The translations under genes were made by a program, and so were the position numbers. Below are positions 1 to 64,000 of a stretch of 64,000 bases of DNA, one piece after another; positions within the stretch are counted from its first letter, which is position 1, and every line of letters starts with the position of its first letter. A model generated the notes under the pieces. The model made no database searches. It was given only the letters and a program-made list of their open reading frames with translations, and was not told where the DNA came from. The stretch comes from Leucoraja ocellata (lineage: Eukaryota), in NCBI GenBank assembly GCA_036785375.1, contig JAWMAR010000289.1, positions 2,604,001-2,668,000 of the forward strand, in the 5' to 3' direction.

Positions 1-948
1 CTTTCCCGTAAATGATGCGACAAGATCAGAAAGAACTTCCTGAAGTGAGAGAGAACGAAAAAAAACCCCGTTAATCAAACAAATTCAAATGCAAATTGTT
101 GCTTTCTTCACTGCTACTTAAGAACTTTATCCTGAGACTTGTAATCCTCCACCCACATCACTAGACCACCGTATGTCGCTCTGCATTCACCAGAAGGACT
201 GTTTGGGGCTGTGGCTAATGTGGTTATGGGAATCAAAGCAATGACAAAATATACGGACACTGGGAAGGGAAAGTTTGCTTTTTACACATCTGTATGTTGG
301 AGAACAGCTAATACTGAAGACCTGGCTTGGAGTCAAATAATGAGTTGAAATTGTTATTTCTGGCCAGTACTCCTTTTTTTTGTTTAAATGGGCTGTCCAT
401 TTTTATTATTTAAATGGAACAGGAATAAATATTTCTAGTGCCTGTGGTCTGGTTCTCCTCCAGGTTTAAAGGCCACACATACTTAGGGATTCCAAATCCC
501 AATCTACCTTTGGTTTGCAAACTGTAGTCTCTCTGCTTATCACTAAGAAATTAAGCATTTAGTTAATTAACACCCAGCTACCTGCCCAACCCTGCACCCC
601 TTAATAACACACACAGCAGTAACTTGTAGCCAGTTTATCTTTAGATTTTTCCTCGGTTCCAGGGACTTTCCAGTACTTCTTGTTCTGATACAGAGATTGG
701 AATAAACTAATAAATGACTTTGATGTTGAAGGAGCAGCCACCCTGCAATACAAACAGCAAATGTGGCTGCTATTGAGAGCAGTGTATGAACTAGCAGTAC
801 AACTTGTTATTCATTAACATTGCTACCACATATCTTGCTTCAAACAGGGGAATCAGCCTTCTGGCGAATGGTGTTACTATGGTGTAAAACCCAGATTATG
901 GTAACAGTCCCACCAGTGAGGGAAGTTGAAGGCAACAGATAATGTTAA

Positions 949-1137
949 CTCAGTAGGTCAGACAGCATCCCTGGAGAACATGGATAGGTGACATTTTGGG
1001 TTGAGACCTTCAGAAGAATGGTCTCAACCCAAAATGTCACCTATTCACGTTCTCCAGGAATGCTGCCTGACCTTCTGAATTACTCCAGCACTTTGTGTCC
1101 TTTTATGTATTAACCAACATCCACAGTTATTTGTCTC
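949..1137. mobile_element. Palindromic Penelope-terminus derivative with 13-bp TSD
   Basis: Inverted arms around ~1010. Direct repeat CAGATAATGTTAA at 936-948 and 1138-1150. Confidence 0.85.
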
Positions 1138-2094
1138 CAGATAATGTTAAATGTCTGTCCTTCTCATCAGTTGATAATACTAATTAACATTAATATGTGA
1201 CAGCAAACAAACCCAAAAGGTAAAATTGTTTTGAATATTGTAACTATGCAGCTTTCTGGACATTAAAATAGAATTTTCCCTGAAATATTTCAGTTTCAAT
1301 TGCAAATTATGATTCAATTCCAAAACGACTCCAGTAAATAGCAGAGTTATATTTAAACCAGCTCAAGAATTAATGCATAATCAAAATGTACCTTGATGTG
1401 ACGTCTGTCAACAGTCTGTAATATTTTCCCCATACACTCCATTAATTACCTTTGGTTTGCACTTGACCCAAGTGAGCAAGTGAAGTGAACAGAGCAGAAG
1501 CTGCGAGGATGATGGTTCCCTTACAGGGGTTCTTGCAGTCACAAAGCTAATGTTATGATAGATATGAACCATTTTTTTAAAACTAAATACTCCAGTTCGG
1601 GCTGACGAACCATACATCCAATGATACTTGTGCAGGAAGGAACTGCAGATGCTGGTTTGGATCAAAGCAAAAGTCCTTTCATTCACAATTTTTTAAATGG
1701 AAATAAGTTCTGAAGGGATGTCAAACATCAACGGCAGGCTAATAAATATCGATTAACTGGACTCTGCCTTCCTGGACAACCAAAAAGACTGAAAAAATAA
1801 AAGGAACTCTTTCGGGCTCTTGAGAATTCATCACCACATTCAATCAGTGTGGCCACTTGGTCACTTCAAAGGTCAACAGTTAGTAGTAGTCTAGCCAGGG
1901 ACTCGTCCTCTGGTCTTAAAGAAGGAATAGAAGTCCTTGGCATGAAAGTCGTTTTCACCAGATAACTATATATCCTACAGTAAAAATTATTATTGGTCCA
2001 ATAGAAATAATATAAAACAGAAGAAGAAAGTGGAAATGCTGAAAAGAGAGAATGAAGAATGGAGTGGATTCTTGGCACATCTAATTAAGCAGGC

Positions 2095-2600
2095 TAGACA
2101 CAAAATGCTGGAGTAACTCAGTGGGTCAGGCAGCATCTCATAGAAAAAATTTAAAAATAGGTGCAGAAGTTAGGCCATTCAATATGATCATGGCTGAAGA
2201 AGAGTCTCGACCCGAAACGTCGCCTATTTCCTTCGCTCCATAGATGCTGCCTCACCCGCTGAGTTTCTCCAGCATTTTTGTCTATCTAAAATCAATACCT
2301 CGTTCCTGCTTTTTCCCCCAATATCCCCTGATTCCTTTAGCCCTAAGAGCTAAATCTAACTTTCTCCTGAGAAAAAGGATAGGTGACATTTTGGGTCAGG
2401 AGCCTTCTTCAGTCTAGGTGTCATTTTGGGTCGGGACCTTTCTTCAGACTCCAGCGCTTCAGTTACTCCGGCATTTTCTATCTATTGAGTTACTCCAGCA
2501 CGTTATGTCTATCGAGATGCTGCCTGACCCGCAGAGTTACTCCAACATTTTGTGTCCATCCTTGGTATAAACCAGCATCTGCAGTTCTTTATTTCTGCAT
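2095..2600. mobile_element. Nested cluster: Penelope-terminus repeat, interrupted by a CR1 3' fragment (minus), itself interrupted by another Penelope terminus with a hammerhead core at 2194-2221
   Basis: GCTGGAGTAACTCAG...GCAGCATC motif resumes at ~2370. CR1 tail motif TTCAATATGATCATGGCTGA is split at ~2196. Confidence 0.75.
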
Positions 2601-3321
2601 CATAAAATAGGCTGTCAGATTATAAGACCATTATGAGTGAGAGGAGATGCAAATTCTAACCTAGTGCATTACATTCAGTCCTCACAATGTCATCTCTGCT
2701 ATATCAGAGAAATCAAATGCAGCTTGGGTGTTTTCCAATTAAGTGTATGCAATCAATGCCCACATTGTGGTCCCTCACAAAGAGAGTTCCCCTCATCAGT
2801 TGGGAATAATGATGCCAGCACTGATAATATGACAGCAAGTTGATCCAATGAATGGAATACAAAATTATTCAAAACAATTATTCTGTCTCTAAACATCAAA
2901 AACAGTTCTTGATTGGATAACTGCTTTGCACAACACTTCTTTTCATTTCCTCAAGTTGGCCCTGTGTTTTCCAGTCGCCTGCCTCTTTAATTCTTCACCG
3001 TATTGCTGCGCTTACTCTCCATGTTGCTACTACTATGCGTAGTGTAAGCTTGGGAAATAGCCCCTCATCTTCCTCCCAGGCACGTTTATAACATTGCAAC
3101 TTCAGATCGAGTTTAACAATTTCAGGCAATCTTGTGTTATTTAAAAAAAAGTGGTGGACCTTTATACCAATTTGTCTGTATTATATAGTTCCAACTGCTG
3201 GTTACAGTAATTGGTACCTTGACAACTTTGGTGTGCAGACAGTCTTTTTTCTTTCCACTTCTCCCTCTCTGCAAGTTGCACTTTTCTAGTACTGATGATG
3301 GATCCATCACCCAAAAGGCAC

Positions 3322-3442
3322 AAGAGATTGCAGATGCTGGAATCTTGAGCAGCAACAAAGCGCTGTAGGAACTGCAAGCCAGGCAGCATCAGTGGAGGGA
3401 AACAGCCAAACAATGTTTTGGATTGGGACCTTTCTTCAGCAC
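3322..3442 (-). mobile_element. Older Penelope-terminus repeat
   Basis: TGCAGATGCTGGAATCTTGAGC...GGCAGCATC...GACCTTTCTTCAG. Confidence 0.7.
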
Positions 3443-3535
3443 TTAGTTTTTACCTAAAACATATTGATTGATTTTCTTTATTGCCTCAGGAAAGCTGCCT
3501 TATATAATGTATACTTCCAACATTTTGTTCTTCTT

Positions 3536-3855
3536 GGTTTAGTTTATTAGTTCAGTTTAGTTTAGTTTAGCGATACAGTGTGGAAACAGGCTCTTTGGGT
3601 CACTGATTTCATGCCGACCAACAATCACCCCCATGCACTAGTTCTATCCTACACTCTAGGTATAATTTAGAGAAGCTAATTAACCTACAAACTCGCACAT
3701 ATTTGGAATGTGGGAGGAAATTGAGCACCCGGAGAAAACCCACACGGTCACAGGGAGAACGTACAAACTCTGTGCAGACAGCACCCATAGTCAAGATTGA
3801 ACCCAGGTCTCTGACATTTTAAGGCAGCAACTCTACTGCTGTGCCCCTAATGCCG
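3536..3855 (-). mobile_element. HE1-type tRNA-derived SINE
   Basis: (TTTAG)n tail, GTGGGAGGAAA..GAGCACCCGGAGAAAACCCAC body, B-box-like head. Confidence 0.85.
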
Positions 3856-3977
3856 CCTTTGTTTCAGCAGAAATGTCTTCATTTATCAGATAATCCTTTA
3901 ACCTATATGTGAGTTAACTATCTTCGCAGACACCTGGTACAAGTTACCTGGTACTAATATCCGCTATTATACAAAAT

Positions 3978-4272
3978 AGCAGTGCAGCTAGTATAATTGA
4001 TGTCTCAAAGTACCAGAGACACAGGTTCAATCCTGAACCCAGGTACGGTCTGTGTGGAGCTTGCACATTCTCCGTGACCCAGTGAATTTCCTCCGGGTGC
4101 TCCATTTTTTTTCCACATCCAAAAGCAATCTATAAATTGGCCCCAGCATGTCAGGAGTAGATGAGAAAGTGTGATAACATAGAACTTGTGTGAACGTGTG
4201 ATTGATGGTTGATGTGGACTTGGAGGGCCGAAGGGCCTGTTTCCATCTGTATCACGAAACTAAACTAAAGTA
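3978..4272 (+). mobile_element. HE1-type SINE
   Basis: CCAGAGAC..AGGTTCAATCCTG head; (AAACT)n tail. Confidence 0.8.
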
Positions 4273-7200
4273 AAATAACTTGATTTCAAAGATTGCCTGA
4301 AGTAGACTTTTACAGAAAACTTTCCCGAGCTCAACTGTGCTGGACTGGATACCATGAATATAACCATATAAAACACCATTGAACCATTGATAACTAGACT
4401 CAACTGTCCTAGACTGGGTAGGATGACGGAAAATCAGCCCTTGGCTGCTATTCAGTGAATTTCTGATAGATTGTACGAGTCAATACACTGAACTCATCTG
4501 AAAATGGGTTCTCCATATAATTCTCAGGTCACACAAGTGAGCTGCTTTTCAGACAAAACAGCATCCTTGTAACTAAGCAACAGTATGAAAAGACACCTGA
4601 ATAGGAGGAGGAAAAATACTCGATTATGAGGGGTGTTGATAAAGAAATATAATATTAAGGTAAATGGTATTTTGGGGGGGGTTTTGTTAACCAGACACAG
4701 AGCGCTGAAATGAATAGAAAGCTTGGCTAAGCCTTCTTTTTATACAATACAGATTTCATTTTAAATGATGGAAAGACTCACACAAGTCAGCATAAGAGTC
4801 TGCCCTTTTACAATTACTTTGGAACTTTTATTGCTAATGTTTCCATGACGCCCACTAAAGAATGTCAGTCGCCTGGATTTGAAGGAATGGTTCAAACAAT
4901 TGTTGACGAAAGGGTTAAAAAAAAAAAAAATCTCTCATTCACGAGAGCAGTCATTCATTAAAAGTAGCAAAGTGGGTGGGTTATTGGAGGCAGGGAGCGG
5001 TCAGTTTTTGCATCGAGGTCAAAACGAGACTGTGGTTGCTATTGTTAGGGATTACTGATGTGTGAATGGATAACGACAAGACCCAATGAATAATCAGCTA
5101 CATAAGGGTTTCAGGACCAAAATATCCAAGGTCCTGCATAAAACTCCATAGACAAATTGAATTTGGTTTTGGGAGGCGGTAGTGATGTTCTGAGAGATGA
5201 TAGAAGTAGCGAGAGGACCTTGATACTCTAAGTAGCATTAAGAATAAAAATAAGCTACCTTTGACATGCAAAAAAGATCCAGAGTCCCGTCATATGTCAA
5301 CCATGCAAGGAAACAGATGTTGGGAGGGGAAAGATTAGGAATGGGTGATGAAAAGCCTGGTCATAAATATAGGTCTTGTGACAACCTTTAAAAAGAGATG
5401 CAGAGAAGAGAGGATTAAGAAAGGGGCCCTGTATAAAAAAGAAATTAAATATAGGAATCAGATCTAGACCAAACTACTTAAAATATATGTTCCAAAAAGT
5501 AATTTTCAAATGTGTTGATCTTTTAAAATTACTTAAAGCATAATTATCTGTGAATGCATTTTAAAAGATACTTTCAGAGGCAACACATCCTTTAAGTTTT
5601 ATTGTTTCTTCAGTCATTAATATTTAACGTTCTGTTCAATGAAAAGCACTCACTAAATTCAAAATAAACCAACTGGAGCTAAACCTTTTCAAATTCTTTC
5701 ATATTCTACAAGGATAGGGATCCGGCCCCAAACCCCCCTCCTTCTCCTCACCTTTCACCCCATAACTGCATTAGCATTCAACAAGTCATCATTACCTCCC
5801 AGGTCCTCCAATTATCAGCATGTCAGGAGAGTTGTGGCTTTGCTGTAATTACAGTATGTTTTTGGGTGTCTTGGCAAAGAGGCAATCTGCGGAACTCCAT
5901 CACAGACAGTTTTCTGAATTGAGGCAACTCAAGAACTAGTCACCAAGAACTAATAGAGAATCCCAGCAGTTGAAGAGTAATTCAATGCATGCTAACCACC
6001 CATTTCTCTGCCTTCTACTGCATGACTGAAGTTAATAACACATCTGCTGATGCTCAATGTATTTCATGACACTCAATGTCCATGGAGTTGTTGGCAATTT
6101 ACAAAGGGAACTTGCTGGCTGAGTTTTAACTTTAGCTGCAATGGTGCTGAGATATTTCCCAATGGTCATTATTTTTCTGGCCTTGATCAAACGCCCAACT
6201 CTTGCAAGGACAGGAAAAGAGAAGGCCTAACATATGGCTGTTAGTGGTAAATTGATGAATTTTGCCTTTCCATAGATGGTTGCTGTCAGGCCTCATTTCC
6301 AGGGTCTGATTCTATGTCATTGTGTGGCTCATCAGGTGTCCTTTATTGGTGGAGATGTAGGCATTGCTGGCTAGACCAGCATTTATGATCTGTCTTGAAC
6401 TGCCCTGAACAGAGTGGGTTGATGTAGAACAAGGTGGCTGCTTAATGCTCTGGATAAGCATTATACAACCACCAAAATGGTAGGAGACGTGGGAATAAAG
6501 TGGGACTGCAGAAGTGAGAACATTTGCCAAACCAGATCTTCACGAGTGGTTTAGTATACATGAGGGGCCTCATGACACAGCTATGCTCCAACACTCTAAT
6601 ATTCCAAGGCTTTTTATCAGTTTGCAATTATAATCCACTTAGATCCTCTAAGTCTCTATGACTAACATTTTCCTTAACTCCCCAGGTCCTCCACCTACCC
6701 CCAACCCACATTAATTTGGCAGTAATATGCCTCTAGTCAAAGTTAACTTTCCCCATCCACATATACATCTAAATGTGGTTGCTGGACAGACAAGGCTCTT
6801 AAAAGTAGATGATTTCACAAACTGCTGCAGGGCAGATCAAAGGATTATATCACAGTAATTACCAGCATGACAAGACAGTTAATCAATAAATATTATCCTG
6901 CCAAACTAATTTAGACCAAACGAATTGTGGCCAAATTGCTGAAAGAGTAACAGACTTGGAGGTTGTTAACTAAATATCAGTCTGAAGTTAAAACAGTTTG
7001 TTACCATTTTCTTAATTGGGAGATTATGCTGTATCTTTAACCCCCTGCCATCAAAAGGTGTTTGCTATATAGTGTAGTTACTATTTTCTAGTCGCCTTAA
7101 TACACCATCAAGTGATACAGATGTTTTACTTAATCCATCAGGGGTGCCAATATACTGATTATTACTTGTACAATTAATGAATTATTATTAGTGATTTATT

Positions 7201-7904
7201 ATTTTCAGAAATCTCAAATTACCAGTTACATGATTTCCACGAATGCCCTGAAGAAACACAAATAAAACTAATAGGCATTTTTCCCCTACGGATCTATCCA
7301 CATTATTGATTCCTTTCAGATTGCCAATAAGTTACCATTTGCTCTGATTGATTGACTAACGTTATTTCGTCTCAATTGGTTTCACAGCTAGCTTCAAAAC
7401 AATACTAAAATACGTAGGTTAAACCTTTGTTTGCTACACTTAGGTAAAACGTCCTTCATTATGGATTTTAATTAAACTGGTTTGTTCAATAACGGGTTTG
7501 GGCTATAATGTACAGGGTTCTAAACATGGTCATGATGGTATTTCTGTTTGCAATCACTTAAAAGTAGGTGAACGAATGAATGTTCATCCCAGCTGAAAGG
7601 ACTTAACATCAGTCATAACATGTACCATTAAATCTTGCATGTTATAATGTCCAGATCTAGATGCCGGTATACAGAAGCACAGTTCTTTAACTACAAGTTA
7701 TACCTTCCACTTCCCTGCCCAATAACAGTATTAAGGACTTGCAGGTTAGGAACACACATCAGGGGCAATAAGTTATAAAGCAGCAACGTTTTGTAAAGAG
7801 TCAGCAAACATTTGTGGTGATACCACGAGTTGCTATGGCATCAAACGATAGGCCAAAGTTATGAAAAGGATGTTCAATAGACAGAATGAAAAGTAAGAGT
7901 TCAG

Positions 7905-8110
7905 CCATATTCAAAAGGTGGTGCCTGGAACCTGGTGCCTTATGGCACTGCCAGGGGCGATGGTTCGAGGCTGATACGATAGTGACAATTAAGAGACATT
8001 TTGATAGGCAGGGAAGTGAGATATATGGATTATATGCAGGTCAATAAAATTTGGTCTTGGCATCATGTTCGGCACAGACGTTGTGGGCTGAAGGGCCTGT
8101 TCCTGTACTA
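7905..8110 (+). mobile_element. CR1 3' fragment
   Basis: GGTGGTGCCTGGAAC...GGGCTGAAGGGCCTGTTCCTGT. Confidence 0.7.
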
Positions 8111-9532
8111 TCTGCATCAAGGAGGACAAAGGTAGCAGGCACGTAGGAACACCACCACCTGCAGGTTCCCCTCCAGGCTGCATATCTTACAGATTTTAAA
8201 ATATTTTACCATTCCTTTGTCATCTCCGAGTCACGGTGGGAATGCCTTCATTGTAAGGACTGCGGCTCAATATCAACTTGCAATGGGCAATTAGGATGGG
8301 AATTAAATGCCGGCCTTGTCAGTGATGCCCAAATCCTCAAAAAATAAATTTAAAAATATGCAAACTAAACCCGTGGAAAATTATTTGGTAAATAAAATTG
8401 GTACCTGTGTATATATCCAATATCATTTCACATATTAAAATAAATGAAGGCTAATTTGATGATATTTCAAGCATAATGGAATTCACATTATCGACTCCTA
8501 ATTCACATTATGGATGTCAAGCATAAATATTCCAGTAGTAATATAAACCTTACCTCTTTTATTCTATTTTTATTTTACCTCTAATATTCCACACTCAATG
8601 AAGCTCACAGGCTTTAACTGGCTCTGAGCCAGTGGATGAGCTGCCGTTAGAAATCATTGGAATCCTTCTTTACAAAAACAGATCTTAACCATCGTTATTA
8701 CCACTGGTTTGTGTGAAATGTGTGAATCAGGTGCATGTGGAAGACTAGGCTACAATTTGATGGCCCATGTGCTCAAACTACCTGCTCAGTGAAGTACACA
8801 TGAACAATGAACTGATAGAATTGTCCCAAAGGGGACCAGTTATAAAGAGGTGGCAAAAAGACATAGTGAGAGTGTGGGAGAGACCCAGCACAAAATAAAT
8901 TCATTGCATTGCAATAACCATTTCTGGACCCTGCTGAGCCAATGTCGATGATCATAACGCCTTTTCCATCAAATATTGACCAAGTTTCTCAATTATCAAA
9001 TATTATTACCTTGCAAGAGGTTTCACAAAAAAAAACTGCATTGAGAAAAATTCCATAAAACCTGTTTTCCAGTGTTTCCTGCAATGTAATTTACATTTTC
9101 CTGAAAATGCACAGTCTTCTTTCTTTGCCACAGGCATCAAGATCAGCCATCATACGACTCTTTGATGTGCTCACTGGATCTGTTAAGGCCTGCCCTAGTA
9201 AGAAAACACCTCCAATCTGGTAACAAAACATGCTCTAACGGAGCTTTTCTTTACAAAAGGGAAGTTCACAGTCGCCATTATGACTTATCTTCACCGGTGC
9301 ATGTCCAACACCTGGACAGTTGTTATGGCTAACTGACTGCTAATGAGTCTAATTAGCCCATGAGGGTAGGGGCCGGCAGTGAAACCTAATTAAAACCTAC
9401 AGAACAAGGCCAGACCTACTGTTGAAAATTATGTTTGTTTTCTAGTCAACAAGAAGTTGGACACTAGTCATTAGCAAAATGACATGGAGTTGCTGGTAAT
9501 TAAGAACTTGAAAGGAAAGTTTGACTAAACAT

Positions 9533-9820
9533 AAGACTTTATACATACAGTGTGGAAACAGGCCATTCGGCCTAAGAGTCCGTGCCTACCAGCGATCACC
9601 CCATACACTTGCACTATCCTACACACTAGAAACATTTTACAGTTTGCAGAAGCCAATTAACCTATAAAACGACAAGTCTCTGGAGTGTGGGAGGAAACCG
9701 GAGCACCCAGAGAAAACCCACACAGTCAAAGGGAGAATGCACAAACTCCATACCGACAGCAACCATAGTCAGGATCAAACCCGGGTCTCTGGCACTGTCA
9801 GGCAGCAACTCTACCACCCT
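9533..9820 (-). mobile_element. HE1-type SINE
   Basis: Same body as 3536-3855. Confidence 0.85.
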
Positions 9821-9974
9821 AAATGATGACTAATTACTCTAGAACTTTAATAATAAATAATCAATAGAAACCAGGGGCTTTAAAACACATCCCCTTTCTT
9901 TAGCCTTGCGGAATAACTGGTTAAAACCAGTGACTGACAATTGACACAAGAGAGTGGATTTAATGCAAAGTCTG

Positions 9975-10212
9975 AGGGCATTAATATTACCAATGATCTG
10001 TCGTGGACCAAACAAATTGATGCGCCAGCCATACCAACGTGCCCTACTTCCCCTGAGGAAATTTGGCATGTTTCCAATGACTTACGAACTTCTACAGATG
10101 CACCAGAGAAAGCATACTGTTGGGTTGCATCACAGCTTGGTTTGCAAAAAGGTCTAACCAAGGCCGCAAGAAATTGCAGAGTTGTGGATGTAGCCCTGTT
10201 CATCACACAGAC
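9975..10212 (+). mobile_element. Rex1/Babar-type LINE RT C-terminal fragment
   Basis: Frameshifted peptides GINITNDLSW, LRKFGM, NFYRCT.ESIL.GCITAWF. Confidence 0.75.
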
Positions 10213-10527
10213 CTCTCAGAACCTCAGACGGTCTCTCAGAGCCTCAGAAGGTCTATGTGGCCGGGCTGGAGGTGGTTGGGCCCCAAAGGAGCAATCTATT
10301 TCCCCCCCAGGCCATTTCTAAGCCTGGCATGCAGTTGCTAGACAAGGCATAGGTCAGTCATGGCAAGAATATTCCTTGGAAGTTTCCTGAAAAATATGAT
10401 TCTGATGACGACCATCTATTTCTTTCATATCATAAATTGGAAATACCTGTATGCTAAATAAAACTTTACACCAAAGATCCTTGAGCAGAGCTATAGGATC
10501 TTTGCTTTACACTGAACCTCGGTACAT

Positions 10528-10630
10528 CTGAGTTGGATGATCAGCCATGATCATATTGAATGGCGGTGCAGGCTCGAAGGGCCGAATGGCCTACTCCTGC
10601 ACCTAATTTCTATGTTTATATGTTTCTATG
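10528..10630 (+). mobile_element. CR1 3' tail fragment
   Basis: GATCAGCCATGATCATATTGAATGGCGGTGCAGGCTCGAAGGGCCGAATGG. Confidence 0.88.
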
Positions 10631-10964
10631 TGACAATAATAAATATAATCCCTAAACCCATACCCGTAGTTCCCCGACAATCCTAGACTACAGGACTGGG
10701 GTCATTTTAGATTAATTAATTTCAGGTATGCCATAGAGGCAGCTGCAGGACAAAACATGTGTGATTTTCTCCCGAGTCAAGGGGAAAGAAATGGATAGAC
10801 AGAGACAGACAATGACATTGACATTTTTCCTGATGTTATTTAATAATCATGAATGAGAAATTTGCGGGTTACATAAATCGTACCTGGAAATATGCCCAAG
10901 GAATTTACCCCAAGATCTTTCAGGGTCATGGCCACAGGCTTCCTTTGGTGCTCCAAAAGAAGCA

Positions 10965-11612
10965 GGGCCCCAGACGGGGGTCCAGGCACAGCTGGAGGTC
11001 TGGACACAGGGGGCCCACAGCTGGGGGGGTCTGCATACAGGGGCTCCCTATCAGGGAGGTCTGGGTGCAGAGGACCTACAGTTGGGGATCCAGATACAGG
11101 GGGCCATCTCCAGTGGTCTTGGCACAGGGGACCCACAGCTGGGTGTGTGGGCACAGGAAGCTCACAGCTGGTCCGGGTACAGTCTGCCCTGTCGGGGGGG
11201 GGGGGGGGGGGGTCTATGTACGGAAGACCCATAGAGAGGCATTTAGCCACAGAGGGCCCTCTCGGGTGGTGTTGGTGCAGGGGGCTCCACAGCTGGGGGC
11301 GGGGGACAGGAGCTCACAGCTGGGGGTCTAGCACAGTGGGTCTACAGCTGGAGGCCCACAGGGGGCTCACAGCAGGGGGTCCAGGTACGGGGTCCTATCA
11401 GGGAGTATCAGGTACAGGTGGAGGGGTCCAGGTACAGGGGGCCAACAATGGGGGTCTGGTCACCGGATCCACGCACATGGGTCCCCATCTAGGGATCTGG
11501 ATACAGGGATTCGCACCCAGAACGTCCACAGCTAGGTGTCCCGACACAGGGGACCCCAATTGAGGATCCAAGCGCAGGGATCAACAGCTAGGGGTCGGGC
11601 ACAGGGGGCCCA
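10965..11612. repeat. GC-rich degenerate minisatellite, unit ~29 bp (GGGGGTCCRGRCACAGGGGGCCCACAGCT)
   Basis: About 20 recurrences of CACAGCTGGGG / ACAGGGGG motifs. Confidence 0.85.
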
Positions 11613-11897
11613 AATTCAGATCAAAGCCTGACTTTGTGTTCCCACGAAACATAGCAGATAAATAGAACTATGCAAAGACCATTCAACCCTTGCCTAATTT
11701 GGTCACAATGACCTTTTAGAATATATAGCCCTTGGTGGCTTTGCCAAATCTTCACTGTAGGAATCCTAAACAATTCCTGCTCTCCCCTCATGACTTTTGC
11801 TTTTGATGGCTCTCTTTCTCCAGTAGATCACCACTCTTGTCATACAAGCTGCCCTGGTATCTTTCTCAACTGCATCCCTGAGGCAAGGCAATCAATG

Positions 11898-12025
11898 AGT
11901 CTGAAGAAGGATCTCGACCCAAAACTATTCCTTTTCCCCAGAGATGCTACCTAGCCAGCTGAGATACTCCAGCTTTTTGTGTCTGCCTTAGGTTTAAACC
12001 AGCAGCTGCAGTTTCTTCCTACACA
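11898..12025 (+). mobile_element. Penelope-terminus repeat (decayed hammerhead core)
   Basis: GTCTGAAGAAGGATCTCGACCC...GAGATGCT...CTGCAGTTTCTTCCTACAC. Confidence 0.8.
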
Positions 12026-14829
12026 TTTTGAATGGTCCAACAACCCTCTCATCAAAATATATTTCTCCCAAGGTCTCACCTCACTACCTTTGCCAAAAAT
12101 TTTAAACCAATGCTCTCTCATTGTCAACCCCCCAGTCAAATGACCATCATCATTTTGAACAATGTAATAAAATGGAAAGATGGAGGAAAGAGCTGTAGAT
12201 GCTGGTTTCAAATGGAAACATGTTTATTCCTGGAGTGATATAAGAATTGCCTAAATAGTAGTAGGAATATTTCAAAGGTTCATCAATCTTTCCAAGAATG
12301 GAATGTCTTTGCTGGGAATGAACAGATTGTTTTGTACAAAAAATGTCCCGTTGCTGTAGTGATGACCGGACAAACTTAACACCTGACAGGAACTCCTAGA
12401 AATAGTGCTCACTGTTCATCACACACTTGAGTAATGTATGCACACTCCACTCGTTGCCTATCCTGCTTCAATCTTGGTATTCTCTGGATCTGTCACAAAA
12501 CCAGGAGTGGAGTATGGAATAGCAAAAAGCAAGAATACAGCTTGGAGTCAAGACAAGGATAGGTTAAACCCCCTTTTGAGAATAATCTCTCTGAACATAC
12601 CACAAAGTAAAGCAGAAATGGAGATTACCAAACATGGAACTCTTTGATGTCTCTGGTTTATAAACTTTAAGTAGAAAATAAAAATAAGTATAATTTTCTA
12701 CGAAAGGGCAAAGGAACGTGACACAGTTTCATTTGAAACACCAGCAGCAATGCTTAAATCTTGTTCACCCATTAGTACATTGCTATCATTATTTTCAACC
12801 ATTTATAAAGGGTCAATAAATAATAAACAAGTTTTCTTCCAAACTTCCGTCTTTCAAATATTACAAGACTTTGCTCGGTTATTTCTTGTCCACTGCTGTT
12901 TTTAAACTTCTTTCAATAATAAGTAATTATTGTATTATTCAACTTCATATTTACAGCAAAGTAAATACATATGTGTTTCAATTATACTGGTGGATTTTCC
13001 TTCATAAGAGTGCTATTTTTGCAATGTTAACTGATGCTGGTTTCTTGCATCATATAGCTTTGTGTCTTGGACATTTAAATTCTGATAACACCTAGTCTTT
13101 TGCAAGGTTTGTGTCCTGCAGAAAAGGGGCTGATATGTCTGGGGTGAGAATTTAGACTGAGATTTTGTCTGGAGGCGCACAGCACGGTCGAGTAACTTTG
13201 AAGTGAACTCCAAAATTATAATAGTGAACACTGCCTCTTATAACCAACACATCCCGAGCAAAGTCACCACTGCTCTCCCAGCTGCTCACTTAGAAGGAGG
13301 TTTAAAAACATGCAAGAAGGGAAACATCATAGTCTAATGATATCATTGAAGGGAAACTAAAACAAGAGTTTGAAGAGCCAATGAACATCTGCTAGCTATG
13401 AGCAGCTGGCCTGATTCCTAGATCAACTCCAAAGACCACCAACAGATCAAAGGTGTAACATTTCATCATTTTGTCATCCACCAATACCGCTGCCCCCACC
13501 CTATCTCTCCATCTGAAAAACAAATTTTTGAAGTGTATTTATCACCAGCAAAGCAGCATCATTTTGTTATATTTTTCGACAATAACATCAAATAACCTTG
13601 CGTAGTATCTCAGAAAACCACAATAGATGTATAGTATGTTCCAGAGGGTCTCATAATGTTTTTAATCGTTTTAAGAAAGTGCTTTCTACAGTAGATTTCA
13701 TCTCAGAGAATAGGCTCCATGCTGTTTTTTTTCAGTGTATTTTCATTTGCAGAAAAATACTAAAATTGTCTCCAGATGTCCTTGGATCCTAAGCTTGCCT
13801 GGTTTTGTTTTCCTTTCATGGTATATTATACTGTTTTATTACTTGCCCCTCGTGCAGGGCAGCTCACAAACCACCTGCTGTCAGAAAATTTTACTTCAAA
13901 CCAATCCTGTAAAGCGAAATGGCTCTGGAACCTCCACCCCGTCACAAAAGTGGCTACTGAGTTTCCTGAAATTCCCTCACCTTTCCAAGAGTAGAAGCTC
14001 AGATGTTGTTCACTGTAAACAGCAACTCTTCACTGACAAAACAATTGGGGACAAACTTGGGGAAACTGAGGGGAGCACAGTGCTGCAATGTTGGCACCAT
14101 ATTAAAAAATGTCCATGCAAATGGGCTGGATTGTAAAAGCCATTGCATCAAAGCCTGGAGGGCATTCTATTCTTGACTATTAGAGATATCCTTTTTGTGT
14201 GTGTGTGTGTGTGTGCGAGAATTTTCCACACATTTTCTCATATCCAAAATCCAAGTATGGAGAGGTTAAAGTGCTTGAAACATACATGCAAGACTAAAAC
14301 TAAAATGAACACATCCACTTAACTTGTCTAGTCTATAAAAGATGGCAACGTTTTCCAAGTATTATAAAAAATGTTGTGCTCTATAAACAGACTGTATGGA
14401 AACTGTGGAGCGTCTAATCACAATGAATCTCCTGAGCCTTGTTTATGGTCAGTCTGAGGAAATGTGGGTAGACACATCTGGGTGTAAAGACGGAAATAAA
14501 AGTCAGGTGGTTTTCATGACGCGAGGTCAAACTTCATGTGTCTTTGCCATGTTTATTGTAACAGATGCATATTTGTAAGAAAGCCCATTTAAGATAATTG
14601 CTGAATTTAGGATAATTGGGAAAAAGTGACAGAGGTAAGATTAGGAGGTTTTCTTTAAAAACACAACATGTTGTTGTAATCTGAGTACTTTTCAATCTTC
14701 AAACTTTTCAATCTCGTTCCATTCTGTACAGACAATGGGAGCAGATTGCCAACGTGACTTCAAAGAGAAATTTAAACAAAGCACTTGAAAAGAAAATGAT
14801 ATAAAGCAATGGAGAAAGACAAGGCGTTA

Positions 14830-14925
14830 AGTCTGAAGAAGGGTCTCGACCCAAAACATCGCCTATTCCTTCGCTCCATAGATGCTGCATCACCCACTGA
14901 GTTTCTCCAGCTTTTTTGTCTACCC
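14830..14925 (+). mobile_element. Penelope-terminus repeat
   Basis: GTCTGAAGAAGGGTCTCGACCCAAAACATCGCC...GTCTACC. Confidence 0.8.
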
Positions 14926-15139
14926 AAGACTAATAAGGCAGCACTTTTCAAAGAAATGGTACAATGGACTACATGGCCTCCTTCTATGATGCATGACACA
15001 ATGATAGTGATGTACAATGCAATGGCAAAACAAATCTCATGAAATCACAACATGCCAAAACATTCTTTAGATCCAGCAAAGATCAGGCATAGAAATGGGT
15101 CTTTCGGCTCACAAACACATTCCAATCTCCACATATGAG

Positions 15140-16340
15140 TCATAAAGCCATAGTTTCAACAACACAGAAACAGCCCATTTGGCCCAAATGCCCACTCTGA
15201 CTAAGATGAACCTGCCTGCAATGGGCCCATATCCCACCATGTAACTCCAATCTATATAACTGCCCAAATGTATTTTTGTAATGCTGGTATAGTAACTGCT
15301 CTGGCAGCTCATTCCATATACTCCTCAGGAAAAATTTTCCCCTCAGATTCTTATTAAATCTGTCCTCAATCACGTTAAACGTTTGGCTTCTCTTCTTGAT
15401 TTCCCTCCTCTATGTAAAAGACTTTGTGCAGTCACTCAATCTATTCTCCTTATAATTTTATACACCTCTATAAGATTACCCTGAGCCACATCTGCTTTAT
15501 TTCAATCCTACCCTGCTCAACCTCTCCTCAAGTCGCTCAGGTCCTCAAGTCCTGACACCATCCTCGTAAGTCTGCTCTGCATTCTTTGAAGCTTTTCAAC
15601 ATCCTTCCTATAGCACGATGGACGAAACTGAACACAGTACTCCAAATGCACCCTCACCGACGTCTTTTATAACAGTAACATGACATCCTAACTTTTATAC
15701 TCAATTCCCGGACTGACAAAGGCCTTCTTGGAAAGTCGTCTTGGCCACCCTATCCGCCGGTGGTGCCACTTTCAGAGAACAAATGCACTCCTTGATCCCT
15801 CTGTTCTACAACACTCCTCAGGGCCCTGCCATTCACTGTGAAGTTCCTTCCCAGGTGTGAATTCCTAAAATGCAACACCTTGCATTTATATGCAATAAAT
15901 TCCATTAACCATAAATTCTTCAGCCCACTTGCCTAACTGATCAAAATTTTTGCTAAACATCTTTGCCAGCTACGATACCACCCAGTTTAGGGTCATTGCA
16001 ATATTACTAATCAGGCTTTGTATATTCTCATCCAAATCCCTGATATAAGCTACAAACAACAATGGGCCAATTCTCTATCCGGCTGGCTAGCTCTTCTTGG
16101 ATGCCATGTGATCCAAACTTCCAGAGTAGTTTGCTAAGTAGTAAGCTATCAAATGCTTTGCTAAGGTCCATATAAACAACATCTATGGCCTTAACCTCAT
16201 CAACCTCTTTGGTTACTTCTTCAAAAAACCCAATCAGACATGTAAGACATGATGTCCCATGGACAAAACCATGCTGCCTTTCCCTAATCGGCCCTTCTAT
16301 GTCCAAATGCATATATATCTCACCCCTCAGAATACTCTCC
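15140..16340 (-). mobile_element. CR1 LINE 3' fragment (decayed RT)
   Basis: QHGFVHGTSCLTCLIGFFEEVTK.VDE..AIDVVYMDLSKAFD motif in ORF 16028-16360, with the CR1 C-terminus downstream. Confidence 0.92.
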
Positions 16341-16539
16341 ATATGTGCTTCAGACTTCACCTCTCACGTGGACACTAGGGCCAATAAACATTGCCCATTG
16401 ATAAATCAAACTGAAATGGCACGCAGTCAAAAGAACATGCAAACTCCACATTCCTTTGCAGCTCAGGTTAGAAACCACATCACTGGAGCTAGACAGTTGC
16501 TCTGCTCACTAACTACGCTAAGTTTTGGCATAGGTTTCT

Positions 16540-16923
16540 TATAGATACATATAAAATCCTTAAAGGATAAGACAGGCTAGATGCAGGAAAAATGTTCTCA
16601 ATGTTGGGGGAGTCTAGAACCAGGGGTCACAGTTTAAGAATATGTGGTAGGCCATTTAGGACTGAGATGAGGAAAAACTTCTTCATCCAGAGAGTTGTGA
16701 ATTTGTGGAATTCTCTGCCACAGAAGGAAATGGAGGCCATTTCAGTGGATGTTTTCATGAGAGAGTTAGATTTAGCTCTTAGGGCTAAAGGAATTAAGGG
16801 ATATGGGGAAAAAGTAGGAACGGGGTACTGACTTTAGATGATCAGCAATTATCATATTGAATGGCGGTGCTGGCTCGAAGGGCCAAATCGCCTACTCCTG
16901 CATCTATTTTTCTATGTTTCTAT
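16540..16923 (+). mobile_element. CR1 LINE 3' end
   Basis: SRTRGHSLRI...RKNFF.QRVVNLWNSLPQ; TTCTATGT tail. Confidence 0.92.
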
Positions 16924-17156
16924 AAGGAAGACAGCATCATAGAAAAGTATTACCTACTGAGTTAATGGTGATGGGGCCCTGGCCATTTTAACACGGTACA
17001 AAAACGTGAATGAAACTATGAGGCACTGTCCCATGCCACCAGTAAGTGTGAGATATGGAACTGACACCTGATCTGGTCTGTTCCCCCATTTTGTCCATCC
17101 ACAAATGAGATTCCCAGTGCTAACTTGGGAAAGAACCATCAGAAACGTCACCTGTT

Positions 17157-17290
17157 GTCTGAAGAAGAGTCTCGAGCCGAAGCGCCACCCATTCCTTCTC
17201 TCCAGAGATGCTGGCTACTGCGCTGAGTTACTACAGTATTTTGTGTCTATCTTCAGTTTAAACCAGCATCTGCAGTTCCTTCCTACACAC
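17157..17290 (+). mobile_element. Penelope-terminus repeat
   Basis: GTCTGAAGAAGAGTCTCGAGCCGAAGC...CTGCAGTTCCTTCCTACAC. Confidence 0.8.
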
Positions 17291-18097
17291 TTCCCTAAAG
17301 CTCAGCTGATTGACGGTCCCAGTTTCCATTCCAGAACTACACCAAGTTAGTCAAGCACAGGCAAGGCAGAGACATTACAACCACTGTCCATAACTGTGAC
17401 AGGAAGAATATCAGAGATTCTTTCCATCCTGAACACAGGGAGGAATAAATAGACACAAAGGCCACCATTTCCAGCAGTCGTTGCTTGAGTAGATGTCAGC
17501 TGAAGACGGGATAAGCATTACTGGGGAATCTGGACAATTAAACTGTTACACTCAACTCACACTCTCCTGGAAGATTTTAGAAGACTCGGCCAGGTATGTC
17601 CCAAAGTCAACCCACCCTCCTCCCCCTCCCGCTCATGATCAACGGCCTGAGAGGCTCGAGAAACTGTTGCTTCCATTAGCTCAGGTCAAATGATGTGTGA
17701 AATGTATTGCGCAGTGAAAGAAGTATCTGGCTGTGTAAAGCTCTAGTACCTTTGGTGTAAAGGGCTGGAGCTGCAAATGAGCTTGTTCTTAATGCAGCAA
17801 AGAAGTCATGCAATGCATGATCTTTATATCTCACATTGTGCTTCACAGCCAAATACTTTTGAAGGGTAGTCACTATTGTAATGGAACATCCTTAAACCTT
17901 GGCAATAACTGGCCATAGTTTAGCCAGCCTGTTATTTAGAAATTCCCTTGCTTTAGCTTCTCCAGCAAGCACACAGCAGTTCCTGGTTTACTCCCCAGAG
18001 GTTGATTTTTCTCACACTATCATCATGACTTCCTTTTAACTGAGGTCGCTGATGCTTCAACATCTAACCTATCTTTGGCATGGATCAAATAAAGCTG

Positions 18098-18180
18098 GTG
18101 TGTGCGTGAGTGTGCGTGTACGTGTGTGTGTGTGTGTGTGTGCGTGTGTGTGTGTGTGTGCCATATACGTGCGTGTGTCT
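18098..18180. repeat. (TG)n microsatellite, imperfect
   Basis: Direct reading. Confidence 0.95.
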
Positions 18181-19106
18181 TTTTCTTTGTGTGTCTGGAT
18201 CTTTCTCTGTTCATGTGTCTGCTTTTTTCTCCTGTGCACCTCTGCTAGTATGCACGTGTCTTTCTCTTTGTGTATGCGTGTGTCGCAAATCAAATGAAAT
18301 TAAACATTAAAATCCTGTCAAACTCTAAAAGTGGATCTTCTGATAAGTAGGACAGTGGCTGCTTTTGAACAAAAAAACATTGAGCAGGCAGACTAAAGAT
18401 TAGAAGATCCTCCCTCGTCCTCTTAGAAACATCAGCTGTACACATGAAGGGCAGTTGCACATCGCTCCTATTTTTCAGCAAGCAGTATGCCTTCAAAGCA
18501 AATAAAAACAATCTCTCCCCCCCCCCCCCCAACCCTTCCACCCTGACCTCCACAGAAGACAATTTGAGACACTCATTAACATCATTTTTACATAGCTTGA
18601 GTAATTCATGTTAAACTAAGTTTTAATGGCTTCCAACAGAATTGTTTCTCACAGTCTCCTACATCAAAGGCTGGTTGTTCTCTCCGAGCTATGTAAGAAA
18701 TGTGTCAAGTGCTGTCAACATGAAGGAAGAAGCCTCACTTGACAAGCTTTGTATCTGAGAATGAAACAACTTCATCCCACACCATTATACGTGCCTCTGA
18801 AGTTACATGCATTCCAGCTACTCTTACTGTCTCAGTTTATGTTTGAAAATATGACAATTTATACAAGAAGATTGTTTTACTCTTCTTCACTACATGTTAA
18901 TTAAAGAACACTCTCAGCTGAAGCAGAAGACTGTAAAATAGAATCTCAATGACTTTGAATAAAATATGTCCACAATTAATTCTAACAGAAAATCCAAGGT
19001 CCAAATTGCCATTTAGAGAAAAGGAATCTCACATAAACAACTACTTTCATTGTGCCACACCAAATTAACATTTTATGTGTAGGTCCAGACAGTGGTTTAT
19101 CTATAA

Positions 19107-19240
19107 TTAGGGGTTATGGGGGAAAGGCAGGACAATGGGGTTGAGAGGGAAAGATAGATCAGCCATGATTGAATGGCGGAGTAGACTTGATGGGGAGAAT
19201 GGGCTGTTTCTGCTCTTATAACTTATGAACTTATGAACTT
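19107..19240 (+). mobile_element. CR1 3' tail
   Basis: GATCAGCCATGATTGAATGGCGGAGTAGAC; (ACTTATGA)n tail. Confidence 0.75.
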
Positions 19241-20714
19241 CAAAGATCAACGTACATTTTGTTGAGCATTCCATTCTTAAATTGCTTAGCCCAAATCACA
19301 AAGCTATTGGGTAGTTTCCATATCCTCAGCCAATGATTCACTGAGTTTATCCAAACGAACCGGAATGATTGTAGCATTTTTCCTTGATTGATCCTGACCA
19401 CGATTTCCCAACTTGTCTCAACACCTCAGAGTAAACTAAGATTAAAAAAAAACCACAGGTCTAAGCAATGCAGTTTAATCAGCTCATAAAAATGGCAGTC
19501 AACACCTTGTGGTTCATCTCTGGACATGATAAGAGTTTACAGGGTGAGGTCACATCAAATATATGGAGAGACACCTGGAATACAGCAGACGGTCTTGGAC
19601 TCCTTAAAAGGACTTAGGAGGAAATGTATATTTAAAATATTATACCATCAGAACTGTGATAAGTTGAGCATGCTGGGGCACGTCTCTCAAAGACAGGACT
19701 GGGAAGTGCCCTATTGATGGGTTGTAGGATTCTGAAGGGGTTTCGCTGATTAGATACAGAGAGAATATTTCTGCTTGTGCAGAGGTTAAAACCAAGGGCC
19801 AGAATATAATGCAGTTATTGACAAATCTAAGAAGAAGCTTCTACCCACAAAATGGATGGAATGTAGAAATTGCCATGGCATGGAATTGGGGTTTTGTGTA
19901 TTCAAGGGCATTTAATAAAGGTGTGAAGGAAAATGGACTAGAAGTATATATTAAGACACTCAGATGAAGGGGTTATTCTGCAAAAAATATATACTGTTTT
20001 GGAACAGTTAGGCTAAATGGCCAACCAGTTGCTGTGCTTTACCAGCCTGATGAGTGATCACTGGTATAAGACAGAATTGGCCCTGTTACCTCCCTGCAAT
20101 TTCAAGGCGCATGTGAAGAACAGGAACTCTGGAACGGTAAAAGGTGCTCTTCGGAAACAGAAGAGGGAAGTTGTAATGAAAACGGCAGGAGTAACAAATG
20201 TCAAACTTCTTCACTCTTTCAATTTAGCTTCTGTGTGTTGTTGCTTGCAGACACAAACCTACCCCGCCCCCCCCAATGCACCAGCCTGGGGTTCGCGGCA
20301 CGTGTGGTCTCCAGCAAGGAATACAAATGGTGTCATAGTGGAGCTCCATCTCACATTCCTCTGGAACGCTACATGTAAAGGTTTCAGCACTGGCAACTGG
20401 ATAGCACCAAGCATTTCTTGTGAAAGTTTTGTACTACCTAATCCGATGGTACTGAGGCCCAATGAGCAACTTCAGTTCAAAACCAAATGAATCCAGCAGA
20501 GATATTCAAAATCAAACAGAAACTGGTATTAAGCCTATGCAGCTTAATACCAAAAACTGCAATGAATGTATTGATTCAGTGAATAAAGAAGTAAATAGCA
20601 TTACAGCCATTTCTGGTAAATAGTTTGCAACGTGAAATTTTGTAAATCAAAATGGCTGGACGATAGTTATTGTGGGAACTTTAGAACAATCTATTCCAAT
20701 GCATGGACATGTTG

Positions 20715-21030
20715 ATGTCTCACAGCTCCAATGATTTGGGTTTGATTCTGATCTCAGGTGCTGAATGTATAGAGTTTTTATGTTCTATTCTTGACCATGT
20801 GAGTTTCTGTCGGGTGCCCTGGCTTCCGCCCACATCTGAAAGATTTACTGAAAGGGTTAATTAGCCACCATAGATAAATAGTAAACAAATGAAAAGGGAG
20901 TTGATGGTTAAGTGAGAGAGAATAATTTGCAGGGATATAAAGAGAGGGAGGATGTAAATGATGGGATTGGTTTGCTGGGGACTGGCATGGACTCAGTGTG
21001 CTGAATGGCCTCCTTCTGTGTCAAGATAAG
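20715..21030 (+). mobile_element. Older HE1-like SINE
   Basis: Diverged head GGGTTTGATTCTGATC; tail CTGAATGGCCTCCTTCTGTG. Confidence 0.6.
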
Positions 21031-22368
21031 TTAATACGAGAGTTGTGCACTATTTGTCACAGAGAAGAAAGCTTCAAAAATCAACCACACGCACTGCAAA
21101 GAATCAATGGCGTTATAGCAAAAATTCATAAAAAAAGGAATATATAGACTATAATCATGGAAAGCCTAATGTTTCTCTGTGGGTAAGAAAATTCTATTGT
21201 TCAGTTCTCGTACAGCAATCCACTGCAATTGTTGTGACAGCATTGGGAGGCAACTTTAACTTGACCAGCCCATTTCAAAACTGAAGAGGTCACATTACCC
21301 CAAGCTCAACCTTTCATTTTGCATTAAAAAATGGAATATGTTATTGAACAAAGTGCAAAGCTGGCAATCCACTTGAGGCTGTGGGTTTCCCACCAAGCTA
21401 ATTAGGGTAAGTTAATATGCAGAATCCATGATTGTTTAAGACAATGATGCATTCTAGAGACTGGGAAAATTCTCCTGTATCCTGAACAGGTAGAATCTTG
21501 TTGCTGCCGTTGACAAATCATGGCACAAAACACATTAGGCACTACCAGAGAATAAATGATTGGTAGCTGACTAATTAAGAATGATCCAGAGAAGCAGTAT
21601 TCATATGTATACTCGCCTAGAGACTGCAGCAGAAGATTGTGCTGCTCAGAGTACTTCTCCCTGAAACTGTATAAACTAGGCCAATTTGGTCAGGGAAGAG
21701 GCACCTCAGTATTGCTTGTTAATAGGATTTCTCAATCACAGAATTAATTTGGAAAAAAAATCAATCAAGATAGGCCTAAAGGTGGGATCATGAACATACG
21801 GGCAGATCAAATGGTTTAGAGGTGTGATGTTCAATGGATTTGCAACAGACAAGCTAGTCAAAGAGTGGGCTTCCAGCTGCAGCCCAGCCCGTCAGACGGG
21901 CATTTCGTCAATCACGCTGAAGTAAGCTTGCCCTCATCCGGTTTGTTGTAATCTCTAAATTCATTGTTTCTAAATTAAAGAAAATAAACCAAAACGTACA
22001 TGAAGCCACTTAACTTTTATTACAGAATAGAAGTGATTACTTTTCTGCACAAAAGAGCTAATTAATCTCAGCTGCCTCAGGATTTTCCTCTTGATGTCTC
22101 AGAGGCTCATGGAAGGGGAGGAGACAGAGGGGCCACTCATCAGCATCCCTTGGAGTTAACAGCTGTCAATGCATTATTCCAAAGGTATCGCCATCATCTA
22201 TCCCCTTTTAGAGTCATAGTCATAGAGTGATATAGTGTGGAAACAGGCCCCTTCAGCCCAATTTGCCCACACCGGCCAACATGTCCCAGCTACACTAGTC
22301 CCACCTGCCTGCACTTGGTCCATGTCCCTCCAAACTTGTCCTATCCATGGACCAATCTAACTGTTCTT

Positions 22369-22659
22369 CGATTACCTTCAATTACCTACGATAGTATTAC
22401 GACCTACCTTGACTAAACCTACGAGTAAAAAAATATCAATTTTTTCCATGGCGACCTTTTTTTACTCGCGGGCATTTTTCAGCATATTGAAAAAAATGCC
22501 ACGACCTAGCTGAGGCCTCGAGTACGTGGGGACTACTCTCAAGCATGAAGGAGAGTTACAAAGACCTCCTAGGACCTCGTGTCGACCATGCTGCGAGTAT
22601 GATGCGAGGGCAAATTCTTCTAAACTCGCAAATTAGGTCGCCGCAGTGGGACAGGCCCT
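22369..22659. mobile_element. Harbinger-type MITE, left end missing
   Basis: Right terminus CAGTGGGACAGGCCCT, followed by SINE sequence (GGCAGCAACTCT...GCGCCACTGT). Confidence 0.7.
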
Positions 22660-23364
22660 TACGGCAGCAACTCTATCGCTGCGCCACTGTATCGCACAAG
22701 GTGTAAGGTAACGGCGTTACTAGCTGTGCCAATTTGCATGGGAAGTAATTAATGGGGATAGTTAACAGCAATATTAAAAGCTTGTTGTCATTTCAATGTC
22801 AGTGTAGAGGTTGAAATTAGTATTGTTTGAAGTAGGTGGTGGTGGTAATGCAGAGGTATTGGAGAAACAAATGAGTATTCACTAAATCTGAATGAAAACC
22901 ATTTAATGATTCAAATATCATATTTACTTCTCTTTTACTACATTGATTATGTTAACAATTTGCCATCAATTGCTATGACTTTATTTGCATTCTGCAAAGT
23001 ACGCTGAATATTACTGAGTCTCTTAATGTCCTTTCCCACTGAAGGTGAGAGCTTGTTTTTAACAGGCCATGTGGCTGCAAGGCAGGCCTTGAAAGCATAG
23101 CGTTACAGCTCAGAAAAAAACAGTCTAGCTTCAACAAAGCATGAATTATTCCATGTTCCCTTGTTAAACAATGTACATACAACAATACGTTCTGAAAGTT
23201 AAGAACATTTCTGCATGTACATTTCTGGCATTTCGACATCTTGACAATAATATCAGCAAGTCAAAGCCTCTTAAAATATGATGATTCCTAACATATCTAT
23301 AGTGGGCATCTCATTATTGCAGCAAGACATGAAATAAAATTATTTTTATATTTTCGTATTTTTT

Positions 23365-23635
23365 AAGTTTAGAGATACAGCACGGACACAGGCCCTTCGG
23401 CCCACCGAGTCCGAGCCAGCCAGTAATCACCGCACACTAGCACTATCCTACACATACAAGGGAAAGTTTACAAATAAACCAAACCAATTAACCTACAAAC
23501 CTATAAGTCTATGGAGTGTGGGAGGAAACGGGAGATCCCGGAGAAAACCCACACGGTCAAGAGGAGATACTCCGTACAAACAGCATCAGTAGAACCCGGG
23601 TCTCTGGCGCTGTGCCGCTGCGCCACCATGCTGTC
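23365..23635 (-). mobile_element. HE1-type SINE
   Basis: Same body motifs. Confidence 0.85.
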
Positions 23636-24976
23636 CCGATATGAACATTAATACAGGTGAGCTTTATGAGTTTCCCTACTGCATACAAGAGGAAATCTGG
23701 ATTTTCTTATTCTGAGGAGACCTCAACATTTTTGTCTGAATCACCGTAATTCTGGAACCTTTGCACTTTTTCCAGATAACTTATTTATAACCAATTCCAA
23801 GTAATATTCCTCACAAATGACATTGGGATGGTGATCCTTTTCTCCTGACCAGCTAATTAACTGAAGCTTGAACAGCATCAACTAAACAAGCTTGAAACAA
23901 TCCGGACAATCAGGCCATCCTAAATAAATGGGGCGGGGGGAAGTACGCACTGGAATTGTTGATGCATACTGATTTCTAAAATAAGAATTAACCAAAATCA
24001 GAAAAATTAAGCAGATAAGCTTTCCTGCAACATGATTATTTAAAAAAAATGTTTTAACTTCATAGGAATAATTTGACTGGAAAATGGATGACACAGTAGT
24101 GACATTTCTATGCATTAGTCGAGTTAACCTGGACTGTCTTCCACTTTCGACTGTCAGCAGGTGAAATTGGACTGGGCCCTGTGAGCAATTCAGATGAGTC
24201 ATGGAGTCATGCCGCACATAAACTGGCCCTTCAGCCCAGCCCGCTCATGCTAACCATCAGGTACTATATTTATGTACTTGAGAGAAGAGTGGAGACCCAG
24301 TGTCCAAGTGATGTGAGTGCAGGCTGGAGAACGGAAGGAGCAAGGGGAAGAGGAAGGTTACCAGGGGAGGTCCTAGCAGAACAGCAGTAGCCTTATATCC
24401 CAGCTGTGCAGAAGAAGGAGCCACCGATTGCATGGGCGATGAAGAGATAGAGATATGTTTTTCATTAAGTGTCTGCATGATCCAAAGCCCCACATTCTAC
24501 TCATTGACTCTGTCCAGACCACAGTGCGTTGCTCTCATACTGGTGAGAGAGCCCAGGTAACACATTATAATTCCTCACAACCTTCTTGGTAGAATGTCCT
24601 GCACCAGTTGAGCAGATCACTGAACAAATCATTGATTCAACTACTGGAATGCCTTGCTACAGCTTATTTCAGCAGCATGTTTCTCACCTTGACTGTTTTG
24701 GGGAGGAGGGTGTGACATTTATTTGAGCATTGCTTAAATGGATGGGGATTCTCCTCCAGGAGACAAATAGAACCACATTATGTCAGACTCTGCTGGTGAG
24801 GTCTCCTGGACCTGCAACATGCAGGACCTCCACTCGGACGGGTAGGACCTCCAAGAAGACATTTATCTCACCGATCAGAATGCCCGAGTGCTTTCACCAA
24901 TCTCAGGACTCATTTCCTTCCCACTGCAGCCTCTGCCTCCTCCAAATGTGCTTGGTTGCCTTAGGAGTGTACCTTT

Positions 24977-25060
24977 AGCCATGATCATATTGAATGGCGG
25001 TGCAGGCTCGAAGGGCCGAATGGTCTACTCCTGCACCTACTTTCTATGTTTCTATGTTTC
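24977..25060 (+). mobile_element. CR1 3' tail fragment, followed by a Penelope-terminus remnant to ~25150
   Basis: Same tail motif and TTCTATGT repeats. Confidence 0.85.
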
Positions 25061-26090
25061 AAAGAAGCTGCCTGACCCGCTTAGTTCCTCCAGCACGTTG
25101 TGCTCTACGTAAAATTCCAGCCTTTGCTGTTCCTTGTGTCTACATCTCTCTGTCTTTATTGTGGTTCTGTTCATCTGAAAGATAGGTAATTTCTTGACTC
25201 TTGACATTTTATGGACTATAAACGTAACAGAGCCCCACAACACACGTAATTTGATCAATCAGAGTCTGCCTTACACATGAAACCTTTTGCATATAGAGAC
25301 TTAATTTATGGTAAAATAAAAAGTTGTAAATTGTACAACCGTTGGATCATTTCTACAGGCGAAGCACATTCAAGCCACCATGCACATCAATCAGACCAAT
25401 AAACTACATTTTTATGATTATGAAATTTGCTTCAATGCAATCTAGATTTTGTTTTAAATGAATGATTCAATATGATTCAATACCCCTTCTGTTGGTCTCG
25501 TTTTTCATGTATTAGTACATCTGTTCAAAATGGTACTCATAATGAGAATATACCAAGAGTAACTGTGAATAATAAACACTAACAGATCGGAATGACATTA
25601 ATAATTTCATTATGGAGTGCTAGCAACTAATTGTGATCTTTAATTGCACACAGTTTTCTTTGCAGTTTTCAAGGTTCAAAAGAAATATGCACAACATCAG
25701 CAATATAAATGTAGATAGGCCCGGATGTTCTGCGTCAACAAAATAAAAATAAAAAATTCCTGTGGCTCAAAGCACATGTGTGTTGGAGTTCTCACCCTCA
25801 AAACATTCTATTGGACCCAAGGCCCAAGGCGTTGTGGACTGCAGAATTAGTCTCACATACTTTGTTTGCAGAAATGTCTGTCTGCTGCACACTTTGTCAC
25901 CGGCAGGTTTAAAGCAATCCTGGGTATGGTGAGTGGTGTTAGAGGGATAGCATGGGTCAGGTGTTGCAAAACTTGGTTTATGGTGCAGAGACGTCCCGGA
26001 GTTGAGAGGCTTCAGTCAGGGAAGGAGGAGAGGGACCAGAGCCACAATAGTCAGTTTGGGGAAATACAGGAGAGGGCTGGATGGTTGTTG

Positions 26091-26876
26091 CCTCTCCTGG
26101 ACTGTGGAGGAGAGGCTTGTGTACTCCAGTGATCCTGAGAGCTAGGCCGGATGGGGTTTCATAACTCTGGCAGGTTCAACCAATCCTGACAGGTCTCAGG
26201 TGAGGAGGCAGACGAAGCAGTCCCTGGTCCTCCAGGTTGGGGGTTGGGCGTGGGGTTAACTACCCCACCCTGGAAAAAAGTGTGAGTTACAGAAACTTCG
26301 ACAAATAAAAACCAAATTACACACTTGGTTGAAGAAGATGCCCCAGCGATGGGGAACATGACGCTTCCCAGCCAAACCAGCAAGGGCGCTGGGAAGCTGA
26401 CACACCTTCTGACGGCAAAGAAATCCATCCTTGTGTGGACATGGAGCATCCGAACCATGGTCCAGGCTGGCAAGGCTGCCACAATTGCCAACTAAATGGT
26501 GCGCTACCATCTCTTAGTCCTAGGCTTGGCTGAAACAAGATGGACACAGTCAGGGGAGATCAAATTGGTCAGCGGGCAGTTCATTCTCTACTCTGGACAG
26601 GAAGAGGAGGGAGCGAAGAAAATGGAGTTGGATTGGACACACCCTCAGGAAACCTGCCACAAACATCACCCGGCAAGCCCTGAAATGGAACCTCCAAGGA
26701 AAAAGGAAAAGTGGTTGCCCCAGGAACAGCTGGTGAAGAGGTGTCCAGGCAGAAATGTCCGAGAGTGGGCTCAACTGGGGAGTTCTCAAAATAACTGCTG
26801 ACAACCGAGTGAGGTGGGGAACATTTGTCAAAGGCCTATGCTCCCTAGAGGTGCAAAGGGCTTAAGAAGAAGAAGA
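26091..26876 (+). mobile_element. Internally deleted (bipartite) RTE-clade non-LTR element with both ends intact
   Basis: 12-bp TSD GGATGGTTGTTG at 26079-26090 and 26877-26888. APE endonuclease start (GTWSIRTM...LGLAETRW...ILYSG) is fused at ~26614 to the RT C-terminus ([10 protein letters not shown]...RQALKWN). (AGA)n tail. Confidence 0.9.
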
Positions 26877-29499
26877 GGATGGTTGTTGGCTGGTGCGAGG
26901 TGCGATGGGGTCCAAGGAAAACCCCAGTGATGGGCAAGCACATATTTTAAAGGGGTGTGGTTCTTAGTGCTGGCCAGTGCCTTGAACCTGGTCAAACTGA
27001 TCCTCTTTAGGTTTTGCTGAATCATAGGATCATGATCTGCTTCTGCCCGAGTGACCTGTGCCAACGCTAATGAATTTTGTGCATGAATGTAAATACATGT
27101 TGAATATTGCAGGATATCACTGTGTCCCCAACCACTGGATGAGGCCATTTGTTTGGAGGATCAAGAAACTATTTGACAAAGCTCACAAAGCCTGCAATTT
27201 GCATTTAATTGCTCAGCTATCAATTTGCCAATGAAGTTTTCTTGTGCATTGCACATTTCATCACTCCCGTGGGTGATATAATCACCATGTCAGTCTCTAC
27301 TCATCCTAAAACAGTTTGAAAAACTGTGAATACCTTTTACAAAAGCACCTATTACAAGAGAGTATGCAGCCGCTTTCCTTTGGAATTCCATAGCATTCCC
27401 ATCTCCAAACTCTCTCTCAGCTAACATTTATTACCAGTTCATCGACCATTAACACTATAGAGGTGGACCAACTGTCTACATCTCGTAGAGCAAAGAGCAA
27501 GACTAGACGCTTTCACTCTCCAGCAAATGGCTCACTGCCCACTCCCCAAAGTCCTTCCACTATCTTAAAGGCATATTAAGCAGACATATAAACATCATTG
27601 GATTTAAAGCGGCAATTAACAATGAGATCAATCAGTTCTACTAAAAAGATCAAAGGTGTTAAATGGGAACAATCATTTGTATCAACCAGGGAACATGTGT
27701 TATTTTGTATTTCCAGGTTACTTGTGTAGAGTTTCAGTTCTCAGCATGATCAATGATTGGATGATTAAACAATGATTATGGCTAATATTGCACCTCTCTT
27801 AATTACATTCAAGATCACTTGGACACTGACACAGTTAAAGTCTTCATACACCAGAAGTAGTTTCAGAAAGCAGCTTTTTAAAAATCGATACGACTTTAAA
27901 AATAGTACTCTTATGTATTTATAGTTGTAACTTGGTGCTGTAAGTGGGGTTATCACAAGAAAAGTGAGCATTTTTAATATATTTGTCCAGTCTATTAAGT
28001 GCAATTTGCTTAATTTTAATTGTCATAGAAAAACATAAACAACTATAAGGAATCATTTCATAGTTACAGATGTGCACCAATCAGTTTTTCAGCTTTTTCT
28101 TCAAAATTATAGTCAAAACTGTTAATGCCTGTTATTTACCTAATGTACCCATTAAACTGATTCATGTTCAGAGTCTCCTCGAAGGCCAGCAAGCGCCAAC
28201 AATTAATGGAAACGTGCAATGATGATTAAATTGATTTGCCAATGTGGACAACTTTGGGGCGGGATTAGCTTCAAGAATAAAGTGTACTAGATTGGAATTA
28301 AAAAAATGCAGAAACTTGATCTCCACTGAACATAACTTGTGCTTAAAGTTTCACATTTGTTTACACGGGCTGGGATCAAATTGCACAAATAATCAATGCA
28401 GATAAATGGAAATTCAAGGCCTATATGTTTCCCTGCCAAAAGTTTCACTTTCTCGTTTTTCGTTTGATCAGATCTCACTGGTTCACTGATTTATACCTCA
28501 TTTCACTTAAGACACAGCTTTTGTTTAACCCTTGAGGAGCAATAAGTCTGGATTCACATTTACTATTGTGTATCATCTCTGGATATTGAATGATCTAATA
28601 AAACTTCAATTCTTCAGTGACCTTGTTTTGTACCAAATATTTCCACTTAATTCCCAAAGGTACAGACTTGGTGAAGTATGGATTCATTTGTGTTGATAGA
28701 CCTCCACTTTGTTGGGTAATGGCCAGCAAAAGGAACTATGAATGAATTTCTCTAATGTAATTCAAGAAAATTGTAGCCTTAGTGGTTAAGATCTACTAAC
28801 CTACAGACTGCGGATTTAATGGGACATTTTATATTTTTAGAACTCCAGTTTGGCCACTGGGGAGACTAAACATTTTTTCTTTAAATCATATTAGAGTTTT
28901 TTAAATACCTTTCCACAAAACCTAACTGTGCTTCGTCAGTGTACATTAAGAACAGGGGATCGAGATCTTAGGTGAAAGGAGGATTAGATTTTGATGTAAT
29001 TATCTTCCAGGGAAATAGTCTGGTTCCTCCTGCATGAATAATGGCCACTCAGGGAAGATTTAAAAGCAGAGGTGTAAGAGAAGAAATATATCTATTTTCT
29101 TTTGAAACAAAGCAATGAAGCATATGAATACTATTTCAAGTTTATCCCAAATGCAAAGATGTCCCATTTGGAATCCACCCATTTAAATGTGTCAAATAGA
29201 TCTGTCATAAGAGGGAAACTGATCTATTTAATTAAGCCCATTTGTTTTTCAGATGGCCTCTCTCAGTAGACTCTGTATATTAGATTCACACATTCTAACA
29301 TTTAGAAGCCAAGGGAAGAGAATATCAACCATGAAGTTTATATTTTCTTTTTGGAGGGATAGGAGAGCATTAAGTTGAGACGGGACAAAGTTCTTGCAAT
29401 GTGAAATGATGAGCAAAACACACACCTGGGAATGTTTGCCTTTGGTTGACCCCAAGGCAATTCTGGTCAGCCTCCACTACAACATCAATGACTTGAAGT

Positions 29500-30095
29500 C
29501 ACAGGAAGCTGAGCTTGCTTGAATCCTGAGCAAAAAGCAACTGTTGGAGAAACTCAGCAAGTCAGGCAGCATCTGCGGAGGGAATGGACCACACCGCTGA
29601 CCGGAACGCGCCCTGGTAGGCCTGACTTGCCCCACAGGCCTCCCCGCGACTGAGGAGAAGCTGGGCAGTGAGGACTGTCTGGGCCAAAGGTGCCTCGGCA
29701 GTGGCAGTGGCAGCATCAGCGGCAGCGTTAGCCTCGTCGTAAGCGGCGGTGGGGCCTTGGTGGCAGCGTGAGCCTCGGTGGCAGGTGGGGCCTCGGCAGC
29801 AGCGGGCCCCAGTGGCAGTGGGAGCCTCGGTGACGGTGGGGCCACGCGATCTACCCGCGATCAGCAGTCGATGAGAGTGAGGGGGGGAGGGGAAGACAAT
29901 TGGGACCCGGCGTGGGGAGATAAGGCTAGAAAAGTTGTGAAATGTAAAGCCAGAGGGAGGTGATATAGGTGGAAGGGAACTGGGGGAAGCAAAAAGGGGC
30001 AGAGGAAAAATTACAAATATGGATTTAGGGATGGGAAATGAATACGGAGGAGGGTAGAGGAGCAGGGTACTGAACTGGCCGGTGGGATGCGGTAG
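29500..30095 (-). mobile_element. Penelope 3' fragment interrupted by a GC-rich 18-bp minisatellite
   Basis: GGAGAAACTCAGCAAGTCAGGCAGCATCTG at ~29547-29576. Purine-rich 3' UTR-like sequence at 29870-30095. Confidence 0.55.
29690..29843. repeat. 18-bp GC-rich minisatellite (GGTGGGGCCTCGGTGGCA)
   Basis: At least 5 degenerate tandem units. Confidence 0.75.
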
Positions 30096-30884
30096 GTAGA
30101 GCATTCTCTCGTCACCTTGACCAACCCTGACCGCAATTCATCATAACAAAATATAACACATTAACATGCTTTCTCTGTCATATGTATTCATGGGGTAATC
30201 TGTTGTGCAAGGTGTTTATAAGGGTTATTTGCGGAACAGAAAGAGCAGATTCGGTTGTTACATGTAAAATACTTTGGGATGTTTCTGAAGGGCTTGATTA
30301 GGTATTATCCAAATTAATCTCTTCCTTCTGCCATTAATATATACCCTCTCTTAAATACGATTATTCCAAAAAGACTAATTTTACAAATGTTTTCCCAAAA
30401 ATAACATTGGACTGGAACAGAAAATGTGTCTAAATTGAGTTTGGGAGTGTACTTTGGCTTTTAGTAATTATGTTTGCATTAGTTCATTTCAATAAACAAA
30501 CATCTAAAGATATATATGGGCCACTTTGCCCTTTGACGTGTCCTGCCCACTTCAAATAGCTTTCATAAGAGACATTACGGAAGAATTCCTTTGATTTCAC
30601 ATTATAATTGGGCAACATCTAAAAGCAGCATAGCTTCTACCTGCCGTATACTTAGTAAAAGGAATGTGCATTACCCAGTAAAGCCTTGCTTTGTGAAATC
30701 TGGCTGGATTCCTTGTTGTGAATGGAACATAATTAACCTTCTTAAGTTGAGAGGTTTTTTTTCACTGCTTTCCTGTAAGATTTACATATAATTTATAAAA
30801 CTATTTTATTTTATGAATTCAAGACCTTTTGCAAAAGACTGAGTACTGGAGCAAAACAGGCAAATTTACCAGAGCACATGTTAC

Positions 30885-31175
30885 CAGAGCACATACTCCA
30901 CTTCTTAAAGTGGTGTTAACTTTCAGATAAGGCATTAAGCTGAACCTTCATCTAAATCTTGTAAGCGGGCATAAAAAAATTCTCAACACTATTTTGAAGA
31001 AAATCATTTAACAGTGCAAAAACAGATATTTGGCAAATATCACATTGTTATATGTGGGACCTTACCATATGTAAATTGACTGCATCAGTGACCACATTTC
31101 AGAAGTAATTTGCTGATCATAATTGGGAACACAATGCTAGTGTTGGGAAGAGCACTATAAAATTGCAAGTTTTTC
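30885..31175 (+). mobile_element. Ancient Deu-domain (SacSINE1-like) SINE remnant
   Basis: Resembles the recalled consensus (CACTATTTTGAAGAA...ATCACATTG...TGTGGGACCTT...CACTATA.AATTGCAAGT). Highly diverged. Confidence 0.55.
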
Positions 31176-32489
31176 TCTTGCTATTAGACATGCGAGGACC
31201 AATTCCCTCGTGATATTCACATGCACATGTTACAATAACATTGTGTTTTTTGACGTGCATTGTTGAAATCAGGACCCAATGAATATGTTAGTAACTGGGC
31301 CGTACCGTCCAATGTTCATTTCACGTTTTGTGGAGTTAGCTGACATCTGCTGGAGCAACAAGAAGGACACTATATTTGACCTTCATTTTTGGAACGGGAA
31401 GGATGCAACGTGCCCAAAACAAACTCTTTTATTTATTATTGTATTTATCAAACTACTGACACCTCCAGTGACATGGTTTTATGCTATCATTGTGCGTATC
31501 CAGCCTCTAACAAGACCCTAGCCAGTATTTATCAACCCTTCCAGGCCCATCTGCAACTATCTAAACTACTCCTGCAGTTACCAAACTCCTGAAGTGCTAC
31601 AGTATTCCAGGCTATCACTCTGACATGATCTGATCCAAGTTAACATTGCATTAACCAAACACGAGCGTGCTGCCACAGTGTTCTATGCTATCACTGCATT
31701 TACCAAACCAAGTCAAGGCTTGTAATAAGCTAACACTTGAAACACTTATTTGGAATTAGATTGGTTTCCGTCTGTGCATGTGGGTTCCACTGCTGGTGCA
31801 ATTATCATTTTTTAAACTTTTGACTTGCATGAGTTCACGAATTATGATGATCAACTTCTTGACACGCATGTTTGAACACATCAGTAAGATGTCGAGACTG
31901 ACTTCCCACTGTAATGCCAATAGTGAGCTCCACATGGTGTAGTTAGTTGAAAGCTTTCACATATATCTAGCCCTACCTTGAGCTAGCAAAGTAAAGTAAA
32001 TCATTACACACGTCCTTACAAGACCACAGAATTGATGCACAGAAGGAGGCCACTCACTCCATTGTCCTCATACCTGCCCTTTGCAAGAGCTTTATAATTA
32101 GTCCTATTGTTATTCATTATTATGGCTATGGGAGGTACGATGTCAATCATGTTACCACATGCATGAGATGACAAATTACTTGTAAGTCACACTGCAACAA
32201 CTTCATTGTTCTTGGACCATTGATTTAAATTAAGTGAAGCAGGAGTAACCTCCAGCCCCAGCATATCAGAGATTTATAATTTGACATGCATGGCAAATCC
32301 CATTTTCACTCTGATATCAAAAATCATTCTGTTAAAATAACACTTGGCTTATTCACGATTCTTGAAATGCTACGATTCAATTAAATGCAGGGAAATGTCA
32401 GGGCTGTGAACTTAGACTTAATTAAAATCAGAGTCTTTTAATCCCTACACTCCCCCAGCTCTTCCCAGTTTGATGTACTATAATATTAA

Positions 32490-32590
32490 GCAACAAACAA
32501 TCTGCTGAAGGGAACCCAGCAGGTCAGGCAGCATCTGTGGAGGGAAATTAACAGTTGGTGCTTCGGATCAAGACCCTTCATCAGGACTGA
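32490..32590 (-). mobile_element. Older Penelope-terminus repeat with CTGATGA-type core
   Basis: Minus strand: CAGTC-CTGATGA-A-GGGTCTTGATCC-GAAG-CACC-AACTG. Confidence 0.7.
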
Positions 32591-32979
32591 AAGAGTGGGG
32601 GCAATCCAACGTCTGGAGTCCCCTGAATATTTACTGACATAATATTAAACCCGCCATCCTTTATGAGTCCTCGGATCAGACAGGCAGCACACGTATCTTT
32701 TAAGTGCCTTGCAAAATAAATTACTTAGGAGAGATCTGGCCTTTCATCCTGAATTACAGACACCGACCGGTGAGGGCACAATGATTTGCTAAGATTTTGT
32801 TTTGAAAGAAAGAAGGACCTTCAAGGGTAATACTTCATCTTACATTTCAGCTGTGAGAACAAACATCTTTCAGGGCCAATGAACAGCAAACTCACTTTGT
32901 ACCTTCAACTCACAGACATCAGCTTGTTAATAACCTGGCAGCTGTCAACATTTTCCTTTGAAAATCATCAGTTCTGATA

Positions 32980-33340
32980 AGAAAGAAATTTATACAGAAC
33001 TTTCAACAACCTCAGGACATCAAAAATGCATTAATGCTAATTAAGCCCTGTTGCGGTGTAGTTACTCAGCAGGGCAGCTACAAACAACAGTGTACTACAC
33101 GACCACACCATTTACTTTACCAGCTTTGCTCACAGTCAGGTCAGGAGGGAAACACTCCTGCTCTGTCTCGTAATGCTGCAAAACTTTTAACATCCATCTG
33201 TAAGGGTGGTTGAATCCCTTACCATTTCATTAGAAGGACAGGGCAATAAACACTCCTCTTTGCACTGGACATGTGCCTGGATATTGGTCTCAAACATCAG
33301 GAACGTTGCAGTCTATGGACTGCTAGCAATGAAACATGAC
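32980..33340 (-). mobile_element. Ancient Deu-domain (SacSINE1-like) SINE remnant
   Basis: ACAACCTCAGGACATC...CTCCTGCTCT...TTTTAACATCCA...TGCACTG. Confidence 0.5.
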
Positions 33341-33936
33341 TAAAACCTGACGATGATAATATTGTTTGTGCTGGCCCTGCACCCAAAAATAAGGGGCATT
33401 AACTCAGGCCTTTTTAGAACTAACCCACACCCACAAAGAGTAAACGTGTTTCCAGGGAAAGATTACTGTTGCTATTGCTCCCACCATTGATTACCATATT
33501 TACAATGTGAGCAGGACCAACAAAAGTTGGTAGTCTCCATACTGACTTCATCAACTACCTCACAACCCATTCAGCAGGAGTAGAAGCAGCTCATCCTCCT
33601 CCCCAAGGGAATGCCTAGAAAGGAAAGAGACTTGGACAAGGAATTGCATTAGATATCCCCACTCCTGCTGAAGAACAGCTATTGTTGCAAAGACACCATA
33701 TGCCTGGAAAATCAATCCATGCCTGATACTTTGTGATTTGGACAAGATGCTGGAGGGGGCTTTCAACATTTGGGGGAAGTGGGAATTGGAATAATCTGTC
33801 AATTTCCATCAGATTGGTCCATCTTTTAAGTTTTGTGGACAATTTTTCCATCAATTACTGCTTTGAACTTCAAACTGAGGCAGCAGTTTCATATTTACAG
33901 CACCTTTTATGTGAAAAAGTGCTTTCTTATTTTGAA

Positions 33937-34043
33937 GGTAGACAAAAATGCTGGAGAAACTCAGCGGTGAGGCAGCATCTATGGAGCGAAGGAATAGGTG
34001 ACGTTTCGGGTCGAGACCCTTCTTCAGACTGAAGAAGGGTCTT
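33937..34043 (-). mobile_element. Young Penelope-terminus repeat with short terminal inversion
   Basis: 14-bp inverted repeat at 34014-34027 / 34029-34042. Imperfect flanking direct repeat CTTTCT(T/G)ATTTTGA at 33922-33935 and 34045-34058. Confidence 0.85.
34000..34027 (-). ncRNA. Minimal hammerhead-ribozyme core, best-preserved copy
   Basis: Minus strand reads CTGAAGA-A-GGGTC-TC-GACCC-GAAA-CGTC. Stem I pairing is only about 2 bp. Confidence 0.6.
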
Positions 34044-34611
34044 CCTTTCTGATTTTGAGGTTAATTCCCTCCCTCATTATGGAAATATTATGATGACTAA
34101 ATGACTGCAGCACTAAATATATAATATAAGCCGAGTCTTTTTGTATTTATAATCATTAATGCCAGCAGGTACTTAATCATTACTAATAGCTGTAAAGGTG
34201 ATATAACACCACCTACATATGAAATATGTCATGGAAAATGTTGACAGTGCCTCTGATTACCACTTTAACAGTGTAATTTTGGGGAGGAGGCTGGTGGCTG
34301 GTGATATTTCATCAGACAGGGTCTCCCATTGTTGTCATCCATTCACAAAGTGTTGTCAAGAATCGCTCACTCTTTCCTTGTTGACGCAGCAATTCTTGAT
34401 AATACTTGGAAAATCGCCGACAAGAATGGGACCCTGACTATCCACATTTCCTACCGTACTATAGTGATCAGCCACCAGACCACTATGCAAAATGACACTG
34501 TTAATGTGGTAACAAAACTGTGGTGATACTTCATTTGGTGAAAACCCCAAGTAAAATCAGCCTCTACAAAAGCCAATTGGTTAGTTAATGGCAGAGAGGT
34601 TCAAGCAGGCA

Positions 34612-34872
34612 GAGTTTTCACACAGAGAGTGGTGAATCTCTGGAACTCTCTGCCACAGAGGGTAGTTGAGGCCAGTTCATTGGCTATATTTAAGAGGGAG
34701 TTAGATGTGGCCCTTGTGGCTAAGGGGATCAGGGGGTATGGAGAGAAGGCAGGTACGGGATACTGAGTTGGATGATCAGCCATGATCATATTGAATGGCG
34801 GTGCAGGCTCGAAGGGCAGAATGGCCTACTCCTGCACCTAATTTCTATGTTTCTATGTTTCTATGACTCTAT
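34612..34872 (+). mobile_element. CR1 LINE 3' end (young)
   Basis: Near-identical to 63720-63958; (TTTCTATG)n tail. Confidence 0.92.
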
Positions 34873-36016
34873 GCTTTACCTGCCATAGGCCATCCCCAGT
34901 GCTCTACACCTATTGCAGTACATTTTTGCTGCAGTGTGATCACTATAGTATGGTAGGAAATGCAGCAACCAATATCTCACAGCTCCCACAAACAACAGTG
35001 TGATAATGATTAAGGAAGATGATGGGAAATAGGTGCAAAAAAGTGGCATAGTTGCCCATTTTTCACATTGACAAAATGGATCAACATGTCAATATGAACA
35101 ATAGAGGTCCTGTTTATTTTTTGACATTGCTTCCTAACATTATGCCTTCTGTGGCACAGGCAGGTAGGGTTAACCACAATATCCAGCAACTGATGCAGGT
35201 GGAAATAATTGACTCAGACTTTCAAGAAATAAGTCTTTCAAGAGCTAAGTCTCATAATGGTGGTGCTGAGCTTGTCTCAATAAGATACAATGCTACCAAC
35301 AGCAGCTTCTATTGTAGCTTCTGGTCTCTAATAAAACCAAATACCACACGTTATAGGGGGAGTGAAAAGAACAAGATGCATATGCTAGTTATTAAAGTGT
35401 GTGCTAATCACCCCTTCTCTCTGAATGCCAGCCAATATCCATTTCCTCCAATCCCTACAGCATATTAGAACACAGGTAATCCGCTTGTTAAAGCCACTTT
35501 AAGGTTTTAAGTACACCTGGAATGTGACTTCAGGGGCTGTACTTATCCAAGAGATTTGCATGGCTTGAGGCTGTGCACGCACACAGTTTCTAACATAGTC
35601 AGTGATAATATAGAGCCAATATATAGCCAATGTAGTCAGTGATAATAGATAGAACCAATTCAAATCAAAGTTTTATGCTGGATTCCCAGTCACACGTCAT
35701 GTTGGTAATTCAGTGGCAGAGTGGGCGAGGATCATTGTATTATCATCAGTCTCTAGAAGCAGCATGAACAGTGGGATGGGGGAAGCTATTCTGATCATCT
35801 GCAGCTTCCTCGCCTGACTGGATATTATTCGGTGGTAGCTTTGACCACAATTAGTGCTAGACTCTTCCACCACAGGGAATCAAAGGGGAATCGATTCCAT
35901 TTACACTCTGATGTTTATCAAAGCTACACTTCCACCAGGGATTCCACCTGAATGTCAGTCAGGGCTGGGAAAGCTGCACAAGTTTCCTCTCTCTAACGCC
36001 AGCACCTTTACCACCA

Positions 36017-36137
36017 TGTGTGGGAAGGAAATGCAGACACTGGTTTATATCGAAGATAGACACAAAATGCTGGAGCAACTCAGTGGGTCAGGCAGCATCT
36101 CTGGAGAAAAGTAATAGTTGACGTTTTGGGTCAGACT
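36017..36137 (-). mobile_element. Penelope-terminus repeat
   Basis: GAAGATAGACACAAAATGCTGGAGCAACTCAGTGGGTCAGGCAGCATC. Confidence 0.8.
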
Positions 36138-36734
36138 CACCATTCTTCCCTTACCATCTTCATGGTTTGCTTGGTCAGTAGGGATCAGCAGAAGCCCATG
36201 GCATCAGAGGACTGATCAATTAATTCTCAAGTGCTTGTACACATTACTTGTGCAAAGGGTCACATTTAAACAAGACAGATTCCGTTGGGTTTCATGGTCA
36301 ATATCTAATTTAGCAACGGTTCGTGTGCTGCACTCCTCACTGTCAAATTTGAGGTTAAATTTGAGAGGTTAAATTTATACCCCAGCCCATTGCAGATCAC
36401 ATTTCTTTAAGTCAGACTATCCAAATGGAGCTTAAGAGCACAGTATTAATACCGATTTAATTCACTTCGTGCATTGGCCATTATTACAGAATCCATCTGA
36501 GCCATTCAGTGAAATGTTGTCCAAGGAGGAAGAGATTATAACAGCTAATCATAGATTCAAAGCAGGTGTGGTTACCATGAATCTCCAGTTTTTACACTTC
36601 AACATTACTTGCAGTTATCAAGTTGCAAACCATTAACAGATGAAATCTTTATTGCTGTAATGCAAGCAAAGTTTCCATGCATAGCACAGAAACAATGCTG
36701 TCTTCTGTACAGACATGCAGCACACGATTAGTAT

Positions 36735-37230
36735 AAACAACAAAGTGCTGGAGTAACTAAGCGGGTCAGGCAGCATCTCTAGAGCACATGGATAGATGAC
36801 ATTTTGGGTTGGGACTCCACAGACTGATTGGAGTAAGGAGGAGACAGTTGAGAAATTGTAAGGCTCTGACAATGGAGAAGGCTAAGGACAGAAAGGTCAG
36901 TATGGGAATGGGAAGGGGAGTTAAAATGATTAGCAACTGGGAGTTCTAGCAGTCCTTAACAGACAAATTGCAGGTGTTCAGCAAAATGGTCGTCTAGTCT
37001 ACATATGAACCTTTATCTCACCTGGAAGAGCTACTGGGATCCCCAGTGAGAGAGGAGGTATTAGACAGGTGTTACATCTCCTGCGGTTACAGGGGAAAGT
37101 GCCTAGGGAGGAGGTGTGGTGGCTGGGAAGGGATGAACAAACCAAGGTTGTTGAGAGAGTGGGCCCTACAGAAAGCAGAAAAGGGATAGGGACGGGATTA
37201 TGTGACTGGCGATGGGATCACGTTGAAGGT
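36735..37230 (-). mobile_element. Decayed Penelope 3' fragment
   Basis: Terminal repeat followed by sequence resembling the reverse complement of 50860-51400 (CAGGGGAAAGTGCC...GGGAAGG). Confidence 0.7.
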
Positions 37231-37801
37231 GACAATAATATTGTAGGTGTTGAAGGAGATGGAAACATCAGAAGAAACTTAATGTAAGCTTCATGATGCA
37301 TATTAATACTGATGCACGTGATGCAGGAGCCATTCTCCATTGTCAAACTTGACTGTTCACATTTCTCACATATATCTATATATTTAAGATATGAATCAAA
37401 CAGATTCTTTGATTATTATTCAGCTATGTGGTAGGAAAGAACCCAAAAATACCATTACATCAAGGCCAGCTTATAATATTAACTCTAAAACCTGACCTGC
37501 AACTTTTTTGTAAAATGTACATATATTAATGTATACAAATCAATCTTGCCACATGTTGTTATGCAAAAGTTGATAAAATGATTGTAACAAGAAGTGAAGG
37601 CTGGTGCAAAAGGGATGCCTGGCAATGTAATCATTTGGCTGATGTGGGAAACTCTGGTTCTGTTTTAAAGCAACGTTAATTGGAATACATCTGCACAATC
37701 AACAGTGAGAAAAAATGGTTGGTGGCTCTGGGATCAACTTGACTTCTTTAACTATCATCTGAACAACATCTAAACAACGTACACATTAACATGAACTCCA
37801 A

Positions 37802-37956
37802 GAGAGACACAAAAAGGTTGAGTAACTCAACGGGTCAAGCAGCATCTCTGGAGAAAAGGAATTCCTTCTCGCCAGAGATGCTGCCTGACCTGCTGAGTTA
37901 CTCCAGCCTTTTGTGTCTGTCTTCGGTTCAAACCAGCAACTGCAGCTTCTCCCTAC
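37802..37956. mobile_element. Palindromic Penelope-terminus derivative with 13-bp TSD, core deleted at the centre
   Basis: ACATGAACTCCAA at 37789-37801 and 37957-37969. Inverted arms meet at AAGGAATTCCTT. Confidence 0.87.
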
Positions 37957-39863
37957 ACATGAACTCCAATGTTTGTTCATATTGCAGCATCATAGTAACT
38001 GACCTGAGCCACTCAGAATTATTATTCCTTTCTGCTTGGAAAATTAACACTTTCAAGAGCAAAAAGGTGAGTTAATACTTCGTTATGTTTTACTTGCTAA
38101 AGTACGGAAATACTTTCAGATATGAGAGAATCTAAAGCCTACGCTTTCACCTAGTAGAGGAATGCCTTTAGCATTCTTGTTAACCTATGTATGGTGTTTG
38201 ATGTAATCTGTACTGTGTCAAGGTACTTTGATTGTTTACTGCAACTAGTACAACTGTACACAGTTTGCAGAACACACATCCTACAGTGTACATACTGTAG
38301 CAGTTGAGTATATGTTGTTATTCTTGAGACAGAGAGCCAGCTGTTTCAGTGCGAGCCTACAGTGCATAAAACAGTCCCGTTGATCTGGCCTCCAGGTCTT
38401 AAACACAACTAATTTTTCATGCTCGACAAGCAGCTCACTCTGCTATATCTTCGAAAGTGAATAAATATTAGAACTTGTGAGCATGCAATCGCTGAGAATG
38501 TTTTTTCCCAGGTTATCCATTCCTGCAATCAAAGAGCTGGCTCTTGTAGCAAACTGCTGTTACAATAGTGTTAAATGCAATAAGAAGGCAGTGCCCCCTT
38601 GTTTACAGGGGAAAGGCCTGAACAAAATGCCTTTGAACTGAGTAAGTAGTTGAAATGTGATTTATACCAAGCATCATTTATTTCCCTCCAACATATAATT
38701 TTGTTAACGAGAAAGAATCAATGAATCTAACGAAGTAGACTAACACTATAAGGTTAATCTGAGATTGTCATTTATGTCAAAGTAGCAGAGTAAATTTGTA
38801 AATTTTGCATAAAAACAAGACTTTACACCTTCCCTCCCCATCTGCAACCTCCCACCCCCCCACCCTCCCCCAACAAAAGGCAGTCATAGTTTTGTGGAAA
38901 AGCAACACCCGAAAACAGAGGTTAAAGTTGTAAATTAAGCATTAGGCCCACTATTACAGCACTACATCGACTTCACATGGCACAGCACAATGAAAGATTT
39001 AGTGACTGTACACAGTGTTAATACAGTAGTGAGCCAGGCACAATTTAACACTTTCCTTTCATTAAAAAATGGAAAAGAATCTATTCATTATGAAATAAAC
39101 TAATGTTCTAAGATTATTCTTAATTTGTTGTGATTCATTCATTCAAAGCTTACATTCTTAAATCCATTCATAAAGTATAATAATTTAGGAAGTTCCCTTT
39201 CCTCTTTCTATTTATTCTGCATGAACTCTACAACACTAAGAATTGCAGGCATTTATGAAAAATACCATCAAGGGCCAATTACTATTCCCAGGGCACACCC
39301 ATAGACTGGTTCCCAATGAAAACAATTGCATTCTAATTTAACTAATAATTTATGACCAGTTGACTTGACAGCCTCTTGCAGGCAAAAACAGCTATTAAAA
39401 GTAACTGATGCTATAATTACAAAATATAAATCTCCAGATGTTACCATTACTGCAAAAGGTTTAGTCACCTGCCAGCATTTCTTAGCCCTGTCAGACTAAT
39501 AGTTTATTGATTCACTGTTGACTATAAACCAAATATATTTAGAAGTTGATTTTATTTGAGACCATGATCTTCAAGACATTTGAGAACCAAATACTACTGA
39601 TACTTTCAATGACAAATGACTTTACATTTCAAACAAGATAATTTTATGAGGAAATAGATGAACTTCAAAACTATCTAAAAGTCTTTGAACTCAGGTCTTT
39701 ACATTTCTTTCCTGCTGCAGCTGTTTGAGCTTCTTCTGAATTCAAGAATCTTCCTCTATTATTCAGCAACAATTCTGGAGGTGCAAAGCATATGAACAGG
39801 ATAGATCTCATCCCACCATGCGTGCATCTGCTAAATTCTATGACCACACATCAAACACTGGTA

Positions 39864-40857
39864 CAGTGCCCACCATAATGTTTGGGACAAAGACCCATAA
39901 TTTATTTATTTGCCTCTGTACTCCACAATTTGAGATTTGTAATTTAAAAAAAAATCACATGTGGTGAAACTGAACATTGTCAGATTTTAATAAAGGCCAT
40001 TTTAATACATTTTGGTTTCACCATGTAGAAATTACAGCAGTGTGTATACATTTTTCCAGAACTGTGGTTGCTCTTTTAAGTACTTCTTGGCAAACTGTAA
40101 CCTGGCCATCCTATTTTTGCAGCTAACGGCGGTTTGCATCTTGCAGTATAGCCTCTGTATTTCTGTTCATGAAGTCTTCTGCAGACAGTGGTTATTAACA
40201 CATCCACACCTGACTCCTGAAGAGTGTTTCTGATCTCTCGGACAGGCTTTTGGGGATTTTTCTTTATTATAGAGAGAATTCTTCTGTCATCAGCTGTGGA
40301 GGTCTTCCCTGGCCTGCCAGTCCCTTTACGATTAGTAAACTCACCAGTGCTCTCTTTCTTCTTAATGACGTTCCAAACAATTGATTTTGGTAAGCTTAAG
40401 GTTTGGCTGATGTCTCCAACAGTTTTATTCTTGGTCCTCGGTCTCATAATGGTTTATTTGGCTTTCATTGGCACAACTTTGGTCCTCATGTTGATAAACA
40501 GCAATAAAAGTTTCCAAAGGTAATGGAAAGACTGGAGGAAAGACTAGGTCATGAGAGCTCTCTTATACGTGCGTTAAGGAGGTATTTAAACACACCTGAG
40601 CAATTCCAAACGCCTATGAAGCCATGTGTCCCAAAAATTATGGTGCTCTGAAGTGGGGGGGGGGGGGGGCTATGTATAAACACAGCTATAATTTCTACAT
40701 GGTGAAACTAAAATGTATAAAAATGGCCTTTATTAAAATCTGACAATGTATACTTTAATCACATGTGATTTTTTTCTATTAAAAATCTCAAATTGTGGAG
40801 TACAGAGGCAAATAAATAAATGATGAGTCTTTGTCCCAAAGATTATGGCGGGCACTG
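39864..40857 (-). mobile_element. Tc1/mariner DNA transposon, internally deleted
   Basis: TA-CAGTGCCC...GGGCACTG-TA with ~170-bp inverted termini. Transposase N-terminus from ATG at 40489 with an early TAA. Paired-like HTH and GRPR-like GRPGKTS motif. DDE domain absent. Confidence 0.95.
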
Positions 40858-41319
40858 TATGGATCAACTCAGGTCAATAAAAGAAGACAATATTTAATCC
40901 CAAGCCCAATAGTTAAGTGCTTATGTCATACTGGCAGAGATAATGAATGTTTCTTGCACATGCTTGTAGTGTGTGATCAAGACAGTTCCAATTGATTTGG
41001 AACCCTTATTTATACCATATTTCTTTACAACATTGGAGCATATTTCAGCCTATGGAATGTATCCAGGCTCACAGAGCAATTCCATTCTCTCAATAAATTT
41101 CCCTGCAACCTTCCCTTCTCTCCAGACTCCCATCATACCTCCCCATATTCCACCACTCCCCGACATACCATGAGAGATTTATGGTAGCCAGAAAATAGGG
41201 GGAACCTATGCAAGAAAAACATACTAACTCCACACAGGTAACTCCTGAGGTGTGAGGAAACATCACTACTATCTGTGCCACTCAGTTCCTTTGATGGTTA
41301 CTTTATTCCCTCCATTCTG

Positions 41320-41808
41320 AGAAACAGAGTGATACAGCGGGGAAACAGGCCCTTTGGCCCAACTTGCCCACACCAGCCAACATGTCCCAGCTACACTAGT
41401 CCCACCTTCCCGCGTTTGGCCCATATCTCTCCAAACCTGTCCAATCCATTTATCTTTCTAACTGTTTCTTAAGCATTGGGATAGTCCCTGCCTCAACTAC
41501 CTCCTTTAGCAGCTTGTTCCATACACCCACCACCCTTTCTGTGAAAAAGCTACCCCTCAGATTCCTATTAAATCTTTTCCCCTTCACCTTAAACCTATGA
41601 CATCTGATCCTCAATTCACCTACTCTGGGCAAGAGAGAAACTGTGCATCTGTCCGATTTATTCCTCTCATGATTGTATACACCTCTTTAAGATCATTCCT
41701 CATCCACCTGTGCTCCAAGGAATAGAGTCCCAGCCTAGTCAACCTCTCCCTATAGCTCAGACCCTCTAGTCCTGGCAACATCCTCGTAAATCTTCTCTGT
41801 ACCCTCTC
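41320..41808 (-). mobile_element. CR1 LINE 3' fragment
   Basis: HRFKVKGKRFNRNLRGSFFTERVVGVWNKL on minus. Related piece at 22208-22368. Confidence 0.9.
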
Positions 41809-42255
41809 AGGTTATAGCTGGCTGACATTCTACAGCTACCGGTTGCCTTCTTGGACAACCATTACTGTAAATTTACTGACTACTGTACACTTGGGAAAAG
41901 GATTGGGAAAGGAGAAGGCATCACCACCAGATGCAGCCCTCTCCCTGGCCCAGATTAAATTCTGACTGATAGTTTTCTCTGTAGCCCCTGGAATACTTCC
42001 CATCCTATCACAAACACATCCTTGTCAGTTGTAGCACCCTAGTCAAGAACCGATAATTCAACAGAGACCAAGTTGCATTTAAATCTTTTGGGGAAGCTTT
42101 TATTTAATGATGGTTCATAAAGTACCTTAACTTGCAGCCACAAATAGATCCTTTCAGTCTTTTCAGTTTGCTATAACAAAATTACTCTGTTCTAATCCCA
42201 GTTATAATCTTGGAAAGCCCCTCCTTTTTTAACTTAGTGTTGACACTCTAAAAGC

Positions 42256-42417
42256 GGTATGCAAGCCGCTGGAATACTTCCCAGGCAATGCTGATGACAG
42301 AAACTGTACCGCAGTGACTGACTGAAGTAGCCAATTCTGCAACCACCAACCGTCAACCGTCACTGACCGACCGGAAAGACGTGATATAGAAGATGGCCGG
42401 ACACGAGGAAGAAGAAG
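42256..42417 (+). mobile_element. Short 5'-truncated non-LTR retroposon 3' end with (GAA)n tail (possibly Vingi/I-like)
   Basis: 11-bp TSD ACTCTAAAAGC at 42245-42255 and 42418-42428. Ends GGACACGAGGAAGAAGAAG. CpG-rich. Confidence 0.72.
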
Positions 42418-42674
42418 ACTCTAAAAGCAGTTTTACAACAGGCTGCAAAAAGTGACCTCATTATTTCACTGTGCCAATTCTTGCCAGTGTGATTGTTCGA
42501 GTGCAGAGAGTGACATAATTCGGTGGTTAATCATTCCAGGACCATCCTCCCATTGCACCTGGTGTAGATGAAGCAAGGATTAGAGCCAATACAAACAAGT
42601 TGGGCTCATTATTGTTTCGAGATGTACTTACTGGACATTATTAATCAATTGTTCTTTCTTGAAAAACAAAGTTA

Positions 42675-42999
42675 TGGGCCTGTCCCACTTGGCAAATTTT
42701 TAGGCAACTGCCAGCGACTGTCATAGCCATAGCAGGTTTCCGGGAAACCGGCGACAACCTACGTCATCCTGGCTACAACCTACAACAGCACCTACATCAG
42801 GAGGTCAAGCTACACTCATTGGCGTCATACCCACTGTCGCCGAAATATTTTAAACGTGTTGAAAATTTAGCGGCTACCAGAAAGACGCTACGACTTTTTG
42901 AGCAACTGAGGAGACTACTCCCGGCAACCACCGGTGAACATGTGACGACAAACTAGTCGCCTGTAGTTGCTAAAACAACGTCAAAGTGGGACAGGCCCA
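42675..42999. mobile_element. PIF/Harbinger-type MITE
   Basis: TIR TGGGCCTGTCCCACTT / AAGTGGGACAGGCCCA. TTA TSD at 42672-42674 and 43000-43002. Confidence 0.9.
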
Positions 43000-44957
43000 T
43001 TACAGTAGTCAATTTTCAATTCAGAGTTCGTGTGCAGAGTGTACACTTAATAAACAAAATATACATATTATTTGAGTTATTGTCACAATGTCACATTCAG
43101 CTCAGTGTCATAGAGCTAGCATCCACATTTCCTGCTGCCTCAAGGATGACATGTCAAACTTTAGGGTAACATCAAAACATTATTAATTTCACACCATATG
43201 GCATCCCTTCAGCCATTAGTCACCGTGAAGCCCGTCCACTAGAGAGGCGAATTCGTATTTTTATTTTCTAGATAGATTAACTGAAGCATGTCGACAGATG
43301 CACAGATACCCATGTTATTTTGAACCCTCAGATTTGTATTCATTTCAATGAGATTTATAAATAAATGTATCCGTCAAATATGTCAGCAGTAGGCCACAGC
43401 ATACTATTTAAATTATTGACGCGATACAGCAACAGCCTTGAAAACGCAAGAATTGCCTGGAACGAACCTGTCAATTATCAAATCCCTGGCATTAGCCTGA
43501 GTCACAGCCATTTAAATTCGATATTGATTTACACGAATTACAAGTTGTGCGGTTAACCAATTTGAGACAGTCCTTACATTCCTATCTAAACAACCTTCCT
43601 GGATTGAAGGAAACGGGGAGATTGTGCTGTGTGTGGAGGGTAGGTTGGACAGTTCAGATTGGATTCGCACAGACTGGTTAAACTTTCGTGGGTTGGCTTA
43701 AATAAAGATGCTATCGCTTTAACCTCTGGGGTTGGTTCCAGTCTGTCAAGGCACACAGTTGGGAGCCGGAGCCGGGTGACTGGGCGATGATGATTATGAG
43801 AATTTGCAGCCATTTGAACCGCAGCCAAACTAGAGGCTTCACTCAGGAGTGGGTCGCAGCTCCCCAGCTGACAGGACCTGTTCTCCGCCCCAGCGAGTGG
43901 GCAAATGCGGAGCCAACCCGTAATATGAATGGGAGCATTTTCTCAGTCAGACTTTGTCGACAGTTGGGGTGGAGGATCTGGGAGAGAGAGAGCTGGCGAT
44001 GCCGCACAGACGGAACAGTTTAATGACGACCCATTAAAATCCGCCCCTCGGTCACTCGGCAACCTGGGCTGATCTGATCTGATCTGACAGTGACAGCCCT
44101 CTCGCTAGCTCGCTGCGTTTCCGATCCTAACGCAGAACCTCAACAAAACATTTGGGCTTCGGGTAACACCTGCACAAAGAGCCTCTGCTACCATGGGCTG
44201 GCGAACTGTGCTGGTCAACGTGCACTGGGCGAGATGGCTGGGGAAACACACTGCAAACTTGTAACAACACAGACCCTCCACTCAATCTATCCAATACTAA
44301 AGGGCAGGCATTTCGCAGTGAAATGTCTTATATCGGATTGGCGGCTCCTTCACAGGGCCTACCCTGTACCCAGTGTTCCTCGGAGATGAATCTTTGCCTG
44401 AACGGTACATTCACACCGCCTGTAGGTAAAGCATCAGCCCACATCACACTGATACAGTCGCTGCTTGTTTTCTTCACTGAATTGCCAAGCGCGCTGTTTA
44501 ATATAATCAAAGCTGTGTGTTTGTTGCTTCAGAACAGATTTGATACAGCGAGATCTCAGTTACACGTTTTGTTTTCATTCTCCCCGATGTTTTGCAACAA
44601 GGTCGAGGCGGGTGCAATCATTTCAAGGCTCGTGTGATGTTTCCGGACCAGTCTAGCCGGCCAGTTATTTTCTGCAAGCTGTTTCTGACACAATCCAGCG
44701 CTCTGTGAGCCAACGCTAGAAGCAGGGAGCTTTAAATCTCAGCCTCCACTCCGGTATCAGCTCTCCATCGCTCCCTCCCTTCCTCCCTCCCCTCCACCGC
44801 CCCGGTCCCGAGGCCAGTGTGCGGCCCCGCGGCACCTGTTAAAAGTCAAAAGCATCGGCTTCGCCGGCCGGAGCTCTGCGCCTGGCGAGATCGATCCCGC
44901 AAACAACCTGCAGAGGCGGCGGGAAGTGGGAAAGGAGCGCGGTCTAAAGTGCCGGGA

Positions 44958-45496
44958 NNNNNNNNNNNNNNNNNNNNNNNNNNNNNNNNNNNNNNNNNNN
45001 NNNNNNNNNNNNNNNNNNNNNNNNNNNNNNNNNNNNNNNNNNNNNNNNNNNNNNNNNNNNNNNNNNNNNNNNNNNNNNNNNNNNNNNNNNNNNNNNNNNN
45101 NNNNNNNNNNNNNNNNNNNNNNNNNNNNNNNNNNNNNNNNNNNNNNNNNNNNNNNNNNNNNNNNNNNNNNNNNNNNNNNNNNNNNNNNNNNNNNNNNNNN
45201 NNNNNNNNNNNNNNNNNNNNNNNNNNNNNNNNNNNNNNNNNNNNNNNNNNNNNNNNNNNNNNNNNNNNNNNNNNNNNNNNNNNNNNNNNNNNNNNNNNNN
45301 NNNNNNNNNNNNNNNNNNNNNNNNNNNNNNNNNNNNNNNNNNNNNNNNNNNNNNNNNNNNNNNNNNNNNNNNNNNNNNNNNNNNNNNNNNNNNNNNNNNN
45401 NNNNNNNNNNNNNNNNNNNNNNNNNNNNNNNNNNNNNNNNNNNNNNNNNNNNNNNNNNNNNNNNNNNNNNNNNNNNNNNNNNNNNNNNNNNNNNNN
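44958..45496. other. Assembly gap (539 N)
   Basis: Run of N inside the CpG island. Confidence 0.99.
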
Positions 45497-45547
45497 TGGG
45501 CGGTCGAGTGTCGATGGTTGTCCAGAGGAGTTAATCAAACGTGGACC

Positions 45548-45550
<3 letters not shown>

Positions 45551-45588
<38 letters not shown>
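45551..45588. repeat. (GA)n microsatellite
   Basis: Direct reading. Confidence 0.95.
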
Positions 45589-45590
<2 letters not shown>

Positions 45591-46033
45591 ACACCTGAAC
45601 CCGCTGAGGCGAGAGGGGTAGATGTGGAAAAGTCGGAAATATGATTGTGTTTACTGAGAGACGGAACACGTGATTGCGCTCCTGAAGCGAACAGTCTCGA
45701 CACCAGGCGCTGCAAACTCAGCGCTGTCCAAAAAAACTTTCCCCAAATCCCTGGCAGTAACGGAGTGAACAGTCGGGGGAGAGATCATCAACAAACACGG
45801 TGACTGGGAGAGAATCACAAATCTATTTCAAAGCGAAATAAGAGGGAAGACCGGGGGGGGGGGGGGGGGGGAGATCCCATTGACCAGAGTCTCAGCCCGA
45901 GTGACAAAACAAGCATTGGGTAATCACACCTTTTCAAACATCCCCGCGGCTCAGACAGAGACAAGTCAAACAGACGCGCTCCTGACAAACGCGTCTCCCG
46001 GCTCCGCCAAATCTCACAGAAACATCCACTTAC

Positions 46034-46310
46034 GCACGACTTCCCGCCTGGGGTCCAATGCGTTCACGGCCGCCCCGATGTCGCTGATTTTCCGCTGGAT
46101 GGCACCGAGACGGCGGTGGATGGCGAACACCTCGTCCTCTATCTCCTGGAAGAGCCCGCAGGCGTGCCTGGCCAGCTCGGCCAGTTGGCCCACGGTCCGG
46201 GTGAGAGTGTGGTTGCTGACAGCGGGCAGCTCTTCAAACGCTGCGGGCCGCTCAGCCGAGCCATGGCGAGTCAGGATCAGCGGCTGGCAGATGCGCTTGG
46301 GGAAAGGCAT
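46034..46310 (-). CDS. NHS: First coding exon of an NHS-family actin regulator (N-terminal WAVE homology domain), most similar to NHS
   Basis: Translation MPFPKRICQP...AVSNHTLTRTVGQLAELARHACGLFQEIEDEVFAIHRRLGAIQRKISDIGAAVNALDPRREVV matches recalled NHS exon 1 (MPFAKRIVEP...[29 protein letters not shown]...LDPKQEAVP). Kozak GCCATG at 46308-46310. Canonical donor C|GTAAGT at 46034/46033 in phase 1 (277 nt = 92 codons + 1). The paralogue call (NHS vs NHSL1/2) is less certain than the family call. Confidence 0.9.
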
Positions 46311-47074
46311 GGCGCTCTCTCTCTCTCTCCCCCTCTCCCTCGCTCTGACTTCTCTCCCGGCTGCAAGTTACGGGAGAATAAATGGCAGCAGGTCCGGCCG
46401 AAAGTTTCTCTTCTCCTCGTCCCCCCGCCCCCACCCCCTCCCTCCGCTCCTCACTGCAACCTTGCAGGAAACGCCATTCCGCAGCCCCGCCACTCCGCGG
46501 CGACTTCTCCGAGAGCAACCCAGGCGTTCTCCGCCTTTGCGATCATCAGTTGCCGTTTTGGTGCCTTTTTCTTTTTTAAAGAGGTTTTAAATGTTGCGAG
46601 GAAGACACGGAGCGGATCGTCTGGATCGGGAGCGGCGCGGGTTTCCGCCCTATCCCCACCACAACCCCTCTGTCTCTCCCTCTGCCTCTCGCCCACCCTC
46701 TCCCTCTCTCTCCCCCTCCCTCCCCCCTCACTCTCTCCCTTTCTTTCTCTCCACTCCAACACCTCCACTATCCGACCACAGGTCGAAGTTGAAACATGTG
46801 CCGGCACCGAGTCAGGACAGTGAACCCCAGCAGTGGAAGGAAGCAATGTGAATGTGCCAGTGTGGTTCTTGTGGTGGTCGCTGATTCCCACATTGCTGCT
46901 GTGGGTGTGGGAGTTTGCTCTGCTCATTCCAATAGTGACCGCTTCACAGCGTTGTTCCGTTGACTGTAACCCCCCCACTGGGGCTCCTGACAAATATAAT
47001 GTTTAAAGATTCAGCGAGTTGGATTTGAAGGTAAAGCACTGGGTGTATTTTCTGTACTGGTGTCTTACCCTTAG

Positions 47075-47272
47075 GCAAAACACAAGAATCTGGAGGAACT
47101 CAGCGGGCCAGCAGAGACCGAAGAGGGAATGGGCAGGCGACGTTTCGGGTCTGAAGAAGTGTCCCCGAACCTGAAACATCGTCTGTCCGTTCCCTCCCGT
47201 GATGCAGCCAGATCGGCTGAGATCCTCCGGCACTTTAGGTTTTGTCCAAGATTTCAGCATCTCTCGTGTCTT
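47075..47272. mobile_element. Palindromic Penelope-terminus derivative
   Basis: GGAACTCAGCGGGCCAG...GACGTTTCGGGTCTGAAGAAG...GAAACATCGTC...GCTGAGATCCTCC. Confidence 0.72.
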
Positions 47273-47727
47273 CTCCTTAGTCAGTAGGTCCATGAGCCCC
47301 TCTAACCTGTGTCGATTAGATCACAGCTGATCCGCAACTGCCCTCAGCTTACTTGACTTTGCTCCTTATTCCCCGATTGAATCATCCATCTGGATCGCCG
47401 CACGTTGGGAACTTTTAAATTACTATCACTTTTTTTTATGTGAATGTATGTTTTCCCCATATAAATTGACTAGCTCTACATTCAATATTATGTCCCCTTG
47501 TCACAGATGCCTCCAGAGAAAATAGCTTATTTTATTGTATATAAACCTGACTGGATTTCTAATCGTCCTTAAAACTTCATCGCGGAAACGCAAGCAACCG
47601 ATTAATATGCCATCAACCCTTGTATCCATTCTGCCTAAATGTCAATTTTTCAAATCCCCATGTTGTCAATACCTGTTGTCATCTGCTGAGAGTTATCAGC
47701 AAATTTAAATATAACAGCTACTGTTTC

Positions 47728-47980
47728 GGTCTCAGCTGGTAGAGCTGCTGTCTCGCAGCGCCAGAGACTGAGGTTCGATCCTGACCTCGGGTAGAGTTTG
47801 CACCTTCTCACTGTAACTGCGTGTGCTTTCTCACATCCCAAAGACATGCAGGTTAGTTGAGCTCTGTAAATTACCCCTAGTGCGTAGGAAGTAGATGCGA
47901 AAATAGGATAACATGGAACGGGTGATCGATAGTCGGTGTGGGCCGGCAGGACTGATGTTCCCATGCGGTATCTTCAATCA
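47728..47980 (+). mobile_element. HE1-type SINE
   Basis: GCTGGTAGAGCTGCTG...GGTTCGATCCTGACCTCGGGT (A/B boxes). Confidence 0.82.
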
Positions 47981-48224
47981 ATCGCTGTTTCTGTCGTCCC
48001 ATAATGAGAGGTTCCAGGGTTCCCCAGGGAACACCACATTATATCTTACTATTCATATTATCAGTTTCTTATCTTCTAATCCAAGTAAAAGGCAATATCC
48101 GTTTCCACACAGTATCATTCTTGCGAATCACCTTATTCCTGAGTCACTGGAGACTGTACGGTGATAACAGTCATTGACCTTCCCTTTGTTTACTTTTTTC
48201 ACCAATCTCGAATCTTTATTGCGG

Positions 48225-48745
48225 AAGAAGAAATTGCAGGTGCTGGTTTACGCCGAAGATAAGACACAAAATGCTGGAGTATCCCTGTCCCACTGTACGA
48301 GTTCATTCAAGTGCTCTCCCGAGTTAAAAAAAAAATCGAACTCGTGGTAAGCACGGAGAATGAACGTAGCGGGCACGACGGAGCCCGGGGACGTCTCTTA
48401 GCGGCTCGTAACGCTAACGGCAGGTACTCGGGAAACGCGGTAAGCTCGGGAAGACTCGAGGAGATTTTTCAACATGTTGAAAAATGCCCACGAGAGCCCC
48501 GAGTACCGACGAGGCGGCCATTACCGTAAATCTCCGAGTTCGAATCAGGGCAAACTCGAGAGAACTCTTTGAATGAACTGGTACATTGCTTTAACTCAGC
48601 GGGAGAACCAACATCTCTGGTGAGAATGAATGAGTGAGTTTCGGGTGGAGACCCTTCTTCAGTCTGGGTCTTGATCCGAAACATCACCTATTCCTTCTCT
48701 CCACAAAGTCTGTCCTGCTGAGTTTCTCCAGCATTTCCTATCTGT
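48225..48745. mobile_element. Palindromic Penelope-terminus derivative interrupted by a MITE
   Basis: GCTGGAGTA at ~48273-48281 resumes as TAACTCAGCGGG at ~48592. Confidence 0.75.
48283..48590. mobile_element. Harbinger-type MITE with degenerate ends
   Basis: CCTGTCCCACTGTACGAGTTCATTCAA ... TTGAATGAACTGGTACA inverted repeat. CpG-rich interior. Confidence 0.72.
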
Positions 48746-50020
48746 ATTGCCTTTGCTATCTGTTTCATTTTCTCTATTTTGTGACTCCCCCACAAGTGTG
48801 AATTCCTTCACATAAACATTATTGATACTCAACCTTATCATTTCATTAACGCCAACAATTGCCAGCAATAACTGATATAACTCCAAATCGTTGACTCCGT
48901 GGTTATTGTATTCCCATTCCCGTATATTCCCAATCCCCATGCATATTCAGCATTATAAAATGTTGAGGCTCAAGGGACTGCAGATGCTGGAATCTTGAGC
49001 AAAACACACAAAGTGCTGAAGGAACTCTGGTGTTCAGGCAAGATATTCTCTGTTGTATTTGAATCTAAACCCGTTGTGTTTTGCTATTTCAGGTCCAGCA
49101 GTATTTGCTCATCATTTTTACCTTTCCACCCCAATAAAATCGATCACCACTACAGACCATTTAGGTCCAAAATCCCAGAAGTACAATCCATTCCCCCAAG
49201 CACCTTTCCCAATATCCCTGAAAAGTATCCTCTCTCAGTCCCCATTGACTCGCCTTTGATTATTTTTAGCAAAAACCTACACTTATGGTAACTTTATTCT
49301 TCAATTGTCCAGCAAGACTGTCCGAGAATATTAGAGGAACCCAGTGCATTCAGAGGAAATATGCAAATTCCCGAGAACCAGCATTCATGTGCAGAATTGG
49401 ACCCAGGTCTGTGAAGTTGAGCGGTAGCAGCACTAACACTGTGCCACAATGCCACTTGTTCACTCTGAATGGGAGATGAAGAACATCTCCCACACAGATG
49501 CTCTGCATACGTCCAGTCGGTCGGTGTGCGTTTCTCCTCTCAGGGCAACCTTCTTGCCTCCTCGCCTGTTCTGTGTGAGGAGGGAGACACACAGAAGAGA
49601 GAGGAGGCGAGAAGGTAGCCTGGAGGCCCTAAGACCAGTTGTAGCTTCAATTCATGGTTTATAAAAATCCTGGCTTCAGAGATCACACTAGAAACATAGG
49701 AGATTTAATAAACTCAATAGGATGAGATGACCTTACTGCAATGGAAATGTCCATCATAGAGAACATTATGGATTCCAAGGGCTCCATCATGATGAAGAGT
49801 GCATAATTTTAATAAATGATAGGGTAGAAGAATGACAAATGGGCAACTGTGTTTTGGGGTGAAGTAACCCGTCACTAAAATGCCTACAATGTTGCCATTT
49901 CAGTCCGATACCCTACAGGCAATGAACAATTCAAATGGGATCATTATCTCTGAATAAATATAACATTCACCTATATGGTAACCTGTTTCATCTGATAGAC
50001 AGTCTGTTTCCACCCTGCAT

Positions 50021-51587
50021 TCCATTCTCTAGGCCCCCATCCCCTCATCTTCACCATGGACGTCCACCACTCTACACCTCCATCCCCCACCAAGATGGTC
50101 TCAAAGCCCACCGGTTCTTCCTCGACCGGCAAACCAACCAATACCCATCCACTGATACTCTGCTCCGCCTAGCGGAGTTGGTCCTTACTCTCAATAACTT
50201 CTCGTTTGACTCCTCCCATTTCCTCCAAATACAAGGCGTAGCTATGGGCACGTGCATGGGCCCCAGCTATGCCTGCCTCTTTGTAGGGTACGTCGAACAA
50301 TCCTTGTTCGAGGCGTACCAGGGCCCTATCCCCGAACTCTACCTCTGCTGCATCGACGATTGCTTTGGTGCTACCTCCTGCACCCACACACAACTGACTG
50401 ACTTCATCCGCTTCACCACTAACCCATCCAGCACTCAAATACACCTGGACCATTTCCGACACTTCCCTACCATTTCTTGACCTCACTATCTCCATCGCAG
50501 GTGATAGACTTCTGACAGACATCCACTATAAACCCACTGACTCTCATGGCTATCCACTCTACACTTCTTCCCACCCTGCTTCCTGTAAAGACTCCATCCC
50601 CTACTCCCAATTCCTCCTTCTACGCCACATCTGCTCCAAGGATGAGGTGTTCCACAGCCGGGCATCGGAAATGTCCTAATTCTTCATGGAACTGGGGTTC
50701 CCCTCCCCTACTATAGATGAGGCTCTCACCAATACCCCGTAACACTGCTCTCTCTCCCCATCCCCCCCACTCGTAACAAGGGCAGAGTCCCCCTAGTCCT
50801 CACCTTTCACCCCACTAGCCGTCACATACAACAAATAGTCCTCCGTCATTTTCACCACCTCCAACGTGACCCCACCACTCGCCACATCTTCCTATTTCCC
50901 CGTCTACTTTCCGCAAAGACCGCTCCCTCCGTAACTCCCTGGTCAATTCTTCCCTTCCCTCCAGCACCACCCCCTCCCCGGGCACTTTCCCTTGCAACCG
51001 CAAGAGATGCTACGCTTGTCGCTTTACCTCCACTCTCTACTCCATTTAAGGACCCAAGCAGTCATTCCAGGTGCGACAGAGGTTCACCTGCAACTCCTCC
51101 AACCTCATCTATTGCAGCCGCTGCTCTAGATGTCAGCTGCTCTACATCGGTGAGACCAAGCGTAGGCTTGGCGATTGTTTCGCCCGAACACCTCCGCTCA
51201 GTCCGCATTAACCAACCTGATCTCCTGATGGCTCAGCACTTCAACTCCCCTCCCATTCCGAATCCAATTTTTCTGTCCTGGGCCTCCTCCATGGCCAGAG
51301 TGAGCACCACCGGAAATTGGAGGTGCAGCATCTCATATTCCGCTTGGGCAGTTTACACCCTAGCGGCATAAACATTGACTTCTCCAATTTCCGGTAGCCC
51401 TTGCTGTCACCTCCCCTTCTCGGCTCTTCCTCAGCCCTCGGGCTCTTCCTTTCTCCTTCCCGCCCCCCCCCCCCCCCCCCCCCCCTACATCAGTCTGAAG
51501 AAGGGTTTTGGCCTGAAACGTTGCCTATTTCCTTCGCTCCATAGACGCTGCTGCACCTGCTGAGTTTCTCCAACATTTTTGTCTACC
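50021..51587 (+). mobile_element. 5'-truncated, frameshifted Penelope-like retroelement (RT + GIY-YIG endonuclease + 3' pseudo-LTR)
   Basis: RT motifs LYTSIPH, LVLTLNNFSF, QIQGVAMGTCMGPSYACLFVG and the decayed YIDD-like CIDD. GIY-YIG region SSNLIYC..CSRCQLLYIGETKR at ~51095-51165. Ends in the common terminal repeat with a hammerhead core. Confidence 0.93.
51495..51522 (+). ncRNA. Minimal hammerhead-ribozyme core in the Penelope terminus
   Basis: CTGAAGA-A-GGGTT(TT)GGCCT-GAAA-CGTT, i.e. CUGANGA / stem II / GAAA / minimal stem III / UH. Confidence 0.6.
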
Positions 51588-53419
51588 TCTGTTATCTCTA
51601 GACTTGCCTTTCCGCATACTCAGTTATCTGGCCTCGTACTCTGCATCCTTTGTAAACGTGGAACTCATGCAGAACTGCTTTCCGTACTCTAACTGCACTA
51701 AATCGTTTTCACTTATTGTACTTGTGTTGCCAACCCATATTGCACTCCCCCCCCCCCCCCTCCCCCCTCCCCCCTCCCCATTAAGGCATCACAGTGTTCC
51801 AATGTATTTTCATGTGACATAATGTTTGAATCCTCCGTTGGTTCGTGTCTTTTTTTAAATTTATCCAGCCCTGTAACCCTCTGTAATCCGTACTCCTTGG
51901 GTTTTGTCCTTGCGTTTATTTGAAATTGTCATTGCTCTATTATTGATGACAATACCTTCAGGGGCCTAGGGACAGGAATTCTTAGCATAAACTTTCCCAT
52001 TCTCTGTTCCTCTGCCTTCTTTCCTTGCTCATTAAAAGCGATGCCTCATTGGTCACACCTTTGCCACCCAACCCGATGAGCAGCAGCTTCCAAATCTCGA
52101 TAAGCAAAAGAAAAAACAGCAGATGCTGGAACTCTGAAATAAAGGCAGCAAATGCTGGAAACATTCAATGGGCCAAGCAGCAGCTCTGGTGCGCGTAATA
52201 AAATTAATATTTCTGCTTGATTACTTTTCATCGACTAGGGAACATATCTCCATCATATTTCAACTCGTTTACCTCTGAAACCCAAAGCTGAAAATGTTGT
52301 TTATTGCCTTATGTGATCCAGGGAGGCGGTGCATTGCTTATATTGCCAGTTTAGCAATACAAAGGCCTCCAGCAACGATTCAGCCACCCTAGTCCAAAGC
52401 CCACCGAGGCAGCTAAAGAAACAATGGTCACTAACACTTCCAACCACGAAACCATAATTTGGAGCAGTAATATTCTTCAGGGGCCATCGGCGGTGCTTCC
52501 CTGGTCTCGGCATAGCTTCAAACCTACAACAATCTGGTTGACTCACAAGTGGCCTCGCAAACCACAGTGCGCAGAGTCAGCTGGGGATGGGCAATAAACG
52601 TTGGCTTTGACTACGATTCTGAACAATGAGTAAACCACTCTCCTGTTAAGCGCCGCGATTGTTGTCGTAGAAAGTAGTGCTAGCCAGAAATCTAGCCAGA
52701 GTGTACGCTTCAAAAAAGATTTCGATTATTCTTCACCCTTTTTACATCATCCTTTGATTTATGTGCAGTGCTCTGCTGTAAATTACTAGCATCTTTCTTG
52801 GAGACAGAGCTCAATCCCATTGTAATGAAAAATACAAACACAGCCACAAGTGTAAGGAATGGGGATATTTACAGAGCGAAACACATTTATGGATCTCTGT
52901 CCATTTTACATGATTTATTTTCTCTCCAGTAACAGGATATTTAACTAAAGAACCATTTGGCTAATGCTTATCACCTTTCTTCAAATGCAGACCTGATGAT
53001 AAAAGATGTTCGGGATCGCTGCAGAGATCAGCACCGATTTTGGAAGAGGCTACAATTACCCATTTGGCAAACCTGTTAGCAGAACAAAAATAGATTTTCA
53101 TCAGTAATAGGTCAAAACGAATACGTCTATTGAGGAGTTATTCTAAATGCGACAGAAATTGAATGCATGACTGAAATACGTAGCTTCGGAACAATTTTGT
53201 TAAATATTCACTGGCTGAATGATTCCAATGTTGCATGTTGTCTGAGCTCTGAACTTCCTTTGTTCCCCAACAGGGGTTCTTCGAGTACCAACGAGTAAAT
53301 TGAACCAAATTGAGCGGGACGGTGCTAGTAAGAGCATCATGGACCGAGCGGCCGCATTCTCAGAATAATGGCCTCCACGTCAATTAACCCCCGGGTCGGA
53401 TTTGGCTTTACGTTTAATT

Positions 53420-53640
53420 TCGTTTAAAGAGACAGTGTGGAAACAGGCCATTCGCCATCCATCGATCACTCAGTCGGTCACACTAGTTCGATGTTATCCC
53501 TCTTTTTCACCCACTCCCCACACAATTTTACAGAGGCCAATTGAACAACAAACGGCATGGTCTTTGGGATGTGAAAGGAAACCGGAGCACCTGGAGGAAA
53601 CCCACTCGATTATAGGGGAAATGTGCAAACCCACACTGAC
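53420..53640 (-). mobile_element. HE1-type SINE fragment
   Basis: GGAAACAGGCC...GGAAACCGGAGCACCTGGAGGAAACCCAC. Confidence 0.78.
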
Positions 53641-54693
53641 TAAGAATAAAGGATATTCGACCCAAGGACCCAGGGGGCGCTTGGCCTTACAGGTGCTGGC
53701 ATCTGGAGTTCTGCGGGTCCATTGGCAAAACAAGTCTCCGTATTACTTGACAGAGGCGCTCGGATCAGCGCTACCCGCAGGGAGTTGTGACAAAAAAAAA
53801 GAAGAAAAATATACTAAAAGCTTGAATATACCCTTGTTGTTGGTGTTGTTATGGTTGGTACTTTATTTGTAGTCGTTCGGACGCTGTAGATCCTCCCATT
53901 GGCATGAGTGAACGGCCCGGTGTCACTGCACGGCGCGGGCCCGACACAAACTCCGACGTCCGTCAAGCACGGGATAGTTTTTCATCATACAATATTTACA
54001 GCGTATTCAACATGGGTTCATTCCTACTGACCTTTGACTTTCGTAAGAGCTAAAAGTCAGCTCGTAACAAAGGGTGATTTACGAGTGCCCCTGATTCTAT
54101 GCTTTATGATCCGATATGTCATACCACTCTACGGGATGTTGAAAGGGGTCGTTCCCACAGCTCTTGTTCTGATCAGACCTTACATGCTCCTCGGAAGGGA
54201 ACGTCTGGCTTTCCGATCCGAGGTCCCTAGCGCACAGTTTCTTCTTTCGTATGCGTGGTCGGTCTTACATGTATACTTAGAACATGGAAGAGTACATCAA
54301 AACAAACAGGCTCTTGGAGTAACAATGTCTGTATCAAACATGATGCCAAGACCACCACTTTATCTATCTGTGCATAACCCATATCCGTTCATTCCATGCA
54401 TAGCCCAAAGTATTTTAAACGCCAACAAGATATCTGCTTCACCACCACCGCAGCAAAGCCTTCTCACCAACCTTTGTGTAAAAAAAAAGATGTCCCGCAC
54501 ATCTCCTTTAAACTTTGCCCCTATCACTTTAAACATATGTCCTCTAGTATTTGTTTTTTCTACCCGGGTAAAAGATTCGGATTGTCTATGCCTCTCATCA
54601 TTTTGTATACTTCTGCCAGGCCTCACGGCAATCTTTGGCGTTGCAGAGAAATTAATCCGTCCGACCAACCCCGTTATTGTAGCTAATACACCC

Positions 54694-54724
<31 letters not shown>

Positions 54725-54984
54725 ACTCTAATGCAGGGATCATTCTGGTAAACCTCCTATGCCTTCTCTTTCCACTTGTGTTGCCACTTTCACGAAGTTC
54801 TGGATTTGGACCCCAGGATCCCTCTGTACATCATTGCTGTTAAGGGTCATGCCATTAATTTTATATGTTTCCCTTCCATTTGACATCCCAAAGAACAACA
54901 CTCACAAATTTGATCGGCCATTTCTCCAACCATTACTTGTAGCTCATCAATATCCTGCTGTATACTTTGACAGCCTTTCTCACA

Positions 54985-55305
54985 GGCCGGACTCGAGACC
55001 GTCATCTACCCCGTCCTTGTCCTGGTACTAGTTTCACTGTCATCCTGTTGAGTTTCACCGTATAACTCATTACCACCCAGCCCACAGCCGACAATGGACC
55101 ATATGGGCTCCACCTAGATCATCATTACTTTTTGCATATCTTTTGTTCTACATCACCATCTATATTTCTTGTTTCCCTTTCTCCTGACCCTCAGTCTAAA
55201 GAAGGGCCGCGGCCCAAAACATCACCTATTCCTTGTCTGCAAATATACTGCCTGATCCGCTGAGCAACACCAGCTTTTTGTGTCTATCTTCGGTTTAAAC
55301 CTACA
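54985..55305 (+). mobile_element. Penelope 3' UTR/terminus fragment inserted in a CR1
   Basis: Ends TCAGTCTAAAGAAGGG...CCCAAAACATCACCTATTCC...GTGTCTATCTTCGGTTTAAACC. Confidence 0.7.
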
Positions 55306-55507
55306 CAGTGCCATCCTATACACATTGTATCCAGTCAGTTTTCTCTCCTTGGATCCCAGAACAGCTTACCATACAGAACTTTATTAAGTGCCTTACTAAA
55401 ATCCATGTAGACAACATCTATCACCCTATCCTTAATGATCACCTTCATCACTTCCTCAAAAACTCTATTGAGCAAACAAGACACGACCTGCCATGTACAA
55501 ATCCAAG

Positions 55508-55597
55508 GTACACAAAAAAAACCGGAGAAACTCAGCGGGTGCAGCAGCATCTATGGAGCGAAGGAAATAGGCAACGTTTCGGGCCGAAACCCTTCTT
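55508..55597 (-). mobile_element. Penelope-terminus repeat of the same subfamily as the 50021-51587 element
   Basis: Minus strand: AAGAAGGGTTTCGGCCCGAAACGTTGCCTATTTCCTTCGCTCCATAG. Confidence 0.82.
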
Positions 55598-56429
55598 GTT
55601 GAATTAACCCATATTCTTCAAAACGGAACTAAATCTTATCCAGAAGAATCCACTCCAATAGTTTCCCTAACACTGACGAGAGGCTCACCAGTCTATAATG
55701 ATTTGGATTCTCTACTTTCGTCTTAAATAAAGGAGCAACATTAGCTTCCAGTCCTCTGGGACCATTCCTGTGGCTAGAGACCTTCAGCAAGGCTTACACA
55801 CGCCCCTCTCTTGCCCCTCTCAATAACTTGAGATAAATCCCATCAGGTTCTGGGAATCTGCCTTAATGCTCTTTAAAGCCCCCAACATCTCCTCTCTCTT
55901 AATCTCCAACCGCCGTTGCATATCAGTATTCTAATAGATGAATTACACACTCCTGCCCCTCAGATACTGATTCCCCCGTCTCTACCCTCTCTACCCATTC
56001 TCTCCCTTCCCTTTCTCTTCCTCCATTGACACCCCTACTCCAGTCTCCCAATTTTCCCAATATTTCTCAGCACAAATCTTTCTTTGCCCTCGACCCACTG
56101 AGCCTGCCCCGACCATCGACACACGCACCAATCCTACATTCATCGCATTTATACGTTCCCCACGTTCACATCAACTCCCTTCAGATTTTATCATTTACCG
56201 ACACAATAGGGACAATTTACAGTGAGAATTTTAGCATCACACCCCGTAATATTTTGAGAAAAAAACATCACGATCCTTTCCCTGGCCAATGTCATCACTG
56301 TCCAGTTAATTGTCCCGATCTTCTCCCTTGACTTGTGAAAACGGGCGCATTCATTGCACTAAGCTTTCTTCTGGCAGGGAAATAATTCAATTATATTCAT
56401 GGTAATCTTAAAAAAAGCCACCCTCATCA

Positions 56430-57480
56430 TCCGGGGGCAATCCCTGGCTGATAACCACTCGAAACGGAGAAGGAGTATTTGGGACGGCAAATAGTTGTCT
56501 TGGTCAAGTGCACATTGACAGCTCTACATGTAACTCGCACCACCTCCCCCCTCCCCCGCCGCAACTCCCGCCCCACCTGGTGACCAGGCGTGGTGACCGT
56601 GCGTGTCTCACCCGCACGTCTGGAGTGGAAGCCAAAGATCTTATAGCGAATATAAGATCTTTGGTGGATCTTTGGTGGAAGCGAGCGAGCGGGCGACCCA
56701 CCACGCGAGCGAGCGAGCGCAGAAGAAGTAGAATTTCCTGGTCTCGTTTTTCTCTGCTGTTTTCAAGTTGATACCGCCCTGTTATTTGCCACTGCTCATA
56801 GCAATTATTGATGGCTTGGGATAAATCAAAGTTAAACTGTAGTTACTTATTAGGTCGTTATCTGGTTAAACAATTATCAACATATTGAAGTGCGACCAGG
56901 AGCTGCATTAACCGAAAATTGGCTACAATTCGCATGTGTGGAACTGTTGACTGTTATCCCAATATGCCACCTCCGATTTCTTCATTTCGGATGTCCAAAA
57001 AATAAAATTGATCACTACATTAATTTGGAGTTACTATTCCCGAGAGTGCAGGATGTGTACATTCTTTCCAATCCAAGAACAATGTAAACAAGTCAGATGC
57101 TTAAGCAGAACGTGGCTGGCAATTATAAGGAAGGGTGAGCAAACGATGATGAACACAGTCCAATCAATTATTTAATTGAAGAGAATAAACGACTGAGACA
57201 TTGTCTCAACTTGGCCGCTCACATGTATGTTAATTGGTGCCGTAAATAGCACCAACCTGGTAGCACAAAGGCCGAAACAATGAACGCAGAGCCGTCGGGT
57301 CCCACAGCTGGCGTGGGATGTGCACTGCCTCTGCGCTGTGTCGCTCTTTCACACACTCGGATAGTTTCCAGAATTTGGATTACGTTGCTCGGAATATAAA
57401 GACAAATTCATGTCAACAAGGACGGGGACGCTGAGTCTCACCTTTCGTTTGCACGCTTTAAGAACAAAGCAAACACGATT
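56430..57480. promoter_or_regulatory. Second CpG-rich non-repeat region ~10 kb upstream of NHS (candidate promoter or enhancer)
   Basis: CpG retention, GC boxes (CCGCCC) and GCGA repeats. No recognisable ORF. Confidence 0.4.
56633..56674. mobile_element. Micro-MITE (31-bp core, 13-bp TIRs, 8-bp TSD)
   Basis: GTGGAAGC-[CAAAGATCTTATA GCGAA TATAAGATCTTTG]-GTG-GATCTTTG-GTGGAAGC. Confidence 0.65.
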
Positions 57481-58827
57481 GAACTGGAGTACTGTGAAGT
57501 GGAACTGTTCTAATCCCTGATGCCAAAATGGACATAAACAAGTGAAAAATGGGGAACGGATTTTCTGTTTGCAATGTGCAAAGGAGAAAGAATGAAACTA
57601 ATTTCTACAAGACCAGAGGTTTCAGCTAAACATAGATGACTATATATGTATCACACTGATATTTCAATAGCTGCTTTCTTTCAGTCTTTCATATTACATA
57701 TCACGTATCAAACATTACATATCGTTCAATCGGAGTGTGCTATTTAGATTCAAATTCTCAATGTCAATATAATAAATTAGTTTTATTTAGAAATTGGTTA
57801 GCGCAACAAAACATTATTCTCCTTGATAAATGGATAGAAGCATAATGGTTTAACCATGAGAAATCAAAAGTCACCCACAAGAAATCTGGAATAAGAACCC
57901 CAACAATGTAAGTTCAAAACTTACAAATTCCCACAGTGAAATTTAAATTGCTCCTGACCTTTAGAGTGTTTGATTGTCTGACCTTTCACAGAAAGTCACA
58001 AACATCACCCATTCCTTCTCTCCAGAGATGCTGCCTGTCTCGTTGAGTTACTCCAGCATTTTGTATCTATCTTCAAGATAATTGATAGTCCTGGAAATAC
58101 CCAGCATCCATCAACAATCCCATCCCATTATATGAAGACTCTATGCCTCACCTCTGCAGTGGTCCCAGGTTTACAGGAGCTTGGTATTACGGGGACATAT
58201 ACTGGAACCTCACCATGGCAACACCAACATTTACAGTTTGTCTACACTACCAATGTCAATAAAGGTCACAGATACCATGGGATTGTCTGATAATACTTGG
58301 GGAGGCTGACCACAAAACCTTATTAAGGACTTGGTTTCTCGCAGTCTGCTTTGGTGGCCTGGCCTCCTTGATCATGGCACCAGGCTCCCAAAGCATACAA
58401 TCTATCATGTGCCCTGTCAGAGGAAGATATCTCTCTCATTTACTCTCACTATCCAGGTGAAGTGTTTCAACCGAAAACTTCAACTAACCATTTCCCTTCC
58501 ACAGATGCTGACAGGCCAGCAGTTTGTTTCTTGCACTAGATTCCAGTATCTGTGGATCATAGGAACAGATCACAAGGCAAACAAAGAACAAAGTTGTACT
58601 CAAAGCCTTTTTGAAGGAAATCAGCATCCTCACTGACGCCTGGGTACCTCTGACCTGTGTCTGCTCAATGTGGAGAAGGAGCAGAGAAGTGGAGTGATCC
58701 TACACTGGGCTCAGTGGCAACCTCACTACTGGAGCAGAAGTAAGACATCCTCGATCCCAAGACTGGATCAGAAGAAAAAGAGACAATCAGCCCTGATACT
58801 TGTCAAGTGGCAGTAGTGGGTTCTTTA

Positions 58828-59442
58828 AGGGCCTGTCCCACTTACATGTCCTTGGCACACAAATTACGCAAACAGCCCCGCGAAGGTCGGGCGCGATTTC
58901 ATGTGTCCGCAAAGTCGTCTGGAACGCGTGACGTTATTTGAAGATGGACACAAAGCTGGAGTAACTCAGCGGGACCGGCAGCATCTCTGGAGAGAGCAAT
59001 GGGTGACGTTTCGTGTCAAGACTTCTTCAGTCTGAAATGATGCTGCCGGTCCCGCTGAGTTACTCCAGCATTTTGTGTCTATCTTCAATTTTCTTGCCCG
59101 CGCTCTGGGAGTAGAAGTGGGAGCGGATCCGGACCGCAACGGCCGTGAGCCCCAGGCCGAGCTCGGCGATCGTTTGCCTGCTTCTGCTGCTGTTGGAGGT
59201 GAGACGTTACGTCGCGCCAGGGTCTTGGGTCTGTCCCACTTTGGCCGTCAGTTCCGCGACAGGCCGTTGGCGCGTGAAGATTTCGTTCACTACAAAGATT
59301 TTGGAGCCCCGCGCGATGACGCGCACAACTCCGTGCTTCTCAGTGGGACCGCCCCGCGCAGTCGTACGATGCCCATGCGCCTCAACGCGACCACGAGGTT
59401 GCGTAATTTGCGTGCCATGGACCCGTAAGTGGGACAGGCACT
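58828..59442. mobile_element. PIF/Harbinger-type MITE containing a palindromic Penelope-derived segment (~58937-59088)
   Basis: TIR AGGGCCTGTCCCACTTAC... / ...GTAAGTGGGACAGGCACT, about 45 bp and imperfect. TTA TSD at 58825-58827 and 59443-59445. Confidence 0.9.
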
Positions 59443-60139
59443 TTAGTCATTAGCAGGAGACAACTGTGCCGTTTGTCCACAGATACTGTAAGCCTTTATA
59501 TTACCCTGCAGAACACAATTCCTTACATCCCTTCTTCCCCACCCTCATACCAGGAAGGGTGTCTTTAAATTACGCAGCAGTACTTAATCCCCAAATCCTT
59601 TCTTCCCCACCCTCTCATCAGGGAGGGTGCACCAAAGCATTGTGATTTCTAACACTTACATTTTCCTGGACATAACAGTGGGTGTCAACACGTAAAGGAG
59701 GTCTCTTATTGTTGGGAAAACCTAACTCGTGGTGTTACCTAATCCATGTCTGGCACTCCCTCAGTGCACAGAAAGTTTAAGCAGAACTTTCTTTGACATT
59801 GGTTGCCTACATCTTGTTTTGAATCTCATTTTCTGCTTTCTAATGTTACATTAGGTTGCTGCCTGCTTAAATAAAGCAATTACAATGGTGCAATATAGAG
59901 CAAGAGTGTCCCATTACAGTACGGCTTGTAAACTGAAAGGCATATTGTTATTAAAGCTTGTTCCAGGATCCTGCTGCGCAGTGATCAGAGACACTATTAA
60001 AGTGTTCATGGTTGGTCTCCATGCAGTCTCAGAAACAACTCTGTCTTAAGTCACCTGGCAATTGTGCCAAATGCTGCAATTAAAGCCATACCCTTAGTTT
60101 CATGTGAAGTGTGAATTCTTTACACACCAACCACTTTAC

Positions 60140-60241
60140 AGTAAAGATAGACACAAAAAGTTGTAGTAACTCAATGAGACAGGTAGCATCTCTGGAGAGA
60201 AGGAATGGGTGATGTTTCGGGTCAAGACCCTTTTTCAGACC
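60140..60241 (-). mobile_element. Penelope-terminus repeat
   Basis: GATAGACACAAAA...GATGTTTCGGGTCAAGACCCTTTTTCAGACT. Confidence 0.8.
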
Positions 60242-60777
60242 TCTCTCTGGACCTTCTCTAGAACTTTTTATTTCTAACTGTTGGCGTGACATCAACCATC
60301 TCAACTTTTCCGCTCCCCTTGCCTACTCTAACCTCACCTCTCAGGTACCAACTACTTTACAGCTTTGGCCACCGACACTGACAACTTGTGAGCTCCTCCC
60401 ATTATAATGGGATAGTTTTTCACAGATTTGTGATGGCACAGACTGAGGTCATTCAGCCCAGTGAGATGTCAGCTCTTGCATATCAATGCCATTCATCCCA
60501 CTTCTCTGCTCTTAACAGTTGCCCTGTAAAATATTCTCTAGTTGTTTTAAGGAAGACTCAGCCGATTCGGTTACTACCAGCCCGACCAACAGTAAGATTT
60601 AGATCATAACTGCTTTCCATCATTGAAAAATCCTCTCATTACTTTCTTTCGAGTCAAGTCGTAAACCCATTCCTTGTGGTTCTTGAGCAATTCATTAGTG
60701 AGCAGCTCCCCTTTCCACAAATTTAACAAATTCACTACTTTGTACATTTCTATCAAATTTGCTCTCAACCCACTTTA

Positions 60778-61100
60778 GAATAGAGTCAAAGAGCTGAAGA
60801 GCACAGAAAGAGGCTCTTCAGCCCAACTTGTCTATGCTGAACCAAGTTGGCTAACTAGGCGAGTCCCACTTGCCCACAGTTGGCCCATATCCTTCCAAAC
60901 CTCTTCTTTCCATGTACCTGTTCAAGTATCTTTTAAATGTTGTAATTGTATCCGCATCTACCACTTTCTCTCGCAGCTCATAAACATACGCACTAATCTC
61001 TGTCTGAAAGGTTTGCCCCTCAGGCCCTTTTTAAATATTCCCCTCACTTTAGGGTGATGCTCTCTAGTTTTGGACACCCCTAACATGGGGAAACAACTAT
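60778..61100 (-). mobile_element. CR1 LINE 3' fragment
   Basis: Similar to 41320-41640. Confidence 0.78.
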
Positions 61101-61272
61101 GGAAACTCAGCTATGTCCCTCATGAATTCAACTTAATTCCGTGCGTTCATACTCCATGCCTCTATTTCCGAATTCCAGAATCTCACCTGTCATTTTCTCA
61201 ACAGAGTCAACACTTGACTCAATGCACAGATCAGGCTAATGTAGTTTGTAAGAATAAAACATTGGGTTCAGT

Positions 61273-61526
61273 GTTTAGTTTAGCTTAGAGATACAGCACG
61301 GAAACAAGCCCTTTGGCCCACCGTGTCTGCGTCAACCAGCAATCCCCGCACATTAATACTATCCTACATACACTAGGGACAAATTACATTGATACCAGAG
61401 ATCCCGGAGAAAATCCATGTGATCACGGGGAGAATGTACAAACTCTATACAGGCAACACCCATAGTCGGGATCGAACCCGGGTCTCTGACGCTGTAAGGC
61501 TGCAATTCGACCACTGTGCCACTGTG
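61273..61526 (-). mobile_element. HE1-type SINE
   Basis: GGGATCGAACCCGGGTCTCTG head; TTTAG tail. Confidence 0.85.
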
Positions 61527-62027
61527 GTTCTTAAACTTTCTCAGAAAGAATCTAATTGAATCCTTTCAGTGAGACAGGTCTTGGAATGAAGCAGACTGGT
61601 AGGAAGGCCCGGATTAAAACATCTTTTAATTTATTTACCAATCCTTTTCATTTCCTACGTTCCTCCCATCCCATGTGCTCAAAGCCTCCCTGTGGGAATC
61701 GTAGAATTGCAGTGTTAATTCGGGCAACATAATCCCACCCTTGTGTTAGGAGGCGGCAAATAAAGACTCAAGTATGGCATCCAAGATGTGGGCGCCCACT
61801 TCAGGTAAGAAGCATGCAGGGCCGTCTTGGTAAATTGTCATAGCAGCTTAGCGCAGTGAGATGAAGATGCAGATCAGTACTTGGAGATTTAATTTTCTCT
61901 AACACCAAGCTACTGCTCTAACCTCATGCAGCTAAACATAACATCAAAATACCTGTTAAGATCATGAAGTACCTATAACTTATTTGCTACATTGCTTCCT
62001 CTGGGCCCCCTCGCAGTTTTTCTAAAC

Positions 62028-62285
62028 TGGCACAGTGGTTGCTGAGTTACTGCCTTACAGTACCAGAGACCCGGGTTCAATCCTGACCAGGGGTGCTGCG
62101 TGTACAGAGTGTGTACATTCTCTGTGTGACTGTGTGGGTTTACTCTGGTTAAAAGGTTAATTGATTTTGGTTGTAATTTGTCCCAACTGTGGGAGATGGT
62201 GTTAGTGTGCGGGTGATCACTGATCGGCGCGGACTCAGTTTGGCTGAAGTTTGGCCAGTTTCTGTGCTGCAGTTTTAACGTCTAA
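62028..62285 (+). mobile_element. HE1-type SINE
   Basis: GGCACAGTGG...CCAGAGACCCGGGTTCAATCCTGACC. Confidence 0.82.
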
Positions 62286-63114
62286 AGACTCTCTTGCACA
62301 ATAAGTGGTCCTGCAATGTAACACAATGCGGATTCAGTCCGCAAATTACGCAAAGTATTTCTTGCAGCCATAATGCATCTCTGCTTTAAGAGGAGCAGAC
62401 TGCCTTTAAGTAATGCTAACCATCCATTATATCAGGCCCCTTGCAAGGGTTGGTCTGGCTCAACCCAGCAGCCATATAAAGCAGCAGGCAACATGCACAT
62501 GATATGTTGCCTGTAATGGATTGAGCAGGCAATTCTGGGTTACAATTCCCACGCCTCATTTGGGGGTTGACTGATCCCCTCTCTTGTGTCATTTATGAGC
62601 AGGTTCCAGAAAATAAAATGATGATCACATTATCTGTGATACTCTTCAGGGTGGGGAATCTGCTCAGTCTGGTTGGCAGGTTACTTCAGGCCTATACTTT
62701 GCAGCCGATTCAATGTAATAAATACAGCCTTGTCAGTGCTGCTAAAGTCACGAGAACTGATAACTTGCCCTTCACCTTTGCTGCCAATGATCATTCTTCA
62801 CTAGTTTCTCTCACTCTCCTCACCGGCTCGGTATTTCTTTTTTTCTTTGAAGAAGCAGTGTCAAAAGGCCATCTGCTGTTACTAACTCTTTGGATGCCTG
62901 TTGATAATAAAATCACATTTCCCAAGGAATAGGATTTGGATGTCATTGGTCTCGTCCTGACTGTTGCTATTTCCACTCTGGCATCTGGTGACATTAATAG
63001 GACTCACAATAATAACTAAACATATTTTGAATAACTAGCTGGCAAACTAGGCATGAACTTTGAATCAATACCTTTGGTTATTTAAAAACCCATCAATCTC
63101 AGATTTAAAATCAA

Positions 63115-63416
63115 TTTAGACTTTAGACATACAGCATGGAACGAGGCTCTTTAACCCACCGAATTCGTGCTGACCAGCGATCACCACATACACTAGTTCT
63201 ATCCTATGCACTAAGGACTATTTATAATTTACAGAAGCCAATTAACCTATAAACCTGTATGTCTTTGGAATGTAGGAGGAAACAGGAGCATCCAGACAAA
63301 ACCCACGTGATCACAAGGAGAGCATACAAACTCAGCTCAGACAACACCCATAGTCCGGATCAAACCCGGCCTCTGGCACTATAAGGCAGCAACTCTACCA
63401 CTACACCACTGTGCAA
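63115..63416 (-). mobile_element. HE1-type SINE
   Basis: Same body as 3536-3855 and 9533-9820. Confidence 0.85.
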
Positions 63417-63577
63417 CCCACTGACATACTATCAAGAGTTGTTTGCAGAAGCATTCCCTGAATAGTTAGTGTCCCGTTCTTTTCTCCTCTTTCTATTCTC
63501 TCTAACATTGAAAATAACTTAACATGGGAACCTAGGATTATTTTGATAACATTGCAAAGCATTTGCTCTGAGCTAAC

Positions 63578-63960
63578 ATACAAAGAAACTTACAAAATTC
63601 TTAAGCGGTTGGACAGGCTAGATGCAGGAAGATTGTTCCCGATGTTGGGGAAGTCCAGAACAAGGGGTCACAGTTTAAGGATAAGGGGGAAGTCTTTTAG
63701 GACCGAGATGAGAAAAACATTTTTCACACAGAGAGTGGTGAATCTCTGGAATTCTCTGCCACAGAAGGTAGTTGAGGCCAGTTCATTGGCTATATTTAAG
63801 AGGGAGTTAGATGTGGCCCTTGTGGCAAAAGGGATCAGGGGGTGTGGAGAGAAGGCAGGTACAGGATACTGAGTTGAATGATCAGCCATGATCATATTGA
63901 ATGGCGGTGCAGGCTCAAAGGGCTGAATGGCCTACTCCTGCACCTATTTTCTATGTTTTT
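63578..63960 (+). mobile_element. CR1 LINE 3' end (young)
   Basis: ETYKILK.LDRLDAG..FPMLG.SRTRGHSLRIRG...QRVVNLWNSLPQ. Confidence 0.93.
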
Positions 63961-64000
63961 ACATCTGAGCCAAAGTACATGCCCCCAACTGCTCACAGTA

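Follow-up and report, generated by a model that had tools for sequence, protein, structure and literature searches.

Densely scattered short repeats in a 64-kb window are mostly decayed terminal repeats of Penelope-like elements and share a hotspot of 5' ends

We found that the short repeats of 95-135 bp scattered through the window (the whole 64-kb stretch of DNA analysed here) are mostly decayed terminal repeats (pLTRs) of several Penelope-like element (PLE) subfamilies, and that their hammerhead is a known PLE passenger motif that decays after insertion. The element is a known one at very high density, and it offers a clue to how pLTRs form that can be tested. A profile made from 13 copies found in the window detected 35 segments, as compared to none in the reversed window; grouped by hand, these make up 26 loci, or about one per 2.5 kb. 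A sequence-only reading of this DNA was right that the repeat is real, but its estimate of about 20 copies in 64 kb was too low. Its derivation of the repeat from Penelope termini is borne out by blastn, in which the window repeats match the 3' end of a long element. Units are numbered from the A of AGTCTGA (+1), which places C3 of CUGA at +4 and the hammerhead cleavage site between +31 and +32.

The long element (50033..51590, +) is a broken, 5'-truncated PLE whose translations contain RT from motif A onward, the thumb, a Cys-rich linker, and a GIY-YIG-type endonuclease, followed by a 3' UTR and a pLTR. It had been placed at 50021-51587; the broken PLE is confirmed, but homology begins near 50033. 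Its proteins share 67-73% identity with proteins named from the rays and skates Mobula, Leucoraja, and Rhinoraja, the RT match reaches E 4e-27, and the relatives carry PF01541 and PF00078, while the element's own broken ORF pieces matched no Pfam family. The endonuclease has a stop at 51395-51397 and the GIY-YIG-type motif LYIGET in broken frames. Between RT and endonuclease, at about 50993-51019, lies the Zn-finger-like sequence CNRKRCYAC; such a linker is the defining trait of Neptune/Nematis-type EN+ PLEs in the available part of PMC8557442. Taken with Neptune and Poseidon being the vertebrate clades, the linker suggests a provisional Neptune-type label. A PLE RT with a C-terminal GIY-YIG domain and this linker is the makeup of an EN+ PLE, and the insertions in the window bear the corresponding hallmarks, namely a pLTR with an optional 30-40 bp tail, inverted 5' copies, and partial tandems. 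A candidate 7-bp TSD of the long element (50026/51595) is within chance level. The pyrimidine-rich 3' UTR (51398..51491, +), with a 25-C run, ends in CATC right before the pLTR unit (51492..51589, +; +1 at 51492), which holds a minimal hammerhead (51495-51522) whose triplet is GUU and whose stem II includes a G-U pair. Judged by its letters, the tract could possibly be read as an intron (GT at 51394, CAG at 51491-51493), with a putative splice role.

Two further loci reach upstream of the unit: an older PLE fragment (36741..37231, -), in which a linker/endonuclease remnant is joined to a pLTR (blastn 69%, tblastn E 2e-7), and a pLTR with tail (55130..55325, +; +1 at 55193) that runs into its own pyrimidine tract, its upstream limit being approximate. 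Upstream extension beyond the unit is absent at 22 of the 26 loci. By blastn and identity comparison, the young short unit at 55507..55597 (-, from +7) is the closest relative of the long element's pLTR (90% identity), and both protein-linked pLTRs have short copies as closest relatives (90% and 82%). ORF-linked and short copies are intermixed in an identity matrix of 16 window copies. Such proximity is expected if short copies derive directly from autonomous transcripts.

Among the simple units, the young one at 33936..34044 (-, +1 at 34030) is the only one with a fully intact core and stem II (34000-34027); it has a 14-nt inverted arm and a 14-bp TSD at 33922 and 34045. Another young unit (2192..2287, +), with intact core and one stem II mismatch, lies in a LINE-tail fragment and was joined at its 5' end by CTGA microhomology with a 2-bp target loss and no TSD. 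The earlier remark that several copies start near the CTGA core was correct, with 11898 and 14830 at +1 and 17157 at +2. These units extend from +1 to the far 3' site, tail included (11898..12026, +; core decayed), from +1 to the near 3' site (14830..14924, +; G12 and G16.2 lost by CpG decay), and from +2 with tail (17141..17290, +), the last having a 16-nt piece of a second unit in front, a template-jump-type partial tandem. Other units begin at +2 (60147..60240, -; short, core decayed), +6 (36016..36148, -; with tail), about +9 (58458..58551, +; old and degraded), and +25, inside the core (58000..58075, +). Older-family copies comprise a unit apparently from +1 (3324..3443, -) and a pLTR with a CTGATGA core and about 17 nt of upstream pyrimidines (32476..32600, -), whose flanks allow a 5-bp stem I with one mismatch. 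Core-less fragments adjoin a LINE-tail copy (25059..25121, +) or start at about +72 with tail (48224..48285, -), and older-family ones start at about +38 (29504..29593, -) or were found by profile search (48972..49040, -; 52119..52194, -).

More complex loci consist of inverted or nested arms. Head-to-head pairs with perfect 13-bp TSDs lie at 936..1150 (TSD at 936 and 1138) and at 37789..37969 (TSD at 37789 and 37957), the latter with a GGAATTCC palindrome junction at +36, a tail on one arm, and no hammerhead core. An older-family pair (47060..47280) has one arm from +2, a turn at GAC microhomology, and a borderline TSD of 15 bp with 2 mismatches; further pairs join at +1 and +12 (48590..48745) or are symmetric about AG-W-CT, with the second arm internally deleted (58940..59085). 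In the old nested locus at 2090..2592, both antisense pieces end at +1 (2415, 2450), the orientation switches to sense at ACT microhomology, there are three short sense pieces, and a LINE-tail insertion (about 2140-2366) splits the locus. TSD scores are 9-13 in 4 of 7 inverted loci and exceed 7 in none of 19 others; scores in a 200-pair null reach at most 9.

The 5' ends carry the main evidence. Of 33 ends placed by hand in the window (partly non-independent; 2 segments left out), 11 fall at -2..+2, comprising 9 at +1/+2 and 2 symmetric junctions, while 18 spread over +3..+72 and 4 lie upstream. A constant truncation rate predicts 0.6 ends at -2..+2 (P about 4e-13). The pile-up is at the AG of TCAGTCT, 2-3 nt ahead of CUGA, and the jump or turn point is at +1 or +2 in window junctions 2415, 2450, 17157, 47149, and 48665. 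TCAG is common to four long copies, though their upstream sequences fail to align. It tells against a transcription start at this spot that the initiator consensus, YYANWYY, matches 1.2% of window positions.

Public runs show a matching pile-up, which upholds the earlier view that these are not just random 5' truncations. Among the 24 rows of loose ends listed, with 633 more beyond them, ends at +2/+1 number 996/1004 reads in the RNA run X22, at least 1388/at least 1436 contigs in X6, and at least 1418/at least 1466 contigs in X1, contigs not being copies. The near-equal +1 and +2 counts require an extra assumption, either two starts or end trimming. Flanks at +1/+2 ends are unrelated (agreement 0.31-0.34) and have median lengths of 251-255 nt in X6 and 134-135 nt in X1, again among the rows listed. 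Ends at -2 in these rows (1772 in X22, at least 2296 in X6, at least 2344 in X1) have shorter flanks (107 and 78), and their purine-rich plus-strand consensus represents the pyrimidine tract of the pLTR. Of the 15 joints listed, ten leave from window positions 34028-34032 (+3..-2). A raw RNA run, from one polyA, fragmented library of a related species and so weak counter-evidence, had no site where many molecules begin or end. In nine metagenome families with at least 4 matches the 5'-end spike is absent, with ends from 1 to more than 300 nt upstream, so the hotspot is not general to PLEs.

The 3' ends are also discrete. The 22 segments considered comprise 13 that end near the first site, 5 that reach +134/135, 2 that stop within the tail, and 2 that are short arms; the two ends, about 38 nt apart, correspond to the PLE 'tail' sites; the common tail is present in 1366 public-run reads. 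The two discrete 3' ends, the inverted 5' arms, and the partial tandems support the earlier proposal of mobilisation by a PLE RT. The available parts of PMC11167929, PMC3846280, and PMC8557442 likewise describe, for EN+ PLE insertions, two 3' ends 30-40 nt apart, microhomology joins, head-to-head 5' inversions with palindromic junctions and TSDs, partial tandems, and solo pLTRs. The single-base 5'-end hotspot at the hammerhead's 5' edge is a feature of the window that those parts do not state.

The hammerhead is recognisable but rarely intact. The 28-mer motif occurs 4 times in the window with up to 3 mismatches and never in 100 shuffles. Of three copies once taken as intact or variant, 34000-34027 (-) is an exact match to the PLE minimal hammerhead with unbroken stem II, 2194-2221 (+) has one mismatch that breaks a stem II pair, and 51495-51522 (+) is a GGGTTTTGGCCT/GUU variant. 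Among 19 scored rows, one of them a padding artefact and another aligned on its neighbour, 2 keep all 15 core letters, and of these 2 only the 34027 copy has unbroken stem II. An Rfam search returned 11 matches at E<=5, with the hammerhead absent. The stem II differences once called compensatory (GGGTC/GACCC to GGGTT/GGCCC) turned out to be one-sided wobbles (U-A to U-G, C-G to U-G); in a small sample of 18 decayed window copies only 1 stem II cell changed on both strands of the stem, and the covariation score was equalled in 157 of 500 shuffles. A fifth stem II pair would close a 2-nt loop. As cautioned earlier, stem I is 2 bp in the young subfamilies, and only the older copy at 32589 reaches about 5 bp, as compared to the usual PLE helix I of 4-5 bp (PMC4209133); helix I has at least 4 bp in 80 of 127 metagenome matches. 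The case for a working ribozyme in the short units is weak, and the predicted fold is a marginal one.

These features agree with the minimal hammerheads of PLEs (Cervera and de la Pena 2014, PMC4209133) in the core, the bulged base before stem II, the G10.1-C11.1 position, the palindromic ACGU without helix III, and the mostly single dispersed motifs. Such motifs are known from fish Neptune PLEs, and a 2-bp helix I has a precedent in D. virilis (PMC4209133). The density in the window (26 loci in 64 kb, most copies decayed) points to a copy number far above the 4,000-9,000 motifs reported for coelacanth and Xenopus (PMC4209133).

Our preferred reading, held with moderate confidence, is that ordinary PLE retrotransposition yields the short repeats as by-products and that a fixed RNA 5' end gives them their shape. 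The PLE protein would nick target DNA and prime reverse transcription inside the RNA at two sites, near +95 and +134; internal priming is taken from PAc (available part of PMC11167929) and fits the 3' ends in the window. In that part, PAc starts RT internally, and a shorter RNA 5' end gives a shorter product. Cutting and extension affect both strands of the target, mutating the hammerhead leaves insertion normal, and the minimal RNA reaches past the RT start sites. Many templates would physically begin at +1, the A of the initiator-like TCAGTCT, most simply a transcription start in the upstream pLTR, and the enzyme would then run off after 95-135 nt. Transcription of PLEs does start in the pLTR (PMC2377424); in D. 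virilis an intron acceptor occupies the 5' end of helix I, with the start site 46 nt upstream of a 75-bp intron (PMC4209133, PMC2377424). The hotspot coincides with a pyrimidine tract and CAG, as at that acceptor, an observation counter to run-off. Judging from the junctions, run-off cDNA joined to the target by microhomology would give a simple unit without TSD, pairing with itself or a second cDNA would give a head-to-head unit, in many cases flanked by a TSD of 13-15 bp, and a jump to another template would give a partial tandem. Two cDNAs ending at +1 could anneal via AGACT/AGACT with one central mismatch, yielding the symmetric CTTC-AG-W-CT-GAAG junction, while priming at the downstream pLTR would yield ordinary long copies, variably truncated. 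Ribozyme cleavage has no visible part in short-unit formation, and the short units are probably inert as soon as they insert. Solo pLTRs, by contrast, are ascribed to recombination or deletion in the available parts of PMC11167929, PMC3846280, and PMC8557442.

The shared 5' end, the very high density, the 22 loci without upstream extension, and the 93-97% likeness of young copies could also be those of a true non-autonomous family. It would consist of SINE-like solo pLTR masters, some copies being transcribed from +1 and moved again in trans by PLE protein, with no ribozyme cutting involved. Putative non-autonomous PLEs (PMC8557442) and trans-mobilisation by pLTRs (PMC3846280) are described in the available parts of these sources. 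We consider this unlikely: units from +1 lack the TC of the initiator-like motif, ORF-linked pLTRs fall among short copies, no tRNA-like head was found in the window, and, by analogy with PAc (available part of PMC11167929), the units would stop short of the RNA region that RT binding requires. It is rather improbable, too, that the spike is a truncation hotspot, with RT blocked by protein or structure at the pyrimidine tract or 3' splice site, or with templates spliced at CAG/TCTGA to assorted host exons. Exons ending in AG or G would mimic starts at +1/+2. A pyrimidine tract with CAG lies directly upstream in all four long copies, and the D. virilis intron acceptor is at the corresponding place (PMC4209133). 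However, the position of the stop holds to within 2 nt in subfamilies whose upstream tracts are unrelated, the +1/+2 flanks in DNA runs are AT-rich and heterogeneous rather than one common exon, and a distant TSD of a captured 5' segment was not clearly above chance in 8 simple copies (best 9, null maximum 11).

Plain random truncation, with the pile-up as an alignment artefact where subfamily homology ends, would suit the 18 broadly spread ends, the long copies of about 0.5 and 1.5 kb, the subfamilies' unalignable upstream regions, and the ascription of single hammerhead motifs to truncated PLEs (PMC4209133). It is largely refuted by end counts, flank composition, and public runs, and we regard it as very improbable: the pyrimidine fraction upstream is 0.24-0.48 in copies ending at +1/+2 as compared to 0.68-0.92 in the four long copies, +1/+2 ends form a class apart from -2 ends in public runs, and jump and inversion junctions use the same point. 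The earlier inference of a retrozyme-like family, in which hammerhead dimers cut the RNA, the RNA circularises, and PLE RT copies it, does not hold up and is likewise hardly credible. The core motif is kept across subfamilies with position 7 free (CTGAAGA or CTGATGA), PLE minimal hammerheads cleave weakly as dimers (PMC4209133), and a preprint reports tandem retrozymes in its single sampled chondrichthyan (bioRxiv 10.64898/2026.07.22.740005). Against this, the window has no tandem array, head-to-tail joints occur in only 4 of 118,549 and 7 of 135,253 contigs and in none of the RNA run, and no end lies at the cut, either among the 33 (+30..+34, within 2 nt) or among the 24 public-run rows listed. 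Ribozyme cleavage cannot account for the common start, which precedes the cut by about 30 nt. CpG decay has removed the catalytic G12 from 10 of 19 rows, G12 is mutated in 14-17% of the aligned public-run sequence, the predicted hammerhead fold has probability 0.01, the dimer minimum-energy fold pairs stem II palindromes instead, and covariation is lacking. The RNA run comes from a polyA library, a type from which small circles are lost; 99% of its aligned reads continue beyond the unit into other sequence, with both strands equal. Metazoan non-LTR retrozymes (PMC7229834; bioRxiv 10.64898/2026.07.22.740005) share with the window units a non-coding nature, a type I hammerhead, kinship with pLTRs, and dispersed monomers, but they form 150-450 bp tandem repeats with mostly canonical active hammerheads and abundant circular RNA, whereas the window units are not arrayed, their motif is minimal and decayed, and their ends bear no relation to the cut site.

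The run-off reading has a wider form. In retroviruses, minus-strand strong-stop cDNA is primed internally, close to the 5' end of the RNA; the enzyme runs off and must switch templates to copy what remains. The proposed PLE run-off would resemble this, except that PLE priming by nicked target DNA would let failed products integrate. It is conceivable, if doubtful, that PLE replication has an obligatory step of this kind, with priming near the RNA 5' end, run-off at the cap, and a jump to the 3' pLTR for the ORF, and that frequent failure in this ray or skate lineage left aborted cDNAs as an Alu-like repeat, part of it perhaps self-propagating. If true, the rough copy number would be of the order of 100,000 to 1,000,000, possibly the largest family of hammerhead motifs in any one genome, and the step would account together for regenerated pLTRs and for head-to-head inversions with their TSDs.

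Annotators of such genomes should expect hammerhead searches to give huge numbers of decayed PLE ends rather than working ribozymes or retrozymes. How PLEs regenerate pLTRs and form tandem and head-to-head copies is an open question, no obvious mechanism other than tandem formation having been put forward for pLTRs (PMC2377424), and the short units address it. Their many copies, fixed 3' start sites, and single-base 5' hotspot are a natural record of reverse-transcription intermediates, and the run-off-and-jump model becomes testable from one genome assembly plus CAGE.

The short repeat unit is a terminal repeat (pLTR) of Penelope-like elements (PLEs) with an already known minimal hammerhead, and it is mostly dead. 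Numbering starts at the A of AGTCTGA at the unit start (+1), which places hammerhead C3 at +4 and G12 at +24, with cleavage between +31 and +32. The copy to which the runs were compared is on the minus strand; its +1 is window position 34030, and its cleavage site separates 34000 from 33999. Using a profile built from 13 window copies, we found 35 unit segments in the window and none in the reversed window, and these were grouped into 26 loci, a density of one locus per 2.5 kb. Summed contig depth in two public contig sets (X6 and X1) was about a million times higher over the unit core than over unique flank; because this depth ratio is not a copy number, only a rough abundance on the order of 100,000 to 1,000,000 is taken from it.

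The segments match the 3' end of a PLE at about 50033-51590, which is 5'-truncated and frameshifted and carries reverse transcriptase (RT), thumb, a Cys-rich linker and a GIY-YIG-type motif. Pfam returned no match for 11 window ORFs and four read-through pieces, including those of this PLE. Of 32 candidates, 13 proved homologous to its endonuclease region; the best carry names pointing to Mobula, Leucoraja, Hypanus and Rhinoraja, with identities of 60-73%, and a ray or skate is therefore the probable host. GIY-YIG was present in three of the four homologs scanned, one of which contained RVT_1 too. Another PLE remnant occupies 36741-37231, and for the sequence upstream of 55193 a PLE origin and an upstream limit were sought and not established. 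The C-terminal part of two annotated skate proteins, P0002 and P0005, is a PLE endonuclease piece fused to unrelated sequence, representing either exonised PLE fragments or gene-model errors.

Other repeats share the window. A LINE-like 3' tail family (16543-16923, 34615-34865, 63584-63961, 10528-10630, 24977-25060 and about 2140-2366) terminates in TTTCTATG repeats. Identity between two of its copies is 95% across 241 bp, and an old pLTR locus was split by one copy, into which a young pLTR unit then inserted. A further dispersed repeat, about 280 bp long, is SINE-like (3550-3848, 9534-9817, 23363-23613, 61266-61526 and 63115-63413), with copies 70-80% alike; no tRNA was called in the window. 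The 190-bp inverted repeats at 39862-40051 and 40672-40859, which are 90% alike, lie about 620 bp apart and begin with TACAGTG, presumably belong to a non-autonomous Tc1/mariner-type DNA transposon. The GC- and CpG-rich island at 43500-47000 (50-64% GC, around a 539-N gap at 44958-45496) is possibly a promoter region.

The unit carries the minimal type I hammerhead known from PLE termini (PMC4209133). This motif is exact at 34000-34027, carries one mismatch in stem II at 2194-2221 and occurs as a wobble/GUU variant at 51495-51522. Among 19 scored core rows, which include one padding artefact and one row aligned on its neighbour, two keep all 15 core letters and ten have A in place of G12, the general base of the hammerhead (PMC6155905). 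In four public sequencing runs compared with window 33880-34100, G12 was changed in 14-17% of the aligned sequence and the remaining core CpG letters in 9-18%. The core substitutions follow a pattern of neutral decay after insertion. Across subfamilies the core is kept while position 7 varies, so the core was probably under constraint in the active parent elements.

The compensatory stem II changes proposed in the sequence-only reading did not hold up, as the differences between subfamilies are one-sided wobbles and covariation was not above chance, its score being reached by 157 of 500 shuffles. That reading had also called for a comparison with hammerhead models; an Rfam scan gave no hammerhead family among 11 hits, and its hairpin hits coincide with inverted loci. 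Stem I measures 2 bp in the unit. Predicted folding assigned the hammerhead fold a probability of 0.01 in the monomer, the predicted minimum-energy fold of the dimer differs from the hammerhead fold, and folding of five copies yielded z between -0.9 and +0.9 and no hammerhead fold. Exact-motif scans found no match in prokaryote genome contigs or in viral contigs; a metagenome scan recovered at least 123 loci (L001-L123) of other AT-rich hammerhead families. Among the metagenome matches listed, stem I has at least 4 bp in 80 of 127, and real pair exchanges occur (second pair CG in 83, GC in 16 and TA in 15). In these unrelated families, too, 3' ends fall into two classes, at roughly 50-68 and at 104-115 nt past the core, a spacing close to that of the window units, and several of their loci are head-to-head pairs (L038, L045, L101 and L112).

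The 3' ends of 22 window segments lie near +95 in 13, at +134/135 in five, inside the tail in two and in short arms in two, with local alignments running a few bases too far and one arm positioned by eye. The two main classes correspond to the optional PLE tail, which marks two internal RT start sites in PAc, the PLE of the insertion assays (PMC11167929). Head-to-head inversions occur at seven loci, four of which (936-1150, 33922-34058, 37789-37969 and 47060-47280) have target-site duplications (TSDs) of 13-15 bp; these direct repeats scored 13, 13, 11 and 9 against a null maximum of 9 in 200, and the score was at most 7 at all other 19 loci. Because TSDs were seen only at inverted loci, the pattern hints that both target strands were primed in those events. 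A search for distant TSDs 600 nt upstream of eight copies gave nothing clearly above chance, and the copy at 2192 shows a microhomology join with a 2-bp target loss. Tail, inversions, TSDs and microhomology join are as in known PLE insertions (PMC3846280; PMC8557442).

The 5' ends of the units are non-random, an unexpected feature that the sequence-only reading had proposed and that our counts bear out. Among 33 hand-placed window 5' ends, some of which share a locus, 11 lie at -2..+2, 18 are spread over +3..+72 and four run upstream; two segments with ends made by later insertion and internal deletion were left out of the count. A constant truncation rate predicts 0.6 ends at -2..+2, which makes random truncation a very improbable origin. 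The flanks of copies stopping at +1/+2 do not resemble the pyrimidine tract found in long copies, and +1 or +2 is also the turning or jump point of five junctions in the window. A similar pile-up is found in the public runs: among the matches listed, about 1,000-1,500 loose ends with unrelated flanks occur at each of +1 and +2 in the polyA RNA reads (X22), X6 and X1, another 1,772-2,344 occur at -2 with the pyrimidine tract as flank consensus, and 10 of the 15 joints listed leave from +3..-2. No such spike appeared in nine metagenome families with at least four matches, among the matches listed. In X6 and X1, though not in X22 or a further run, X17, the first loose letter before +1 corresponds to G, and a cap-G signature was dropped as too weak.

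Metazoan retrozymes are tandem repeats cut by their own hammerheads into circles (PMC7229834; bioRxiv 10.64898/2026.07.22.740005), and the latter source reports chondrichthyan families. The retrozyme label given to the units earlier is not sustained, and hammerhead-cut RNA circles are a highly unlikely source: the window holds no tandem array of units (two short 2-copy pieces both lie inside one nested locus), none of the 33 window 5' ends falls within 2 nt of the cleavage site, and a head-to-tail joint, among the 15 joints listed, was found in at least 4 of 118,549 and at least 7 of 135,253 aligned contigs and in none of the RNA reads. In polyA RNA, a library type in which small circles are not detectable, reads of the unit come from both strands, 99% of them run into other sequence, and no pile-up of read begins or ends was found. 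Rare tandem forms of the family may exist. That the units are a self-propagating non-autonomous family seems rather unlikely.

A fixed cDNA end would be explained most simply by a fixed RNA end, and on balance we lean towards a run-off, in which RT copies RNA to a fixed 5' end and leaves a short unit. TCAG is common to four upstream regions that otherwise do not align, and TCAGTCT, its A taken as +1, conforms to the initiator consensus, which matches 1.2% of window positions. If RT starts 95 or 134 nt away from the cap, its run-off product would be exactly the unit observed. PLE transcription starts inside the pLTR (PMC2377424); in vitro, trimming the RNA 5' end shortens PAc products, for which hammerhead cleavage is not required (PMC11167929). 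We infer that two run-off cDNAs could anneal via AGACT with one mismatch, which would account for the symmetry of the junctions at 34030 and 59033, and that the annealed pair would generate a TSD if both target strands were primed. The main weakness of the run-off is that the +1 spot is a good splice acceptor too, and an acceptor lies at the matching spot in D. virilis (PMC4209133); both points favour an RT block or splice hotspot at +1, which we consider unlikely. Our literature search, short on subscription papers and Repbase entries, found no account of the unit family or of the run-off step. The non-random 5' ends of the units provide a testable clue to PLE replication.

Follow-up and report, generated by a model that had tools for sequence, protein, structure and literature searches.

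HDV-like ribozymes reportedly stand at the 5′ ends of RTE elements, an observation that later papers credit to Ruminski and coworkers in 2011. Retrotransposon ribozymes of this kind have been proposed to release the element from a co-transcript and to help its translation. The fungal HDV variants of Li and Breaker (2017), as set out in the section of that paper that deals with them, have a C-G pair at the cut, an extra P2/P3 base that is mostly C, and an E-loop in P4; they escape standard descriptors, and two examples cleave at the base of P1 (PMC5640933). According to the main text of Luo et al. (2026), an HDV variant from C. briggsae has C at position 1 and a weak P1.1 and cleaves at 9.3 per minute, and an HDV ribozyme from Ackermannviridae phage has a U.U pair in P1.1; C75 and G25 are essential in these ribozymes, which work at 4-9 per minute (PMC13635239).

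The window, by which we mean the whole 64,000-nt stretch of Leucoraja ocellata DNA analyzed here, can be compared with these systems through one short insertion on its forward strand. We are fairly confident that this insertion starts with an RTE leader in damaged form, with 11 bases missing, that the intact leader is an HDV-type ribozyme, predicted from its homologues, which would likely cut the element out of read-through RNA directly before C26091, and that the window copy is itself likely inactive.

The insertion is an RTE-type retrotransposon copy of 786 bp (26091-26876), internally deleted, bipartite and non-coding. It lies between the two copies of a 12-bp target-site duplication, the left one (26079-26090) identical to the right one (26877-26888) and the flanking DNA different on either side, and in sequencing runs aligned to the element the depth goes up at 26089 and down at 26880. 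The earlier note had let the element begin at 26090; G26090 is target DNA, the last base of the duplication and directly before the predicted cut, and the start is C26091. Downstream of the leader stands the beginning of an APE endonuclease frame (26358-26610, with in-frame ATGs at 26349 and 26358 and a stop at 26493-95), truncated by an internal deletion whose junction lies near 26610-26617, and then the 3′ end of the element with its AAG-repeat tail (26617-26876), which is 10-20 times deeper than the leader in two DNA runs. Loose read ends at 26610 and 26617 indicate longer elements extending upstream of the 3′ part, and one deep contig crosses the junction carrying 11 more bases (depth 449/754). 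The endonuclease remnant is 51% identical over 37 amino acids (E 2e-12) to the ORF of a metagenome locus, L074, and in tblastx it matches L013, L016 and L074, whose ORFs match PF03372 or PF14529; a Pfam search of three window frames gave no match. The marks of a bipartite RTE derivative were all found, namely an APE frame directly after the leader, a target-site duplication, a short-repeat tail and an internal deletion. The first proposal, a structured leader at the 5′ end of an RTE element, is borne out by the homologues for the structure and by the architecture of the element for the clade; assignment to RTE is probable from that architecture and from the likeness of the leader to RTE1_LA. 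Within the 64-kb window blastn found no second leader copy, and the next best score of the leader model is 15.6 bits.

Homologues were collected with a search pattern that prescribed P3/L3, a pair of short linkers and a single 5-nt strand and nothing else. Since P3/L3 and the bulged strand of the kink-turn-like loop were fixed by the pattern, their conservation is not evidence; P1, P2, P1.1, J4/2 and most of P4 lay outside it and therefore provide independent tests. At least 112 metagenome loci match the pattern, with about 440 estimated; 82 of the 112 loci listed were long enough for full-length analysis (30 were too short) and formed 40 clusters at 85% identity. Representatives of 37 clusters were used and 3 of the 40 clusters, without a model match, were dropped (L011, L043, L021 and L024 went unmatched). 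Rows for two alignments, A1 (28 rows) and A2 (27 rows), were selected by hand, and most of them are well formed. With the window kept out of model building, the resulting model gives 26092-26220 a score of 90.1 bits and matches 47 of 51 further metagenome loci. As a control, the pattern gave 10 matches in prokaryote genomes, 9 of which score at most 17.3 bits or are unscored; the remaining one is a 1-kb contig that carries the full leader. Homologous leaders occur in arthropod- and marine-invertebrate-type loci, in fish-like genomes and in elephant RTE1. An endonuclease ORF follows the leader in L016, L032, L074 and L007 (above the Pfam cut-offs) and in L013 (below them), and a reverse transcriptase fragment lies downstream of the leader in one further locus.

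The intact leader is arranged as P1, a linker base, P2, an extra base, P3 with a 7-nt L3, the P1 3′ strand, one P1.1 base, a long P4, C-G-A-A and the P2 3′ strand, and we predict for it an HDV-like nested double pseudoknot. The leader had been put forward as a ribozyme candidate that fits no recognized fold; the candidacy gains support, since the homologues fit the HDV-like fold, and the absence of a recognizable fold proves to be an effect of an 11-nt gap. In the window, P1 consists of 26091-97 and 26109-15 (7/7 paired), with C26091 as the predicted first base after cleavage, and J1/2, which is one base in the window family, is 26098. C26116 is the P1.1 pyrimidine, and its partner, the third L3 base, is deleted in the window copy. 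The J4/2 strand C-G-A-A occupies 26213-26216, with C26213 as the predicted catalytic cytosine, the equivalent of C75, and the P2 3′ strand occupies 26217-26223. The pseudoknot P2 (26099-105 with 26217-23) had been overlooked.

Several of these parts can be judged by positions that were free in the search. Among the 112 loci listed, P1.1 is G-C in 54, A-U in 52 and something else in 6, which makes it Watson-Crick in 106; at least 5 independent switches between G-C and A-U fall on a 27-leaf tree built with those columns masked. The pair reaches E about 0 under a tree null with the MAFFT alignment, and only E = 0.23 on the model-fitted alignment, where it lies outside the model. The two strands of P1 pair with one another in 16 of 37 representatives as against 70 of 1332 cross-family combinations, and those of P2 in 20 of 30 as against 62 of 870 (0 of 20000 permutations in each case); 7 of 8 P2 pairs change on both sides in homologues. 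C-N-A-A is invariant in the 27 rows of A2, which were chosen as well formed, and present in 30 of the 37 representatives; 7 of the 37 lack a match to it and 19 of the 37 lack a fully paired P1, and decay is common among genomic copies. The first pair of P1 at the predicted cut, C26091-G26115 in the window, is C-G in 16 of the 18 representatives with a fully paired P1. The extra P2/P3 base (column 23) is C in most of the 27 rows and A in the window family, and in 21 of the 27 it can pair with the G after C-N-A-A. By these features the core appears to match the "HDV variant" subtype known to be active, with its C-G first pair and its extra P2/P3 base. By eye, the 5′ ends of Repbase RTE1_LA and RTE1-N1b_LA, as given in the supplement to PMC5786205, have the same layout, and leaders of the RTE1_LA type there have a compensated P3, which our search pattern disallowed.

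The predicted cut coincides with the end of the element. Two families with many copies become conserved from the first P1 base onward, and their 5′ ends coincide with it: that base is C in 25/31 and 12/12 independent insertions, and upstream of P1 the commonest base reaches at most 17/31 and 9/12. We also considered a first pair of the G1.Y kind using G26090 and rejected it, since different bases precede P1 among 33 insertions (18 have T, 6 C, 5 G and 4 A) and C26116 covaries with L3.

What hides the HDV-like fit in the window copy is an 11-nt gap immediately after 26103, which takes in the end of P2, P3 and most of L3. The gap removes the last two bases of the P2 5′ strand, the extra base, the P3 5′ strand and the first five bases of L3; what is left is a remnant of the P2 5′ strand (26099-26103), followed by the last two L3 bases and the P3 3′ strand (26104-26108), which by alignment to homologues has no partner. 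The copy retains 5 native P2 pairs and is without U20, the P1.1 partner and the P3 5′ strand, so that, judged from its sequence, it would not form an active site and is likely dead as a ribozyme. Other copies have what it lacks: 11 extra bases stand behind 26103 in 4 contigs from 3 runs (X2, X6 and X15), by which window-family copies carry a P3 with an L3 holding U20.G25, and in the RNA run X22 the loose ends of 19 reads at 26103 finish in the same motif as the insertions. Contigs with the 11 extra bases make up a minority of the depth at 26103 (24/286 in X2), most records being clipped there; a deletion-bearing subfamily is therefore conceivable, and the gap may be private to the window copy or common to a subfamily. 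By itself the window copy is likely dead and ordinary.

The 9-bp hairpin 26090-98/26108-16, with which the earlier note had the element begin, should be seen in the same light. Its complementarity is real (9/9), yet only 7 bp are the conserved P1; the outer pairs are specific to this copy, and the hairpin exists only because of the 11-nt deletion. Its companion, an alternative or pseudoknot pairing of 26131-37 with 26171-77, does not hold up: it contains a U.U mismatch and lacks covariation, it is 74.6% paired in homologues as compared with 75.4% in shuffles (412/500 shuffles reach it), its covariation score is reached by 256/500 shuffles, and a covarying triloop hairpin (26173-81) takes bases that it would need. 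One could still imagine that these two helices, both of which can be drawn in the window copy, form the basis of a new class of ribozyme or of a conformational switch, and the lack of an Rfam match for the window or 20 homologues would suit it. Since the hairpin uses a target-site base and owes its existence to the deletion, since the second helix is at the level of shuffles, and since all HDV elements appear in order in intact copies, we regard such a class as highly improbable and retain the HDV-like reading.

Support for the predicted structure comes from the homologues and not from the folding energy of the window copy. Single-sequence folding of the region is unexceptional (z = -0.36; 67/200 shuffles fold as well), and for an isolated P4 domain z against base shuffles is -0.9 in the window and ranges from +0.04 to -3.6 among 8 homologues. 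By comparison, 27 rows aligned by sequence alone have 90.1% of cells paired and two-sided change at 28 of 38 pairs, and whole-structure covariation is 0.471 as against 0.229 +/- 0.012, a value reached by 0 of 500 shuffles, in a control that ignores relatedness. The covariation test across RTE families that had been proposed at the outset gives significant pairs under tree nulls: with 28 rows, 4 pairs reach E <=0.05, in P1.1, Pd, the triloop hairpin and P4a. In a second alignment, of 47 rows aligned by the model and leaning towards it, every one of the 18 top-scoring pairs is part of the structure, and E <=0.05 is reached by 5. Linkers had also been expected to stay conserved, and paired bases to covary, between RTE families, and the homologue alignments bear this out.

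The Rfam search, proposed along with it, returned no match for the leader: 25800-26700 gave 7 weak matches, none to a ribozyme and all far under the gathering score, and 20 homologous loci gave 1 irrelevant match. These searches also bear on whether the leader might be a twister-type ribozyme, as in Schistosoma Perere-3. An RTE element with twister variants at its head is indeed known (PMC8501958), and a short G-rich motif at the 3′ ends of those variants recurs at window 26240-55; against this, neither the window nor the 20 homologues has a twister match in Rfam at permissive E-values, the covarying pairs give HDV topology, and the common motif lies downstream of the fold. We consider a twister here hardly credible. 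The downstream leader element (26224-26268) consists of a hairpin at 26224-49, which is conserved with little two-sided change, followed by a variable hairpin at 26250-68, where the pairing 26250-56/26262-68 noticed earlier is perfect by direct reading; the element is present, with enough DNA to judge it, in 14 of the 37 representatives.

P4 is a conserved, covarying, branched domain of about 95 nt, as comparison of the homologous sequences indicates. Its length is 91-101 nt in 25 of 30 representatives, and it is laid out as P4a, a 6x3 internal loop, Pb and a three-way junction of Pc, Pd and the triloop hairpin Pe. An irregular top of P4 leads with the P4a 5′ strand through 26117-26127, and the helix 26124-27/26204-07, recognized from the start, is complementary at 4/4 positions; in homologues 5 of 7 P4a pairs change on both sides and 95.8% are paired. 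Pb (26134-26143 with 26191-26200) forms the non-canonical arm of the kink-turn-like loop and includes the helix 26134-40/26194-200, which stands as proposed with 7/7 pairs. Within the junction (26147-26188), Pc is 26147-51/26184-88, Pd 26153-57/26163-67 and Pe 26173-75/26179-81, and Pd and Pe covary at E <=0.05 under tree nulls. Two helices of the earlier note thus need amendment: the one at 26147-52/26183-88 is present with a C.U mismatch, other copies having G at 26187 and A at 26184, and the GGGGTT/AACTCT pairing does mark a hairpin, which is drawn one base off the register that covaries in homologues.

The 6x3 loop of the window has the standard consensus of a kink-turn, a bend on which proteins commonly dock: a 3-nt bulge followed by G.A, A.G and U.U. 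The search pattern prescribed the bulged strand (26128-26133: the bulge, followed by G, A and U) and left the unbulged strand (26201-26203: 3n U, 2n G, 1n A) free. Of 27 aligned homologues, 26 have A at 1n, and all 27 have either G (10) or U (17) at 2n. When positions are numbered backwards from the catalytic C, 27 of 30 representatives carry A at 1n and 28 carry G or U at 2n. The -1b/-1n position is mostly C-G. In the experiments reported for Kt-23, G and U at 2n fold and C does not, and in Kt-7 an A-U pair at 2b-2n blocks folding (PMC2790904, in the part that treats these positions). We think it rather probable, from these base choices, that the loop is a real kink-turn; a protein-docking role for it is less probable than the kink-turn itself.

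A serious if lesser possibility is that the HDV-variant core is as we describe and P4 is a neutral, stable insert with neither kink-turn nor protein partner. R2 ribozymes either lack P4 or vary widely in it (PMC3774820), the same core is found without P4 in prokaryotic viral contigs, and some animal-type loci (L092, L031 and L076) have it shortened to 46-82 nt. Half of the homologues can close 2b-2n as A-U, and 13 of the 17 with U at 2n have C-G at 3b-3n, so that the arm could there be a plain Watson-Crick helix. Neutrality would not by itself account for the narrow range of lengths, for the conserved unpaired linkers or for the restriction of 2n to G or U, which are also the bases compatible with folding in Kt-23; even the shortened P4s keep the kink-turn-like loop, in a sample whose pattern selected for the bulged strand. 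On this balance we prefer P4 as a domain with a predicted kink-turn.

How would such a leader act? We suggest that read-through RNA would fold P1 to P4 and be cut before C26091, freeing the element from host RNA. By analogy, a core with a C-G first pair, an extra P2/P3 base and a P1.1 of one pair plus U.U is of a kind that cleaves, and the J4/2 cytosine would be the general acid, going by the parts of PMC5640933 and PMC13635239 that deal with these features. The cleaved RNA would be capless, and its compact fold likely protects the 5′ end. The kink-turn would bend P4 back and may dock a host protein of the L7Ae family (15.5K) or an RTE protein, and docked P4 may in turn help folding, translation of the single ORF, which opens about 270-320 nt farther on, or template selection; the ORF ATG lies about 260-340 nt into the leader-headed element. 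The uncapped product would then be translated and reverse-transcribed, and reverse transcription of cleaved RNA would explain why the 5′ ends of the family fall at P1.

Alternatively, the HDV-like fold could be kept as structure, for 5′-end protection, translation or protein binding, with no cleavage and with the 5′ end set by an internal promoter. Cleavage of the leader is, after all, a prediction, and the leader of L1Tc is reported to be promoter and ribozyme together (PMC3383444). J1/2 in the window family is a single base, and a one-base J1/2 spacer gave little activity in another HDV-like ribozyme (PMC4908430). In the RNA run X22 the predicted site is spanned by 19 uncut reads; upstream of it their consensus is altered in the P1 5′ strand, and they seem to come from a copy with altered P1. 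The same run has no pile-up of read starts, and its poly(A), fragmented library neither shows nor excludes cutting; over 26089-26220 the first mate is mostly on the minus strand, which fits sense transcription if the library is stranded. What weighs against a non-cleaving fold is that the catalytic C, the U and G of L3 and P1.1 are kept together across divergent families. In addition, two tRNA-headed SINEs with an RTE 5′ part, SINE2-1_EC and ERE4B, have in the consensus portions compared a one-base gap in L3 relative to the LINE, which is what one would expect if an active ribozyme were to behead the SINE. We therefore hold a purely structural leader to be unlikely and keep to the cleaving one.

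If the prediction is right, it matters in several ways. RTE/BovB-type LINEs are a clade known for horizontal transfer, and the formation of their 5′ ends and the translation of their single ORF are poorly settled; an RTE element has been used for gene writing, with its UTRs tuned empirically according to the portion of PMC13708176 that describes them. A structure backed by covariation gives single-base tests, at the catalytic C, by a swap of P1.1, and at the G and A of the kink-turn. It links the leader copies to an active, crystallized HDV-variant subtype, suggests that vertebrate genomes hold many copies of HDV-variant ribozymes that Rfam misses, and may explain why RTE-derived SINEs damage L3. 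What makes the leader valuable, in our opinion, is above all its P4 domain, which runs through the family and has a predicted kink-turn. A wider picture, which we hold to be possible rather than probable, is that a broad RTE lineage uses a C-first HDV-variant ribozyme as a scaffold, whose P4 kink-turn and three-way junction would dock a 15.5K/L7Ae-family or RTE protein on the cut, uncapped RNA and so license translation or reverse transcription; the same core would occur without P4 in phages, and twister-headed RTEs would have swapped in another ribozyme before the same downstream leader.

Compared with known systems, the leader shares with the fungal HDV variants the C-G pair at the cleavage site, the extra P2/P3 base and an irregular internal loop atop P4, conserved here and a candidate counterpart, no more, of the fungal E-loop; like them, it is missed by standard descriptors. 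It differs from them in marking an RTE 5′ end and in having a branched P4 of about 95 nt, and the section of PMC5640933 on the fungal variants links them to no retrotransposon. With the C. briggsae ribozyme it shares C at position 1, and the C. briggsae and Ackermannviridae RNAs have a P1.1 of one Watson-Crick pair plus U.U or C.U, as in the leader; going by construct lengths these are RNAs of about 70 nt, as against a larger RTE leader, the string "retrotranspos" is absent from the main text of PMC13635239, and the portions of that paper compared here describe no G-C P1.1. The theta ribozyme, a minimal, P4-less class adjacent to phage tRNAs, was set aside as a match to a leader whose P4 is large, and among the P4-less viral relatives of the core a tRNA lies alongside in 0 of 17 loci scanned. 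Like other retrotransposon HDV-like ribozymes, the leader starts at the 5′ junction of its element; in Agam-2-1 and R2 a large insert sits in J1/2, whereas the RTE leader has a J1/2 of mostly 1-4 nt and carries its insert in P4. The element itself resembles the bipartite non-autonomous RTE LINEs of Kojima (2018), in which only 5′ and 3′ parts remain; in the portions of that paper compared here, ribozyme predictions are cited and no structure is given for the leader of RTE1_LA type (PMC5786205). Its conserved "Ceph" RTE domain, considered as a counterpart of P4, is by eye a different and more internal sequence. The loop resembles Kt-7, Kt-23 and box C/D kink-turns, as the relevant parts of PMC2790904 and PMC5579392 describe them, in its 3-nt bulge, G.A and A.G (or the Kt-23-like A.U), and the U.U at 3b-3n of the window copy is shared with known kink-turns. 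In the titles and abstract openings searched we found neither a kink-turn inside a natural HDV-like ribozyme or RTE leader nor a description of a BovB/Rex3/Expander-type leader or branched P4, and Ruminski 2011, Weinberg 2015 and the fungal alignment may contain such sequences; the main text of a 2026 ribozyme screen makes no mention of RTE, BovB, Expander or Rex. The core and its position at the 5′ end are thus known in kind, and the P4 domain with its predicted kink-turn is the part for which we found no earlier description.

A minimal form of the leader's HDV-variant core, lacking the branched P4 domain, is present in prokaryotic viral contigs, and it shares with the core of the retrotransposon leader a P1 that begins with C, an identical L3 and a G-C P1.1. 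The viral cores number 120 loci with 60 distinct strings; they are recorded at L114-L233 and, on the minus strand in both cases, at L001:1183-1247 and L001:444-509. They frequently lie immediately upstream of a gene. The theta-type ribozymes were considered as an identity for these cores and ruled out, since no tRNA was found near them in any of the 17 loci scanned. Inspected by eye, several show clear pairing of both P1 and P2; in the largest group, a clear P2 was not seen.

In the families L092, L076, L087 and L031, P4 is shortened to 46-82 nt; the helix P4a and the k-turn-like loop are retained, but the three-way junction is partly or wholly gone. Two leaders stand in tandem (L237:145-298 and L237:368-521) on a 1-kb contig, probably eukaryotic contamination, in a bacterial MAG; neither the catalytic C nor L3 survives in the second leader, which still carries P4 and the k-turn-like loop.

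The RTE copy in the window has a second 11-nt gap relative to a deep contig, at the element's 5'/3' junction (26610-26617), making two such losses. Elsewhere in the window, the leader model gives a second, weak match at 54763-54904 (15.6 bits, E 0.004), probably by chance. The window also holds a separate dispersed repeat family of 3'-nested copies, 80-98% alike (34615-34865, 63584-63961, 16543-16923, 10528-10630 and 24977-25060), likely LINE or SINE 3' ends, as well as MITE-like sequences, namely self-complementary elements of 140-150 bp (946-1082, 37792-37930 and 58938-59088) and a 190-bp inverted pair (39862-40051/40672-40859).

Judged by eye from the PMC5786205 supplement, SINE2-1_EC and ERE4B are tRNA-headed SINEs that have acquired the RTE leader; both have a one-base gap in L3, and SINE2-1_EC retains the P4 domain. 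Downstream of the ribozyme fold, the G-rich motif at 26240-26255 is the same motif that forms the terminus of Schistosoma twister sequences (PMC8501958), and its 9-nt core occurs 1106 times in the supplement of that paper. Twister and HDV heads may have replaced one another in RTE lineages, with one downstream leader behind both.
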